Origin: the human T2T-CHM13v2.0 reference genome, Homo sapiens
Reading direction: 5' to 3' (one strand)
Assembly (NCBI RefSeq): GCF_009914755.1
Contig: NC_060928.1
Length of the DNA: 64,000 nucleotides
How positions within the stretch are numbered: the first letter of the stretch is position 1; every line of letters starts with the position of its first letter. A model generated the notes under the pieces. It was not told where the DNA came from. It searched no databases and was given only the letters and a program-made list of their open reading frames with translations. This document shows positions 1 through 64,000 of the stretch, piece by piece. A program made the translations under genes and the position numbers.

Positions 1-59
1 TTTCCATCAATCATGCCTTTGAAAATGTCAGAAAAAAAAGTACACCAGTAAAACTAACA

Positions 60-297
60 CAAAACAAAAAATGATACAGTATAGCAACTATTCACATAGC
101 ATTTACATTGTATTACATTTTATGAATAACCTGGAGATAATTTAAATTATAGGGGACAATGTGAGTTGGTTATATGCAAATACAATGCCATTTTATATAA
201 GGTACTTAAGCATCACTGGTTTTTGTAATCTGCAGGGGCAGCGCAGGGTAGGACAGATGTCCTGGGACAATCCCTCACAGATACTGAGGGACAACTG
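60..297 (-). mobile_element. MER2 (TcMar-Tigger MITE) fragment
   Basis: TIR CAGTTGTCCCTCAGTATC on minus at 280-297; internal GTATTTGCATATAACC and ACAATGTAAATGCTATG segments. Confidence 0.8.
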
Positions 298-1687
298 AAG
301 ATACAGTCTCTGATGTGCTTAAACTAATCAGTTAGTACTATGTTGGAGGCATGCCACCGTCTACAACTTTGCTGGATTGAATCATGATATATTTTTCAAT
401 AAAATATTGAAACTCAATAAATTATAAAATGTACAGATATAGAAATAACAAAACACTTCTAGAGTACATGTTCAAAAATTCTGCCGATTATTTGCTTTGC
501 TTTAATTTATTTGTACTGATAGAAAATTTAAAATTTTATAGATTTATAAATCTAGATATCTGAATTGTTTCATTCCCATTCAGTATTTTGGTGAGGAGAG
601 AAAAGTGAAAAAAAGGAGATAGATTCAGGCATGAAAAAGATTTGTAGTTTATTTTATGTTTAACTTAGTTGTTTTGATACATTCATGATACCCTCTTCTA
701 TCTTCTGTGGAATGCAATTTAGTTCAATGTAACAACATTTCTGTAGTATATCTTATCTTCAAGGAGGTGTTATTTAGTTTCTTTTGTTTCTTTATTTGTT
801 TTGTGTTTTACAAAACAAGGGACAAGCATCTTTCTTGGGAGCAAAGAATGTGCCCATCTTATGACAGTGAGGGTAGGAATGGACAGGGAAGGAAAAATTG
901 GAGTCAGCTGTTTGAGGACTAGATGTTCAGCTGCTCTAACTCAGAATGTGAATTTACAATAAGGATGTAGAGGAGATACCGTAACATGAGCATAGTATTT
1001 TGGATTGACATCAACAGGAGGATTACACATATGGGAGGGATCATAGCATCTAGGACATTTATAGATACAATTATATGTGAGCATTAGTCCTGTGAACCCA
1101 AGTTAACAGTTTTCCTTTTTCACCCTAGTTAAGAAGTTATTTTATCACCATAAAAGGCTTTCATGCACTATTTCATGCTACATAAGTGCAAATAAAATGC
1201 ACTTGTATCAGTGACAATAATATGGATGAGACTGGTTTCATTTTTAAGAATCAAGATGATTGTTTTATAAGCATGTACCATAAAAAGAACAACCTGTGGT
1301 ATGCTCTAGAATTTGAGAAGCTAATGCTTTTAAGGCAGGCAGACCATTGTTTTGGTAGCAGTTGTTTTTGTTATTATTTTTATCATTAATTATTATTATC
1401 AATCCCATTTTATCTAACAAAAGAGAATGGCTTATTTGGCTTGCTAATGATAAAATAATCTGCACAGAAGCAGGAGGTAAACCTCTCGAAACACTGAACT
1501 TTTACTGCATGGCTTCCTTATAGCACATTGCCTCTTCCATTAAGCTGAGGCAAGAAATATATAGAGGAAATGAAGTGAAAAATGCTAAACATCTGTATTT
1601 ATGTAAGACAATAGAGTTAGAAGAGGATAAGATGATGCTTACATTGCTTCATGTATTGGAAAACTACTTATATAGTCATGATATAAG

Positions 1688-2037
1688 TGTTTTAGTACAT
1701 TCAGGTTGCTATACAAAATATCATAAACTATATGGCTTATAAACAACAGAAATTTATTTCTTACACTTCTGGAGGGTAGGAAGTGCAATATGAGGGTGCC
1801 AACGTGGTCAAGTTCTGGTGAGGGCCCTCTTCCAGGTTGCAGACTACCAACTTCTCACTGTGTCCTCACAGGATGAAAGGAGCAAACTAGCTTACACTAA
1901 TCCCATTCACAAGAGTTCTGCTTTCATGCCGCAGTCACCTCTAGAAGGCTCTAACTTCTTAAAGTTATCACATTGGGGATTAGGTTTCAGCATATGAATT
2001 TTGGGATGGAAAGGGCACAAAGGTTCAGGCTATAGCA
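1688..2037 (-). mobile_element. MLT1A-like MaLR solo LTR
   Basis: Minus begins TGCTATAG...AAAATTCATATGCTGAAACCTAATCCCCAATGTG; near-TSD ATAAG/GTAAG. Confidence 0.85.
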
Positions 2038-3019
2038 GTAAGTTAGTTTTATTTACACAAACTATATCAAATACAGGTACCTCTTTAAACTGATCCTGGC
2101 TCTCTTTTCTCTGTAGTAACACAGTGTATCTTGGCATAATTGTTTTCATTCTTCCCTTTTATTTGAACTTTCGTGTCCTTCAGAAGTTAAGCTAAATGGA
2201 AAAATCCTTGAGAAGATACTTAAACTAGCCTACCAATTGTAGGGTATTTGGCCTCTGCTGTTGAAATCACTTTAGACATCTGTGTTTGTTTTTAGGAGGA
2301 CTTTGACATAATACTTGTTAAGATATTGTGAAATTATACATTCTTTTTAGAAGTTATGCAGTTTGTAGGAGCATATTTTACAAGATTGTAAAATCTCATA
2401 ATTATTTCATATCTGTGACAAATAACACAAATTATTGTTTTTTTCTTCATATTATCTTCCATGAAATTTAACGGACAGTGCAGTTTCACTTTAACACTAG
2501 GTTTTCAGAGTATTAGGATTTATCCAAACACTAAGTTGATTGAGAAAATGTCTCTTTGCCTCATCTATATTGCTAGGCTCTTGAAATTCTAAAGTGTGTT
2601 ATTTTGCTTAAGTTATGAATATATTACAAATGATATAAGAAATTTAGAAAATATTAGGAGGAAGAAAAGTTTTAGCCCCAGGTAAAGGGATAATTTTCTG
2701 TTTTGCTTTATTTGTGGCAACTTGGTCTGACTTATTTTTATTTCTAATTTTCAGGTTAAATATCAAATATTAAAATATTACTAAAATTATCGCCATTTCA
2801 AGACAAAATAATATGAATACATTATTGATATAAATAAATTAATGTGAATTTCTCACTTGCAATTATTGCATTTGCATCTATTTTGATTAATGTATTATGA
2901 CCAAAATGATTTTTAGATTTTACCATCAAAACAATTTGGTAAAGGGATTCATACTCCTTTAGTAACTTAAAACCGACAAGAAAAAAAGGTGTTCAGTACT
3001 TGCTTTTTAAAAATAGCCT

Positions 3020-6000
3020 CCAATATAATAGATTTAATTTTTCCTATTCCTCTCACTAAATAAACAAAAACCCTGGAAATTATTTGCAAAACAAATAGAA
3101 GACTTTGAAATGTGGAGAAAGGAAGGCAGAGCAGTTAGGGACTTTGAGTCCCAAGGAAGTACATGGTGGTAAGTTTCATGTGAATGTATGTATGTAGGTA
3201 GGTATTTATTGCCTCGTATATCCTAGACTTGGACCTGAAGTAAACAGCAATCAAGAAACACAAATGGTACAAGACAAACAACAACAACAACAACAAAAAC
3301 AACAAAGAAAAAACACCCAGCTCCAACAAAAGCCTTCTCTCTTTAGTTAATCCTGAAAAGGTGCTTAGCAGGATAACAAAAGTGTTTGAGAGAAAAGCTA
3401 CTGTACTTCAGCTAAACACCATAGAAAAATCTGTGGCCCCACTCCACCCATACTAGCAAAGATCACATGGGGACCCTACACGGTCATTTTTGCCAAGATA
3501 AAACAAGTTACCCCAATTTTCTTGCTGGGGTGGTATAAGAGAAGGCTGAGTAGGAAGCCTATAATTTTGCTCTAATTTAACAGCAATGAGATGCTCATTC
3601 CCCCACTGACTTTCTCTACTGCCCGGCAGTAAGAAGGCAATCTCACTATCACTCCCATGTCTGGCCATCTGGGGAACAGTAGTGAGGCACTCCTACCTCT
3701 CCCAGCCAGAGAAGTAACAGTGAAGGCTTAGTAGGATGTCAAACTCCCACCACCACCCAACGGCCAAAAGGGCTCCACCATTCCTTGTGTGCCAGTGAAG
3801 GCTGAGTGAGGAACCTGGACTTCTAACCCCATCTGGAAGTAATGAGGCAATCCCCTTCGCCTCTTCTCTTGCTGGAGTGGCATCAGAGAAAGCCAGCTAA
3901 AACAGAAAGTCTAAATAAAATATACAGTCTCATAACATATATCTAAAATGTCCAAGTTTCATTACAAAATTGTGAATCATACCAAGAACCAGAAAAATCT
4001 CAACTTAAATGTAATAAAAAATTAATAGACTCCAAAACCAAATGCTAGAGATCTCACAATTATCTAGCAAAAATTTTGAAGCAGTCACAATAAAAAAAAA
4101 TCTTTAACAAGGAATTATGAACACACTTGAAGCAAATAAAATAAATGGAAATTCTCAATAAGGAAATAGAAGATATAAAGAAGAACTAGGTAAAAAATTT
4201 AGTGTTGAAAAATACAATAACCCAAATAAAAACATAAGTGGACTCAATAACAGAATAAAAGGATCAGAGGAAAGACTCATTGTACTTGAGGAAAGAACAT
4301 TAGAACAACAGAAATGACCTGATGTGAATCACAGAGAAAAGAAGCTAAACAAAATAAAAAGAGCCTCAGAGTTCTGTGGAATTATAACAAGACATCTAAA
4401 ATTTATGTAATCAGAGTCCTAGAAGGGGAGAAAAAAGTGGGTGGAATGGAACAAGTATTCAAAAATAACAGCTGAAAATTTTCCATATTTTGGGTAAAGA
4501 TATGTACTTAAAGATTAAGAGGCTGAGTGTAACTTAAACAGGATAAATCTCTGAATAACTCCTATCAAGGCATATCATAAACAAATAGTTAAAAACTTAA
4601 GACAAGAACTAAAAATCTTGAAAGCATCAAGATCAAAATGTCACCTTATGGGGAAAAAAACTAAAAAACTGACATTACAATGGTGTTCGCTTCAGAACCT
4701 GTGACAGAGGAAGTGGCACAACATTTCCATGTTTGTGTGCTGAAAGAAAAGAAAAGAAAATTCTATATTCTGTGAAAATATCTGCCAGAAACTGAAGAGA
4801 AATGAAAACATATTCAGGTAAAGGAAAACTACGAGTGTGTGACCACTAGGCTTGTGGTAAAAGTATGACTAGAGAAATCAATCAATCGATCAATCGATCA
4901 ATCAATCATCTATCTATAGAATATTTATACAATATATACATATAATATATATATAGCATATATATACTACCTGGAGAAAACAGTAAAAAAGCTATACAAA
5001 GAGATTCATTCAAGTGGCATATAGATAAAATAAAAATAGAGTTTTAAAAAACTTCCAGTTTACCCTCAAAAAGGCAAGAAAAAGAAGAGAGTAACATTTT
5101 AAAAGAAACAGAAAGAACAACAGAATGAAAAATAAGATGCCAGACTTAAGCCTTAACATATAAATAATTACTTTAAATAGAAATAGTCTCAATATAACAA
5201 TTAAAAGGTAGAGATTGGCAGAGTGAATTAAAAATACGAATCAACAATATGCTGCCTACATGAAACTCACTGCAAACATAACAGGATAGATAAGTTGAAA
5301 GTGAAGTAATGGAAAAAATCTGTATCATGTAATATGGTTTGGCTCTGTATCCCCACTCAAATTTCGTGTTCAACTGTAATCCACAGTTTTGGAGGTGGGG
5401 CCTGGTGGGTGGTGATTGGATCATGGGGGCACCTTCTGATGGTTTAGCATCATCCCCCTTGGTGTTGACGTGGCAAGAGGGAGTTACCAAGAGATCTGGT
5501 GATTGAAAAGTATGTAGCCTCCCCTTCTCTCTCTTCTCCCTGTCCTGGCCCCCTGTAAAGATGCCTGCTCCCACTTTGCCTTCTGCCATGAGTAAAGGTT
5601 TCCTGAGTCTTCCCCAGAAACCACTATGCCTCCTGCACAGCCTGCAGAACTGTGAGGCAATTAAACCTCTTTTTTAAATAAATTACCCAGTTTCAGGTAT
5701 TTATAGCAATGAGAGAACAGACTAATACATCATGCAAACCTTAATCAAAATAAGGCAGGAATATTTCTATTTATTATAAGATAAAATGGACATCGCTGCA
5801 AAGAAAATTACCAGACACAGAAAGGGAGATTGCATAATGATAAAGAGGATCAACTTATCAAGAAGGTGTAGCAATTTTAAATGTATATAAACCAAACAAT
5901 GGAGCTGCAAAATATGTGAAGCAAAAAAACTGCAGCTAAAATTACACTTTATAGTAAAAGACTGAATGCTTTCCCCAAGTCTATTAATAAGTGGGACTTA

Positions 6001-7930
6001 TCTGCTGCCACCACTCTTATTCAGCATAGTATGGAAAGTTTTAACCACTGCAGGAAGGAAACAAAAGGAGAAGGAGTCATACAGATTAGAAAGAAATAAA
6101 TAAAACTGTACTTATTTGCAGATAGCATGGTCTATGTAGAAAATACAAAGTAATGTACAAAAAATTTCTAGAATTAATAAATGAGTTAAGCAAGATTGTA
6201 GAATACTAAGTTAACTTACAAAAATCAAATTTCTGTTTGCAATAGACGTCAGTACAGTAAAATTAAAAATACAGTTTTCTTTACAATTGCTCAAAAAATG
6301 AAATATTTTGGTGTAACTCTAACCAAAGATATGAAAGACTTGTATGCTAAAAATTTCATATCTCCTCCAATTGATATGCAGATTTAATGCTATTTCTATC
6401 AAAACATAACAATACTTTTATAGATATAGGTAAGATTATTTCAAAATTTATATGAAAAATGAAGAAACTAGAGTAGCCATAACAATTTAGAAAAAGTAGA
6501 ATAAAATGGGAGAAATCAGTCTACTTGATTTCAAGACTTATATGGCTACAGTAATCAAGACTGTGTGGTATTAGCAGAGGGATAGACACATAGAACAGTG
6601 GGACAGAATACAGAACCCAAAATATAGATCTATATAAATAAATGCAACTGATTTTTAACAAAATTGTAAAAGAAATACAATAGAAGAAAGATAGAGTCTC
6701 AACAAATCCATCAACAAAGATAGAGTCTCAACAAATAGTACTGGAGCTATTTAAAATCTCCAGCAAAAAAGAAAAAAAAAACTTCAATTTAAACCTCATC
6801 TCTAAACTGAAATAACTCAAAATAGATTATGGATTTAAATATAAAATGTAAAACTATAAAACTTAAAACAAAGTCTTTGGGATCTGGGGCTATGCAAAGA
6901 GTTACAATCTGCAAACTAAGAGAAAGATTTGCAAATCACAAATCTCCCAAGAATCTAGTATCTATCCTATGTCTAGAACATATAAAGAAATCTCAAAACT
7001 CAAAATTAAGAAAATAAACAATCCATTTAGAAAGGGGGCAAAAGACATGAACAGGCATTTTTCCAAATACTATAAAGTTGAAAAATAATTACTTGAAAAT
7101 ATGTTTAACACCATTAGCTGTTAGGGAAGTGCAAATTAAAACCACAAGAAGATATCCCTACACACCTATTAAAACGTCTAAAACAAAAAATTGTAACAAC
7201 ACCAGATGCTGGTGAGGATGCAGAGAAACTAGGATCATTCATACTTACTTGCATAAATGTAAAGTGGACAACCACTCTGGAAAATGGTATGGCAGTTTCT
7301 TTAAAAACTAAACGTGCAATTATCATAAAACCCAGCAATTGTACTCCTAGACATTTATTCCAGAAAAATGTAAACTTAGATTCACGTGAAAATCTGCACA
7401 TTAGTAGTGTTCATAGCAACATTACTTATAATAGGAAAAAATTTGGAACCACCTAGATGTCCTTCAATGGAAGAATGACTAAACTATGGTACATCCATAC
7501 CGTAGTGGTCTACTCAACAATGAACAGGAAAATGCTCCGGATACATGCCACAACCTGGTAAATCTCTAGAGAATTATGCTGAGTGAAAATAAGTTGATTC
7601 CAGTTACATACTTTGTGATTTCATTTATATAATATTTTTGAAATGATCAAGTTATAGAAATTGAGAAGATTATTAGTGGTTACTAGGGATTAAAGAGGGG
7701 GTGGAGTGAGTGGAAGAAAAGTGGGTATGAATATAAAAGTGCAACATGAAGAATCCTTGTGGCGACGGAAGTTTCTGTATTTCTACCACATCAATGTCAG
7801 TATCCCAGTTGTGATATTGTATTATAATTTTGCAAGATATTGCCTTTGGGAAAACCTGGAGAAATATGGATGAGATTCCTCGAAATTATTTCTTGCAACT
7901 CTGTATGAATCTACAATCGTCATAAAACAG
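3020..7930 (+). mobile_element. Ancient L1M (L1MD-like 3' end) with 5' region, ORF1 remnant and deleted ORF2
   Basis: A-rich sense strand; EN start (ATATGCTGCCTACATGAAACTCAC), RT and C-terminal remnants, L1MD-type 3'UTR; interrupted by MSTA. Confidence 0.8.
5330..5729 (+). mobile_element. MSTA (ERVL-MaLR) solo LTR nested in L1M
   Basis: TAATATGGTTTGGCTCTG...ATTAAACCTCTTT...GACTAATACA; perfect 5-bp TSD TCATG (5325-5329, 5730-5734). Confidence 0.92.
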
Positions 7931-9684
7931 GTAGGTGTGGAAAAAAGCCACCCCCCAAAAGATCTCAAATTCACTCCCAACTCCCCAAGCACAAGTACTT
8001 TTTATTTGGAATGTTTGAATTCGGTAAATTGAAGGGTTAAATATCCAACACATAGTTCCAGGAGAACATGTGTGCTCTAGACTGATAATTAACCATTTAA
8101 TTGGTCTTCTCTCCTATCTACATTGTCCAATACTTCTAAATAGTAATTGAAATATAGAAAGTTTTCCCCACTTGGAACAGGCGATACATTCAGACATCAT
8201 TCTGTTTTTATAATTTATGCACATTTTACATATAGCAAATGGAAAGAAACTCCGTCTTTCATGAATGTGTTATTGACATTAAATGTAAAAAAAAAAAAAA
8301 CCTCTAATTCAATTTGCCCACCAGTTGTAAGACATTGGGTACTCTATGTTCTTGCAAAAATAGAGCAGAAATCAAACTTTTTTATAGTTTGGCAATTTGG
8401 TGTCATTAGGGAATTATTAAATGATTTGGAGAGGTTCCCTCACATGTTTTACAAGTCATGGAGAGCTTTACCCTCCAATTTTATTTCTAATTTCTATTCC
8501 TGAGTGTCCCTTATTTCTCCCTTCTCCATCAGCTATGATCTCCTTCTCATGCTTTTACACATCTTACTTTCTGGTTACCTTCTTCATTGCTACACTCATT
8601 CCCAAAAAAATGTATAAGAGGAAAAACTTGTTGCATCCCACAGAACTAACTAAAAATGTTACTGAGGGTATTAAAGGCTATAGATCTAAGTCAAAAGTGT
8701 TAGTGTTTCCTAAGTAACTGTAACAGAATTTTTGCAGTGTCTGGGAACCAGAGATTTGCTTTCACCTTACAGTTTTTGTCAGTAGGCTAAAGATGCAGAA
8801 TGAATTCAAAAGACACTTGAGAACAAATACTCTTATATAACCCCAAGACACATTTTAGTCTTTATTTTCAGACTGATGCCTTGAAAAATATCACTTCTGT
8901 TTTGAGTATATTTCTTAGGGCCAATTTTGCTAATTCATGTGTATTTATATTTGGGGGGTTATGGAGTGTGCATTTGAAACTCAAAATAGCATATCTCCTG
9001 GAAAAGAAGTGATGACTTCTTTCCAAAGAAAAGAAAATGGAGCCTGGCATTTTTTGCTTAAGGTCTATGACCCTAGACAGAAATTTATGTCAGTATCAAA
9101 TGGCTGTAGTTCTCAAAGGCTTCCAAACTCCACCTTCCTTTTAGGAGAGACATTTTCAGTCTAAAATTAATTACTAAAATGTGAAACAAATCAAAAGACA
9201 AAACAAATCGGGCTGTTAAGACAAACATTAAAAATCAAATTATGCTCTCAAAATAGGCAATTTACAGCTTGGAAGGGTAATTGCCAAACCTGAAATGCAT
9301 ACAAACAGTTGAAATTACTGACTCAAGCTGTATATTACCTATTGGAGGGCATAATTTGACAATGACTCTTGCAAAAGGGTAGAGATTCTATCATTTTTCA
9401 TGATTTAACAGCAAAATATGGTATAACACTCTGTCTAAGAGTCTGAAGGCGAATTAAATTGAAGAAAGAGCTTTAGCTGTAAGAGAAACGGGTGTTGAAG
9501 CTATATGTCAGGAAGAAGCATGGATTGGTTTTAAAGTTTTACAGTCCTGTGTTAAATGAACACTCTCTGCAGAGGCAACTACTGACCACAGTGTTTCAGG
9601 AAATCATTTAAATACTTTTAACTTGCTGGCTTTGGAAAGGAGGATAGGAAGTATTCAACTTGACAGTTGAGTGATCAAACGTGG

Positions 9685-10108
9685 TTTTTTTTGTTGTTGT
9701 TGTTTTCTATTATTATACTTTAAGTTCTAGGGTACATGTGCACAACCTGCAGGTTTGTTACATATGTATACATGTGCCATGTTGGTTTCCTGCACCCATT
9801 AACTCATCATTTACATTAGGTATTTCTCCTAATGCTATCCCTCCCCCGCCCCCAACCCCCTGACTGACCCCAGTGTGTGATGTTCTCCGCCCTGTGTCCA
9901 AGTGTTCTCATTGTTCAATTCCCACCTATGAGTGAGAACATGAGGTGTTTGGTGTTCTCTCTTTGTGATAATTTGCTCAGAATGATGGTTTCCACCTTCA
10001 TCCATGTCCCTGCAAAGGACATGAACTCATCGTTTTTTATGGCTGCATAGGATTGTGAATAGTGCCGCAATAAACATACATGTGCATGTGTCTTTATAGT
10101 AGCATGAT
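9685..10108 (-). mobile_element. Short 5'-truncated L1PA 3' end
   Basis: TTATACTTTAAGTTCTAGGGTACATGTGCACAAC 3'UTR signature; T/(GTT)n tail; internal deletion at 10050. Confidence 0.93.
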
Positions 10109-10617
10109 CATCTCAGACATAAAGTTCCCTGAACATTAACACATTTACTTACCAAATTTGATTTCAAATTCTAAAACAAAGAACTCATTATTTGCACTTG
10201 TGGAAATGTTCATATTGCCAGCATATTCTTTTGCACATTGGAAAAAAACAATCATTCACTTGAAATGGCAATATTTAGAATTTTGGTAGCAGTAATGTAG
10301 GGCAGGCGACAGTAGCCAAAGATGGCACAGAGGAAAATATTAAATGTCAGGAGAGGGACGAATCCCATGTGTCCCAGCTAGATTGTATTTTTTCCTGGGG
10401 CCATTCATCTATCCCCTCAGTCCTAGTTTATCACTATCTTCTAGCTGTTATGTTTCTTTCAACTGTATCATTTGGTACTCCCTTGTCAGGACAACCTCTC
10501 TGCCCTGCACTCAGATTTAGTCACATCTAGATTTTTTCAGTTTGGGCAATTAATATGCTTATGACCAATAAGGCTACAATTTCCATATATGCTTGACACA
10601 ACCTATACCAGAACAGG

Positions 10618-11940
10618 GTTCTTTTATTTAACAGCTTTATTGAAGTATGGTTAACGTATAATAAATTACAGTACACAATTTGATAAGTTTTGACTAACGT
10701 TTTCACCTGTGAAACAATCACTACAATCAAGATAAGAAACATATCCATTACCTTCAGACATTCCCTAGTGTTCCTTTTAAGTCTTTCCTTTCCACCCACC
10801 CCCATTCTTTTTCCCTCTCCCCAGGGATCCACTGATATAACTTATGCTACTATAGATTATTTGCCTTTTCTATAGTTTTATGTAAATAGAACTATATAGT
10901 AGATGCTAAATGGAATCATATAGTAGATACTGAAGTTTCTCAGCATAATAATTTTAAGATTTATACATGTTGTGTGGATTAATTGTTCATTCCTTTTTAT
11001 TATTAAGTATTAATAACATTTCATTGTATGAAAATACTAAAGTTTGTTCACTTGTTCACTTGTCAATAGATATTTGAATGGTTTCCAATTTTTGGCTCTT
11101 ACAAATAAAACTCTTAATACTATGAACATTCACGTACTAGTCTTTCCATAAATATATGCTTTCTGTTGAGTTGGGAAAATATCTAGACTTGGATTATTTG
11201 GATAATATGGGGGTTATATTTTTCCTTTTTTTAGGAAACTGACAAACTGTTTTCCAAAGTAGTTTTACCATTTTACTTTCCTAGTAGCAATGTACGAAAG
11301 TTTTAGTTCTTCTGCACCTTCCCCAAGACATAATATGATCAGTCTTTATTTTAGCCACCCTCATTGGTGTGTAGCCGTATCTCATTATTGTTTTAATTTG
11401 CATTTTTCTGTTGATTAATCATGTGAACCTCTTTTTGTGTTCTTATTTGCCATTATTATATCTTTTTTAGTAAAGTGTCCATTTAAATCTTTTGCTTATT
11501 TTAATTGGGTTGTTTGCTTTTTCTTGTTGTGTTTAAGGGTTATTTATGTACTTTGTATATATGTCTTTTATCAGATATATGCTTTGCAAATATCTTCTTT
11601 CAGTCTATGGCTTTTCATTTTCTTGAAGTTGCTTTGACAAGCAGAAGCTTTTAATTGCAATAAGATATAATATATCACTTTTAATTTTTAGAGGTCATTA
11701 TTTTTGCATCATATTGAAAAAACTTTGCCTAATTCAGAGTCACAAAGATTTTTCGTTCAAGTTTTCTTCTCAAACTTTTATCATTTGCAGTTTTACATTT
11801 AGATCTATAATCCATTTTAGTTAATTTTTGTGTATGGTATGAGGCACAGTTTGAGGGCTTTTTATTTTTGCATATGGATGGCCAATTTTATCAACATTAC
11901 TTCTGGAAAACACTATCCTTTCTCTCCTGAATTACCTTCA
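10618..11940 (-). mobile_element. Ancient L1M (L1ME/L1MD-like) 3' end
   Basis: ACAGCTTTATTGAAGTAT...ACAATCAAGATAAGAAACAT 3'UTR followed by antisense ORF2 C-terminal remnant. Confidence 0.8.
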
Positions 11941-12299
11941 TAACACTTCTTAACAACAACCCACAACCATAAAGCTATTCACTAAACAATGTTTGAATGA
12001 TAGCATGAATAAATTCAGGAATCACATTACTCTACATATTTTAGTAAAGTGCAAAATATGTGTTTACAGGTCTCCTATGCAAGAATAAGATTACGTTAAT
12101 CACCAAAGACTTTGATAAGTGTCCTTATAATCGGTACTTAGAAAATAGGATTTGTGAATAAGTAAATGAATAAATGAACAAACAAGTAGTTTACTAGAAT
12201 GTGTAGATCACGTTTTTAGTTCTGTTGTTTAGGTCATTCATTCTTTTCTTTTATCTTCTTATAACTCTTGACTTCAAATAACACTTAGAGTTTATCAAG

Positions 12300-12557
12300 T
12301 TTTTCCACAGGGACTGAGAGTCCAGCTAGTTCACAGGATTTTACTGCTCTCTGCATAATTCAATTCCAGAAAGTTTAAGTCCCAGTTGCTAACAATGGCA
12401 AAATGTAAATCCGTGTCTATTTATTGATTTTTTTTCACCCTTCGTTGCTCACTTTCCCCATTCACTCACTTTTCCTGCCTGAATCAATCCCAAATAAAGT
12501 ACCTGAATATAAGATCTGGTTTCCAAAAGTGCTATGGGGCAAACCCAAATGAAGGCA
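12300..12557 (+). mobile_element. ERVL LTR fragment (LTR16-like)
   Basis: CCCAAATAAAGTACCTG...GGGGCAAACCCAAATGAAGGCA resembles the LTR16 3' end. Confidence 0.55.
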
Positions 12558-13838
12558 TGGGTGAATTAGTGATATAATTCCTCTGAAAAGCTGCCAAACT
12601 CTGACCAAAGGGGATCCAAATATGGAGTTTTAATTTTTTGGTAAAAAGTTGAGCCCATAGAAACTTTTATGGATAAACTGAATAACCTAGTCTACTTCAA
12701 TTTTTCAATATTAAATATAAGCAGAATTGAAGGTTGTTATGAAAACAATGATTATTAAATGTTTTATTTGTGTTGAACTTCTCTGTGAAGTTGTTCATAA
12801 CACATTTTATACACCATAAAATGGAAATTTGACTACCTAAAAACTTTAACATGTAGACAATAGCTTGAAACATACTCTTTGACCATCATATATGTTTAAA
12901 TGCCTATAATATTAGTTCTAAATATTAAAATTCAAATCTTCATCATTCTTAAAATGGGTATTAAATAATCTAAAAAGCTTAGAACAAAATATTATTTGGT
13001 ATAAAAAATGCTGTGTTATTTGCTTTATTTTCTTATCATTTCTGATTTATAGATAATATCTTGAATACATTTTATATGTATATATTTCACAAAAGCCAGG
13101 TCAAAAGAACATGAAAAGAATAGAATAAATGGTAATAGATAACTGATAGAGCACATTTAAATTACTTACGTGTGTAAAGTGCTGCTTTAATATGTAAAAT
13201 CTATTGCACATCTTTTTAAAAAATTATGATTGATTTTGATGTCAATATTATAATTTCTATTTTGACTTCATTGGAAAGATGGGATTTGATTTCTTGTGCC
13301 CATCACTGTAATATAGAGATATCCCCAAACTGGAATTTCAACTTATCTTCACCCAGGTTCTTATGATTTAATTAGACTATTGATTTTTTTTTTTTTTTTG
13401 GCTGTGAGTTTTGCTCATTATACATTATTCTCTGCTCGGTTAGATAATATTGTCAATGGTTTGTTCAGTCCTCAGTTTTTCCAATTATTTTTATGCACTT
13501 TGGGTTTAATCAATTAATTTTCCAAGCTGTAAATTATGCATTTTGAGATCATAATTTGTTTTTAATGTATGTCTTAACACCATGATTTGTTTCATGTTTG
13601 TAATTAATTTTGGGCTTTGAAAATAAAATTGCATGACAAATCATTATGGTAATGCCACTGCCGTAGACAGCAAAGCTGAAATTTCTCAGATAAGCAAATT
13701 TTCTTTTCATTTTGATTTGTTAAAAAAGTTTAAACAGTTAAAAATGAGTGATATTGAGTCATGGCATTCCAGGAAAATACCAAGCACATTTTCACATTAA
13801 AGCAGGACTACCAATATCTAAGTCATTGTAATACATGC

Positions 13839-14340
13839 TGTATCATTACCTATTACTGCATAACAAACCACTCTAAAACTTAGATCCTTAAAATAATAAC
13901 AATGTATTACTTTTCACAAGTCTGTGGATCAGATGGACTTTTGTGTTGATCTGATCCAGGCCTGATTGATCTTGACTGGACCTGCCCATGCATTTATGTT
14001 TAGTTAGCAGGTCATCTAGGTGACTCTGTTTCTGGGAGTTGGCTGGTTGTTGGGTGGAGTGATAGTGCTACTGGACCACATTTCTCTTCACAACCAACAG
14101 GGTAGGCAGGGTTTGATTATATATGGTAGTTGTAGGGCTCCAAGGGCAAGAGTGGAATCACGGAAAACTCCTTGAAACCTAGGCTCAGAACTGGCAAATC
14201 CTTTTGACCACATTCTATTTGCCAAATCAAGTTACAAGATTCAATTCAAGAAATGGAGAAATAGAATTCTCTCGATGGGAGAAGTAGCAGAGACTCAAAT
14301 TCAGGGAGAAGAGAATTGTGGCAATTTAAAAAATCTACTC
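13839..14340 (-). mobile_element. Old MaLR LTR (MLT1H/G-like)
   Basis: CTATTACTGCATAACAAACCACTCTAAAACTTAG...CTAGGCTCAGAACTGGCA...CACATTCTATTTGCCAAA. Confidence 0.75.
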
Positions 14341-15861
14341 TTTTCAAATAAATCTGATCTTTCAACTAATCTTTCAGTTTTCAAGCTTTTCACCATGATG
14401 AATATTATTTTCCTATCCTCCTCTCTCTATCTCATTCATAAAGTATATTTCCGAAAATATATATTTGGTGCATGCAGATGTATTATTATTACTCAATATT
14501 CCACAGGTCCTTATACTATTCAGCTGCTTATTTTTTCCTTGTAAAAATTATGGTGGTCAGAACAGTATAGAAAAAGAAAGTTTAAATAATTAAACTTTGT
14601 GTCCTGTTTGGTATTATAAATATATGTTACTATCTACTGTGGAAACCAAATCTGTTATAACATATAAATATATACTACTATCTACTGTGGAAATCAAAAT
14701 CAAATTTGTCCCAGGTTGTCATATAAACCTGAAAGTCTAGTTTTAAATTTGTTCACTCTCTATTTAGGTTTCATTGATTCAAATCCTGACTCTCTCTGTT
14801 GGGCAAGTAGCTTATCTTTTTTGTGCCTGAATTTCCTCATCTGTAAATTAGAAATAATAATCGTACCTGCCTTATACTTTTGTTTTGAGGATTAAATGAG
14901 GTTAAATATGTAAAACACTTAAAACAGTCCCTAACATATAGAATTACTCAATACATAACAGATAATGTTTTGATTAACAACCAAATGTCCATAACTGGCT
15001 TTCAGTTGACCAGCTTTTATACTTTTTTTTTTTGGTCTCTGTTAGATCATGTAACTAATTTGGGGAGAAAATGTTTGGAATTCAGTAAACAGTACTGATT
15101 GGGAAAATTAAACTTGAAATGTTCAATTTATATTTCAAAATGGAAATAAAAAATTAAATAAAATTTGGTGCAACAGATATTTGACTATCTCTTGCTACGT
15201 TAGTCCTTCTGATAGATGCTGTGAGTATAAGGAAGAGTAAGACATGGTTCTAACAATAAAGTGCAAAGATTCCCTATAATCATCTTATCCCAGGCTACCA
15301 TGTTGATGACAGTATTTTTTTAAGTGGCTCCTGGGCATATATCATGGTCAAATACAAACAACATTATTATTAATTATTTTTCTTCAATGGTTGCCAGTAG
15401 AGGAGAAAAATAACATTGTAAAATCTGGAATAAGTTGTGGTATGGGGGTTGGAGGTGAGCTATGTGTTAAACAAATTGCAAAAACCTTTTGAGTCCTCTG
15501 AGGAGTACCCTTTCAGATCTATGGAATACATCACAGTGAAGAGGAGGGATTTAGGGAGAGAAGAAAAACAGTTAAACAGTGGCAATTTTAAATGAATTGT
15601 CACCATTTAAAAAATCTGCTCTTTTCAAATAAGTCTGATCTCTCAACCAATCTTTCAGTTTTCAAACTTTCCACCATGATGAATATTATTTTCTCATCCT
15701 CTTCTCTCTGATTCATAAAGTGTATTTCTGAAAATAGGTATTTTGTACATGCAGATGTATGTATCATTATTGCTCAATATTTCAAAGGTCCCAATACTAT
15801 TTAGCCACTTATTTTTCCCTTGTAAAAATTATGGTGCTCAGAACAGCATAGCACAAGAAGG
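14313..15861 (+). repeat. Interspersed direct duplication of ~265 bp (14313-14580 and 15594-15861)
   Basis: Colinear, roughly 85% identical by eye, offset 1281 bp. Confidence 0.93.
14765..14957 (+). mobile_element. MIR SINE
   Basis: TTCAAATCCTGACTCT...GGGCAAGT...TTTCCTCATCTGTAAA...GAGGATTAAATGAG core. Confidence 0.85.
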
Positions 15862-16461
15862 ACACAGTGAAAGAGAAAGGGAGTGAGAATAAGCACATAC
15901 ATTTGAGCTGTTGGGGAAGGGAGTAGAAGGAGTAATCATTGATAATGATGGTAAATTTCATCGTCTAGGATATGAATGAGAAAAATATGGTGTGCTGGCT
16001 TTTATATGTGTGTATGGAATATAGAAAAAGCCATAGAATATTTCCAAGAAAATCTAGGAGAGCAAAATTAAGGACTAATTAAAATGTGTTTTTCTAGACC
16101 AAGGAATAATTATTAAGAGCATTTTTTGAGATTTCTTCAACCTGTAAAACATTGACCCTCCCAGGTATTCATTTAATAATTGTTACTAACCATAACAACA
16201 ATATGTATGTTATTAATGTAGTTAATTTATGAGACAATAAATTAAATTTCTATAGCAGCCCCTAGGTAACAAACCACATGCACATTATGTCATTTTGATA
16301 CCAAGCCCAGGCTGTTTCCCAGTGGAGACTAGATTGAAAAGTCCTCAAAGAAAAAGCATCCATTTTCTTTCATATGGAGAAGTGGCCCTTTCCATCAAAT
16401 CCAAGGACAAAATAAGCCCAAGAGGTAGAAACATAACACAAATATATATTATGTTTGATAA

Positions 16462-16818
<357 letters not shown>

Positions 16819-18025
16819 GATGTCACTATTTTTTAACAAACCCAATCACAGGCAGACAAAATATGAAATATTATACCCATTTCATTATGTGAAGAAATTG
16901 CAATGCATTTTTATTTCTATTTGTACTTTGTACTTACCCTATACTTTAAAAATAAAATCTAAGAAATAAAAATTGCATGAGAAAATAAACAATAATAAAA
17001 TTTTTATTTAGTCATTTGCAAAATAATTGACTTTTTAGAGCTTTATTTAAATATCTTTGTTATTTTTAATGTAAAATTTTGATAGGTTATGTATTTGACT
17101 ATTGGTAGCAGATTTGGGAACATTAGAAGGTGGTTTTTAATGAGATCGATATTATTATGTTAATACTCCCTAAGATTCCATTAGGAAAAGATTTAAAAAT
17201 AGATAAGAAATACAAGGACGGGAGGAGAAGAATGGAGAGAAAAAGAGAGAGAGAGGGAGAGGATAGACATCTAATTCTAGCTCTTAGATGTACAATATAT
17301 AGTTTTATTTTGATAAAATGCCATCTTTAGTACTCAATTTTTCCTTCAACAACAACCAAAGATAGTGTTCACTTTGCTATAATTCTCTCCACTTGCCTTA
17401 TCTCTGTTATCTTTTTTCTACCACACATTTATGTTAGGCAGCTCAGACTAACTACAAAATAGAAATACATTTCTTAGCAGCTGTTACCATAATTCTAAAA
17501 ATATACTTTTCTTTCTTACAGGATTTCAAACCTTCTGGGTTTCTTCCCAGCGCTAAATCCTGTCGACTGGATTCACTAGGATGAATAGAGAAAGAAGTGT
17601 TACATTTTAAGATAATTTCTTTTCTAAACACACAGAAAGGTAATAATTCTGGCATTTTACAAAGCATGTCAATTAGCTTTCTCAATGCTTTTTTTTTCAA
17701 TTGTTTGCTCACCAGTTTTGTTTTAGTCTTTTGCTTTCTTGCATATTTAGTTTTTAATTATTGGGAGTCATGAACTCATTGGAAAGAGTACACTCAGAAT
17801 TAGGGAGTTGGGTACATCTTTGCATGGGGCAAATATGAAAAACATGAACAGCAATGACACTTATGATTAGTGTGCTCTACAGTGAACTTTCTATCATGCT
17901 CCCAGGAAGGAGGCTTAGCCTCTCCTGGAGTTCAGTGTTATACTACCAAGTCTAGCACATTGCTTTGCTTTTCCAAAATAGCAAATGTCTTAGCACTTAC
18001 CTAATGATGATCTAAGGAAAAGTAC

Positions 18026-18151
18026 TAGGGAAATGGCATTATTCTGAAGACTTTGTTGACAGCTGCAAACCATAGGCTATGATAGCATTAGGGAAATGGC
18101 ATTATTCTGAAGACTCTGTTGACAGCTGCAAACCATAGGCTATGACAGCAT
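18026..18151 (+). repeat. 63-bp tandem duplication
   Basis: Units 18026-18088 and 18089-18151 differ at 2 positions. Confidence 0.97.
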
Positions 18152-18208
18152 TGCGGGAAAGCAAGAGAAGACACACCTCTTCCCCCTTCTAACAGAAACC
18201 CCTCCCCC

Positions 18209-18210
<2 letters not shown>

Positions 18211-18262
<52 letters not shown>
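18211..18262 (+). repeat. Perfect (CA)26 microsatellite
   Basis: Read directly. Confidence 0.98.
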
Positions 18263-18267
<5 letters not shown>

Positions 18268-19229
18268 GCTATACCCATGGTATGTACCCTTATTTGAGTT
18301 CTGTTCATACTGGACATAAATAATTAGATTTTAGATAGTTGGCAGTTACACTCCTCTTCTCTAAAAAGATTTCTTTTTTCTTCTGCACTCCTCACCAGTT
18401 AATCTGAGCTCTTTTGTTCTGCTAAAGGAAGATAAGGAAAAAATATTTCTTAGTTCTATTTAATCACTGGCATGCCAGTATTGGAGCTACTGCTCCGTGG
18501 AGACTGCCAAAACCTCGACCTAGTTACTGCTCCTTTTTGTGGCATCTTACCATGCGGTTTGTGGCACTTTGGAACACAAATTCACAGTTACCAGAAGTTA
18601 GGTTTATCACTGTTGCAAAGCCACTGAGTTCTGATCCAGAATCTCACAAACTGGTACATGCCCACGCAGATCTAGCCTGTCCAGAAGATGAACAGGAGGA
18701 AAAACGCAATGCCAAGAAGGAAGCAACCGGGTCCTAATTAATCAGAAACAAATAAGTCATTTTAATAGTGATGTTGAAGGAGATAGAAATGTATTCTTAT
18801 GAGAACCCTATGTTCCACCAGGATGACACTGTGAAATTATTCTACTGCCAGTTATTGTCACTAAGTTCTGGAATACTGGAAAACAAATGAGTCATTTGGA
18901 GTGTGTTCCTATTTTTTGTTTTTATATTTTAATGCACTTCAAGATGTAACACAGCTTCATGGTCTCCTTTTTTAAAAAAATTTTCCTTACACTTAATTCC
19001 AAAATGATCCTTGATTAGCAGATGGATAGATATGGAAACAACCACTTTATCTGTGGAAATCAGTTATAAAAAGTGATAAAATACACTCAACATCCCCAAA
19101 ATTCAGAGTTTAAGATGAGGAAATCCTTACCATTGCCAAAAGGAAAAAAAGAAAAAAGAAAAAAGATTTGAGTGTTGCTAGGACCATTTCATTCAGTAAA
19201 TGTTTATCAGGCATTTGCACTTTTCTACT

Positions 19230-19550
19230 TTTATTGCTCATTTGATTTCTGCTGCTTGAAATATTCTCCACTCACTGTCTTTCCCTGAAGACAAACCCAA
19301 ATGTCACCTATGTTTGAAGCTTTCTTTAATTGCCTTTTTACCCTGAACCCATGAGCCCTTCATTCTCCCTTTACCAAAATTCTCTACCATTTATTATGTA
19401 CAGGATTGTTTAACACATGTCTTAAAAACACATCCTGTGCTATCAGTTCGAAATCTCCACCTTTGAGAGTTAGGCTTGTCTTATTCATATTTGCATTGTT
19501 TGCAGTGCATTGAATCTAGTGGTGGCTCAAGAAAATATTATGTTCAATTT
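19230..19550 (+). mobile_element. L2 3' fragment
   Basis: AAATGTCACCT...GAAGCTTTTCT...TGTCTTATTCATATTTG...GTGGTGGCTCAAGAAAATATT. Confidence 0.55.
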
Positions 19551-21469
19551 AAAAATCGGTGTTCTATTTCTAGTTTTGCAGCATCTTACTGAACACCAGC
19601 ACACACTGAAAATAGATCACATATTTCCCTGGCAAACAATTTACGATTTGAATTTTCAATGAGTCCAGCGTTGATGGACTTGTGACAGGACGTGTGATTA
19701 TTTGGTGGATTCAGAATGAACCTATTAATAGCTTTTCAGATAATTCATCTAACGTGGCTGTAGGAGCTTCACAAAGTAATAAAGAAGTCGAGATTTCAGT
19801 TAAGAGAGTATCAGACAATATGACTCCTGATGGACTGGGCATACCAACTTCTAGGAAGCTTTAGCAGAGATTTCATTGCAAATGGTAGAGAGAGTTAGCC
19901 TCTCTCCTCTTTCCCTTCGCACTATGTCCTAGGATTGGTTGGTTTTTAAAATTCTTTGTCAGAGAACTCCTAACACTGAAACAAAATAGGTAACAATGTT
20001 AGAAAATTGCATGAGGGAAATCTAGAAATGCTGACCTTTCATTTGAGAGTAAAGCACCTGAATCAGCTTTCAGATTGTCGAAAAGAAAACACAGCTATTT
20101 CCAAAACAACTAAAAAAGTAAATTAAAAAAACTATATTTGGAGAAGAAAATAATAGAAATAATCTGGAATTAGAGAATTAAAAAGTATAGTATAAAAGAG
20201 CTTAAACTGAGCAAGTTTTATTTTTTCAAGATAAATGAATGATGGATCTTCTTTGGGATTTGATTGGTAGACATTTTTTGTGCGTTTCTGAAAATGGAGC
20301 TGTTCCATAAGACATGAATTGGTCTTCAATCTAATAACAATTTCTAACACTGAACAGAATCTAGGAATCACTTCTGTTTTGAAGTTTCTATAATATGTAA
20401 GAATTATGACAACAGTAATGCCAGGCTTACAAATAAATAGTTGTTAAATAATAAGATAAATATATTAAAATAAAAAGCATTTCAAAATAAGCTCTGTACT
20501 CTCTAAATATCCACACTGTATTATCACCTTATTATATTTATTTTTACATATTCATTTCTGCATTTATTTTTATAAATCAATGCTCCCATCTACATCTATA
20601 TTTATCTATCTCTTTATATAGCATCCTCAAGACACAAGGCAGATGCCACGTTCCAGTATGTTTTATGGCACAAAAAGGTACTCAGTAAATGTTAAATTGA
20701 ATAAGTAAATATTGAAAGATATTGAGCTTAGACAGGCATAAATATAGGATCACACTGAAGGTGAGCTATGTGAAAATGTATAAGTGAAATCTGAAGTGAT
20801 GGTTTCAATTTTGCTAATAAATAATTTTACAGCAACAGTTTCTAAGGGATGTGAAAGGACAGTGCTTTACCTAGTATTATTTGCTGGCATGAGTGAAATA
20901 CATTTTAAGAGAAAATTACATGGATGAAACTGTCAACTTTCTTTTTTTTGTATTTTATTATTATTATACTTTAATTTTAGAGTACATGTGCACAACTTGC
21001 AGGTTTGTTACATATGTATACATGTGCCATGTTGGTGTGCTGCACCCATTTAACTCATCATTTAGCATTAGGTATATCTCTTAATGCTATCCCTCCCCAC
21101 TCCCCCCACCCCACAACAGTCCCCGGTGTGTGATGTTCCCCTTCCTGTGTCCATGTGTTCTCATTGTTCAATTCCCACCTATGAGTGAGAACATGCGGTG
21201 TTTGGTTTTTTTGTCCTTGCGATAGTTTGCTGAGAATGATGGTTTCCAGTTTCATCCATGTCCCTACAAAGGACATGAACTCATCATTTTTTATGGCTGC
21301 ATAGTATTCCATGAAGCTATATGTATATGTATATGTGCCACATTTTCTTAATCCAGTCTATCGTTGTTGGACATTTAGGTTGGTTGCAAGTCCTTGCTAT
21401 CATGAATAGTGCCGCTATAAACATATGTGTGCACGTGTCTTTATAGCAGCATGATTTATAATCCTTTGG

Positions 21470-24942
<3,473 letters not shown>

Positions 24943-26291
24943 AACTGTCAACTTTCTATGACTGTTTCCCTGGTTTCTAAGTTAATCATTAAATTATTTT
25001 AGGCCAAACACAAAAGTGATTAAGTGCACTAATGCCCTATCTCTACTTTGTAACCCGAGCAGACTTCTTCAGCTGTCTGGGACATACATACCTTTTGCTC
25101 TATTGTACTGATGTATTTTCCTTACATTCATTCAAAAGGAACCTTCTGACCTCACTCCAACTAGGAGACATCTGTTACTGCAGTCATAAGCTGAGGACTA
25201 CAATTTAATAACCAATAGCTGACAAAGAAAAAAATATTTTAAAAACTCTCCAAAAGGATGGTTTAATTAACAAAAAGAAGACCCCTAAAATGACAAAATA
25301 AACCCCAGAATAGCTTTCAGTTAAAGAATAAAACAAACACTTGTCAGTCACCACATTTAAGCTTGAATTAGGCTTTTGAAGGTACCTGTAAAAACCTTAT
25401 ACTTCCCTCTCGCTCTTGCCTTAGAATGACCATCCTATTATATTTTCAAATCCAGGTTCACAGCAACATATAGATGACATTATATTAAGATAAAAGTCTG
25501 TATATTTCTTATGATAGCTTACTATTTAAATGGCATGTCTGGTTTAGGATGTCAACAGGACATGTAATAATTGGCAGTAAAGGCACAAGGGTAAATTTGT
25601 ACAAGAATTTTGTGCTAAGTTTTATGCAACTGGTTCCCAGAAGCTACGGGAAAATAAGGAATTCTGAAAGTGATTTAATAAAGAATAATGAATATTTTAA
25701 ATACATACAAAACCTTTAATGTGCCTAAAATTGGGCCTTAAGGGGTGATAGGGCTTGTAGTATTTTGATTTTGTCTTGCTTCTCTGTAACAATACATTCC
25801 GGATATCCTTCATGGTTATAGAACAGATCATTCAGATGTATGTGAATGGTATTGAACATATAATTTGGGTAGATTATTGTAAAACACCAGTTTCACTGGA
25901 GTCACATGATGAAAAAAATCCAGATTTTGAATTAAAGAATGCTGGAATTGTGTATGTATTGGTGATTGGGTGAAGAGAAGTCCTATCTAAGGGACTACTA
26001 CTGTGGGTTCAGAAATAGGTTTCATAGACTGACTTTCATGAAATATAAAGCTATACTAGAATCATCTACAGAAAAAGGACTAGGCATACCTGAATAAAAA
26101 GTGTCTCAGATATTTCTGATTAGAGAGGGATGTTAATCTTTAGCCACAGACCGCTCACCTTCAATGGAAACTAAAATTAGGAACACTTTATTATGTCAAC
26201 TTCCCTGGATCTGACATTTACAACCTTGTCTTTGAAAAGTTGCTAATCATGATTTAATTGAGATATTCCTTCTTCTCATTTTTCTGTATCT

Positions 26292-26317
26292 TGTGTGTGC
26301 GTGTGTGTGTGTGTGTG
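26292..26317 (+). repeat. (TG)n microsatellite, one interruption
   Basis: Read directly. Confidence 0.95.
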
Positions 26318-28832
26318 AACACTGGTAAGTAAAAAAATGAGACTATATAAATACACATCTAAATATGAAATATCAGGACCTGTTTTAGGAGATTTAGAAC
26401 CAAAGCATAAAGACATTCAGAATGCAAAATTAGAGTAGTATAGTTGGAGTGTAGGGAGGATAACAGAGCCTGGAGAGGGGAGAAGGCAGAAAGAAAACAG
26501 TGTAAGAAAACATTTAGGTGGAGGATGGTAAAAACAAGCACTGATGATTATGTTTTTTTTTTTTTTCATCTGTGTCGTGACTATTCTGCTCTGTTCCACC
26601 TTTGATGTCTTATAAGGAAGAACAATCAAGATAAAGTTGTTCCCATCATGTGTGGTTTGAAGCTATTATGCTATTTGTTGGGAAAGTCTTATTCCGCACA
26701 AGAAATGCCTGAGATATGTCTTGCAGGCTATGGTGTAAATCGCCATGAGAATTGGTTCAAAAGCATCAAAAACCAACATTTTTAAGCTCTTGTATTTTTC
26801 TCCACTCCTATACTTTCCAACGGCGTATATTTAGAAGTTGGCATGTTGGGTTTTGAGTAGCTGTGATCTTGTAAATATTCTTTCCTCGGCCCTGCTAAGA
26901 AAAGCCATGTCTGATAATGCTCTATAGATGATAGGGAATCTGGATGGTACCGTTCATTCTACTTGACCCTCTGTTCCTTGACTGACTGAATGTGTGTGTG
27001 TGTGTATTCTCCAGAGCCTGCAATTTCTCATCTTCTCTGATGATATTTCTATAAAACCAATAAACAACCACTTCTACTTTCTTAATTTTGAAGTCCATCC
27101 AGTAGACAAATCACCATTCTTTCTCTTCTATTTGGCCTTTAGTGAGGCAGTCATGTACTTGGACCAACCAAGAAGTAAGTGACTAGGATCATTTTCAGGA
27201 CCTGGTTAGATCTACAGAAACAAAAGCAAAATGTGTTGAAATTCCCAGTGTGAAAACAGTGCCTTTAAATAGAGAGCCTGCTATCAATCTCAAAGGAATA
27301 CCATTATTTCCGTTGTCTCTATCTGGGCTATTGCAGCATTTCTACCAACCCATTTACTCTTGAGAAGAGTCCTCTGGTGATTTCCATCTCACAGGCTGCC
27401 TTAGGATTTTCCTTATTAGTTAATCTTGCATTAAATATTGTAGCATAATAGTTTCCTTGAGACAGCCACTTTGGACTAGGATAAGTTTTTAAGATTTCAT
27501 TTCAATCATAAGACTAAGTATCTATCTGGCAAAAATTACACTGTATCAAAAACGAATAAATAAAATAAGCCCACCATTTAAAAACCACTAATAAGAAATG
27601 TTCAAAGTATGTCCAATGTGATGAAATACTAAATGTTTTAAGGATATTAAATAGTGATTCTATATATCTTATTAAAAGTACACCTATCAATTGCTAAAAA
27701 GATAAAGATATGATTCAACACTAGTTTCTACCAATGTATTTCCCTTACTCTACATCATCAAAACAGTAAGCTATTTGCTGGGGAATGGAAGTAATATCTT
27801 ATGTAGAACTGGAAGCTATAATGATTATTGAAAAATAAGACTATAATTGATATTCAAAATGTTTTAGAAATTCTAGAATTCTAGAAATTCAAGATTCCTA
27901 GATAGGCACAAAATAACTTTGATAGTAGCATAAATAATTTATATTATATTGATAAAATACTCTTTATTTTCCAAAAAAAAATCCCCACAATAACAAAGGA
28001 CACTATGTCCATAGTCCAAGTGCAAAAGAAAGTGCATATATTTTCTACCTAAAATATTTGGATTTCATTGCGCTCTATGCTACTCTAGTCATTGTATTTT
28101 GTATAACCCCTTATCAAAAGCAACATTTTTTTGTGGCCCCACTGTAAGGTAAGCCCCTTACTCTCAAGTTTTTTACAACCTATTTGGATAGGAACCATTT
28201 TCATTTATCTGTGATAGAGGCTGACTGAACATCTATACTGTGCAGTACACGGCGAGGAAGGAAAGCATATTGTCCCCAATTTTCAACAGCTCATTTACTC
28301 TACATTTTTTCAAGTAGTTTTCCATTTCATTCTTAATTTGTCTTGTAATTCCTATGACATAATGAAGGTAAGTATCCTAAGAGAAAAATGGAAGCCTGGA
28401 ACATATAAGAGAAAAAAGTTTACAACTAATTAGCAGAAAATAAAATATTAAAGACTAAAAGGAGGTCTTCTCACTGGACCAGAAGTCTGTTCTCTGTTTT
28501 ATCTTGTATCTTGTCAATGACAAAATTTCTCTGGGTAGGGAAAAAAGTCTGAAAAAAAAAAATTTAACCATACACATATATAAAAATGTATAAAAAATCC
28601 TAAGCATATGGAATGCTAAGGAGCAAGCAGTTAGAAGAAGTTGTGTCTATAATTTTAGTAGGCAATTGGTCTGTGGGATTATGTCAAAATTACTTTTAGG
28701 GAGAACAATTAAGTGTGTTCCACTTTCATGGTAGAGTCATAAAAGAGATCTAAAAGTATTAATTTGCCAAAATTATATGACGAAATGCAGTGATTAGTTT
28801 AACCAAGGTAATTATTTTCCAATTTTTCAGAA

Positions 28833-29199
28833 TGGTTTTCCCTTGGGGTGCTGTAACAAATATACCATAGATTAGGTGGATTATACAACAGACATTTATT
28901 TCTCATAGTTCTGGAGTCTGTGAAGTCCAAGATCAAGGTACCAACAAATTTGACGTCTGGTGAGGAGCTTCCTACTTGTTTGCAGATGGCCACCTTCTTG
29001 ATGCATGCTCACATGTTTGAGAGAGAGATCGTATCTCTCATGTTTCTTGTTATAAAGGCACTAATCCCATTGATGAGGGCTCCATCTTCATGACCAAATT
29101 ATTTTCCAAAGGCCTGACCCTCAAATACCCTTACAATAGGGATTAGGGTCTCAACATATGAATTTGGGGTTGGGGAACACAAATATTCAGTCCATAGCA
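28833..29199 (-). mobile_element. MLT1A/MLT1A0-like MaLR solo LTR
   Basis: Minus begins TGCTATGGACTGAATATTTGTGTTCCCC; same family as 1688-2037. Confidence 0.87.
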
Positions 29200-29679
29200 A
29201 GAATTGTTTAGTAGACCCAGGGATAGAGTTTTCCTGAATTATCCAGTAGGCATAACAAGCATATGCTACATGCATCAATAAAACAGAGACACCAACAAAA
29301 TTTTTTTAAGAATTTAACATTTAATTTAAAAAAAAGAACTTAGTACTTTACGGAAGAGAAACCAAATGTTGTAAAGCTTCTTTACACTCATTTCATCATT
29401 TAGTATTTTTTTTTTTGTGGTTAACTATTTTGTTGTGGGTAGGGCTCTCTTGTCTTTTCTATCCTTATGACTTTTCTAAAGATCTTAATAACAGAGAGCT
29501 GGCAAACAGTGTGGATCCATAATGTTTATGGAAGGCATCAGGCACAAGAAAGAGTCCAAGAATGCTCAGGCATGTGCAAAACTGGAGAAGTAACACAGAA
29601 GCAAGGAGAGATCATGCTGAATAGGCATTGACAAAAATGGTTATATGTGAAAGGACCTCGACAAGACCAGTCTCTTATT

Positions 29680-29841
29680 TTAGTTCCAACTTTATGAGTT
29701 ACTAGCTCTGCGACCTTAGGAAGCTACTTAATGTCAGATTCCTCATTGGTAAAATAGGGAAACAACACAAAGGGCTATATTAAGAATTAAATAAAAAGAT
29801 GCATATAAATAAATAAATTCTTACACATAGTAAGTACTCAG
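29680..29841 (+). mobile_element. MIR SINE
   Basis: TTACTAGCTCTGCGACCTTAGGAAGCTACTTAA...TTCCTCATTGGTAAAATAGGGA...CACATAGTAAGTACTCA. Confidence 0.75.
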
Positions 29842-30669
29842 GGCCACTTCCCTGCTAAATTTATTATTACTAAGGCCTTCCAAATTCTATCCTCGTGCCC
29901 CTCCATGTCCATGAAGGATGGAGTATGTGTGATCTGAAAGGTTATTAATATTTAAAATAAAAACCCTGCCGAGTTGGAGCAAAACATCACAAATAAATTA
30001 CCTTCTATCAGCAGTAGTTTTTTTAATTGGAATTATATTACCTTATCATTTGCTCATTTATATGTAAATGCTTACTTGTGTTCATATCCTGCCACTATTT
30101 TCACATATGCAGCTCTTGTTTATTCATGGAAGGGGGGATGTAAAACATTAGTAAAGAATATGAAATTCAGAAACGATGGCCAATCTTCATTTAAAACTAT
30201 TTTTGCTAATAGTTTTAATTTCCTTTCCTCAAGTATATTTTTTGAAGGATCAAGCTATGACTAAGAAAGAAATGGTCTCTGCCCTTGCTGAGTTTATGTT
30301 GGAGCTAAATACTAATTCATGCATCGTAACATTACCTCAGTCATAGTGTGTAGGTTTCCAAAAGATAGTATAGAAAAAAGACCTACCAGAAAAAATGTAC
30401 TTTGGGTTTCAGTTTTCTAATTATTTTTGCAACTCATATTTCCAAAATGTAGAAAAGTTAACACACTTTCAAAGATTCCCCTCTTTTATTTTTCTCCAGG
30501 AATCTTTTCTGGCAGTTACAAGTTCAGAATGCTTTTGTGCATTCCAAGCAGTCTTGCCCAGATTCTGCCACCTGTTCCATCATTCTGGGTATATTTAGGG
30601 TATAGTTCTTTTCCATATGGGCAGTGTAATTCCATTAAGTAGCAATCCAGCACAATTTCTTTTTTTTTT

Positions 30670-31180
30670 TTTTACGTTAAACCTCGAGAGTTAATCGTCC
30701 ATCTGTGTGTAATCATCGATTCCATTAAGCCTTATGGCCTTGTCAGATTATCAAACATTTTAAACAGTACTCCTTTCTTCGCAGGAAACACATTTGATAA
30801 TTAAGGGCATGATGGAATCTAAGTTTTTGAGTCTGACTCCAAGGTCCCACAGTGGCTTATGTTAATCCTGAGTCAAACTTCGCCTCCTCTAGATCACTGA
30901 GCTTTGACTACAACAGGACGTATCGTCGATCTCGTTTAGTCAGATTTCCAAACAAGCAAGATATGATGTTTAGATGTCAAAGACAAATCAAATGTTTCAC
31001 TGGTTTTGTTTTCACCTGCAAGGCGTACTTTCAAATTTCTGTTCGCGATGACTGAGTGAGTCATGAATCACATGAGTATTGAAGAGAGCAGTCCTCGGCT
31101 ATAGACTGTGTGTGACACAGACTTCTTGCTTGTTTTTATAGGTTTCTGTTGTCTCTTATTGCAGAAGAGACTCGATTTTC
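30670..31180. promoter_or_regulatory. Non-repeat CpG-retaining segment with AP-1 sites (candidate enhancer or promoter)
   Basis: About 15 CpGs in ~500 bp against a CpG-poor background; TGAGTCA at 30869 and 31057. Confidence 0.5.
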
Positions 31181-31784
31181 AGACTGTCAGTGAGGAACTT
31201 CATAGAAGGAGGTAGTGTAGGTGGGTTTCTTGTCAAACTGAATTTGAACTTTGATTTTTTATGAAGTGAAAAATACTAATAATTGTCCACAAAATATTGC
31301 CGACTTTAAGTATTTTTGTCCTTATCTTGTTTATTAAGCAGGGATGAGCACAAGTCAAATGAGCAGAGCCTGGAGAAAATTAAAATCAAGAATTCTCACT
31401 CCAAGTCACAAAGTACAATCATGATGTGTGACCGGGGTCTTGAGAGCATTAATTTCCCATTCCCTTGACAATGAACTCTCCTAATGTATGTATTAAAGAC
31501 ATAGGATATAGTACTTATTATCAGCATATCATAAATCTTCCATTAAAATAATACAAATAAAGCACTGTGCCTAGGCCACTGGAAATAAAACTGTTGCATA
31601 ATTGACAGGCTGTAAGTATTTTTTTAAATCAAGTAATAGAAAATTTTGTTGCCTTCCACAGTCTAAATCTCAGAACTATCTAGTTACTTGCTCGGTTTCA
31701 CTTATTTTATTTCAATGTGAATATTGAAATGTTTGTCTCAGTCTACCAAAATATAAATAATCAAATTTATATTAAATTGTGTAT

Positions 31785-32509
31785 TTTATTTCCTGATACA
31801 AAACAAAGACTTTTTTATGATGGTGTAGGGTGTCTGGACCCAGGGAAAGTAGGCTTTGTATGGTCTGGTGGCTGAAGAACTAGACGCACAAAGGGAGAAT
31901 CTTGGCCTTTGCAGAACAGCAGGTCTGGACAGCTTAGTTCACTGCACAGCCAACTCAGAAGCCCTTCCGGAGCAAATCTGGCCCAGAAGGCTGCACATAT
32001 TTTTGCCTGGATAGATTCTTCATGTTCAACAGGAGCCTCTGCAGCGATGATGGGGTCCTCCATATTGCTCACACAAAGCTACAGTATGGGACAGGAAATC
32101 TGGCTCTTTAACCCTCTGGCTGCTGCACATGACTATTTGGCTAGCAAAGCAGAAAAATGTCGACAGCCTAAGGTTTAAATGATTAGTAACAGGTTTTTGA
32201 GTGATTTTCCCAGAATGTGCTAGTATAAATAGAGGACTGTGAAACTGTGGTTTGTGGTATTTTTTTTCTTCCTTTTGATATTGTGGCTTGTTTGTTTCCA
32301 TTTCTTTTCATGACACATTCCTTTTTATGACTGTACACCCACGCCAAATATCCAAATGCAGGCTTGAAAGGGAAGGTGCTCACCTCAAAGCACTTCCTGA
32401 TTAGGAATCAGGTGTCTACATCCAGAATGCTGATAGGCTTTTTAACTCTCCAAAAATTGATCCATTGTGGTGAGTTATTTTGGCTTATACCCTAGATTTT
32501 GTTTATAGG
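31785..32509 (-). ncRNA. Candidate spliced exon pair (32509-32384; 32140 to polyA signal) of an unidentified transcript
   Basis: TACTAAT branch plus GTCTGTCTCTTCCAG acceptor; GAG|GTGAGC donor; TTTTTCTGCTTTGCTAG acceptor; AATAAA at 31785-31790. Confidence 0.45.
31815..32063 (-). CDS. Candidate 82-aa small ORF (MEDPIIAAEAPVEHEE...RHPTPS), no recognised family
   Basis: ATG in strong context (AAT-ATG-G), non-repeat and GC-richer than flanks, stop 25 nt before AATAAA; upstream out-of-frame ATGs are present. Confidence 0.2.
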   Translation of the reverse strand: MEDPIIAAEAPVEHEESIQAKICAAFWARFAPEGLLSWLCSELSCPDLLFCKGQDSPFVRLVLQPPDHTKPTFPGSRHPTPS

Positions 32510-33379
32510 CTGGAAGAGACAGACACGACTATTAGTACATTATTACTTACTGCAATATTTGAGAATTTTCTTTTTAATGAGTACATAGACCACTTATTAA
32601 CAATGTGATGCCTTACTTAAGAAGCAATACAGTGCTTTCTTTTTAAATTTTTAAATGTTTCTTTTCTATATTTACTATTATTATATTTTAAAAAACATGA
32701 AACTGACAAATAGATTCATATCCTGGGTGGTTTGATAAATGTTACTTATACATTGTAATAGAGAGATTAAAAATATGACATTTAATGAGTAGAAATGGCA
32801 CCAAATAATGCAAAGCTTTGAGCGTAGTTTATTGAGATAAGTCATATTATATCAACTTCAGCAAACACGGGTTTCTTAAAATGAATAATGACAATCTTCT
32901 GTTGGGAAAACCGTTCTGTTCAGTAACAAAGCACAGGTTTTGAAATCAAGAGCATTGTTTTGAAAATATTTGCAGGAGCCAGTCATTAGCTCCTATATGT
33001 GTTATGATATGGATACAGGGCATACCTTATGATTTTCTATGTCTCAGTATGCATTTTTTGGTTAAAATAAGATTTTCTACTTTTTAGTATGAAAGAAAAC
33101 TGAAGCATCCGAATATGGGAAACCTCCAGGACTTACATAAGTGAATGAAAGAAACCAGCAGGCCTCTGATTTGTATTTGTCACTATTCTTATCTAGTTGG
33201 CATTTTATGTTGGTAATCACCACAAGTTTTCTTGTAAAAGCCATGTAAAAAGTACCATATTTAAACAAGAAAGGACAGAAGAAAAAATAGTGCGTTTTCT
33301 TAGCACTTATACAGGTGCTGCTTTTCCCAACTTAGGAAAAAAAAAACCTCTTTCTAGCCTTTAGAAAGACTATGCATTT

Positions 33380-35240
33380 CACTGAACACAAAGCCCAATC
33401 TCCCACTGCCCCTTTACACATAATCTTCTTGAGAGACAAAATCAGTTCTCTGACTTCACTTTCTCACACGTATTCCATCTGTCTTGCACCCACCACTCTA
33501 CTGAAACGGTTCTTATTAAAGTCATTTATGACCTTCGGATTGCTAAATCAAACAGACATTTTGATATATCTTGTCTTATTTAATATGATCTCATCTCTTC
33601 CCTATGACATTCCATTATTCTTGATGTTTTCTTTACTTCTTTGGCTTCCTTCATACTACTCTTTGCTAGGCTTCTTAATTGATCTACTTTTCTTTGTGGG
33701 ATTCTTTCCCTCCATCTATCTTTCAATTTTCACGTTTCCTCTGATTAGTCTATCTTAATCTTTTTCTCTCCTCACTTACCACACCCTGACCTGAGCTATG
33801 ACACTCCTCCTCCCAATGTGCATTACAGCTCACTTGGTGAAAACCTCTGAGTTCGTTAAGATGCTTTTGGATACAAGTAACAGAAATAAAAACATGCATA
33901 AGGCATGAAACTCAAAATTTATTAGCTCACATATCTAAAACATTAAGGAGAAAGTTAACTAAAGGCTTGGTTGGATCCAGTAGTGCAAAAATATCAGCAG
34001 AACTGTTTCTTTTGTTGCTTTTTAACTTCTGTATTGTCTTCATCTGCAAACTTTACCTATACAGAAACAAAGACACCACCAGTTACTCTGGGCTTACTTA
34101 TTCTAACAGCTAGTAATCCCACTGGAAAAAACATGACCACCTCTCTTCCGGCATCCTCACCAGTACCTATGTTTGTTTTCTGATTGGCCTGACTTGATTC
34201 AAGTGCCCTCCACCATCAGAGGGAGAGGCATGGTGTTTTAATAGTCAAACCAGAATCAGTAACTCAGGAAAGGGGCATTTCACAAAAGAAAGTAAAGAGT
34301 AGATTTAAAACAAAACAACACATGAAAACCTCAGTTACAACTCTCAAATCTAGAACGTTTTCCTATACCCTTATCCTAGGACCCAGACAAATGTATTGTC
34401 TTCATTTCAAAATTACATCCCCAAAACTTGAATTAGAATTCCTTCTAGTCACACCCCTAAACATATTTATCTTCTTAAGCTTTTGGTAATGCTACCACTA
34501 CTTAAAATATCATCCAATGCAGAAACATAGAAGATATCTTAAACTTCTGCCTGACAATTCTATCTGCTAAATAAATACCAATGAAATACGTTACATTTGT
34601 TTTTTTCTCTCCAAATTTATTGTTACTACATTATTGCAGGTATATGTTATCTTTGAACTGAAGAATGTCCTAACTGGACTTATTTCCCTCGAATCTACTT
34701 TCCATATTGCTATTTCATTATCATTCTAATACATAAATATATTCATTTTACTTACCTGCTTTAAGCCAAATCACCCCCAGGATGAGTTATTCTCCAAACT
34801 CCTTCCCTGTCAATTCATGCTCTAAGTCAAAACTTAAGCCAAAGTAATCTAGAGTTTTCCAAATATGTCATTCTATTCTTGCTTGAGTGCCTTTGAACCC
34901 AGAATTCCTTTGTCCTAGAATAACCTTCCTCTCCTATCTTTTTAAATGCATTTATCTCATAGGATCTATTTTAGGTACCTTCAAGCTGAGTTAAAAACTC
35001 CCCCTTTTCAACCATGAACCTTGTATGCAATTTTTTTATTCCATTTATCAAAATGTATTTCTTTACATATTAACCTCTCTCTCTCAAGACTGAACTCCTG
35101 AGGGAGGAATATGTTTTATTAGACTTGTTAAGAGTTTATCTAATTCTATCCAATGACAGTCACCATGTCTGTAATATTGCATGAAAAAAAATTTACACTG
35201 AATAAATGCATGCAGGCATGAGTGAATGAATGAATACAAT
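33380..35240 (+). mobile_element. L2 LINE interrupted by an MLT1J/K-like LTR (~33850-34330, minus)
   Basis: CACCACTCTACTGAAAC...TTGCTAAATC L2 motifs; (TGAA)n tail at 35219-35233; TGATTGGCCTGACTTG MaLR motif in the middle. Confidence 0.65.
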
Positions 35241-36079
35241 AACAAACTTTGATAATCTGAAATTATGAAAACAATGATTACCACCCAAAAGGCAAAGAGG
35301 AACTTCATTTTTAGAAAACATTTAAAACAAAAGCTTTAATTTCTGACATTAATGATTTCAATAATATTCATGGTTTATAATCTACATGAATGTTTCAAGC
35401 ACTTCCACATTGAAAGCATCATTTGCCTTTGCATGATAGGCCAAAAGAAGTATCATTACCATCAGTACTACAGTGCTTATCAGAGGGAGAAGCTAAGGAG
35501 CAGATTGGTTGTGTGCCCATCCCAGGTTCATGAAGAGTATTGGCAGTAGCACTAGATCAAAAAAAATTTGTTTCCCTAGTCATTTAAAAGCATAAATTAG
35601 AACTATTCTCCAGAATCAATGGAGAAGGCCAGAGCATCCTATTTTAATCAATTATAAAAATTCTCCTTCTCCAATCAAAGAAAGGTATTAGTGAAATGAA
35701 TGAAAGTAATTAAATCTAATTTAGTCATGCAAATGAGTTTAATTAAAAGAAATCTACCCTTTAATAACTTCAGGGGAAAATGCAGTTCCTTATGGAGTTT
35801 GAAATTTAGTTAAGCTCACAAGACACAATAGCTGAACTGATGAGACCACACTGTTGTAATCTGCTTGTGTAAATATTGACACATGTAGCATTTATTTTGT
35901 CTCACAGTGATAATACTTGCTCTAGGCTTCTGATGAAATCTGGCATTTATAATTATTAAAAGATGCTTGTTAAAAATATTCTTATCCATCATGTTAATTC
36001 TATGAATGAGATCGCTAATACATTGACCTCCAAAATAAAATATTGCCTAAACCAGAGTTTAAGAAAATGAATTTAAATT

Positions 36080-36930
36080 CAACGCTCATGGAGCCCCTAC
36101 TCTACAGAAAACGTTGAGCCATAATTATAGCAGGAAAACCAGGGGAGGAGCAACGGGAAGGTCCCTGTCCTGAGCATGCTTACAGTCTAATGACTGCACT
36201 GTCTTCTGTCTGTAACAATTACAGACAGAATTATTCAGAATGAAACTACAAGACTTGGATGCCATAAGGAAAAAAACATAATTCCATGGGAGAACAGAAA
36301 ATGGAACACTTATTTAGAATGACTGGGAAGATACAGGAAACTCTTCACCAATGAAAGCAAATGTGACCTGGCTTTAGAGATAGAGGAGATTTTACTACAA
36401 AAATACAATGATGAGGAGAAAGAGGGAGACATAAAAGACAAAACATTGTAATAGGCAAAATATTATCCAAAAGAAGGAAAAGTCCATGCTTAAATGCTCT
36501 ATTAGCTTGGTGGGCTACAGGAGAAAAATTTTAGAAGACAGATCCACAGCTAGTCAGAGGTCAGATTTTGGGGGATTTTAAATGCCATACTTGGTGTCAG
36601 GACCGTTATCTGTAGACATTATAGAGGTGGGAAAGGTTTTTGAACAAAGGAGTGGCGTGACTACTTGTCATTTGGAAGGAAGACTCTGATTAAGGATGAA
36701 GAAGAATTTATAACGGAGAAATAATGGAGACCAACAGACAGGTAGTTGTTGAATTATTTGAATAAGGGTACAGGATGCTGTGGTGTAAGGCAATGGCAAT
36801 GAGAATACAAAAGGAGAAGCAGAGTCCCAAGACTTTAGCAACCAGTGAGCTTTAACATCGGTATCAGGGTGGACAGTGATGCTCTCAATTAAACTAGAGA
36901 GCACAGAAAGACAGGGAAGAGATACTGAAT
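36080..36930 (-). mobile_element. L2 fragment
   Basis: GTCCCTGTCCTGAGCATGCTTACAGTCTA...TTTTGAACAAAGGAGTGGCGTGA...GAAGACTCTG antisense L2 pattern. Confidence 0.6.
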
Positions 36931-37566
36931 GAAGCCAATCCACAGCTGTGCATTTCAAACACAACTTCATGCCTCTCACAACCCCCTCACTCTATTCTAC
37001 TTTTTCTTTTTCTTCATACTTCTATGTTTTCTTAGGTATATTGCATCTTCTTTGCTAAATATAAGCTTCAAAAGGGCAGACAATATTTTGCTCTATTGTT
37101 CACTGATGTATCTTGAAAATCTAGCATATTGTAGATGTATCTTAAATGTCTAGCACAGAATAGAGTCTAATACATAATAGATGCTTGAAAAGTATTTGCT
37201 AAAAAATGGTAAAAAGATGGTAATATTGAAATCAAGTTATCAGTAAAAAAACTAAAATTAATACATGGCTTCCAAAACCCTGAGTTATCTATCCCTGTTT
37301 ACTTCTGTTTTTTCTTCTATTACTGTTGTTCAATGGTGTCCCATGCTTCAATTACACAGAATTCCCTTTAGCACCATGAAGGCCTGCTCTCTTCTGTTGT
37401 TGAATTATGTTCAAGGCCAATCACAATGTCTCTTATCTCCAGGCCTTTAAACCCATTCCTCCGTCTCCCAAGAATGTGCAAACTACTCCTACCTCCCTTA
37501 TCTCTGCTCAATCATCTCCTCTTCATTCTTGAGGGATCAATCCTTTCTCTAAGGAGCTTCTCCTTT

Positions 37567-37680
37567 GGAGAATTGCTTGAGCCAGGGAGGTTGAGGCCGC
37601 AGTGAGCCATGGTTGCCCCACTGTACTTCAGCCTGCTGGGGGACAGAATGAGACCCTGTCTCAAAAAAAAAAAAAAGAAA
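37567..37680 (+). mobile_element. 5'-truncated AluJ/FRAM right-arm fragment inside L2 remnants (~36940-37920)
   Basis: GGAGAATTGCTTGAGCC...GAGACCCTGTCTC plus A-tail. Confidence 0.85.
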
Positions 37681-39378
37681 CTACTACCGATTCCAAATCT
37701 GGTGTGGATGTCTCTGATTTGTCCTTACACAATACTCCATCCCTCTGTCAGGGAAAATTTTTACACTATATGATCATCAATTGCCTAGTCCTTGTTTACT
37801 TCCCCATCTATCTGATTGTGTATTTATGAAGGAACACATGAGTATCTTTCACCAATGTTCCCCCAGCGGGTAGCACAGGACCCTGCAAACATGAGCACTT
37901 AATACGTTTGTATTCAAATAATAAACATGTGGAAAAAACAGAAAACAAATAATAAACATGGTGGTTCAGTTTTCAAAAGTAAACTTCAAAAATTCTGACA
38001 CAGAAAAGGAATGCTTAGAATACTAATGTAGAGATATTCTAAATTAGAAGAAAATTAAAATTCATTTATGATTGTACTATTGTTTCACTTAAGTAAAATG
38101 AGAGGCTGTTAGTGATGAAGATGGAAGAATTTGGGTTTGAGAGGAAATGGAAAGTAGGTACGACTTGGGATAATTATCTAAGGAAATCAGGTAGAGAGAG
38201 GGAGCAAGAAGTGAACAAAAGACTAACATTCCCAATGAATATCAAAGGGCTTAGAAAAGTGCTAATTTGCAAAGAAATTGTCCTCTAAATGGTAAGAGAA
38301 TGTAAAATTTAAAATATTACAAGTAAGTAGTTGACAAAACAAGAATAAAAATTAACAATCTATTCCATTCTTAAAAAAAAAAAGTGATATTTTGCAATGC
38401 AGAATCAGAGATCTGAGGGCTAAGAAGGGTGCTTATGTAATTACTACTTGTATCTGTGCTGGTTGTATTAATACCTTGCACTGAAGCACCCAGTGTCGGG
38501 GTGAGTGGGAGCTACAACACAGCTCATAGTCTTCTTGCCAAGCCAAACACCTGATGTGGCCCTATATCCACTAGGAAGAAGGGGCACATTTTCTTAATAC
38601 TCACCATGACTTTGACTGCCTGCCCAGCCTTCCAACCATATGCCTGGCTCTCTCCAGAGAGGAAGAATTTTCCTGGTTCTCCCAAAGGCACAATATGAAC
38701 TAGCCTCATTCCTTTATCGGGATGAGGAAATAGGAGGCTTAATTCAAGTTTAACATGTAAATACTAACATTTGGAATTTTAGATTCATGTTGCAAGTGCT
38801 TTAATACATTTGCCATCAAAATCAATTTTAGGAAAAGGCAATAATAGTAATCTAATGAATGTGGGATGCTACTAACATCAGCTCATCTAGGACTTCTTTA
38901 ATGGAGTGATGTTGGCATAAGCCACTTCAAATTTATTTTTGAAAGAGCTGAAAACTGAATAAATGATTGCATGTGACAAATAAGAAATAAACTGATGAAT
39001 AAATAAATATTATTTTTTTTTTGGTTCAAGTTGTATGGCAAATATTTTCTCTGTATTCCCTTTGTGTATGGCTATTTTCCATTAGTTCAGTATTCCTACG
39101 GCATTATTGATGAGGATTTAGTGAGAGAAATGGAATTGGGTATACTTTACCCTGGATTCTCAGTCATTCTGAGCAAACTTGTATGGGTTTCAATGTCCTC
39201 ATTTTTTAAAATGAGGAGAATAATGAAAGTCTGCCATGAGACTTCAAGGTAAAAATCATAAAGCACAAGAAAACAAATTAGAATAACTGATTCATCTCAT
39301 CTGGAAGGAAGGATTTTATCCTATCTATAATTACAGTCATAAGCATCCTAGAAGCTTCTATTCGTAATATCTAAGGAG

Positions 39379-39581
39379 TAATATTTAAATTTTATTTAAT
39401 AATATTTAAATATTAAATAATTTAAACAATTAAATATTTTAATAATTTTAATAATTTAATTTAAAATAAGTTTAAATTTAAATTTGAAATTTTCATTTAA
39501 AATAATTTACATAATTAAATATTTACATAATTAAATATTTAACAATATTTTAAATTTAAATATTTAAATTTAAAATTATAA
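39379..39581. repeat. ~200-bp AT-rich low-complexity tract with palindromes
   Basis: Almost no G/C; perfect 30-bp palindrome at 39547-39576. Confidence 0.95.
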
Positions 39582-40177
39582 CTTTGTTTAAAGGTTCCAA
39601 TTATGGGACTCAGAGACAAAAGTTCTTCAAGTCTGTGTCTATTTCTTCTAGAAGAGCTAGGATACAATCTTGTTATAATAAATTATATCCACAAACACAT
39701 GATCAATGGCTTGTAATGAACAGGTTTTCTTGCATACAATTCAAGTTTGCATGTGTTTTATTTTTCATTCTTCAAGGAAATGGAAAAGTGAAGAATAATG
39801 TTCTAAAGGAATGGTAATTTAAAGTGACCCCCAAATTATTAATACCTCTTCTAAGTTGAGAACTCTGTTTTTTGTCCTGATTACATGATAAAATTTTTCT
39901 ATTTTGTCTTTTTATTTTTTTTAATTTTGAAACATTTCTTCTCATGAAATCTTCCAGGTTAGTTTGCGATTCTACCATGCTTAATTGCTCATTGCAATTT
40001 CCTGTGAGAAACAATTATTGAAAAAAGTAAGATTCTTTTTTTGCGTTCAGAGTTGTAACTACTAACTAAGCAGAAACTACAATGCTTGAGCATTCAATAG
40101 TTTAAGGTGATTATGAGCAAATCTAGGAGTCTAGAAAGTTCAACATTTACCAATAAATTTGATAGATTGTAGACATG

Positions 40178-40384
40178 ATGAGGAAGCTAATGCAAACCAT
40201 TAATATTGATATTGTAGGAGAGAAGCTCTAGAAAGTTCTTGGTTTTTTTTTTGGAAAAAGGAGAGGAATGGTGGCTGATTAATGAGAAAGCTAATGCAAA
40301 TTATTAATACTGATACTGTGGAAAAGAAGCTCTAGAAAGGGTTTATTTTTTTTAAGGAAAAAGGAGAGGAATGGTGGCTGATTA
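40178..40384 (+). repeat. ~104-bp tandem duplication (diverged)
   Basis: Units 40178-40281 and 40282-40384, both ending GGAAAAAGGAGAGGAATGGTGGCTGATTA. Confidence 0.95.
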
Positions 40385-41163
40385 GGAAGGTACATCTTTA
40401 ATATTGTTTAGTTATTCTTTTATTATAAAATTCTATATTTCGTTGGTGCTGACTTTATTGAGAGTAGAACATAATAAGGAAAAGCATAATTTCTGGAGTT
40501 AACATATTGAGTTTGAATTCTGGCTGTGAAAACTTTAATAAGATATTTACATTTCTAAGCTTTTGTTTCATATGAAAAAAATGTAGATGATGTGCTAATA
40601 TGTCTATCTTACAAAACGATTTTGATTACTTGTATCAAAGTAATGTGTGGTCAGTAAAACAGAAGTCATCACATGTTTTCTGGATAATAAGTGCTTAATA
40701 TCAAAATTGAGACTTTCATGATTGTTGACCCTCAAACCCCCACTAGAAGTGCAAGAAGCTGCCTCCAATGTCAGGGAAGCAATCATTGAAGATCTCATAT
40801 TAAAGCAACAAATAGTGTGGTTCTCATAAAACTTCTAAGAGAAGTTGCTGCAATTCTTCAGAATCTTTGAGAATATTTTATCAATTTTTCTGTCTGTAGC
40901 AACAAAGCAGGTGGCTGTCAAGGATTCATCAGGAAGTCTATGAGTCTGGGTAGATCAGCCTTTGGAGACTAAGAGCTTCTTCACCTACATCTTCCTAATT
41001 GGTTTCAGTTTCCTATAATTTACAAACTCTAACCAGGAATCTTACAGAAAGGAGGATTCTGGGAAACACATGTCCCATCTTCACTTCTGCCATTCAGGGG
41101 AGGCCTTGGAAGGAGATAATAGTGATGCCAAGTAACGTTAGACACACGTTAGACATTCTAAAG

Positions 41164-41688
41164 TAGGGGTCCCCAGCACCGAGGCTGCAGATCAGTACCA
41201 GTCCATGGCCTGTTAGGAACCAGGCTGCACAGCAGGAAGTGAGTGGCGGGAAAGCAAGCAAAGCTTCACCTGTATTTACAGCCGCTCCCCATCACTCACA
41301 TTACTGTCCGAGCTCCGCCTCCTGTCAGATCAGCAGCAGCATTAGATTCTCATAGTGGGGGAAACCCTGCTGTGAACTGCACATGCGAGGGAACTAGGTT
41401 GCATGCTCCTTAAGAGAATCTAATGCCTGATCATCGGTCACTATCCGCCATTAACTCCAGATGGGACCGTCTAGTTGCAGGAAACAAACTCAGGACTCCC
41501 ACTGATTCTATATTATGGTGAGTTGTCTAATTATTTCATTGTATATTACAATGTAATAATAATAGAAATAAAGTGCACAATAAATGTAATGCACTTGAAT
41601 CATTCCAAAACCATCCCCCACCACCTGGTCCTGGAAAACTGTTTTCCACAAAATCAGTCCCTGGTACCAAAAATGTTGGGGACTGCTG
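41164..41688 (+). mobile_element. Full-length MER1A (hAT-Charlie MITE)
   Basis: TIRs TAGGGGTCCCCA / TGGGGACTGCTG; perfect 8-bp TSD TTCTAAAG (41156-41163, 41689-41696). Confidence 0.95.
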
Positions 41689-42203
41689 TTCTAAAGCATT
41701 TAGAATAATGCTTCTTGAAAAATGAGCACTTGGTAAATATGGCATAATACTCTGTTGTATTTTGTTAGTAGTGGATTGAATTTGCATAAGAAATCTAAGT
41801 CTGTAATGTATTCATATATACACTTCTTGAATGATATCTCTCTTTGGTATCTCTGTCTCTTTTTCCCTCTTTCTCTCTTTTTCCTAAAATTGAATTTTTT
41901 TAAAAAAAACCCCACAACTTATCATGAATGAATGAATGAATGAAAGTTGGTAAATTACCTATCAGGCCAGGAAAAGTACAGTACTATAAGGTTTGATATG
42001 GGGATGATGAGTGGAGCCATTTAGCTTCTGAGTCCAGGAAGACCACGGTGGATAAAGTCCAGGCTAGGATGGACATTGCTGCCATGTAATTATCAAGGCC
42101 CCAGGAATCATGATCGAGGTCTCCTCCGACATTTCAGAAGTAAACTGCTCTCCTAGCTTCTCACCATATCTAGCCATAAGTAAATCACTTATGCTCCTAC
42201 TTT

Positions 42204-42524
<321 letters not shown>

Positions 42525-42689
42525 TATGCTGCTACTTTCAGAGGGTTGGGGTAGGGGACAATAAAGAGAACAGAAGTAAAGAATACAGATATTTTTTCTT
42601 GATTGTGGATTATTTTTAATTTTTGTAAATTTATATGTAATTTAGCTATTATAAAAAAATGGTATTACTGGTTTCTCTGGGTTTTTTTG

Positions 42690-42929
<240 letters not shown>

Positions 42930-43267
42930 TGAGAATTTTCTAAATGCACCTTTTCTCTCTTGATAAGTCTATTAACTGAAGTTTAGTTTGCCTTCTGTTT
43001 AAAGAATGTTTTAAGTTGGTAAATTACATATCATTCTCTATGATAGCTGAGCTGAGAATATTGAAATTTTGGAGATTTTTATATACTTTACTTATGTGGT
43101 TTGAGAAATAGTTTTACCCATTCTAAGAAGAGAATTTTATCCAGTATTAATAAAGAAATAAATAAAAGTATGAGACTTCCTTGTAGATGAAAAATCACTG
43201 ACTTCATTCCAGTAAATTTCAGTTTTCAATCAACTTACTGTTTTCCTATTTGCATTGCTGCAGTGCC

Positions 43268-43695
43268 TGTGTAGCAAAGATTGCTAATAATCACCAATAT
43301 CCATTTCCCTATTCTTCGTCTTCCTGGTTAAACAGCTAAACCACATTTTCTGTTCCTTTGCAGTTAAATTTGGAATGTGTAATCCAGATTTAGACAATGA
43401 ATATGGTAGAAATGGTATTACTGCCAGATCTGCCCCATAAAAATCTCTCCCATATAATCTGTCATCTTCTTCCTCTTCCGATAGTTATTCAAGGGACACA
43501 TTGAATTCAGAGGCATTAGGATTAAAAGAAACATGTCTCTGAATGACTGGTTGGTGTAGATTCTGCTACTGGTCCTTCCCTCCCACTTCAGCAATATCAT
43601 CTGACCGTTAAATGAGTAAACAAATTGCATTATGTTTAAACCGTGATATTTCAGGCTTTATGTGTTACTTCAGCTTAGCTTAACCTAACTGGCAC
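43268..43695 (+). mobile_element. MLT1I-like MaLR solo LTR
   Basis: TGTGTAGCAAAGATTGCTA...CCTTTGCAGTTA...GCCCCATAAAAATCTC...TGTTACTTCAGC...CTAACTGGCACA. Confidence 0.75.
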
Positions 43696-44639
43696 AGTAC
43701 TAAGCATAAAACAGGTAATAGTTGGCAAAATAAATAACAAAAAAATTACCAAAGCTATCTTTTAGGTTTACAAATCTTATACTCAGTTAGTTGATTTCCA
43801 TATTCCAAGAGTGAGTCATTGGATCTTAAATGCTCTGATTTGTGCAGGTGACCCAAGTCTGGATGTAAATGTGTTTTTAGGCAACTTCCACGTGGAAAGA
43901 GGTACTCATCAAGTTTAGCTGAATAGTCTTGTGATTCACAGCTTGTCTTTTGAGAAGAGTGGAGGAAATCGTGTCATTTATCATGGGTAATTCCAGTATG
44001 GCTCACACTATCAATCTCTCTGACAATCTCCTCAACAACTCGAAGACCAATCTGTGGCTGGAAACTGTCCAGGTGATAAGCATCAGGATGCTGTGGGCCA
44101 GGCCTGCTACAACACCTGCTCTAAAGTCAGATGTACCATCTGCAGTGAATGTAACCCAACTTATGAAGAGGAATCCAACAGTGTAACAATGTTACAATAT
44201 GCACGTAAGAAGGGACTTAGTGATGTCCCCAGTGGGTTCACCTCTCTCTTTGAACTGAGCAATTTTATGATTATAGGAACAACTGTTTTCTTCTTTCATA
44301 ACATGAGTAAAAAAGCCTGATCAACTTCTGGTGGTATAAAATATTCAGATTCTTAGTAAATAAGAAGTTTAGAGATGGAAATAAATGCTTTATGAATTTG
44401 TTGTCTCAGCTAGACACAGGCTTCGAGAATTTAGAATATTTTTCTTTAATATTCACTATCTGAAAAATAAATAAGAATGGATTTTTAGTTTTAAATGATT
44501 CAGTAGCCTTGTTTATACTATTTCTTTCTTTTTATAAAAAGTCTCTTTTGCTTCTGGTTTTAATTTATATTCTAAAAGCTTCCTCTTTCTTCTTATATAA
44601 CTTGGTCTTTCTCATCAGAATGCTTGGTTAGGAAATCAC

Positions 44640-45070
44640 CAGTTACCTCAATCTGAGTCAATCATAGTACCCTAAACCCTTACAGTGGTCCATCCAGAGA
44701 TAGCCACATTACTCAAGTGGAGCCAGTTGAAGTCCTTCTCCAGATTTTTCAAATTTGACCCCCAAAGAAAGATCTTTATCTGGTTGATGAATCCATGAGA
44801 ATGTAAGTCCAGGAGTTGTCAGCTGTCCTAGTTTCTGCCATCTTGAGCAATCAAGGCCAGCAATAGAGATAGTCCTGTGAAGAGAAATGGAGAGAGTTTT
44901 GTCAATACTTGAGTTCCTGATTCTTGTTTTACTTGAGGTAGGCTTCCCGCCTGCCTTTCCTATAGTATGAGTATATAAAGTATATATTTGGCTATGTAAG
45001 CCAATAAATTATTTTGTTGCTCAAATTTAAGGTGTATTTAGTATCATGAAAGCAAGAGTCTTAGTAAAAC
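44640..45070 (+). mobile_element. Old MaLR LTR (MLT1K-like)
   Basis: GCCAATAAATT...AAAGCAAGAGTCTTAGTAAAAC end; CAGCTGTCCTAGTTTCTGCCA. Confidence 0.55.
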
Positions 45071-45079
45071 CATTGAGAG

Positions 45080-46430
45080 TTTTTAAATATTAACTTTGTT
45101 GCAGAATGATTTAAATACAATAAAATGCATACACTTTGCATATTTCCAATGAGTTTAACCAGTTTATATACTGATGTAACTCTTATCACAATTGAAACAT
45201 AGAAGATATCTAATATCTCAAAATTCCCCTGCTCCCCTATCCTGTTATTGCCCCCAACTTTCAGCCATAGGCAACCACTGATTCACTTTCTATCACTAAA
45301 AATTAGATTTATCTCTTCTAGAGCTTCGCATAAATGAAACCATACAATAAATACTCTTGTGTTTGGTCTCTTGCTCATAGCATAATGTTTTTGGGACTCA
45401 TCTCTGTTGCTCTCTATATATTGTTAGTTCATTTATTTTTATTGCTAAGTAATATTCCATTGTGTTACATACCATAATTTGTTTATCCATTTACTTGTTG
45501 ATGAACATTGGATTCTTTCCATTTATTAGCTCTTCTGAGTCAAGCTGCTATGAAAATTTGTTTTTAAGTCTTTGTGAGTAAATATCTAGAAATAAAATTG
45601 CTCGGTCATACATAAATGGTTAACTTTATAAGAAATTGCTAGCCTATTTTCAAAGCAGCTGCACCATTTTACATTTCCAGTAGCAATGTATAAGAGTATT
45701 TTTCCTTATAATTGTGAACACTTTATATTGTCAGCCTTTTAAATTTTAGCCATTCTGGGGTATATTTTATTGTGGTTTTAATTTTCATATCCTGATGACT
45801 AATGATGTTCAGCCTCTTTTTATGTGCTTATTGGGCACTGTATCTTCTTTTGTAATGTGTTTATTCAAATGTTTTGCCCATTTTATTTATTTTATTTTAT
45901 TGAGACGGGGTCTCACTCTATTTTCCAGGCTAGAGCGCAGTGGCACAATTACAGCTCACTGTAGCCTCAAATTCCTGGGCTCAAGTGATCCTCCTGCCTC
46001 AGCCTCCCAAGAATCTAGGACTACAGGCATGCATCACCATGCCTAGCTAGTTTTTCATTTTTTCTTGTGGAGACAAGGTCTCGCTATGTTGCCTAGGCCA
46101 GTCTCAAACTCCTGGCCTCAAGTGATCCTCCCGCCTTGGCCTCCCAAAGTGCTGGGATTGCAGGCAAGAGTCACCATGCCCAGCCCTTGCCCATTTTATA
46201 GGGTTGCTTTTCTTATTATTGTCTTTTAAGAGTTTTTTATCTGTTCTAAATATGTCTTCTGCCAAATATATATATATATATATTTGACAGAAACATATAT
46301 AGTTATATATATGTATTTGACAGAAGTATATATAAACTGTGAATGTTATCTTATTTTGTGACTTGCATCTTTATTTTCTTAATTATGTCTTTCAAAGAGT
46401 AGACATTTTTAATCTTAATGTGACCATTGA
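45080..46430 (-). mobile_element. Ancient L1M (L1ME/MB-like) 3' end
   Basis: GGCAACCACTGATTCACTTTCT and TATCCATTTACTTGTTGATGAACATT antisense motifs. Confidence 0.8.
45887..46185 (-). mobile_element. AluJ nested in L1M
   Basis: GCTCAAGTGATCCTCC J-type sites; TSD TTGCCCATTTTAT at 45874-45886 and 46187-46199. Confidence 0.93.
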
Positions 46431-47940
46431 GTTTTTTTGTTAATAGGCTTTATTTCTTAAAACAGTTTTAAGTCCATACAAAACTGAGAAAACAGTAGAA
46501 GAGTTCCCATATACAGTACTCTCTGTCCGCACATATGCACAGCTTACCAACTGTTGACATTCCACACCAGAGTGATGCATTTGTGAAGACTGATGAACCT
46601 ACATTTATACATAATTGCCACCCAAAGTTCATAGTTTATATTGGGGTTCACTCTTCTTTTTGTACATTCCATGGGTTTGAAAAAAACTTATAATGACATG
46701 TATCCATCACTAAAGTATCATACAGAATAGTTTCACTACCCTAAAAACCTCTGGAGTGTGCCTATTCATCATTCCCTCCTCCCAACCCCTGGCAACCACT
46801 GATATTTTCACTGTCTCCGTAGCTTTGCCTTTTCTAGAATGTCACACAGTTGAACTCATACAATTGTATAGTCTTTTCAGATTGTCTTTTTTTCATTTAC
46901 TAATATGCATTTAAGTTTCTTCCATGTCTTTACATGGAAATGGTATGATTGCTCATTTCCTTTTAACACTGAATAATACTCCATTGTCTGAATGAACCAC
47001 TATTTACTTATTCATTCACTTACTGAGGGATACTTTGGTTGCTTTCAAATTTTGGCAGTTACAGATAAAGCTGCTATAAACATCTGTGTGCAAGTTTTTG
47101 TGTAAACGTAAGTTTTCAACTCATTTGAGTAAATACTAAGGAGCATGGTTGCTGGATCACAAGGTAAGCAATGGACTAGAGTTCCTGTTGCTTCACATCC
47201 TTGCCAACATTTGGTGTCATCAGTGTTTACATTTCTTTTCCATTCTAAAAGGTGTGTGGTGTCTTATTGTTTTAATATGCAATTCCTTAATGATATATGA
47301 TATTGAACATCTTTCCATATACTTTGCCATCTGTATGTCTTCTTCAATAAGTTGTCTGTTAGGGTCTTTGGCCCATTTTTAATGGGGTTGTTTTCTTATT
47401 GTTGAGTTTTAAGTGTTCTTTTAATATTTTGCATAGAAATACCATAGATCTTAGTGTGTTCACATTGTGTCCTCTGACTTTACTAAAATCATTTATTATT
47501 CCTAGGAGTTTTGTTTGTTTGCTTTCAGGTTCCTTGACGTTGTCTTCCTTTCCAATCTGTATGACTTATTTCTCTTCTTGCTTTGTTAAACGTGAAACTG
47601 CTTTCAATCTAACATTGAATATGAATGGTAAGAGTGGACATCCTTCCCTTGTTTCTGATCTTAGAGGCAAAGGACTCACTCTTTCACCATCGAGTATGAT
47701 ATCATATCTTCTTCAGATTGTTAAAATGGTGGATTACGTTAACTAATTTTTGAATATTGAACTAGTAGTGCACAATATGGATAAACTTCACTTGCTTATA
47801 GTGTATAATGCTTTTTCTATATTGCTGAATTTGATTTTTTTTTCAAAAATTGTTGTATATGTGTTCATGAAAAAATATGTACTATCTTTGGTTTTCCTCT
47901 CAGGGTAGTGCTGACTTCATAAAATAGGCTAGTAGATGTT

Positions 47941-48246
<306 letters not shown>

Positions 48247-48929
48247 TTAGTAGGTGTTTTTCCTTCTTCTGTTTTCTGAAACACATTGTGTAGTTTTGTT
48301 ATTATTTCTACTTTTTATTTTTTTATTTCCTTTCTACGTGTTTCATACAATTTACTTATAATACTCTAGGTCTAAAGATATTTGGGGGAAAGATATTAAA
48401 TAAATAGGTTTATTCAGGTTATCTATGTTATCTGTTGTAGTTTGTGGTTTATGATGAACTGGTCAGTTTCATCTACATTGTTAAATTTATATGGACAGAT
48501 TGGTTATAGTATTCCCTTTGTATTCTTTTAAAGTCTGATGTGTCTGTAGTGACATCCCCTGTTTTATGCCTTATATTAGTAATTTGTGTCTTCTCTGTTT
48601 TTTCTTTGTACATCAGAATTTTCTTTTTAAGTCTTGCTAGAAGTTGATCATCAAATATATTTTTCAAATTCAAAAAGAGAAGGATAAGCTATTATATTTG
48701 TCAATATATTGAACATCTACCCCTTCTTTATTCCTGATGTTCTAAGTTTCTTCTGGAACTATTTCTCTTTTGTTTAAACAAATTCCTTTAGTACTTCATT
48801 GTGAGCAGGTGTTATGGCAATACATTCTCTTATTTGTCCTTCATCTGAGTGTATCTTAATTTCAGCTAGAGAGTGATTTTACTGAATATGGAATTTTGAG
48901 TTGATAGATTTTTTCTTTTTCTCCTCTAT

Positions 48930-49281
<352 letters not shown>

Positions 49282-52200
49282 TGAGCTTTTCTTGGATCTT
49301 CAAATGCTGAGTAATTGTGGATTGTATTCTGGATACATTGCATATGATGTGAGACTCTGAGTCTTGTTTGAATTATATACAGAATGTTGATAATTTTTGT
49401 ATTGGCAAGCTATTTGGATTTGTCAGTTCACCAGTTCTGACACACTTTCTGTAGGCTGTGGTTCCCTTGTCAGTTCAGTTTCAAAGCCTTTGCAGTATCA
49501 TTCCGATATTAACTGTGAGATTAAATACAAACAGTAATGCCCCATTTTGACGTTTCCTTCTATGTGCACTGCCCCAGTGGCCAGTCTGGAATCTGGGCAG
49601 TGGACTATCTGTTAGTTTAATTCTCAAGGTTTTTGGTATGCTTAAGCTTAGATCCATTCATGCACAGGTGGAGAGTGAGCCCAGGCATCCATAAGCCTGG
49701 GCTTATCGATTATTTTCCTAAACTTTTCCCTCTCAGTGATTTCCATACTATGATCTCTGTGATCCAGCGCCTTCTGGGTAAAACCCACTGCCAGTTTGAT
49801 ATTTCAAATTCTGGTCATCTTTCTCATCTGCCTTATATTATTTACTTTTCAGAGTTCTCATCTTCACATATTCTGTCCAAGTTTCATAGCTGTATTCAGT
49901 AGAAGAGATAGGGTAAACTGTACTTACTCCATTTACCAGGTAGTTATTGTTTTGTTTATTACATGTAGATCTTCAATTCACCAATAATTGATATATGTAA
50001 AAATAAATTGTATTTCTCAATAAACAATAAGAAAATAAAATAAGAACATACCATATATAATAGCATGTTGGCTCACAGGGTATTTGTTGATTAATTTGTT
50101 TGTTTGTTTAGTTATTTATTCTCTCTCTCTCCATTAATTTTAGGCACCACGAAGGCTATGCCTAGGCCTGTTTTCCTCACTCATCCTCATAGACCCAGTG
50201 CTTAACCCAGTGCCTGATATATAGAAAGAGTTCAGTAAATGTTAGTTGAATTTGTAGATGTCTGTGAATGAAAATGTGTTTTATCATAAGAAAATACATA
50301 CTGAATATTGCTATTAAATAATATTAAAAAGTGCTACCATTTGATTCAAAGAAAAAGTATAATGAACAAAAAAGATACTGGAAAGACCTACACTAAAATG
50401 TTAAGAATGGTTGCCTTTGGTGGAGAAGTTGATTGCATACACATATTCTTCTTTATTTGGGCTTTCTTTGTCTTCCCACTTAACTGCACTGTGTCAGTCT
50501 TTAAATTTAAAAATGGTATAAAATAATTTGGCAGTAATCAATGATTGGCATACACAGGATAGAACTGTAAAATAGAAGTTACTTCTCCTAGGTTCAAAGT
50601 ATGAATCTACCTAGTAGAATTTTTGAGTATTTAAAAAACAAGTGTATAATGAGAAGCTTTTAAAGAATGCTAAAGATCTTAGATCACAAGCGAGTGAAAT
50701 AAAAATTCTAGCAAAAGGAGTATTGTGTCAAAATAAGAAACATGATTCTAATAAATAAATGATTTCTAAGTTACATGTTAGCAGAAAAAGTTGGTTGTAT
50801 GAGGTCTAGTCATAGCCATGTGTGAAAAGCTGCCTGAAAGTATAGAATCATCTTGGTGAGGGTTCTAGTCTGCTGCTACCTTGTCAGTGATCTCCTTGAC
50901 CCTCATTCTTGGATAAGTTTTCATGTTTCTTTTTGCTTGATTCTTGTTTTCTACAAGTTCCCTCTTGGTGGTCCACCTTGGCTAGATAGCACAATCCTCC
51001 TTTCAAATTAAATGTGAACGTTAACACCCATTTCTGATGTCCCCTTCTGTGAATACGTTAATATAATGCTAATTTTCTCTTCTATACCTCCCTCGTCCTA
51101 GAAACTGGGGCAGTAAAGCTAAGCATTTTTTTCTATTCTTCATGGGACCTACCTGATCAGAGGAGGCATATATTTTTGTTAGTTTCTTCATTGTAATACA
51201 TTTATAGCATCAAGTCCCTACAGGCAAAGTCAAGCACAGCCTGTGATTTGGAAATCATTCTGTGTAATTTTTGGCTTTAGAATTAGGAAGTCCTTAATTG
51301 TCTCAAACTTAATCTGTGTGTTCTAACCTAAGCTTTTATTAGGATTAAAAGTGATACATTGATTGTATCTGCTTCACAATTTTTCCTTTTTACCCACTGG
51401 TTCAAAGTTCAAATAGAGAAAATCAGGCCCCTTTGATGTTTAACAGTATCATAGCCTGGATGTTCTTCACTGACCCTAAACATTATTTCTCTAACCTCTT
51501 TGTTCACACACATCATTTTGCCCTGCCCAACTCTATACTCTTAAATGGGCATATAACCTTCGTTCTGATTAAATATTCCATAATTTATTTTTCTAGCCTA
51601 TTGAAATCAGTATCAAGTTGCTATCCAAGAATGTAATAAAGAATGTACCTCAGATAAACAAAAGCCTCTCCAGGTTGAATACTCGTGTGCAGACTGAGAG
51701 AAAGGGCTTTATTAAGTGAATGTAGGCTTTTGTACAAATGAGTTTAAATACTGAGTCACTTGACACAATTACATAGTCATTCTGGAAATGGATATTTAAG
51801 CCATGCATATTTGGGTGTGTTTTTATTAAAGCAGATTCTTCTTTATGAACAGTAAGTTGATGTTTGTGCATTTTTCATACATTCTTAAGTTATAATAGCA
51901 GCATTAAATAGTACAATAGAAAAGATTGTCCTTGATCGCAGCTCTTTGAAGATATAGACATGAAATTAAGAATCTCACATGTACTATACTTTTTCTCAAA
52001 GAGGAAAATAAAAAATATGCTTATTTGACATTGTATCAATAGTATATTATGAAGTATTAGAATGTTAAAAACATTTTTTCCTGAAGCAGTTTATAAGAAA
52101 TCTTGACACCATCCCATTTGTGGACAATTTAGCAGGATTTGAGTGTGATCTTTCAATGTATTACTTTGTTTCCTAAGTTGAAATATATTGCAGTAGAAGT

Positions 52201-52721
52201 ATGTTGTGTACAAATTAGTAAGCCTATGTGATTGCTGGGACTCAAAATGTTTAGACAGTTACAGGTACACGGTAGTCCAGAGAGGTTTCCTTGGAATCAG
52301 TGAGATCCTAGAGTTTATATGAAACCCTAGGACTTTATGAAATCCATACTAGTCTCTGAAATTATAAGCAAAAAATCAAGTGAGTGTGTCTTCATGTGTA
52401 TTAATTATTCTGCAGAAAGAATATACAGTTTTCATCAGATTTTTCAAAGATATTTGTAATGTGAAATTTGGCACTTTGGGGCTCAAATAAGTTGTATTTA
52501 ATTGCCAGAAATAATCTGGCATTTCATTCATTAATTCATTCAGAAATAATTATTGAGTGGATACTATGTATCAGACACTGTTTTAGATACTGGAGAACCA
52601 GCAGTAGACAAAACAGTACCTGTCTTTATGAAGTTTACAGGCAAGTAGGGGGAGATAAATATGAAAGAAATTAGTAAATGTATTATGTATCTGAATATGT
52701 CAGATAGTTTTAAATGCCACA

Positions 52722-55700
52722 AACTGATTAATGAAAAAACAAGACCCTATAATCTTCTGCCTAAAAGAGACATACATAAGGACACCTAAGACCCAAAGTA
52801 AAAAGGTGGAAAAGGTCTATCAAGCAAATGGAAAACCAGTGAGCAGGGGTAGATACTCTTATAGAAGACAAAACAAAATTTAAGCCAACAACAGTATAAA
52901 GAAAAAAGAGAAGAACATTATATGTTGATAAAGTGTTCAATACAATAAGAAGATTTAATTATCTTAAATATATACACACCCAACACTTAACACTTAACGT
53001 TTTAAGCATCCAGATTCATAAAACAAATACTATTAGGCCTAAGAAAATAAACTGATAGCAATGCAATAATAGTTAAGGACTTCAACACCCCTCTGACAAC
53101 ACTAGATAGGTCAGAGAGTCAACAAAAAAACTCTGGACATAAACTGGACTCTAGGCCAAATGGAACTAATAGATACTTACAGAACATTCTACGCAAGAAC
53201 AACAGAACATCCATGTTTTTCATCTGCATATGGAACATTCTCCAAAATTGACCATCTGCTTAGCCATAAAGTAAATTTCAGTAAGTTCAAAAAAATCAAA
53301 ATCATGTCAAATACCTTCTTAGACCACAGTGGAATAAAATTAGAAATCAATACTAAGAGGAAATCTTAAAGTTACATAAGTATATGAAAACTAAACAACT
53401 TTCTCTTGAATGACTTTTGGGTAAACAATGACATCAAGGCAGAAATAAAAAAATTTTCCAAAATGAGTGAAAATAGAGACACAACATAGCAAAATCTCTG
53501 GGATATAGCAAAAGGAGTCCTAAAAAATGTTTATAGCATTAAATGCCTACATCAAAAAGATAGAAAGATCTCGATTAACAACCTAATGTCACAACTCAAA
53601 GAAAAACAAGAACAAATCAAACTGAAAGCTAACAGGAGAAAAGAAATAACAAAGATCAGACTAGAACCAAATGAGACTGAGACTGACAAAATGATAAAGA
53701 GGATGAACAAAACAAAAAGCTGTTTCTTTAAAGGGATAAACAAAATTGATAGACCACTAGCTAGTTTAACGATGAGGAAAAGAGAAGATTCAAATACGTA
53801 CAATCGGGAATGATAAAGGCAACATTAAAATAGATACCACAGAAATGCAAAAGATTATCATAGATTACTAGGACCATCACTATAGACACAAACTAGAAAA
53901 CCCAGGGGAAGTGGATAGATTCCTGCAACCATACAACCTCCCAAAATTGAACCAGGAAGAAAAAGAAATCCTTAACAGGACAATAATGTGTAATGAAAGT
54001 AATTCAGTAATAAAAAATCTTCCAACAAGTAAAGTCCCAGGATCAGATGGGTTCACAGGCACATTTTACCAGACATACAAAGAAAGGCTGCTACTAATCT
54101 TATTAAAACTATTCCAAAAAATAAAGTAGGAGGTATTCCTCTCTAACTTATTTCATGGAACCACTATTACCCTGATAACAAAATCAGACAAGAACATAAT
54201 AGAAAAAGAAAACTACAGGCCAAAATTCCTGATGAGCACAAATGCAAAAGTCCTCAACAAAGTAATAGCAAACTGAATCCAACAGCACATTAAATAAATA
54301 ATTCATCATGATCAAGTGGGTTTTATTCCAGGAATGCAAAGGTGGTTCAACATTCACAAATCCGTAAATGTGATTCACCACATATACAGAATTAAAAACA
54401 AAAACCATAGATCATCTCAACTGATGCAGAAAAAAAGCACTCATCTAAATCCAACATACCTTCATGATAAAACCCTCAACAAACTAGGCATTGAAGGAAT
54501 GTGCCTTAATATAATAAGAGACATATATGACAAACCCACAGCTGACATCATACTGAACAGGGAAAAGTTGAAAGGATTCCTCTTAAGAATTGGAGCAAGA
54601 CAAGGTTATCCCCTTTAATCATTTCTATTCAATATAGAACTGGAAGTCCTAGCCAAAGCAATTAGGTAAGAGAAAGAAATAAAAGTCATCCTATTTGGAA
54701 AAGAGGAAGTCATATTATTTCTGTTCATTGATAACAGAATCTTATTATATGTGGAAAACCCAGAAGACTCTTCCAAGACTCGTAGGCTTGATAAACAACT
54801 TCAGTGAAGTTTCACAATACAAAAATCAATGTAAAAAATTAGTAGCAATTTTATACGCTAGTAACATTCAAGCTGAGAACCAAATCAAGAAGTCAATTCT
54901 TACAATAGATACAAAAATAAGTAAATAAAATACATATATATATATTTAACTGAGGAGGTGAAAGATCTCTATAAGAGGAACTATAAAACACTCATGAAAG
55001 AAATAATAGATGATACAAATGAATGCAAAAACTTCCCGTGTTTAAAAAATTAATATAGTTGAAATGATCATACTGCCCAAAGCAGTCTACAGATTTGATG
55101 CAATTTCTATTAATTGCATTCTGGCTGTTATTAAAAAGTCATGAAGCAATAGATATTGTTGTGGATGCAGAAAAAAGGGTTTGCTTTTACACTTTTGGTG
55201 GGAATGTAAGTTAGTAAAACATTTATTTAAAACAGTATGGAGATTTCTCAAAAAACTAAAAATAGAACTACCCTTCAACCCAGCAGTCCCACTACTGGAT
55301 ATATACCCGAAGGAAAAGAAATTGGTATATAAAAAGACACCTGCGTTTGTATGTTTATCATAGCACTAATAGCAATAGCAAAGTTATAGAATCAACTTAA
55401 GTGTACATCAATGGTTGAATGAATAAAGAAAATGTTGTATATATACACCATGGAATAATATGCAGCCATGAAAAAGAATGAAATCATGTCCTTTGCAGCA
55501 ACATGGATGGAGCTGGAGGCCATTATCCTACGTGAACTAACTCCAAAACAGAAAATCAAATATCGCTCATTCTAACTTATAAGTGGGAGCTAACAACTAG
55601 GTGCACATGAATGTAATGATGGAAACAATACATGCTGGGGACTCCAAAAGCAGGCAAGGTGGGATAGACATGAGGGTTGAAAAATTGTCTGTTGGGTACA

Positions 55701-55841
55701 ATGGTAACTATTTGGGTGATGAGTACAACAGAACTCCAAACCCCCATTATGCAAAACATCCATGTAACAAATCTGCACATATACTCCCTCAATCTAAAAT
55801 AAAATAAAAATTTATAAAGTAGAAAAAATGAACTAAATAAA
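52722..55841 (+). mobile_element. Old primate L1 (L1PB4/L1PA16-17-like), 5'-truncated, internal deletion in ORF2
   Basis: Degraded ORF2 fragments (DIYRT-like, FSKIDH, LDHSGI, VPGSDGF, GARQGYPL), 3'UTR and A-rich tail; TSD TAAATGCCACA at 52711-52721 and 55842-55852. Confidence 0.92.
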
Positions 55842-56004
55842 TAAATGCCACAGTTTGAGGGTGATAAGATGGACAGGTATGCATGTGTAGTGGAAAAATG
55901 TGAGGGAGATTGCTATTTTATAAAGGGAGGTCAAGAAAACTCCCTAGTCATGTGACCTTTGAGCAAAGACCTGTAAAAAGTGAATTTTGTGGATAGATAT
56001 GTGA

Positions 56005-56778
56005 TTGATTGTATATTGACCAAGATGACCTTGACTTCCCTTCATCTTGACTTAACTTTAGACAGGTTTTTTTCTGAGTATGGGCCCTTGACCTCCCTTT
56101 TCTTTGAGCATTTCCTTTAGAAATTTTGCAATCTTAAATACCTTCTCTGTTTCTTTGAAATGTAAATTTTCTACAACCAAGGAATGTCTCTCCAAAAGAC
56201 CTGGAAACCTTTTCTTTTAAATGTAATAAGCTAGAAACACAGGGCCCTTATCTCCCAGTCTCTGTGAAAGGGAAGGGGGGCAATAAATGACAATTAGCAA
56301 ACACAGATGGTCTATTGGCATTGACCAACCTCCTGGCTAACTTTCTCCAGTACTTTTGCACTATCTCACCTCTGAGCTTAAAATCTCTCCTACTTTTTGT
56401 TTCAACCTATCTCTCCTTTTGCAATGGACTCGATCCTTATTGCAATAATTTTGAGTAAAGTTTTTCTTTTTCTTTTTTGGAGATGGGGCCTAGCTCTGAA
56501 CCCAGGCTGGAAGGCAGTGCCATGAACATGAATACTATAGCCTCAACCTCCCTCCCATCACAGCCTCCCAAGTATCTGGCACCACAGGTGAATGCCACCA
56601 TGCCTGGCTAGTTTGTTTTTTCTCTTTCTTTCTGAAGAGACAGGGTCCCACTCTGTTGCCCAGGCTGCTCTTGAACTTCTGGGCTCAAGTGATACTCCCA
56701 CCTCAGCCTCCCAAAGTTCTGGGACCAAATAGTTTTCCTTGCCTGATGAATCACTCCAGAGCATTTTTTTCCTTCACA
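56005..56778 (+). mobile_element. ERV1 solo LTR (MER67-like) interrupted by AluJ
   Basis: AACTTTAGACAGG...GACCTCCCTTTTC...GGAATGTCTCTC...CTTATCTCCCAGTCTCTGTG; ends ...CCTTCACA. Confidence 0.7.
56461..56726 (-). mobile_element. AluJ (5'-clipped)
   Basis: Diverged Alu dimer with GGGCTCAAGTGATACTCCCACC. Confidence 0.88.
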
Positions 56779-57530
56779 GTTTAGAGTATGAGAGAAAGAG
56801 AAAAGTGAAAATGGCCCCAAGAAATTTGACTTGAGCAATTTAAAGGAAGTCGTTGTCACTGATTCGGAAAAACAAAATCGTTTTGGAAGGAAGAAGAAAA
56901 TAAATGAAGTCACCTTTGCAGCTGTTACATTTGAGTTATATATTAGATATCTAAGAGGAGAGGTAAAGTGACTAGTTGAAAGTAAGAATCTGGAGTTCAA
57001 GGAAGGGTACTGAATGGAAATATGAATGTTTGCAAGTGTCAGTATAGGCATAGTATTCACATCCATAGGGTGAAATGAAAGTCAGTGGGTTTTGCCAAAA
57101 AGAGGAAAGAGGTCTAATGATTAAGCCCTGGAAAATTTCATTATTATAAGATGATAGGAGACCAGAAAAGTAAAATAACCAGGTACAGTAAATAAGATGA
57201 AAGAGGAACAAGGAGAATAGTGTCCTGGAAGCCAAATGAACAGGGTACTACAAGAAGAAGTGATCAACTGTGTGGAAGGCACAGATAGGTTGAATTAAAG
57301 ATAAAAATTATGAATGCAGGACTTGATTTATCAAAATGGACATTGCAGGGACTTTGACCAGAGCTTTTCGTTGGAATGATGAGAACAAAAGCCTAATTTT
57401 GGTGGGTTCCAGAGTGAAAAAAGGAGAGGAAATGGAGACAATGAGTACACACAACTATTTTGAAGCTTTTCCATAAATGGAAGCAGAGATATGCTATAGT
57501 GGTTGAAGAGGAATATGAAGTTGAAGAGTA

Positions 57531-57674
57531 TTTCCCTCCCTCCCTCTCTCCCTTCCTCCCTCCCTTCCTCCCTCTGTCCCTCCCTCCCTCACTCCCTCCT
57601 TCCTTCCTTCTTTCTTACCTTCCTTCCTTCCATCCTTCCTTCCTCTCTTTCTTTCACTTTCTCTCTTTCTTTTC
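57531..57674 (+). repeat. ~144-bp polypyrimidine (CCCT/CCTT/CT) tract
   Basis: Read directly; abuts the HERV-H 3' LTR. Confidence 0.95.
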
Positions 57675-58123
57675 TTTCATGCGCGTCCGTGTGAAGAAAC
57701 CACCAAACAGGCTTTGTGTGAGCAATATAGCTATTTCACCTGGGTGCAGGTGGGCTGAGTCCGAAAAGAGAGTCAGCGAAGGTAGATAAGGGTGGGGCCG
57801 TTTTATAGGATTTGGGTAGGTAAAGGAAAATTACAGTCAAAGGGAGTTTGTTCTCTGGCGGGCAGGAGTGGGGGTCCCAAGGTGCTCAGTGGGGGTGCTT
57901 TTTGAGCCAGGATGAGCTAGGAAAAGGACTTTCACAAGGTAATGTCATCACTTAAGGCAAGGACCGGCCATTTTCACTTCTTTCATGGTGGAATGTCATC
58001 AGTTAAGGTGGGGCAGGGCATATTCACTTCTTTTGTGATTCTTCAGTTACTTCAGGCCATCTGGGCGTATACATGCAAGTCACAGGGGATGCGATGGCTT
58101 GGCTTGGGCTCAGAGGCCTGACA
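57675..58123 (-). mobile_element. HERV-H 3' LTR (LTR7)
   Basis: Follows the PPT; about 26 substitutions and one 4-bp deletion relative to the 5' LTR (manual count). Confidence 0.96.
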
Positions 58124-58136
58124 TTCCTGCCTTCTT
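58124..58136 (-). promoter_or_regulatory. Polypurine tract
   Basis: AAGAAGGCAGGAA directly before TGTCAGG of the 3' LTR on minus. Confidence 0.9.
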
Positions 58137-58599
58137 ATATTAATAAGAAAAATAAAACAAAATAGTGTTGAAGTGCTGGGGCGGCGAAAATTTTTGGGGG
58201 GTGGTATGGAGAGAGAATGGGCGATGTTTCTCAGGGCTGCTTCAAGCGGGATTAGGGGCGGCGTGGGAACCTAGAGTGGGAGAGATTAAGCTGAAGGGAG
58301 GTCTTGTGGTAAGGGGTGATATTGTGGGGATGTTAGAAGAAACATTTGTCATATAGAATGATTGATGATGGCCTGGATACGGTTTTGTATGAATTGAGAA
58401 ACTAAATGGAATGACAGAAGGAGAAAAACAGGTATAAAAGGTCTAAGAATTGGGATGACTCAGGATATCTGATTAGAGACTGCCTAAGGAGATTCAGCAT
58501 AGTCCTGCCAGCAAAGATTATTTATTTAAGAGTTAAGAGTGGCAGTTTGGGGATAGCACCAGGAGATATCAGCTGTGATGGCTTGGAAAAACAGTGTAA

Positions 58600-60497
58600 A
58601 CTGGCAGTGTAAACAAGAGCAGGGCATGTATGAGTAGTTGAGAATGGTGAATAGGAGTATGACTAGACAGAAGATAGTAGGGATGACAAGTTTTCTGGGG
58701 CACAGTCCAAGTTGGTCTGGTGTCTGGAATGAGACTGGGGCCTAATAAAAAGGAGCGTCTTCTATACAGGAGCTTAAATGGGCTGTACCCTGTAGCATTC
58801 TGAGGACAGGCCTGAATTCTGAGAAGGGAAAGTGATAAAAGTATTGTCCAGTCCTTTTTGGTGGCTGAGCTTGGTGAGGTGTGTTTTTAAAAGACCTTCA
58901 GTCCATTCTACTTTTCTTGAAGATGGAGAACCGTAAGGGAAATAAAGGTTTCACTGAATACTAAGAGCCTGAAAAACTGCTTGGCTGATTTGACTAATAA
59001 AGGCTCATCTGTTATCAGACTGTATTGAGGTGGGAAGGCTAAACTGAGGAATTAAGTCTAACAGAACGGAAGAAATGACTGCGGTGGCCTTCTCAGACCC
59101 TGTAGGAAAGGCCTCTACCTATCCAGTGAAAGTATCTACCTAGACTAAGAGGTATTTTAGTTATCTGACTCAGGGCATGTTGAGTAAAGCTAATTTGCCA
59201 GTCCTGGGGGGGCGCAAATCCTCGAGCTTGATGTGTAGAGAAGGGAAGGGGCCTGAAGAATACCTGAGGAGTAGTAGAATAGCAGATGGAACACTGAGAA
59301 ATTATTTCCTTGAGGATAGATTTCTACTATGGAAAGGAAATGAGAGGTTCTAAGAGGCGGGCTAGTGGCTTGTATTATAGTATAACCTGCCTTTACTGGT
59401 GTGTGGCGATTAGGCCTGGGTGGAACCGCCATCAATAAATCAAGCATGATCAGGGTGAGGAACAGAAAAGAAGGAAATTTGGGGAAATGGGGTGAATGTC
59501 AGGTGGATCAGAGGGATACAGTCATGGGGGTCAGGTGTGGTATCAGGAATAATGTGGGAGGCCGGATTGAAGTCTGGGCCAGGAACAACGGTAATTGTGG
59601 GAGACTCAACAAAGAGTGAGTACAGCTGAAGGAGCCGGGGAGCAGAAAGTATATGCGTCAGGTATGAGGAAGAAAATAGATTTTGGAAGTTATGAGAACT
59701 GTAGAGAGTGAGTTGAGCATAGTTTGTGATTTTGAGGGCCTCTAAAAGTATTAAAGCAGCGGCAGCCACTGCACGCAGACATGAGGGCTAGGCTAAAACA
59801 GTAAGGTCAAGTTTGGACAGAAAGGCTACAGGGTGTGGGCCTGGCTCTTGTGTAAGAATTCTGACTGTGCTAACCATGCCTAGGAAGGAAAGGAGTTGTT
59901 GTTTTGTAGAAGGTGCTTGGGTTTGAGAGGTCAGTCAGACACGATTGGCAGGGAGAGCACGTGTGTTTTTATGAGAATTATGCCGAGATAGGTAACAGTT
60001 GAGGAAGAAATTTGGGCTTGATTGAAGTAATGGGGGCTGTCTGTGAAGCTTTGCGGCAGTACAGCCTAGGTAATTTGCTGAGCTTGATGGGTGTCAGGGT
60101 CAGTCCAAGTGAAAGCGAAGAGAGGCTGGGATTAAGGGTGCAAAGTAATAGTAAAGAAAGCATGTTTGAGATCTAGAACAGAATAATGGGTTGTAGAGGC
60201 AGGTATTGAGGATAGGAGAGTATATGGCTTTGGCACCACGGGGTGGATAGGCAAAACAATTTGGTTGATAAGGCGCAGATCCTGAACTAACTTGTAAGGC
60301 TTGTCTGGTTTTAGGACAGGTAAAATGGGGGAATTGTAGGGAGAGTTTATAGGCTTTAAAAGGCCATGCTGTAGCAGGCGAGTGATAACAGGCTTTAATC
60401 TTTTTAAAGTGTGCTGTGGGATGGGATATTGGCATTGAGTGGGGTAAGGGTGATTAGGTTTTAATGAGATGGTAAGGGGTGCATGATCGGTCGCCAA
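58600..60497 (-). pseudogene. pol: HERV-H pol remnant (RT N-terminus, partial tether/RNase H/IN), internally deleted
   Basis: SPYNSPILPVLKPDKPYKLVQDLRLIN and YSVLDLKHAFFTI RT motifs in ORF 60132-60497; frame stops before YxDD; 3' boundary approximate. Confidence 0.85.
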
Positions 60498-60650
60498 GGA
60501 GGGAGTAGAGGTATCTTATACTTGTGGGTTAAGGTGGGGGGATACAAGAGGAGAACGCAAAGGAGGCTTTGGATTGGGAAGAAGGGCGGCAATGAGATAT
60601 AGCTGTAGTCCAGGAATAGTCAGGGAAGCAGGTAATTTAGTTAAAGTGTC

Positions 60651-60875
60651 TCAGCCTAATAAGAAAACTGGGCAGGTGGGGATAACTAAAAAGGAGTGCT
60701 TAAAAGAGTATTGTCTAAGTTGGCACCAGAGTTGGGGAGTTTTAAGAGGTTTAGAAGCCTGGCCATCAATACCCACAACAGTTATGGAGGCAAGGGAAAC
60801 AGGCCCTTGAAAAGAAGGTAATGTGGAGTGGGTAGCCTCCGTATTGATTAAGAAGGGGATGGGCTTACCTTCCAC
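60651..60875 (-). pseudogene. pro: HERV-H protease remnant with degenerate active site
   Basis: IPFLINTEATHSTL at the LIDTGA position (no catalytic Asp); flap-like VVGIDG. Confidence 0.85.
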
Positions 60876-60941
60876 TGTGAGAGTTACCCGAAGCTTGGCG
60901 TCCGTGATGGTCTAGGGGGCTTCCGAGGCTATCGGGCAGTG

Positions 60942-62200
60942 TCAGTCTTCAGCCGCTAAGCCGAGAAGATCTGGGAAGGAGTCAGTCAGAGAGCCTTGGG
61001 CCAGAGTTACAGGGGCTCTGGGAGTGGCTGCCAGGTGAGTTGAACAGTCCGATTTTCGGTGGGGTCCCACAGAGCTGGGACGTGGCTTAGGAAGAATCCC
61101 GGGCTGCGGGCATTCCTTGGCCCAGTGGCCAGATTTCTGGCATGTGTAGCAAGCTCCTGTGGGAGGAGGTTCTGGAGGAACGCCTGGCCACTGCGGTTCA
61201 GGCGTTTTGAAGTTCTTGTGTGCTGGAGATGTGGCTGGGGTTTGTCTCACAGTGGAGGCAAGGAATTGCAACTTTTTTCTATTATTGTATGCCTGAAGGC
61301 GAGGTTAATTAAATCCTGTTGTGGGGTTTGAGGGCCGGAATTTAATTTTTGGAGTTTTATTTAATGTTGGGAGCAGATTGGGTAATAAAATGTATTTTGA
61401 GAATAAGATGGCCTTTTGACCTTTTAGGGTCTAGGGCTGTGAAGCGTCTCAGGGTTGCTGCCAAACAAGTCATGAACTGGGCTGGATTTTTATATTTGAT
61501 GAAAAAGAGCCTAAACGCTTCTGATTTGGGATAAGGAAAAAGGAGCATTAACCTTGACTCTATGCCTTTAGCTCCAGCCACCTTTTTAAGAGTAAATTGC
61601 TGGGCAGGAGGGGGAGGGCTAGTCACGGAACGAAACTGTAATCCAGACCAGGTGTGAGGAGGGGAGGTGATAAAAGGATTATAGGGTGGAGGAGCAGAGG
61701 CTGAGGAAGAATTGGGACCTAGCTCGGCCTGGCGAGGAGCAGCCTGGGGAGGAAGGGAGAGGTCAGATGGGTCTGTAGAAAAGGAAGATTAGAAAGACTC
61801 AACGACGCTTGGGGTTGGTACTGAGGGGACAGGTGGGAGGGAAAGAAGGAAGATTTGGGACGAGTTGCACTGGGCACAGAGACTAGGAAGGGACTGATGT
61901 GTAAAAGAATGCCTGGACGTCAGCCACCTCAGACCGTTTGCCTATTTTATGACAAGAATTATTTAGATCTTGCAGGATGGAAAAATTCAAAGTGCCATTT
62001 TCTGGCTATTTGGAACTACTGTCGAGTTTGTATTGGGGTCAAGTGGCATTGCAGAAGAAAATAAGGCATTTAAGTTTTAGGTCAGGTGTGAGTTGAAGAG
62101 GTTTTAAGTTTTTGAGAACACAGGCCAAGGGAGTAGGAGGAGGAATGGAGGGTGGAAGGTTGCCCATAGTGAAGGAAGCAAGCCTAGAGAAAAGAGAGTA
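60942..62200 (-). pseudogene. gag: HERV-H gag remnant (fragmented)
   Basis: CCHC knuckle CYTCQKSGHWAKEC in ORF 60942-61271; HFITQSAPNI in ORF 61357-61626; stops and frameshifts between pieces. Confidence 0.85.
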
Positions 62201-62729
62201 GAGAAACAGAGGGAAGGGGTTCGGGGGATCTTACCTTCCAGAAAAGTGGGGAAAGGGGTTGGGGCACAGAGATAAGAGGTCGGGGTGCGGAAATAAGGGA
62301 TTGGGGCACAGAGATAAGAGGTTGGGGCGTAGAAATAAGGGATTGGGGGTTCTTGCCCCCTAGAAAAGCGGGACTTGCTGCTAAGGGTGAAGGAGAAGGG
62401 GTTGGGGTACTTGCCCCTGCCCCAGGAAAGCGGGACTTGCCACTAAGGGTGAAGGACCAAGGCAGGCGTCCCTGCGTGGTCTGACACCCTTGAAACGTCA
62501 GTGTATAATCAGAGAGGCGTCCCTGCAATTATTAAACACCAAGGGAAGGCTGCCTTCCCAGTCCGTGAGCAGCGCCGGAGTTTTGGGTCCATGGATAAAA
62601 CGTGTCTCCTTTGTCTCTATCAGAAAATGAAAGGAATTGAAATTAAGAGAAGAGAGAGATTAAAGAGTGGAAAGGAGAAAGTGGTTGAGGGACAGTGAGA
62701 GAGGTTGGAGAAGAGAGTAAGAAGAGGCC

Positions 62730-62738
62730 GCTTACCTG
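62730..62738 (-). promoter_or_regulatory. HERV-H major splice donor
   Basis: CAG|GTAAGC on minus, about 145 nt downstream of the 5' LTR, the usual HERV-H leader donor position. Confidence 0.85.
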
Positions 62739-62860
62739 ATTTAAAATTGGTGAGATGTTCCTTGGGCTGGTCAGTCTGAGGACCTGAGGTCATAGGTGGA
62801 TCTTTCTCACGGAGCAAAAACAGGAGTACAGGGGATTGAGCTCCCAAGGGAGGTCCCCTG

Positions 62861-62878
62861 ATCCGAGTCACGGCACCA
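62861..62878 (-). promoter_or_regulatory. Primer-binding site for tRNA-His
   Basis: Plus strand reads ATCCGAGTCACGGCACCA, the 3' 18 nt of tRNA-His(GUG) including CCA, 2 nt inside the 5' LTR boundary. Confidence 0.96.
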
Positions 62879-62880
62879 AA

Positions 62881-63333
62881 TTTCATGCGCATCCGTGTGA
62901 AGAGACCACCAAACAGGCTTTGTGTCAGCAACATGGCTGTTTATTTCACCTGGGTGCAGGCGGGCTGAGTCTGAAAAGAGAGTCAGTGAAGGGAGATAGG
63001 GGTGGGGCCGTTTTATAGGATTTGGGTAGGTAAAGGAAAATTACAGTCAAAGGGGGTTTGTTCTCTGGCAGGCAGGAGTGGGGGTCGCAAGATGCTCAGT
63101 GGGGGAGCTTTTTGAGCCAGGATGAGCTAGGAAAAGGACTTTCACAAGGTAATGTCATCACTTAAGGCAAGGACCAGTCATTTACACTTCTTTTGTGGTG
63201 GAATGTCATCAGTTAAGGTGGGGCAGGGCATATTCACTTCTTTTGTGATTCTTCAGTTACTTCAGGCCATCAGGGCATATACCGGCAAGTCACAGGGGAT
63301 GTGATGGCTTGGCTTGGGCTCAGAGGCCTGACT
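62881..63333 (-). mobile_element. HERV-H 5' LTR (LTR7, LTR7up-like)
   Basis: Adjacent to the PBS; TATAAAA (63011-63017), AATAAA (62940-62945), two ACAAAAGAAG motifs (63187-63196, 63237-63246) and CCCCACCC boxes, all read on minus. Confidence 0.95.
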
Positions 63334-63460
63334 CTCTCTTGATATAAAATATTATAGTATGTTTGTGTGCTGATGGGGGATTTAGTAAAATGAGGGATTT
63401 AATGTGATTAGAGAATAATTTATGCTATTAAAGGAGGAGTTCATCCTAAAGAAAGTCATG

Positions 63461-63768
<308 letters not shown>

Positions 63769-64000
63769 AAGTCATGGACAGTTTATTCTTGCTGAGAAGC
63801 AACAAGGCAGAGTATATTAGCTGTATTTGGGTTGGTTGGTAAATGTAATGTTGGAAATATACAGAAATGAAGTTTCTCAGAAACGTAAGACACATAATCC
63901 TCAATTGAGTTTGAGGGAGTCAGAGAAACTATTACAGGTTTGAGGAGATTAAAGTATGTATGAGGTAATTATCACATTTAGCTGTTGAGATGCAAGATTG

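What the first reader, a model, noticed from the sequence alone, without database searches (positions are those of the whole stretch)
31785..63333. Candidate LTR7-driven chimeric transcript: HERV-H donor to downstream exons to small ORF
Seen, all on minus and in order: LTR7 promoter; donor CAG|GTAAGC (62736); polyA-dead 3' LTR; exon-like 38711-38605 (ATG|GTGAGT); exon 32509-32384 (TACTAAT branch, strong acceptor, GAG|GTGAGC); terminal exon from 32140 with AATAAA at 31785. Established: HERV-H loci produce such spliced pluripotency RNAs (LINC-ROR, ESRG). Inference: these parts form one transcript. The links are unproven and the locus may already be annotated.
Basis: inference. Interest (0 to 1): 0.78.

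Follow-up and report, generated by a model that had tools for sequence, protein, structure and literature searches.

The report
Known stem-cell-active HERV-H provirus; downstream exons unproven
This is an already catalogued HERV-H endogenous retrovirus whose LTR7 promoter is active in human embryonic stem cells, and the proposed splicing into exons 24-31 kb downstream and the small ORF there remain untested and mostly look like chance.

Summary
The core is a 5.66 kb degenerate HERV-H provirus on the minus strand, 57675-63333. Its LTRs differ at 25 of 448 aligned bases.

This locus is already in print. Carter et al. 2022 list it as hg38 chr4:79553970-79559709, subfamily LTR7up1. They score it RNA=1 in H1 cells, with NANOG, KLF4, SOX2, FOXA1, H3K4me3 and H3K27ac all 1, but "Chimeric Transcript"=0.

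The donor CAG|GTAAGC is a family feature: 29 of 30 copies have a GT donor there. The 3' LTR does lack AATAAA.

Of the downstream "exons", only 32509-32384 stands out. It is the only acceptor/donor pair of that strength in the window, against 0.03 expected. Exon 38711-38605 and the terminal exon are at chance level.

The 82-aa ORF has no family and no paralog. It is not kept intact in either of two related sequences, and it would sit behind 7-10 upstream ATGs.

I could see no RNA junction data, so the chain is unproven and I judge it unlikely (about 15%).

The parts
62881..63333 (-). 5' LTR7 (subfamily LTR7up1 according to Carter et al. 2022). It holds TATAAAA at 63017-63011, AATAAA at 62945-62940, and two intact copies of CACAAAAGAAGTG, which contains the 8-bp AAAAGAAG motif, at 63235-63247 and 63185-63197.
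62861..62878 (-). Primer-binding-site-like 18-mer two bases after the LTR. The assignment to tRNA-His is recalled and was not tested.
62734..62738 (-). HERV-H leader 5' splice donor CAG|GTAAGC, with the last exon base at 62736. It ranks 3rd of 3035 GT sites on the minus strand. The same site is a GT donor in 29 of 30 HERV-H copies examined.
58124..62880 (-). Degenerate HERV-H interior. Remnants are a gag zinc knuckle (60942-61304), protease (60651-60911) and a weak RT match (60132-60515). The longest stop-to-stop frame on minus is 143 aa. No env-like match was found among the frames scanned.
57675..58123 (-). 3' LTR7. It differs from the 5' LTR at 25 of 448 aligned bases. A 4-base gap (about 57732-57737) removes the AATAAA. 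One of the two CACAAAAGAAGTG copies is altered (57975-57987).
57521..57660 (-). Purine-rich (GGAA/GGGA)n simple repeat abutting the 3' LTR. The first AATAAA downstream on minus is at 55227, and the first ATTAAA at 54619.
38605..38711 (-). Candidate exon A. Weak acceptor (score 2.24, rank 923 of 3997) and good donor ATG|GTGAGT (10.46). Single copy in the genome. Chance-level as an exon.
32384..32537 (-). Candidate exon B (32509-32384) with TACTAAT at 32537-32531. The branch A is 22 nt before the AG. Acceptor 11.39 (rank 22 of 3997), donor GAG|GTGAGC 12.19 (rank 5 of 3035). Best exon-like pair in the window. Single copy.
31785..32140 (-). Candidate terminal exon. Moderate acceptor (6.86, rank 205 of 3997), AATAAA at 31790-31785. 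Single copy.
31815..32063 (-). 82-aa ATG ORF inside the candidate terminal exon. It has no Pfam family and no paralog, and it is not preserved in related sequences.

Best explanation
The feature is one of the roughly hundred HERV-H proviruses that are transcribed in human pluripotent cells. It is a 5.66 kb, gene-dead LTR7up1-HERVH element, antisense inside an intron of LINC00989.

The published data show its 5' LTR bound by NANOG, KLF4, SOX2 and FOXA1 and carrying H3K4me3 and H3K27ac in ES cells. RNA starts in that LTR.

I infer that, as for most such loci, the main product is a provirus-centred non-coding RNA. Because the 3' LTR has lost its AATAAA, I further infer that this RNA ends at some internal or nearby flanking site. 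The first canonical signal downstream is 2.4 kb beyond the LTR.

The exon chain reaching 31785 is not the main product. Exon 38711-38605 and the 82-aa ORF are chance features. Exon 32509-32384 is a strikingly good exon-like site whose use is unknown.
For: Shown here:
- Provirus anatomy.
- Identity of the window's 5' LTR with the sequence printed for chr4:79559260-79559709. It shares that locus's private variants and differs at one base.
- Both copies of the motif containing AAAAGAAG are intact in the 5' LTR. Carter et al. report that this 8-bp motif is required for 7up promoter activity in iPSCs.
- The donor is a family-wide feature: 29 of 30 copies.
- The AATAAA is lost in the 3' LTR.
- There are 41 AATAAA and 29 ATTAAA on minus between 57700 and 31000, so unspliced read-through to 31785 is implausible.
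- Chance-level statistics for exon A and the terminal exon.
- ORF negatives.

From papers:
- Carter et al. 2022 supplementary file 1 row: 7up1, RNA 1, Top 7th GRO 0, Chimeric Transcript 0, NANOG 1, KLF4 1, FOXA1 1, SOX2 1, ZNF534 1, KAP1 0, H3K4me3 1, H3K9me3 0, H3K27ac 1. The definitions are in the methods passage.
- Mob DNA 2025 (PMC12228294) supplementary table row: HERVH-int_898, hg19 chr4:80475124-80480863, minus, expression 50.09 in control. It is the 48th row of a table sorted by that value.

From the hub's table:
- RefSeq enhancer features overlie the LTR at 62253-64146.
- There is no minus-strand gene model in the window.
Against: - I saw no RNA reads, junctions, CAGE or 3'-end data. 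The claim that the main product is provirus-centred is inferred from what is reported for the family.
- The 'Chimeric Transcript'=0 flag comes from one list for one cell line (H1, Wang et al. 2014), whose criteria I did not see. It may have missed junctions to unannotated exons.
- Loss of the 3' LTR AATAAA means the RNA must end somewhere unusual, which is the situation that favours capture of downstream exons.
- Exon 32509-32384 is far better than chance: 1 pair observed against 0.03 expected per 64 kb. It sits on the same strand, with a usable acceptor and AATAAA 244 nt further on.
- The expression values in the Mob DNA table are suspiciously uniform across loci (about 40-57). They may partly reflect shared multi-mapping reads; this is my inference.
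Confidence: 0.7

Rival explanations
1. RNA started in the 5' LTR7 is spliced from the leader donor (62736) across the rest of the provirus and 24-30 kb of flank to exon 32509-32384, with or without 38711-38605. It then splices to the terminal exon at 32140 and is polyadenylated after 31785. This gives an unannotated LINC-ROR/ESRG-like lncRNA antisense to LINC00989.
For: - The promoter is active in ES cells.
- The donor is strong, ranking 3 of 3035.
- The 3' LTR has lost AATAAA.
- Exon 32509-32384 is the best exon-like pair in the window, on the right strand, with a well-placed TACTAAT.
- All three pieces are single copy.
- HERV-H loci are reported to donate TSS and donor to chimeric RNAs (review passages).
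Against: - 'Chimeric Transcript'=0 for this locus.
- There is no minus-strand RefSeq model in the hub's table.
- 12 acceptors at least as good as that of exon B, 104 as good as the terminal one and 366 as good as that of exon A lie between each of them and the donor.
- Other exon-like pairs lie closer: 62359-62235 and 61156-60869 inside the provirus, and 56631-56370 about 1 kb past it.
- The chain was picked by eye from many possible ones. On minus in 31000-57600 there are 15 pairs at exon A's thresholds and 43 terminal-exon-like sites.
Confidence: 0.15
2. Exon 32509-32384 and the terminal exon are real, but belong to a different, unannotated low-level transcript that starts nearer by, for example a tissue-restricted lncRNA. 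That transcript would have nothing to do with the HERV-H promoter.
For: - The exceptional splice-site pair.
- A usable acceptor plus AATAAA just downstream.
- The stretch is unique sequence.
Against: - There is no RefSeq model on this strand (hub's table).
- I identified no promoter-like feature. G+C is 32-40% throughout 32000-39000.
- In the one relative that spans the acceptor (P0003), the exonic part is no better preserved than the adjoining intronic part.
Confidence: 0.1
3. The locus matters mainly as DNA. The LTR7 would act as a pluripotency enhancer and/or, through its transcription, as a chromatin-domain boundary, and the RNA's exact structure would be irrelevant. This does not exclude the other readings.
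For: - RefSeq annotates enhancers at 62253-63151 and 63152-64146, over the LTR and leader (hub's table).
- H3K27ac and NANOG, KLF4 and SOX2 binding.
- The review states that about 50 highly transcribed HERVH loci form TAD boundaries and that HERVH loci act as enhancers.
Against: - No target gene is known.
- H3K4me1 is scored 0 for this locus.
- I saw no list of boundary-forming loci, so membership is untested.
Confidence: 0.3

Closest known systems
The locus itself as catalogued: LTR7up1-HERVH at hg38 chr4:79553970-79559709, minus (Carter et al. 2022, eLife, PMC8912925); HERVH-int_898 at hg19 chr4:80475124-80480863 (Mob DNA 2025, PMC12228294)
   Same: Same strand and length class. The printed 5' LTR sequence shares the window's private variants. 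It is full length with two LTRs.
   Different: There is one base difference between the printed hg38 LTR and the T2T window, at 62926. The catalogues say nothing about the 3' LTR poly(A) signal or about downstream exons.
LINC-ROR and ESRG (HERV-H/LTR7-driven pluripotency lncRNAs)
   Same: An LTR7 promoter active in pluripotent cells, and a HERV-H leader donor available for splicing. The review names ESRG, lncROR and LINC00458 as HERVH-derived transcripts with roles in hPSC.
   Different: Those RNAs have annotated, experimentally supported exon structures. Here no junction is documented, the locus is flagged non-chimeric, and RefSeq has no model. The exon structures of LINC-ROR and ESRG are recalled and were not examined here.
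HERV-H chimeric transcripts with neighbouring genes
   Same: The proposed architecture is the one described in the review: HERVH as 5' sequence, spliced from its donor to a downstream acceptor on the same strand.
   Different: The described cases join to exon 2 of an annotated gene. Here the targets are unannotated, and two of the three are of chance quality.

Membership tests
HERV-H provirus (LTR7 - HERVH-int - LTR7) | Two LTRs in direct orientation flanking the interior | tested here: met
   62881-63333 and 57675-58123, with 25 mismatches in 448 aligned bases plus one 4-base gap
HERV-H provirus (LTR7 - HERVH-int - LTR7) | Retroviral gene remnants in gag-pro-pol order | tested here: met
   zf-CCHC E 1.8e-7, RVP E 2.3e-6, RVT_1 E 0.0053 (below its cut-off), in that order on minus. 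No frame exceeds 143 aa
HERV-H provirus (LTR7 - HERVH-int - LTR7) | Leader similar to other family copies, including the 5' donor | tested here: met
   40 of 40 scored matches are 95-100% identical, out of 1045 first-look candidates. There is a GT donor in 29 of 30 loci
LTR7up1 subfamily (ES-cell-active LTR7) | Phylogenetic placement in 7up1 | not tested
   Taken from the authors' tables for this exact locus. I built no tree
LTR7up1 subfamily (ES-cell-active LTR7) | Presence of the 8-bp AAAAGAAG SOX2/3-type motif | tested here: met
   The motif is named in the paper. Two exact CACAAAAGAAGTG sites lie in the 5' LTR. I could not tell which of the two is the 'block 2b' insertion
LTR7up1 subfamily (ES-cell-active LTR7) | Transcribed in ES cells, with activator binding | not testable with these tools
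   Published calls only: RNA 1, NANOG, KLF4 and SOX2 1, H3K4me3 and H3K27ac 1, GRO-seq septile 3 of 7
HERV-H-driven chimeric or spliced lncRNA (LINC-ROR/ESRG type) | Documented splice junction from the HERV-H donor to non-HERV exons | not testable with these tools
   No read-level data. The published flag for this locus is 'Chimeric Transcript' = 0. There were 0 hits in the held supplements of Torre et al. 2023
HERV-H-driven chimeric or spliced lncRNA (LINC-ROR/ESRG type) | Downstream exons with splice signals better than background | tested here: inconclusive
   Exon B yes (1 observed, 0.03 expected). Exon A and the terminal exon no
Small protein / micropeptide gene | ORF preserved in relatives | tested here: not met
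   Of 2 related sequences found, P0002 diverges completely after residue about 54, and P0003 has V in place of the start M, is fused to another frame and has a gap
Small protein / micropeptide gene | Recognisable family or protein-like features | tested here: not met
   0 Pfam families at E<=1. Atlas recognition 1106 with best score 0.78. No paralog in the genome; the only other hit has E 5.5
Small protein / micropeptide gene | Favourable translation context | tested here: not met
   7 or 10 upstream ATGs in the proposed RNAs, the last opening a 34-codon ORF that overlaps the start. The TSS position was assumed

The most novel reading that the evidence does not exclude
Loss of the poly(A) signal in the 3' LTR has turned this ES-cell-active LTR7up1 provirus into the first exon of an unannotated, hominoid-specific spliced lncRNA. 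That RNA would run antisense through LINC00989, use the unusually strong exon 32509-32384, and end at 31785. The locus would then be a natural example of how decay of a retroviral terminator creates a new host transcript.
Probability: 0.15. Interest if true: 0.45.

Novelty: already known. Interest (0 to 1): 0.25.

Why it matters
HERV-H loci are central to current work on human pluripotency, so which copies make spliced, stable RNAs is a real question. Even so, this would be one more member of a well-described class.

Three results from this check are useful. The locus is already catalogued as an active LTR7up1 element. Its 3' LTR has lost its poly(A) signal, so the real 3' end of its RNA is worth looking up. 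Of the proposed downstream exons, only 32509-32384 deserves a junction search.

Tried and rejected
- **LINC00989 with HERVH:** a literature search found 0 papers. The 31 papers on LINC00989 alone (30 listed) concern plus-strand expression in blood, platelets and cancer signatures, none on this provirus, judging from the listing only.
- **Coordinate strings in main texts:** 5 papers, all irrelevant number matches.
- **Other name searches:** HERVH with GK2 gave 0 papers. lnc-GK2, linc-GK2, lnc-ANTXR2 and LOC107986294 gave 0 papers.
- **Kelley & Rinn 2012 supplements:** no chr4 hit for the hg19 coordinates and no linc-GK2, linc-ANTXR2, linc-NAA11, linc-PRDM8 or linc-FGF5 names. File 7 was cut when stored, so this is not evidence of absence.
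- **Torre et al. 2023 embryo isoform supplements:** 0 hits in the 5 files held as text. The full isoform set may not be among them.
- **Babarinde et al. 2021 Table S3 (hPSC TE-containing transcripts):** the supplement store was closed, so I did not see it.
- **Earlier findings of this scan:** not open.
- **Repeat content of 32600-39000:** the search returned only one 115-nt Alu-type repeat, because that repeat filled the scored list. It is uninformative for the rest.
- **Rfam scan of the window:** only an Alu/SRP match at 45900-46047.
- **Rejected: the ORF as a gene.** See the membership test.
- **Rejected: unspliced read-through to 31785.** 70 canonical signals lie in between.
Full report
**What is in the sequence**

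Read on the minus strand, the window holds a retroviral provirus from 63333 down to 57675.
- The 5' LTR (62881-63333) begins GTCAGGCCTCTGAGCCC. It carries TATAAAA at 63017-63011 and AATAAA at 62945-62940.
- Two bases after the LTR comes an 18-base primer-binding-site-like sequence (62878-62861).
- The leader ends in CAG|GTAAGC, with the last exon base at 62736.
- A direct-repeat search and an alignment place the 3' LTR at 57675-58123.
- The two LTRs differ at 25 of 448 aligned bases, 17 of them transitions, plus one 4-base gap. That corresponds to roughly 13-29 million years, depending on the rate assumed.
- Between the LTRs no stop-to-stop frame on minus exceeds 143 aa.
- Pfam finds a gag zinc knuckle (60942-61304), a retroviral protease (60651-60911) and a weak reverse-transcriptase remnant (60132-60515), in that order.

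This is an ordinary, gene-dead HERV-H of the common short form.

**The locus is already in print**

Carter et al. 2022 (eLife, PMC8912925) list hg38 chr4:79553970-79559709, minus strand, as a full-length two-LTR element of subfamily LTR7up1 (supplement passages). The 5' LTR sequence they print for it carries the same private variants as the window. It differs at one base, window 62926, so it is the same locus.

Their supplementary file 1 row reads as follows:

| Call | Value | Call | Value |
|---|---|---|---|
| RNA | 1 | ZNF534 | 1 |
| Top 7th GRO | 0 | ZNF90 | 0 |
| Chimeric Transcript | 0 | H3K4me1 | 0 |
| KAP1 | 0 | H3K4me3 | 1 |
| NANOG | 1 | H3K9me3 | 0 |
| OCT4 | 0 | H3K27ac | 1 |
| KLF4 | 1 | SOX2 | 1 |
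| FOXA1 | 1 | | |

The methods passage defines "RNA" as fpkm>2 in H1 cells. It defines "chimeric" as membership of the chimeric HERVH list of Wang et al. 2014. I did not see the Wang paper itself.

The sequence label also says "GRO3of7". A second table (Mob DNA 2025, PMC12228294, supplementary file 1) lists the element in hg19 as HERVH-int_898. Its expression is 50.09 in control cells and 34.11 in the "T28KO" column, marked "No change". It is the 48th row of a table sorted by expression.

Carter et al. report that an 8-bp motif, AAAAGAAG, is required for 7up promoter activity in iPSCs. The 5' LTR here has two exact CACAAAAGAAGTG sites. The 3' LTR has one exact and one altered site. The hub's RefSeq table places two enhancer features over the LTR and leader.

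**The donor**

The donor is strong, ranking 3 of 3035 GT sites on minus in my crude scoring. It is a property of the family, not of this copy. Of 30 HERV-H leaders fetched from the same genome, this one included:
- 24 have CAG|GTAAGC
- 3 have CAG|GTAAGT
- 1 has CGG|GTAAGC
- 1 has CAA|GTAAGC
- 1 has a GC donor

Loss of the LTR hexamer is not rare either. In the same 30 loci, 25 of the 5' LTRs keep AATAAA at that place and 5 do not. Possible anchor misses are counted among the 5.

**The downstream "exons"**

All three pieces are single copy in the genome. I scored splice sites with a simple position matrix whose frequencies I recalled from memory. The numbers serve for ranking only. As a control, the one annotated exon in the window (LINC00989, 17522-17639, plus strand) scores acceptor 13.93 and donor 5.07.

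| Candidate | Acceptor score (rank of 3997) | Donor score (rank of 3035) | Against background |
|---|---|---|---|
| Exon B, 32509-32384 | 11.39 (22) | 12.19 (5) | Only pair at acceptor >=11 and donor >=12, 50-300 nt apart, on either strand; 0.03 expected |
| Exon A, 38711-38605 | 2.24 (923) | 10.46 (12) | 48 such pairs on minus, 42 on plus; 31 +/- 10 expected |
| Terminal exon, from 32140 | 6.86 (205) | none | 43 of 71 comparable acceptors also have AATAAA downstream |

- Exon B has TACTAAT with its branch A 22 nt before the AG. The expectation of 0.03 per 64 kb comes from 30 first-order Markov sequences. It is genuinely unusual.
- For exon A, 366 acceptors at least as good lie between it and the donor. 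It is a chance-level feature.
- For the terminal exon, the 43 of 71 count is for minus 31000-57600 with AATAAA 100-1000 nt downstream.
- Competing exon-like pairs lie closer to the donor: 62359-62235 and 61156-60869 inside the provirus, and 56631-56370 about 1 kb beyond it.
- Unspliced read-through to 31785 is implausible. 41 AATAAA and 29 ATTAAA lie on minus between 57700 and 31000, the first at 55227 and 54619.

**The small ORF**

The 82-aa ORF (32063-31815) is the shortest of 20 ATG-ORFs of at least 82 aa in the window.
- It matches no Pfam family at E<=1.
- It has no paralog in the genome. The only other hit has E 5.5.
- It scores as unrecognised in the protein atlas, with recognition 1106 and best hit 0.78.
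- The large protein database returned 3 of 3 candidates: the identical sequence and two relatives.
- P0002 keeps the start but diverges completely after about residue 54.
- P0003 has valine in place of the start methionine, is fused to the frame that in human lies in the proposed intron, and has a gap.
- In P0003 the part that corresponds to the human intron is as well preserved as the part that corresponds to the exon. This fits neutral drift.
- In the proposed RNAs the ORF's ATG would be preceded by 7 upstream ATGs without exon A, or 10 with it. The last opens a 34-codon ORF overlapping the start. The TSS was assumed to lie about 30 nt after the TATA box.

**Verdict on mechanism**

Shown or published:
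- An LTR7up1 promoter that is active and activator-bound in ES cells.
- A conserved leader donor.
- A 3' LTR without its AATAAA.

Inferred:
- The dominant RNA is provirus-centred and ends at an internal or near-flank site.

Untested:
- Whether any molecules splice to 32509-32384 and 32140.

Several things weigh against the full chain:
- the published non-chimeric flag
- the absence of a RefSeq model on this strand
- the many nearer competing sites
- the chance quality of two of the three pieces

I put the full chain at about 15%. I put the reading that exon B and the terminal exon belong to some other transcript at about 10%. An enhancer or boundary role for the DNA is compatible with any of these.

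**What I could not see**

- RNA-seq, CAGE, long-read or 3'-end data.
- GENCODE.
- Wang et al. 2014.
- The later part of Kelley & Rinn's file 7, which was cut when stored.
- Supplementary file 4 (pdf) of Carter et al.

Searches for the locus by name or number in main texts found nothing relevant. Beyond the two locus tables cited above, I found nothing in print about this locus's transcript structure. That statement rests on those searches only.

Noticed in passing
window 20892-24946: An L1 element with an internal inversion. The endonuclease and the first part of RT are read on the plus strand (23302-24117 and 24298-24942). The rest of RT is a 548-aa open frame on the minus strand (21470-23116). 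The layout looks like a twin-priming inversion.
   Followed up: partly
window 56370-56631, minus strand: An exon-like pair (acceptor >=10, donor >=10) about 1 kb downstream of the 3' LTR. Its acceptor lies at the end of a sense Alu fragment.
   Followed up: no
window 62926: One base differs between this T2T window (G on minus) and the hg38 sequence of the same LTR as printed in Carter et al. 2022 supplementary file 6 (C).
   Followed up: no
window 62253-62357: Four tandem copies of a 21-base unit inside the HERV-H leader/gag region, coinciding with the start of the RefSeq enhancer feature.
   Followed up: no
beyond the window end, from 65778 on plus (hub's table): The lncRNA LOC107986294 starts about 2.4 kb from the 5' LTR on the opposite strand. 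This divergent arrangement could reflect enhancer action of the LTR7.
   Followed up: no
window 57521-57660: A 140-base purine-rich (GGAA/GGGA)n simple repeat directly abuts the 3' LTR. The flank of the 5' LTR is also GA-rich, so the provirus seems to have inserted into a purine-rich tract.
   Followed up: no
window 45900-46047, minus strand: The only Rfam match in the window at gathering score is Metazoa_SRP (72.3 bits), which is an Alu-type sequence.
   Followed up: no

What the first reader, a model, noticed from the sequence alone, without database searches (positions are those of the whole stretch)
57721..57740. HERV-H 3' LTR has lost its polyadenylation signal
Seen: on minus the 5' LTR reads GGTGAAATAAACAGCC (AATAAA at 62940-62945), while the same site in the 3' LTR reads GGTGAAATAGCT, a 4-bp deletion that removes AATAAA. 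Established: HERV-H transcripts normally end at the 3' LTR R-region AATAAA. Inference: RNA from the 5' LTR cannot terminate normally and should read through or splice into flanking DNA at lower coordinates.
Basis: partly seen in the sequence, partly recalled or inferred. Interest (0 to 1): 0.8.

Follow-up and report, generated by a model that had tools for sequence, protein, structure and literature searches.

The report
HERV-H 3' LTR missing its AATAAA
A stem-cell-expressed HERV-H provirus on human chromosome 4 has lost the standard poly(A) signal in its downstream LTR through a small, recurrent 4-base deletion; this is ordinary decay of an old retroviral insertion, and whether its RNA therefore runs on into neighbouring DNA is still untested.

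Summary
A 5.66-kb HERV-H provirus lies on the minus strand (about 63333-57675). Its two LTRs differ by 25 substitutions and one indel. That indel is a 4-bp deletion that removes AATAAA from the 3' LTR.

The loss is no more than neutral decay would give.
- 88 of 1298 LTR7-type sites with exact flanks lack the hexamer.
- 11 of 201 PPT-anchored 3' LTRs lack it.
- The identical GAAATAGC state occurs in 10 other copies. It fits loss of one unit of an AAAT-AAAC near-repeat (inference).

The provirus is already catalogued. Carter et al. 2022, supplementary file 1, lists it as LTR7up1 and highly expressed in H1 ESC. It is bound by NANOG, KLF4, SOX2 and FOXA1, carries H3K4me3 and H3K27ac, and is not called chimeric.

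Read-through remains an inference.
- The GU-rich downstream element is intact.
- No AATAAA or ATTAAA remains in the 3' LTR.
- The next canonical hexamers lie 2.4-3.3 kb downstream.
- No 3'-end data could be reached here.

Verdict: a real feature, a new member of a known kind, of low interest.

The parts
62881..63333 (-). 5' LTR (LTR7up1 type). Its first base reads A where the 3' LTR has T. It keeps the TATA box (63017), the GC/GT box (63009), two AAAAGAAG motifs (63244, 63194) and AATAAA.
   Evidence: listed as 7up1 in Carter 2022 supp. files 1, 2, 5 and 6
62940..62945 (-). Intact AATAAA of the 5' LTR, followed by the GU-rich element TGTTTGGTGGT at 62915
62861..62878 (-). Primer-binding site TGGTGCCGTGACTCGGAT, complementary to the 3' end of tRNA-His(GTG) plus CCA
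   Evidence: The reverse complement of its 15 non-CCA bases ends a tRNA-His(GTG) gene in 5 of 6 fetched loci.
62734..62735 (-). GT of the splice-donor-like CAG|GTAAGC downstream of the PBS
   Evidence: sequence motif only, its use was not tested
58124..62880 (-). Internal HERV-H region (4757 bp) with sense-strand AATAAA/ATTAAA at 61365, 61361, 61346, 60465, 60399 and 58526. A purine tract AAGAAGGCAGGAA (58136-58124) abuts the 3' LTR.
   Evidence: coding content not examined
57675..58123 (-). 3' LTR. The TATA box (57807) and GC/GT box (57799) are kept, only one AAAAGAAG is left (58034), and there is no AATAAA.
57721..57740 (-). Site of the finding: GGTGAAATAGCTATATTGCT. The 4-bp deletion lies between about 57733 and 57731. 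Two neighbouring substitutions (C>T, G>A relative to the 5' LTR) lie within the next 8 bases.
57699..57709 (-). Retained GU-rich downstream element TGTTTGGTGGT of the former poly(A) site
57532..57678 (.). Purine-rich (on minus) tetranucleotide microsatellite directly abutting the 3' LTR end. It has 8 A in the 10 nt starting at 57673.
55222..55227 (-). First canonical AATAAA on the minus strand past the provirus, 2447 nt beyond the LTR end. Next are ATTAAA at 54619 and AATAAA at 54327, the latter with a GT-rich stretch about 40 nt downstream.

Best explanation
This is an ordinary post-integration decay mutation in an old but transcriptionally active provirus. The element is an LTR7up1-HERVH provirus inserted in an intron of LINC00989, antisense to it. 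In its 3' LTR, one 4-bp unit of the near-repeat AAAT-AAAC that contains the poly(A) hexamer was lost, most simply by replication slippage, leaving GAAATAGC with no AATAAA. The 5' LTR kept the hexamer, so the deletion arose after integration. Everything else of the poly(A) site is still there: the CA-rich cleavage region and the GU-rich downstream element. Expected consequence (inferred, not shown): when the 5' LTR fires in pluripotent cells, cleavage and polyadenylation at the usual R/U5 site is weakened. Some transcripts would then run through the purine microsatellite into flanking DNA and end at cryptic or canonical signals 2.4-3.3 kb further on. Others would end earlier or inefficiently at the old site. 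There is no sign that the loss was selected.
For: There is a single 4-bp gap in a 452/448-bp LTR alignment, placed on the hexamer. The 5' LTR is intact at 62945. No canonical hexamer is left in the 3' LTR, and the next ones are at 55227, 54619 and 54327. PAS loss is common: 88 of 1298 sites and 11 of 201 3' LTRs. The same GAAATAGC state is found in 10 other copies. Of the three examined, one is the 3' LTR of a chr1 provirus whose 5' LTR keeps AATAAA, one is a solo LTR with a 5-bp target duplication, and one is a 5' LTR. This points to independent recurrence. The reciprocal unit loss, GAAACAGCC, is seen in up to 4 copies. All 25 of the 29 nearest relatives of the 3' LTR that could be read at this site carry AATAAA, so the deleted state is derived. 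Transcription: Carter 2022 supp. file 1 row 127 gives 7up1, RNA 1, NANOG 1, KLF4 1, SOX2 1, FOXA1 1, H3K4me3 1 and H3K27ac 1. 'RNA' there means fpkm > 2 in H1 from Wang 2014. HERV-H poly(A) sites just downstream of this AATAAA are reported as experimentally confirmed (passages citing Mager 1989).
Against: No RNA 3'-end, long-read or run-on data were available, so read-through is not shown. The same table gives 'Chimeric Transcript' = 0 and GRO-seq septile 3 of 7, not the top septile. RefSeq lists no minus-strand gene in the window (hub annotation). The intact GU-rich element could still support some cleavage without a canonical hexamer. Slippage is inferred from the sequence and from recurrence only. 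The 7 extra GAAATAGCC copies were not examined one by one and could partly share ancestry or gene conversion. Whether the deletion is fixed in humans, or older than the human lineage, was not testable here.
Confidence: 0.75

Rival explanations
1. The 3' LTR poly(A) site still works well enough without a canonical hexamer, by means of the intact GU-rich element and upstream sequences. Transcripts would then end in the 3' LTR as usual and the deletion has no visible effect.
For: The GU-rich element TGTTTGGTGGT and the CACACAAAG cleavage region are retained. A TGTA motif lies at 57835, about 100 nt upstream. The locus is flagged not chimeric. No minus-strand gene model extends beyond the provirus (hub annotation).
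Against: No listed variant hexamer lies in the 10-30 nt window upstream of the old cleavage region. TATAAA at 57807 is about 90 nt upstream of it. That hexamer loss strongly lowers cleavage is established general knowledge (recalled, not tested here).
Confidence: 0.3
2. Most RNA from this provirus never reaches the 3' LTR as a processing substrate. It is spliced from the donor at 62735, or ends at internal signals such as the AATAAA at 58526, so the state of the 3' LTR hexamer is largely irrelevant.
For: A donor-like CAG|GTAAGC lies at 62735, and there are six internal AATAAA/ATTAAA, the last with a moderately GT-rich downstream stretch. A review describes HERVH as having a strong splice donor that forms spliced and chimeric RNAs (passages).
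Against: Most internal hexamers have poor GT-rich downstream sequence (best 20-nt GT fraction 0.30-0.65). HERV-H poly(A) sites in the LTR are the ones reported as experimentally confirmed.
Confidence: 0.2
3. The deletion is specific to this assembly or individual: a polymorphism or an assembly error in CHM13, not a fixed human feature.
For: Only one human genome was available. The hg38 span given by Carter 2022 (79553970-79559709, 5739 bp) is 81 bp longer than my boundaries in this assembly (5658 bp). So some length difference or annotation difference exists at this locus.
Against: Two further substitutions flank the deletion, as expected for old accumulated change. The 81 bp may simply be annotation running into the adjoining microsatellite.
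Confidence: 0.07
4. The loss was selected: removing the terminator extended a stem-cell transcription unit into flanking DNA for some host function.
For: The locus is among the minority of HERVH loci that are highly expressed in H1.
Against: The frequency of PAS loss (5-7%) is below the neutral expectation of about 16% for this divergence. The same deletion also occurs in a solo LTR and in a 5' LTR, where this logic does not apply. No downstream transcript is annotated.
Confidence: 0.04

Closest known systems
LTR7up1-HERVH proviruses active in human pluripotent cells (Carter et al. 2022, eLife, PMC8912925)
   Same: This very locus is in their list as 7up1. It is full length with two LTRs, is on the minus strand, is highly expressed in H1, and is bound by NANOG, KLF4, SOX2 and FOXA1 with H3K4me3 and H3K27ac. 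The 5' LTR carries the AAAAGAAG motif they show to be needed for 7up promoter activity.
   Different: The passages and tables I saw do not treat poly(A) signals ('polyadenylation' occurs 0 times in the main text), and only the 5' LTR is in their alignments. The PAS-less 3' LTR is therefore not described there.
HERV-H (RTVL-H) LTR poly(A) function (Mager 1989, Virology 173:591; seen only as a citation)
   Same: AATAAA lies in R, followed by poly(A) sites and a T-rich element. The 5' LTR here has that layout.
   Different: The 3' LTR here lacks the hexamer. I could not read Mager 1989, which by its title also treats LTR sequence variability and may already describe variant signals.
Read-through and chimeric transcripts from ERV LTRs (reviews PMC12228294, PMC11359688)
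   Same: If the 3' LTR fails to terminate, the outcome would be the known class of LTR-initiated RNAs that extend or splice into flanking DNA.
   Different: For this locus no such RNA is documented, and it is flagged not chimeric.
Genome-wide erosion of the LTR U3-R-U5 architecture (HERVarium preprint, 10.64898/2026.02.17.706328)
   Same: It reports about 95% of HERVH LTRs with a preserved promoter-PAS architecture (passages). That is close to my 93-95% AATAAA retention.
   Different: It is a survey. This locus and the recurrent 4-bp deletion are not mentioned in the passages I saw.

Membership tests
HERV-H (RTVL-H) provirus | Primer-binding site complementary to the 3' end of tRNA-His | tested here: met
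   TGGTGCCGTGACTCGGAT lies 2 nt after the 5' LTR. The reverse complement of its 15 non-CCA bases coincides with the 3' end of a tRNA-His(GTG) gene in 5 of 6 fetched loci, and the sixth has no tRNA call.
HERV-H (RTVL-H) provirus | Two LTR7-family LTRs in the same orientation flanking an internal region | tested here: met
   The LTRs are 452 and 448 bp and 94.4% identical. The 3' LTR is 95-96% identical to 39 other full-length genomic copies (query 1-448 or 2-448) among the 42 match rows from 40 scored of 3083 candidates. A purine tract precedes the 3' LTR.
HERV-H (RTVL-H) provirus | 5-bp target-site duplication | tested here: inconclusive
   The flanks read GAGAG upstream and GAAAA downstream, so 3 of 5 match. 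Both lie in purine-rich simple sequence. Two other copies show clean 5-bp duplications, TGAAC and GCCTA.
HERV-H (RTVL-H) provirus | Internal gag/pol-derived sequence | not tested
   The internal 4757 bp were scanned only for poly(A) hexamers and a splice donor. Carter 2022 lists the locus as 'full', with 2 LTRs plus internal sequence.
LTR7up subfamily (Carter et al. 2022) | 8-bp AAAAGAAG insertion (SOX2/3 motif) in block 2b | tested here: met
   The 5' LTR has AAAAGAAG at 63244 and 63194. The 3' LTR has it only at 58034; its second site reads TGAAAGAAG. The motif is taken from the Figure 6 legend. I did not map block borders myself; the subfamily label 7up1 is the authors'.
LTR7up subfamily (Carter et al. 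2022) | Transcription and activator binding in ESC | not testable with these tools
   Taken from their supp. file 1 row 127; no expression data could be analysed here.
Functional retroviral/cellular poly(A) site | AATAAA or a close variant 10-30 nt upstream of the cleavage site | tested here: not met
   The 3' LTR has none in that window. The 5' LTR meets it.
Functional retroviral/cellular poly(A) site | GU/T-rich downstream element | tested here: met
   TGTTTGGTGGT at 57709 in the 3' LTR and at 62915 in the 5' LTR.

The most novel reading that the evidence does not exclude
The PAS-less 3' LTR turns one of the roughly 88 highly expressed ESC LTR7up loci into a natural read-through allele. Pol II started at the 5' LTR would run at least 2.4 kb past the provirus, antisense through a LINC00989 intron, and make an unannotated lncRNA tail. 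The chr1 provirus carries the identical deletion in its 3' LTR. The two loci together would be a ready-made natural experiment on how 3'-end formation shapes HERVH RNA stability and the extent of the transcribed domain in pluripotent cells. The AAAT-AAAC near-repeat would be a built-in weak point that repeatedly erodes LTR7 terminators.
Probability: 0.3. Interest if true: 0.35.

Novelty: new member of a known kind. Interest (0 to 1): 0.2.

Why it matters
The practical value is in annotation. If read-through occurs, RNA-seq signal downstream of this provirus in stem cells should be assigned to the HERVH promoter, not to a separate gene or to LINC00989. The A-rich microsatellite at the LTR end can also fake a poly(A) peak in oligo-dT based 3'-end data. 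The recurrence of the same 4-bp loss shows how LTR7 terminators decay. None of this changes current understanding of HERVH biology.

Tried and rejected
- A search for LINC00989 gave 31 papers, 25 listed. By title and abstract start these concern biomarker, GWAS or expression signatures, and none concerns HERVH.
- Locus names of the HERVH_4q21.21 type gave 0 papers.
- hg38 coordinates from the Carter table, together with hg19 numbers that I derived from recall and did not verify, gave only 6 unrelated papers in the main-text search.
- The 'polyadenylation' passages of Kelley and Rinn 2012 concern Alu and lncRNAs in general, not the HERVH LTR.
- The van de Lagemaat 2006 passages treat ERV poly(A) signals in general and give no LTR7 site detail.
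- The Gemmell 2019 supplement lists 1225 loci by number only, without coordinates. The locus could not be found there.
- Wang et al. 2014 Table 7, which holds the original expression and chimeric calls, is not held. I know it only through Carter's binary columns.
- A search for LTR7, readthrough and pluripotent gave 7 papers. I opened the one review and found nothing locus-specific.
- No search found this deletion or this locus's 3' end in print.
- I considered a variant hexamer rescuing the site. None lies in the right window.
- I considered AAGAAA hexamers in the flanking microsatellite as terminators. I rejected this as unlikely because only purines follow them.
- I considered a recombinant provirus, because the target duplication is not clean and the 3' LTR is closer to other copies (95-96%) than to its partner (94.4%). 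I did not pursue it. Near-simultaneous insertions from one source would give the same pattern, and 11 of the 25 differences are in a CpG context.

Full report
**1. What is in the sequence**

Read on the minus strand, the window holds a 5.66-kb provirus.
- The 5' LTR spans 63333-62881.
- Two bases after it comes the primer-binding site TGGTGCCGTGACTCGGAT (62878-62861).
- A donor-like CAG|GTAAGC lies at 62735.
- The internal region is 4757 bp.
- A purine tract (58136-58124) precedes the 3' LTR (58123-57675).

A local pairwise alignment of the two LTRs (452 against 448 bp, starting at the second LTR base) has 25 mismatches and one gap. The 5' LTR reads GGTGAAATAAACAGCC, with AATAAA at 62945-62940. 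The 3' LTR reads GGTGAAATA----GCT at 57740-57729.

**2. What is left of the poly(A) site**

The 3' LTR has no AATAAA or ATTAAA. The only hexamers from a recalled list of variants are the TATA box TATAAA (57807), AAAAAG (57903) and AAGAAA at the very end of the LTR (57676). None lies in the usual 10-30 nt window. The CA-rich stretch and the GU-rich element TGTTTGGTGGT (57709) are retained.

Directly past the LTR lies a 145-bp purine-rich tetranucleotide microsatellite (57532-57678). It has 8 A in 10 nt at 57673. The next canonical hexamers on the minus strand are:
- AATAAA at 55227 (2447 nt on),
- ATTAAA at 54619,
- AATAAA at 54327, which has a GT-rich stretch about 40 nt downstream.

Inside the provirus the last canonical hexamer is AATAAA at 58526.

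**3. Is this more than chance?**

No. With 25 substitutions and one indel shared between two LTRs of about 450 bp, the chance that one LTR's hexamer is hit is about 0.16.

In the same assembly:
- 1298 sites match the conserved flanks of this LTR7 region exactly, and 1210 of them have AATAAA in place. So 88 (6.8%) do not.
- The counts were repeated on 3' LTRs only, anchored on the end of the purine tract plus the LTR start and restricted to the ~450-bp length class. There, 190 of 201 have AATAAA and 11 (5.5%) do not, this locus among them.

Exact-flank matching selects the better-preserved copies, so these are lower bounds on loss. A 2026 preprint reports about 95% of HERVH LTRs with a preserved U3-R-U5 architecture (passages), which agrees.

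**4. The deletion recurs**

The state GAAATAGC is found in 10 further copies. Three were found and again. Seven more of the GCCTTG type appeared, which returned 16 rows in all. Of those 16 rows, 10 show this state, 4 show the reciprocal GAAACAGCC, and 2 show other states. The reversed-pattern control gave 0 hits.

I examined three copies:
- chr1: the 3' LTR of a provirus whose 5' LTR keeps AATAAA. It has a PBS after the 5' LTR and a clean TGAAC target duplication.
- chr2: a solo LTR with a GCCTA duplication.
- chr14: an LTR followed by a degenerate PBS, so a 5' LTR. No partner LTR was found in the 7.5 kb fetched downstream.

The other seven were not examined.

In this locus and in the chr1 locus the partner LTR is intact, so both deletions arose after integration and independently. 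The hexamer sits in the near-repeat AAAT-AAAC, and the deletion equals loss of one 4-bp unit. Replication slippage is my inference for the recurrence.

The deleted state is derived. Of the 29 nearest relatives of the 3' LTR (L002-L030), 25 could be read at the site with my regular expression, and all 25 have AATAAA. Four gave no match.

**5. What the element is**

HERV-H membership:
- The PBS matches the 3' end of tRNA-His(GTG). The reverse complement of its 15 non-CCA bases ends an ARAGORN-called tRNA-His gene in 5 of 6 fetched loci.
- The 3' LTR is 95-96% identical to 39 other full-length genomic copies (query 1-448 or 2-448) among the 42 match rows from 40 scored of 3083 first-look candidates.
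- The target duplication is not clean (GAGAG against GAAAA, in simple sequence).

The locus is in Carter et al. 2022 (eLife, PMC8912925), supplementary file 1, row 127. The entry reads: hg38 chr4:79553970-79559709, minus strand, subfamily 7up1, RNA 1, top-septile GRO-seq 0, chimeric transcript 0, KAP1 0, NANOG 1, OCT4 0, KLF4 1, FOXA1 1, SOX2 1, ZNF534 1, H3K4me3 1, H3K9me3 0, H3K27ac 1. The alignment label carries 'wanghigh' and 'GRO3of7'. The start of the aligned sequence equals the 5' LTR read.

According to the methods passages, 'RNA' and 'chimeric' are the fpkm > 2 and chimeric calls of Wang et al. 2014 in H1. The paper states that 88 7up loci (33%) are highly expressed.

The 8-bp motif AAAAGAAG, which the authors show to be needed for 7up promoter activity, occurs twice in the 5' LTR and once in the 3' LTR. 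The hub's RefSeq enhancer features (62253-63151, 63152-64146) overlap the 5' LTR.

The authors date most 7up1 insertions to about 10-14 Mya: 85.6% are shared with gorilla and 6.7% with orangutan. The LTR divergence of 5.6% has 11 of 25 differences in a CpG context. That does not conflict with this age, but I did not date the insertion further.

**6. How it most likely works**

- Shown: the hexamer is gone from the 3' LTR only, and the rest of the site is kept.
- From print: the provirus is transcribed in H1 ESC. HERV-H poly(A) sites just downstream of this AATAAA were confirmed experimentally (Benachenhou et al. 2009 passages citing Mager 1989; Mager 1989 itself not seen).
- Inferred: 3'-end formation at the old site is weakened. 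Part of the RNA should continue through the microsatellite into the LINC00989 intron (antisense) and end at downstream signals. Part may still end in the LTR or earlier.

Against a strong effect: the locus is not called chimeric, it is not in the top GRO-seq septile, and no minus-strand gene is annotated here (hub annotation).

An oligo-dT primed 3'-end peak at about 57670-57680 could be internal priming on the A-rich flank.

**7. Comparison and novelty**

ERV terminator decay and LTR-initiated read-through or chimeric RNAs are known kinds (passages). The provirus itself is catalogued. I found nothing in print about its PAS-less 3' LTR or about the recurrent 4-bp loss. The supplements of Wang 2014 and the text of Mager 1989 were not visible to me and may bear on this.

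I file it as a new member of a known kind, of low interest.

**8. Limits**

Only one human assembly was available. There were no ape genomes and no expression data. Copy counts depend on exact-match patterns.

Noticed in passing
window 57721-57733 against 62926-62945 (minus strand): Three differences cluster within about 12 bp at the site: the 4-bp deletion plus C>T and G>A. The resulting GCTATATT shares both substitutions with the GCTTTA[TC]T state seen in 6 of 25 near relatives; 17 of 25 read GCCATGTT like the 5' LTR. This could be a single complex event or a short gene-conversion tract. It was not resolved.
   Followed up: partly
window 57984-57985 (3' LTR) against 63194-63195 (5' LTR): The second AAAAGAAG (SOX2/3-type) motif of the 7up LTR is intact in the 5' LTR but reads TGAAAGAAG in the 3' LTR through two adjacent substitutions. 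The 3' LTR has therefore also lost a promoter motif.
   Followed up: partly
window 63334-63345 and 57660-57674: The target-site duplication is not clean (GAGAG upstream, GAAAA downstream), and the first LTR base is A instead of T in the 5' LTR. Both flanks are purine-rich simple sequence, so the provirus seems to have landed in or beside a microsatellite.
   Followed up: partly
window 57675-63333 against hg38 chr4:79553970-79559709: The published hg38 span is 5739 bp, while my boundaries in this assembly give 5658-5659 bp, an 81-bp difference. It may be annotation running into the flanking microsatellite or a real length difference between assemblies.
   Followed up: no
L035 (G000 C1:42956017-42961641): A second HERV-H provirus has the same configuration: the 5' LTR carries AATAAA, the 3' LTR carries the identical 4-bp loss, and it has a clean TGAAC target duplication and shorter (~385-389 bp) LTRs.
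   Followed up: partly
window 57532-57678: The tetranucleotide microsatellite (TTCC/TCCC/TTCT units on plus) abuts the LTR end. On the minus-strand RNA it is A/G-rich and could give false poly(A) peaks by internal priming.
   Followed up: yes
window 55170-55227 (minus strand): The first downstream AATAAA sits in sequence that, from memory, resembles the antisense strand of an L1 element. The family was not tested with any tool.
   Followed up: no
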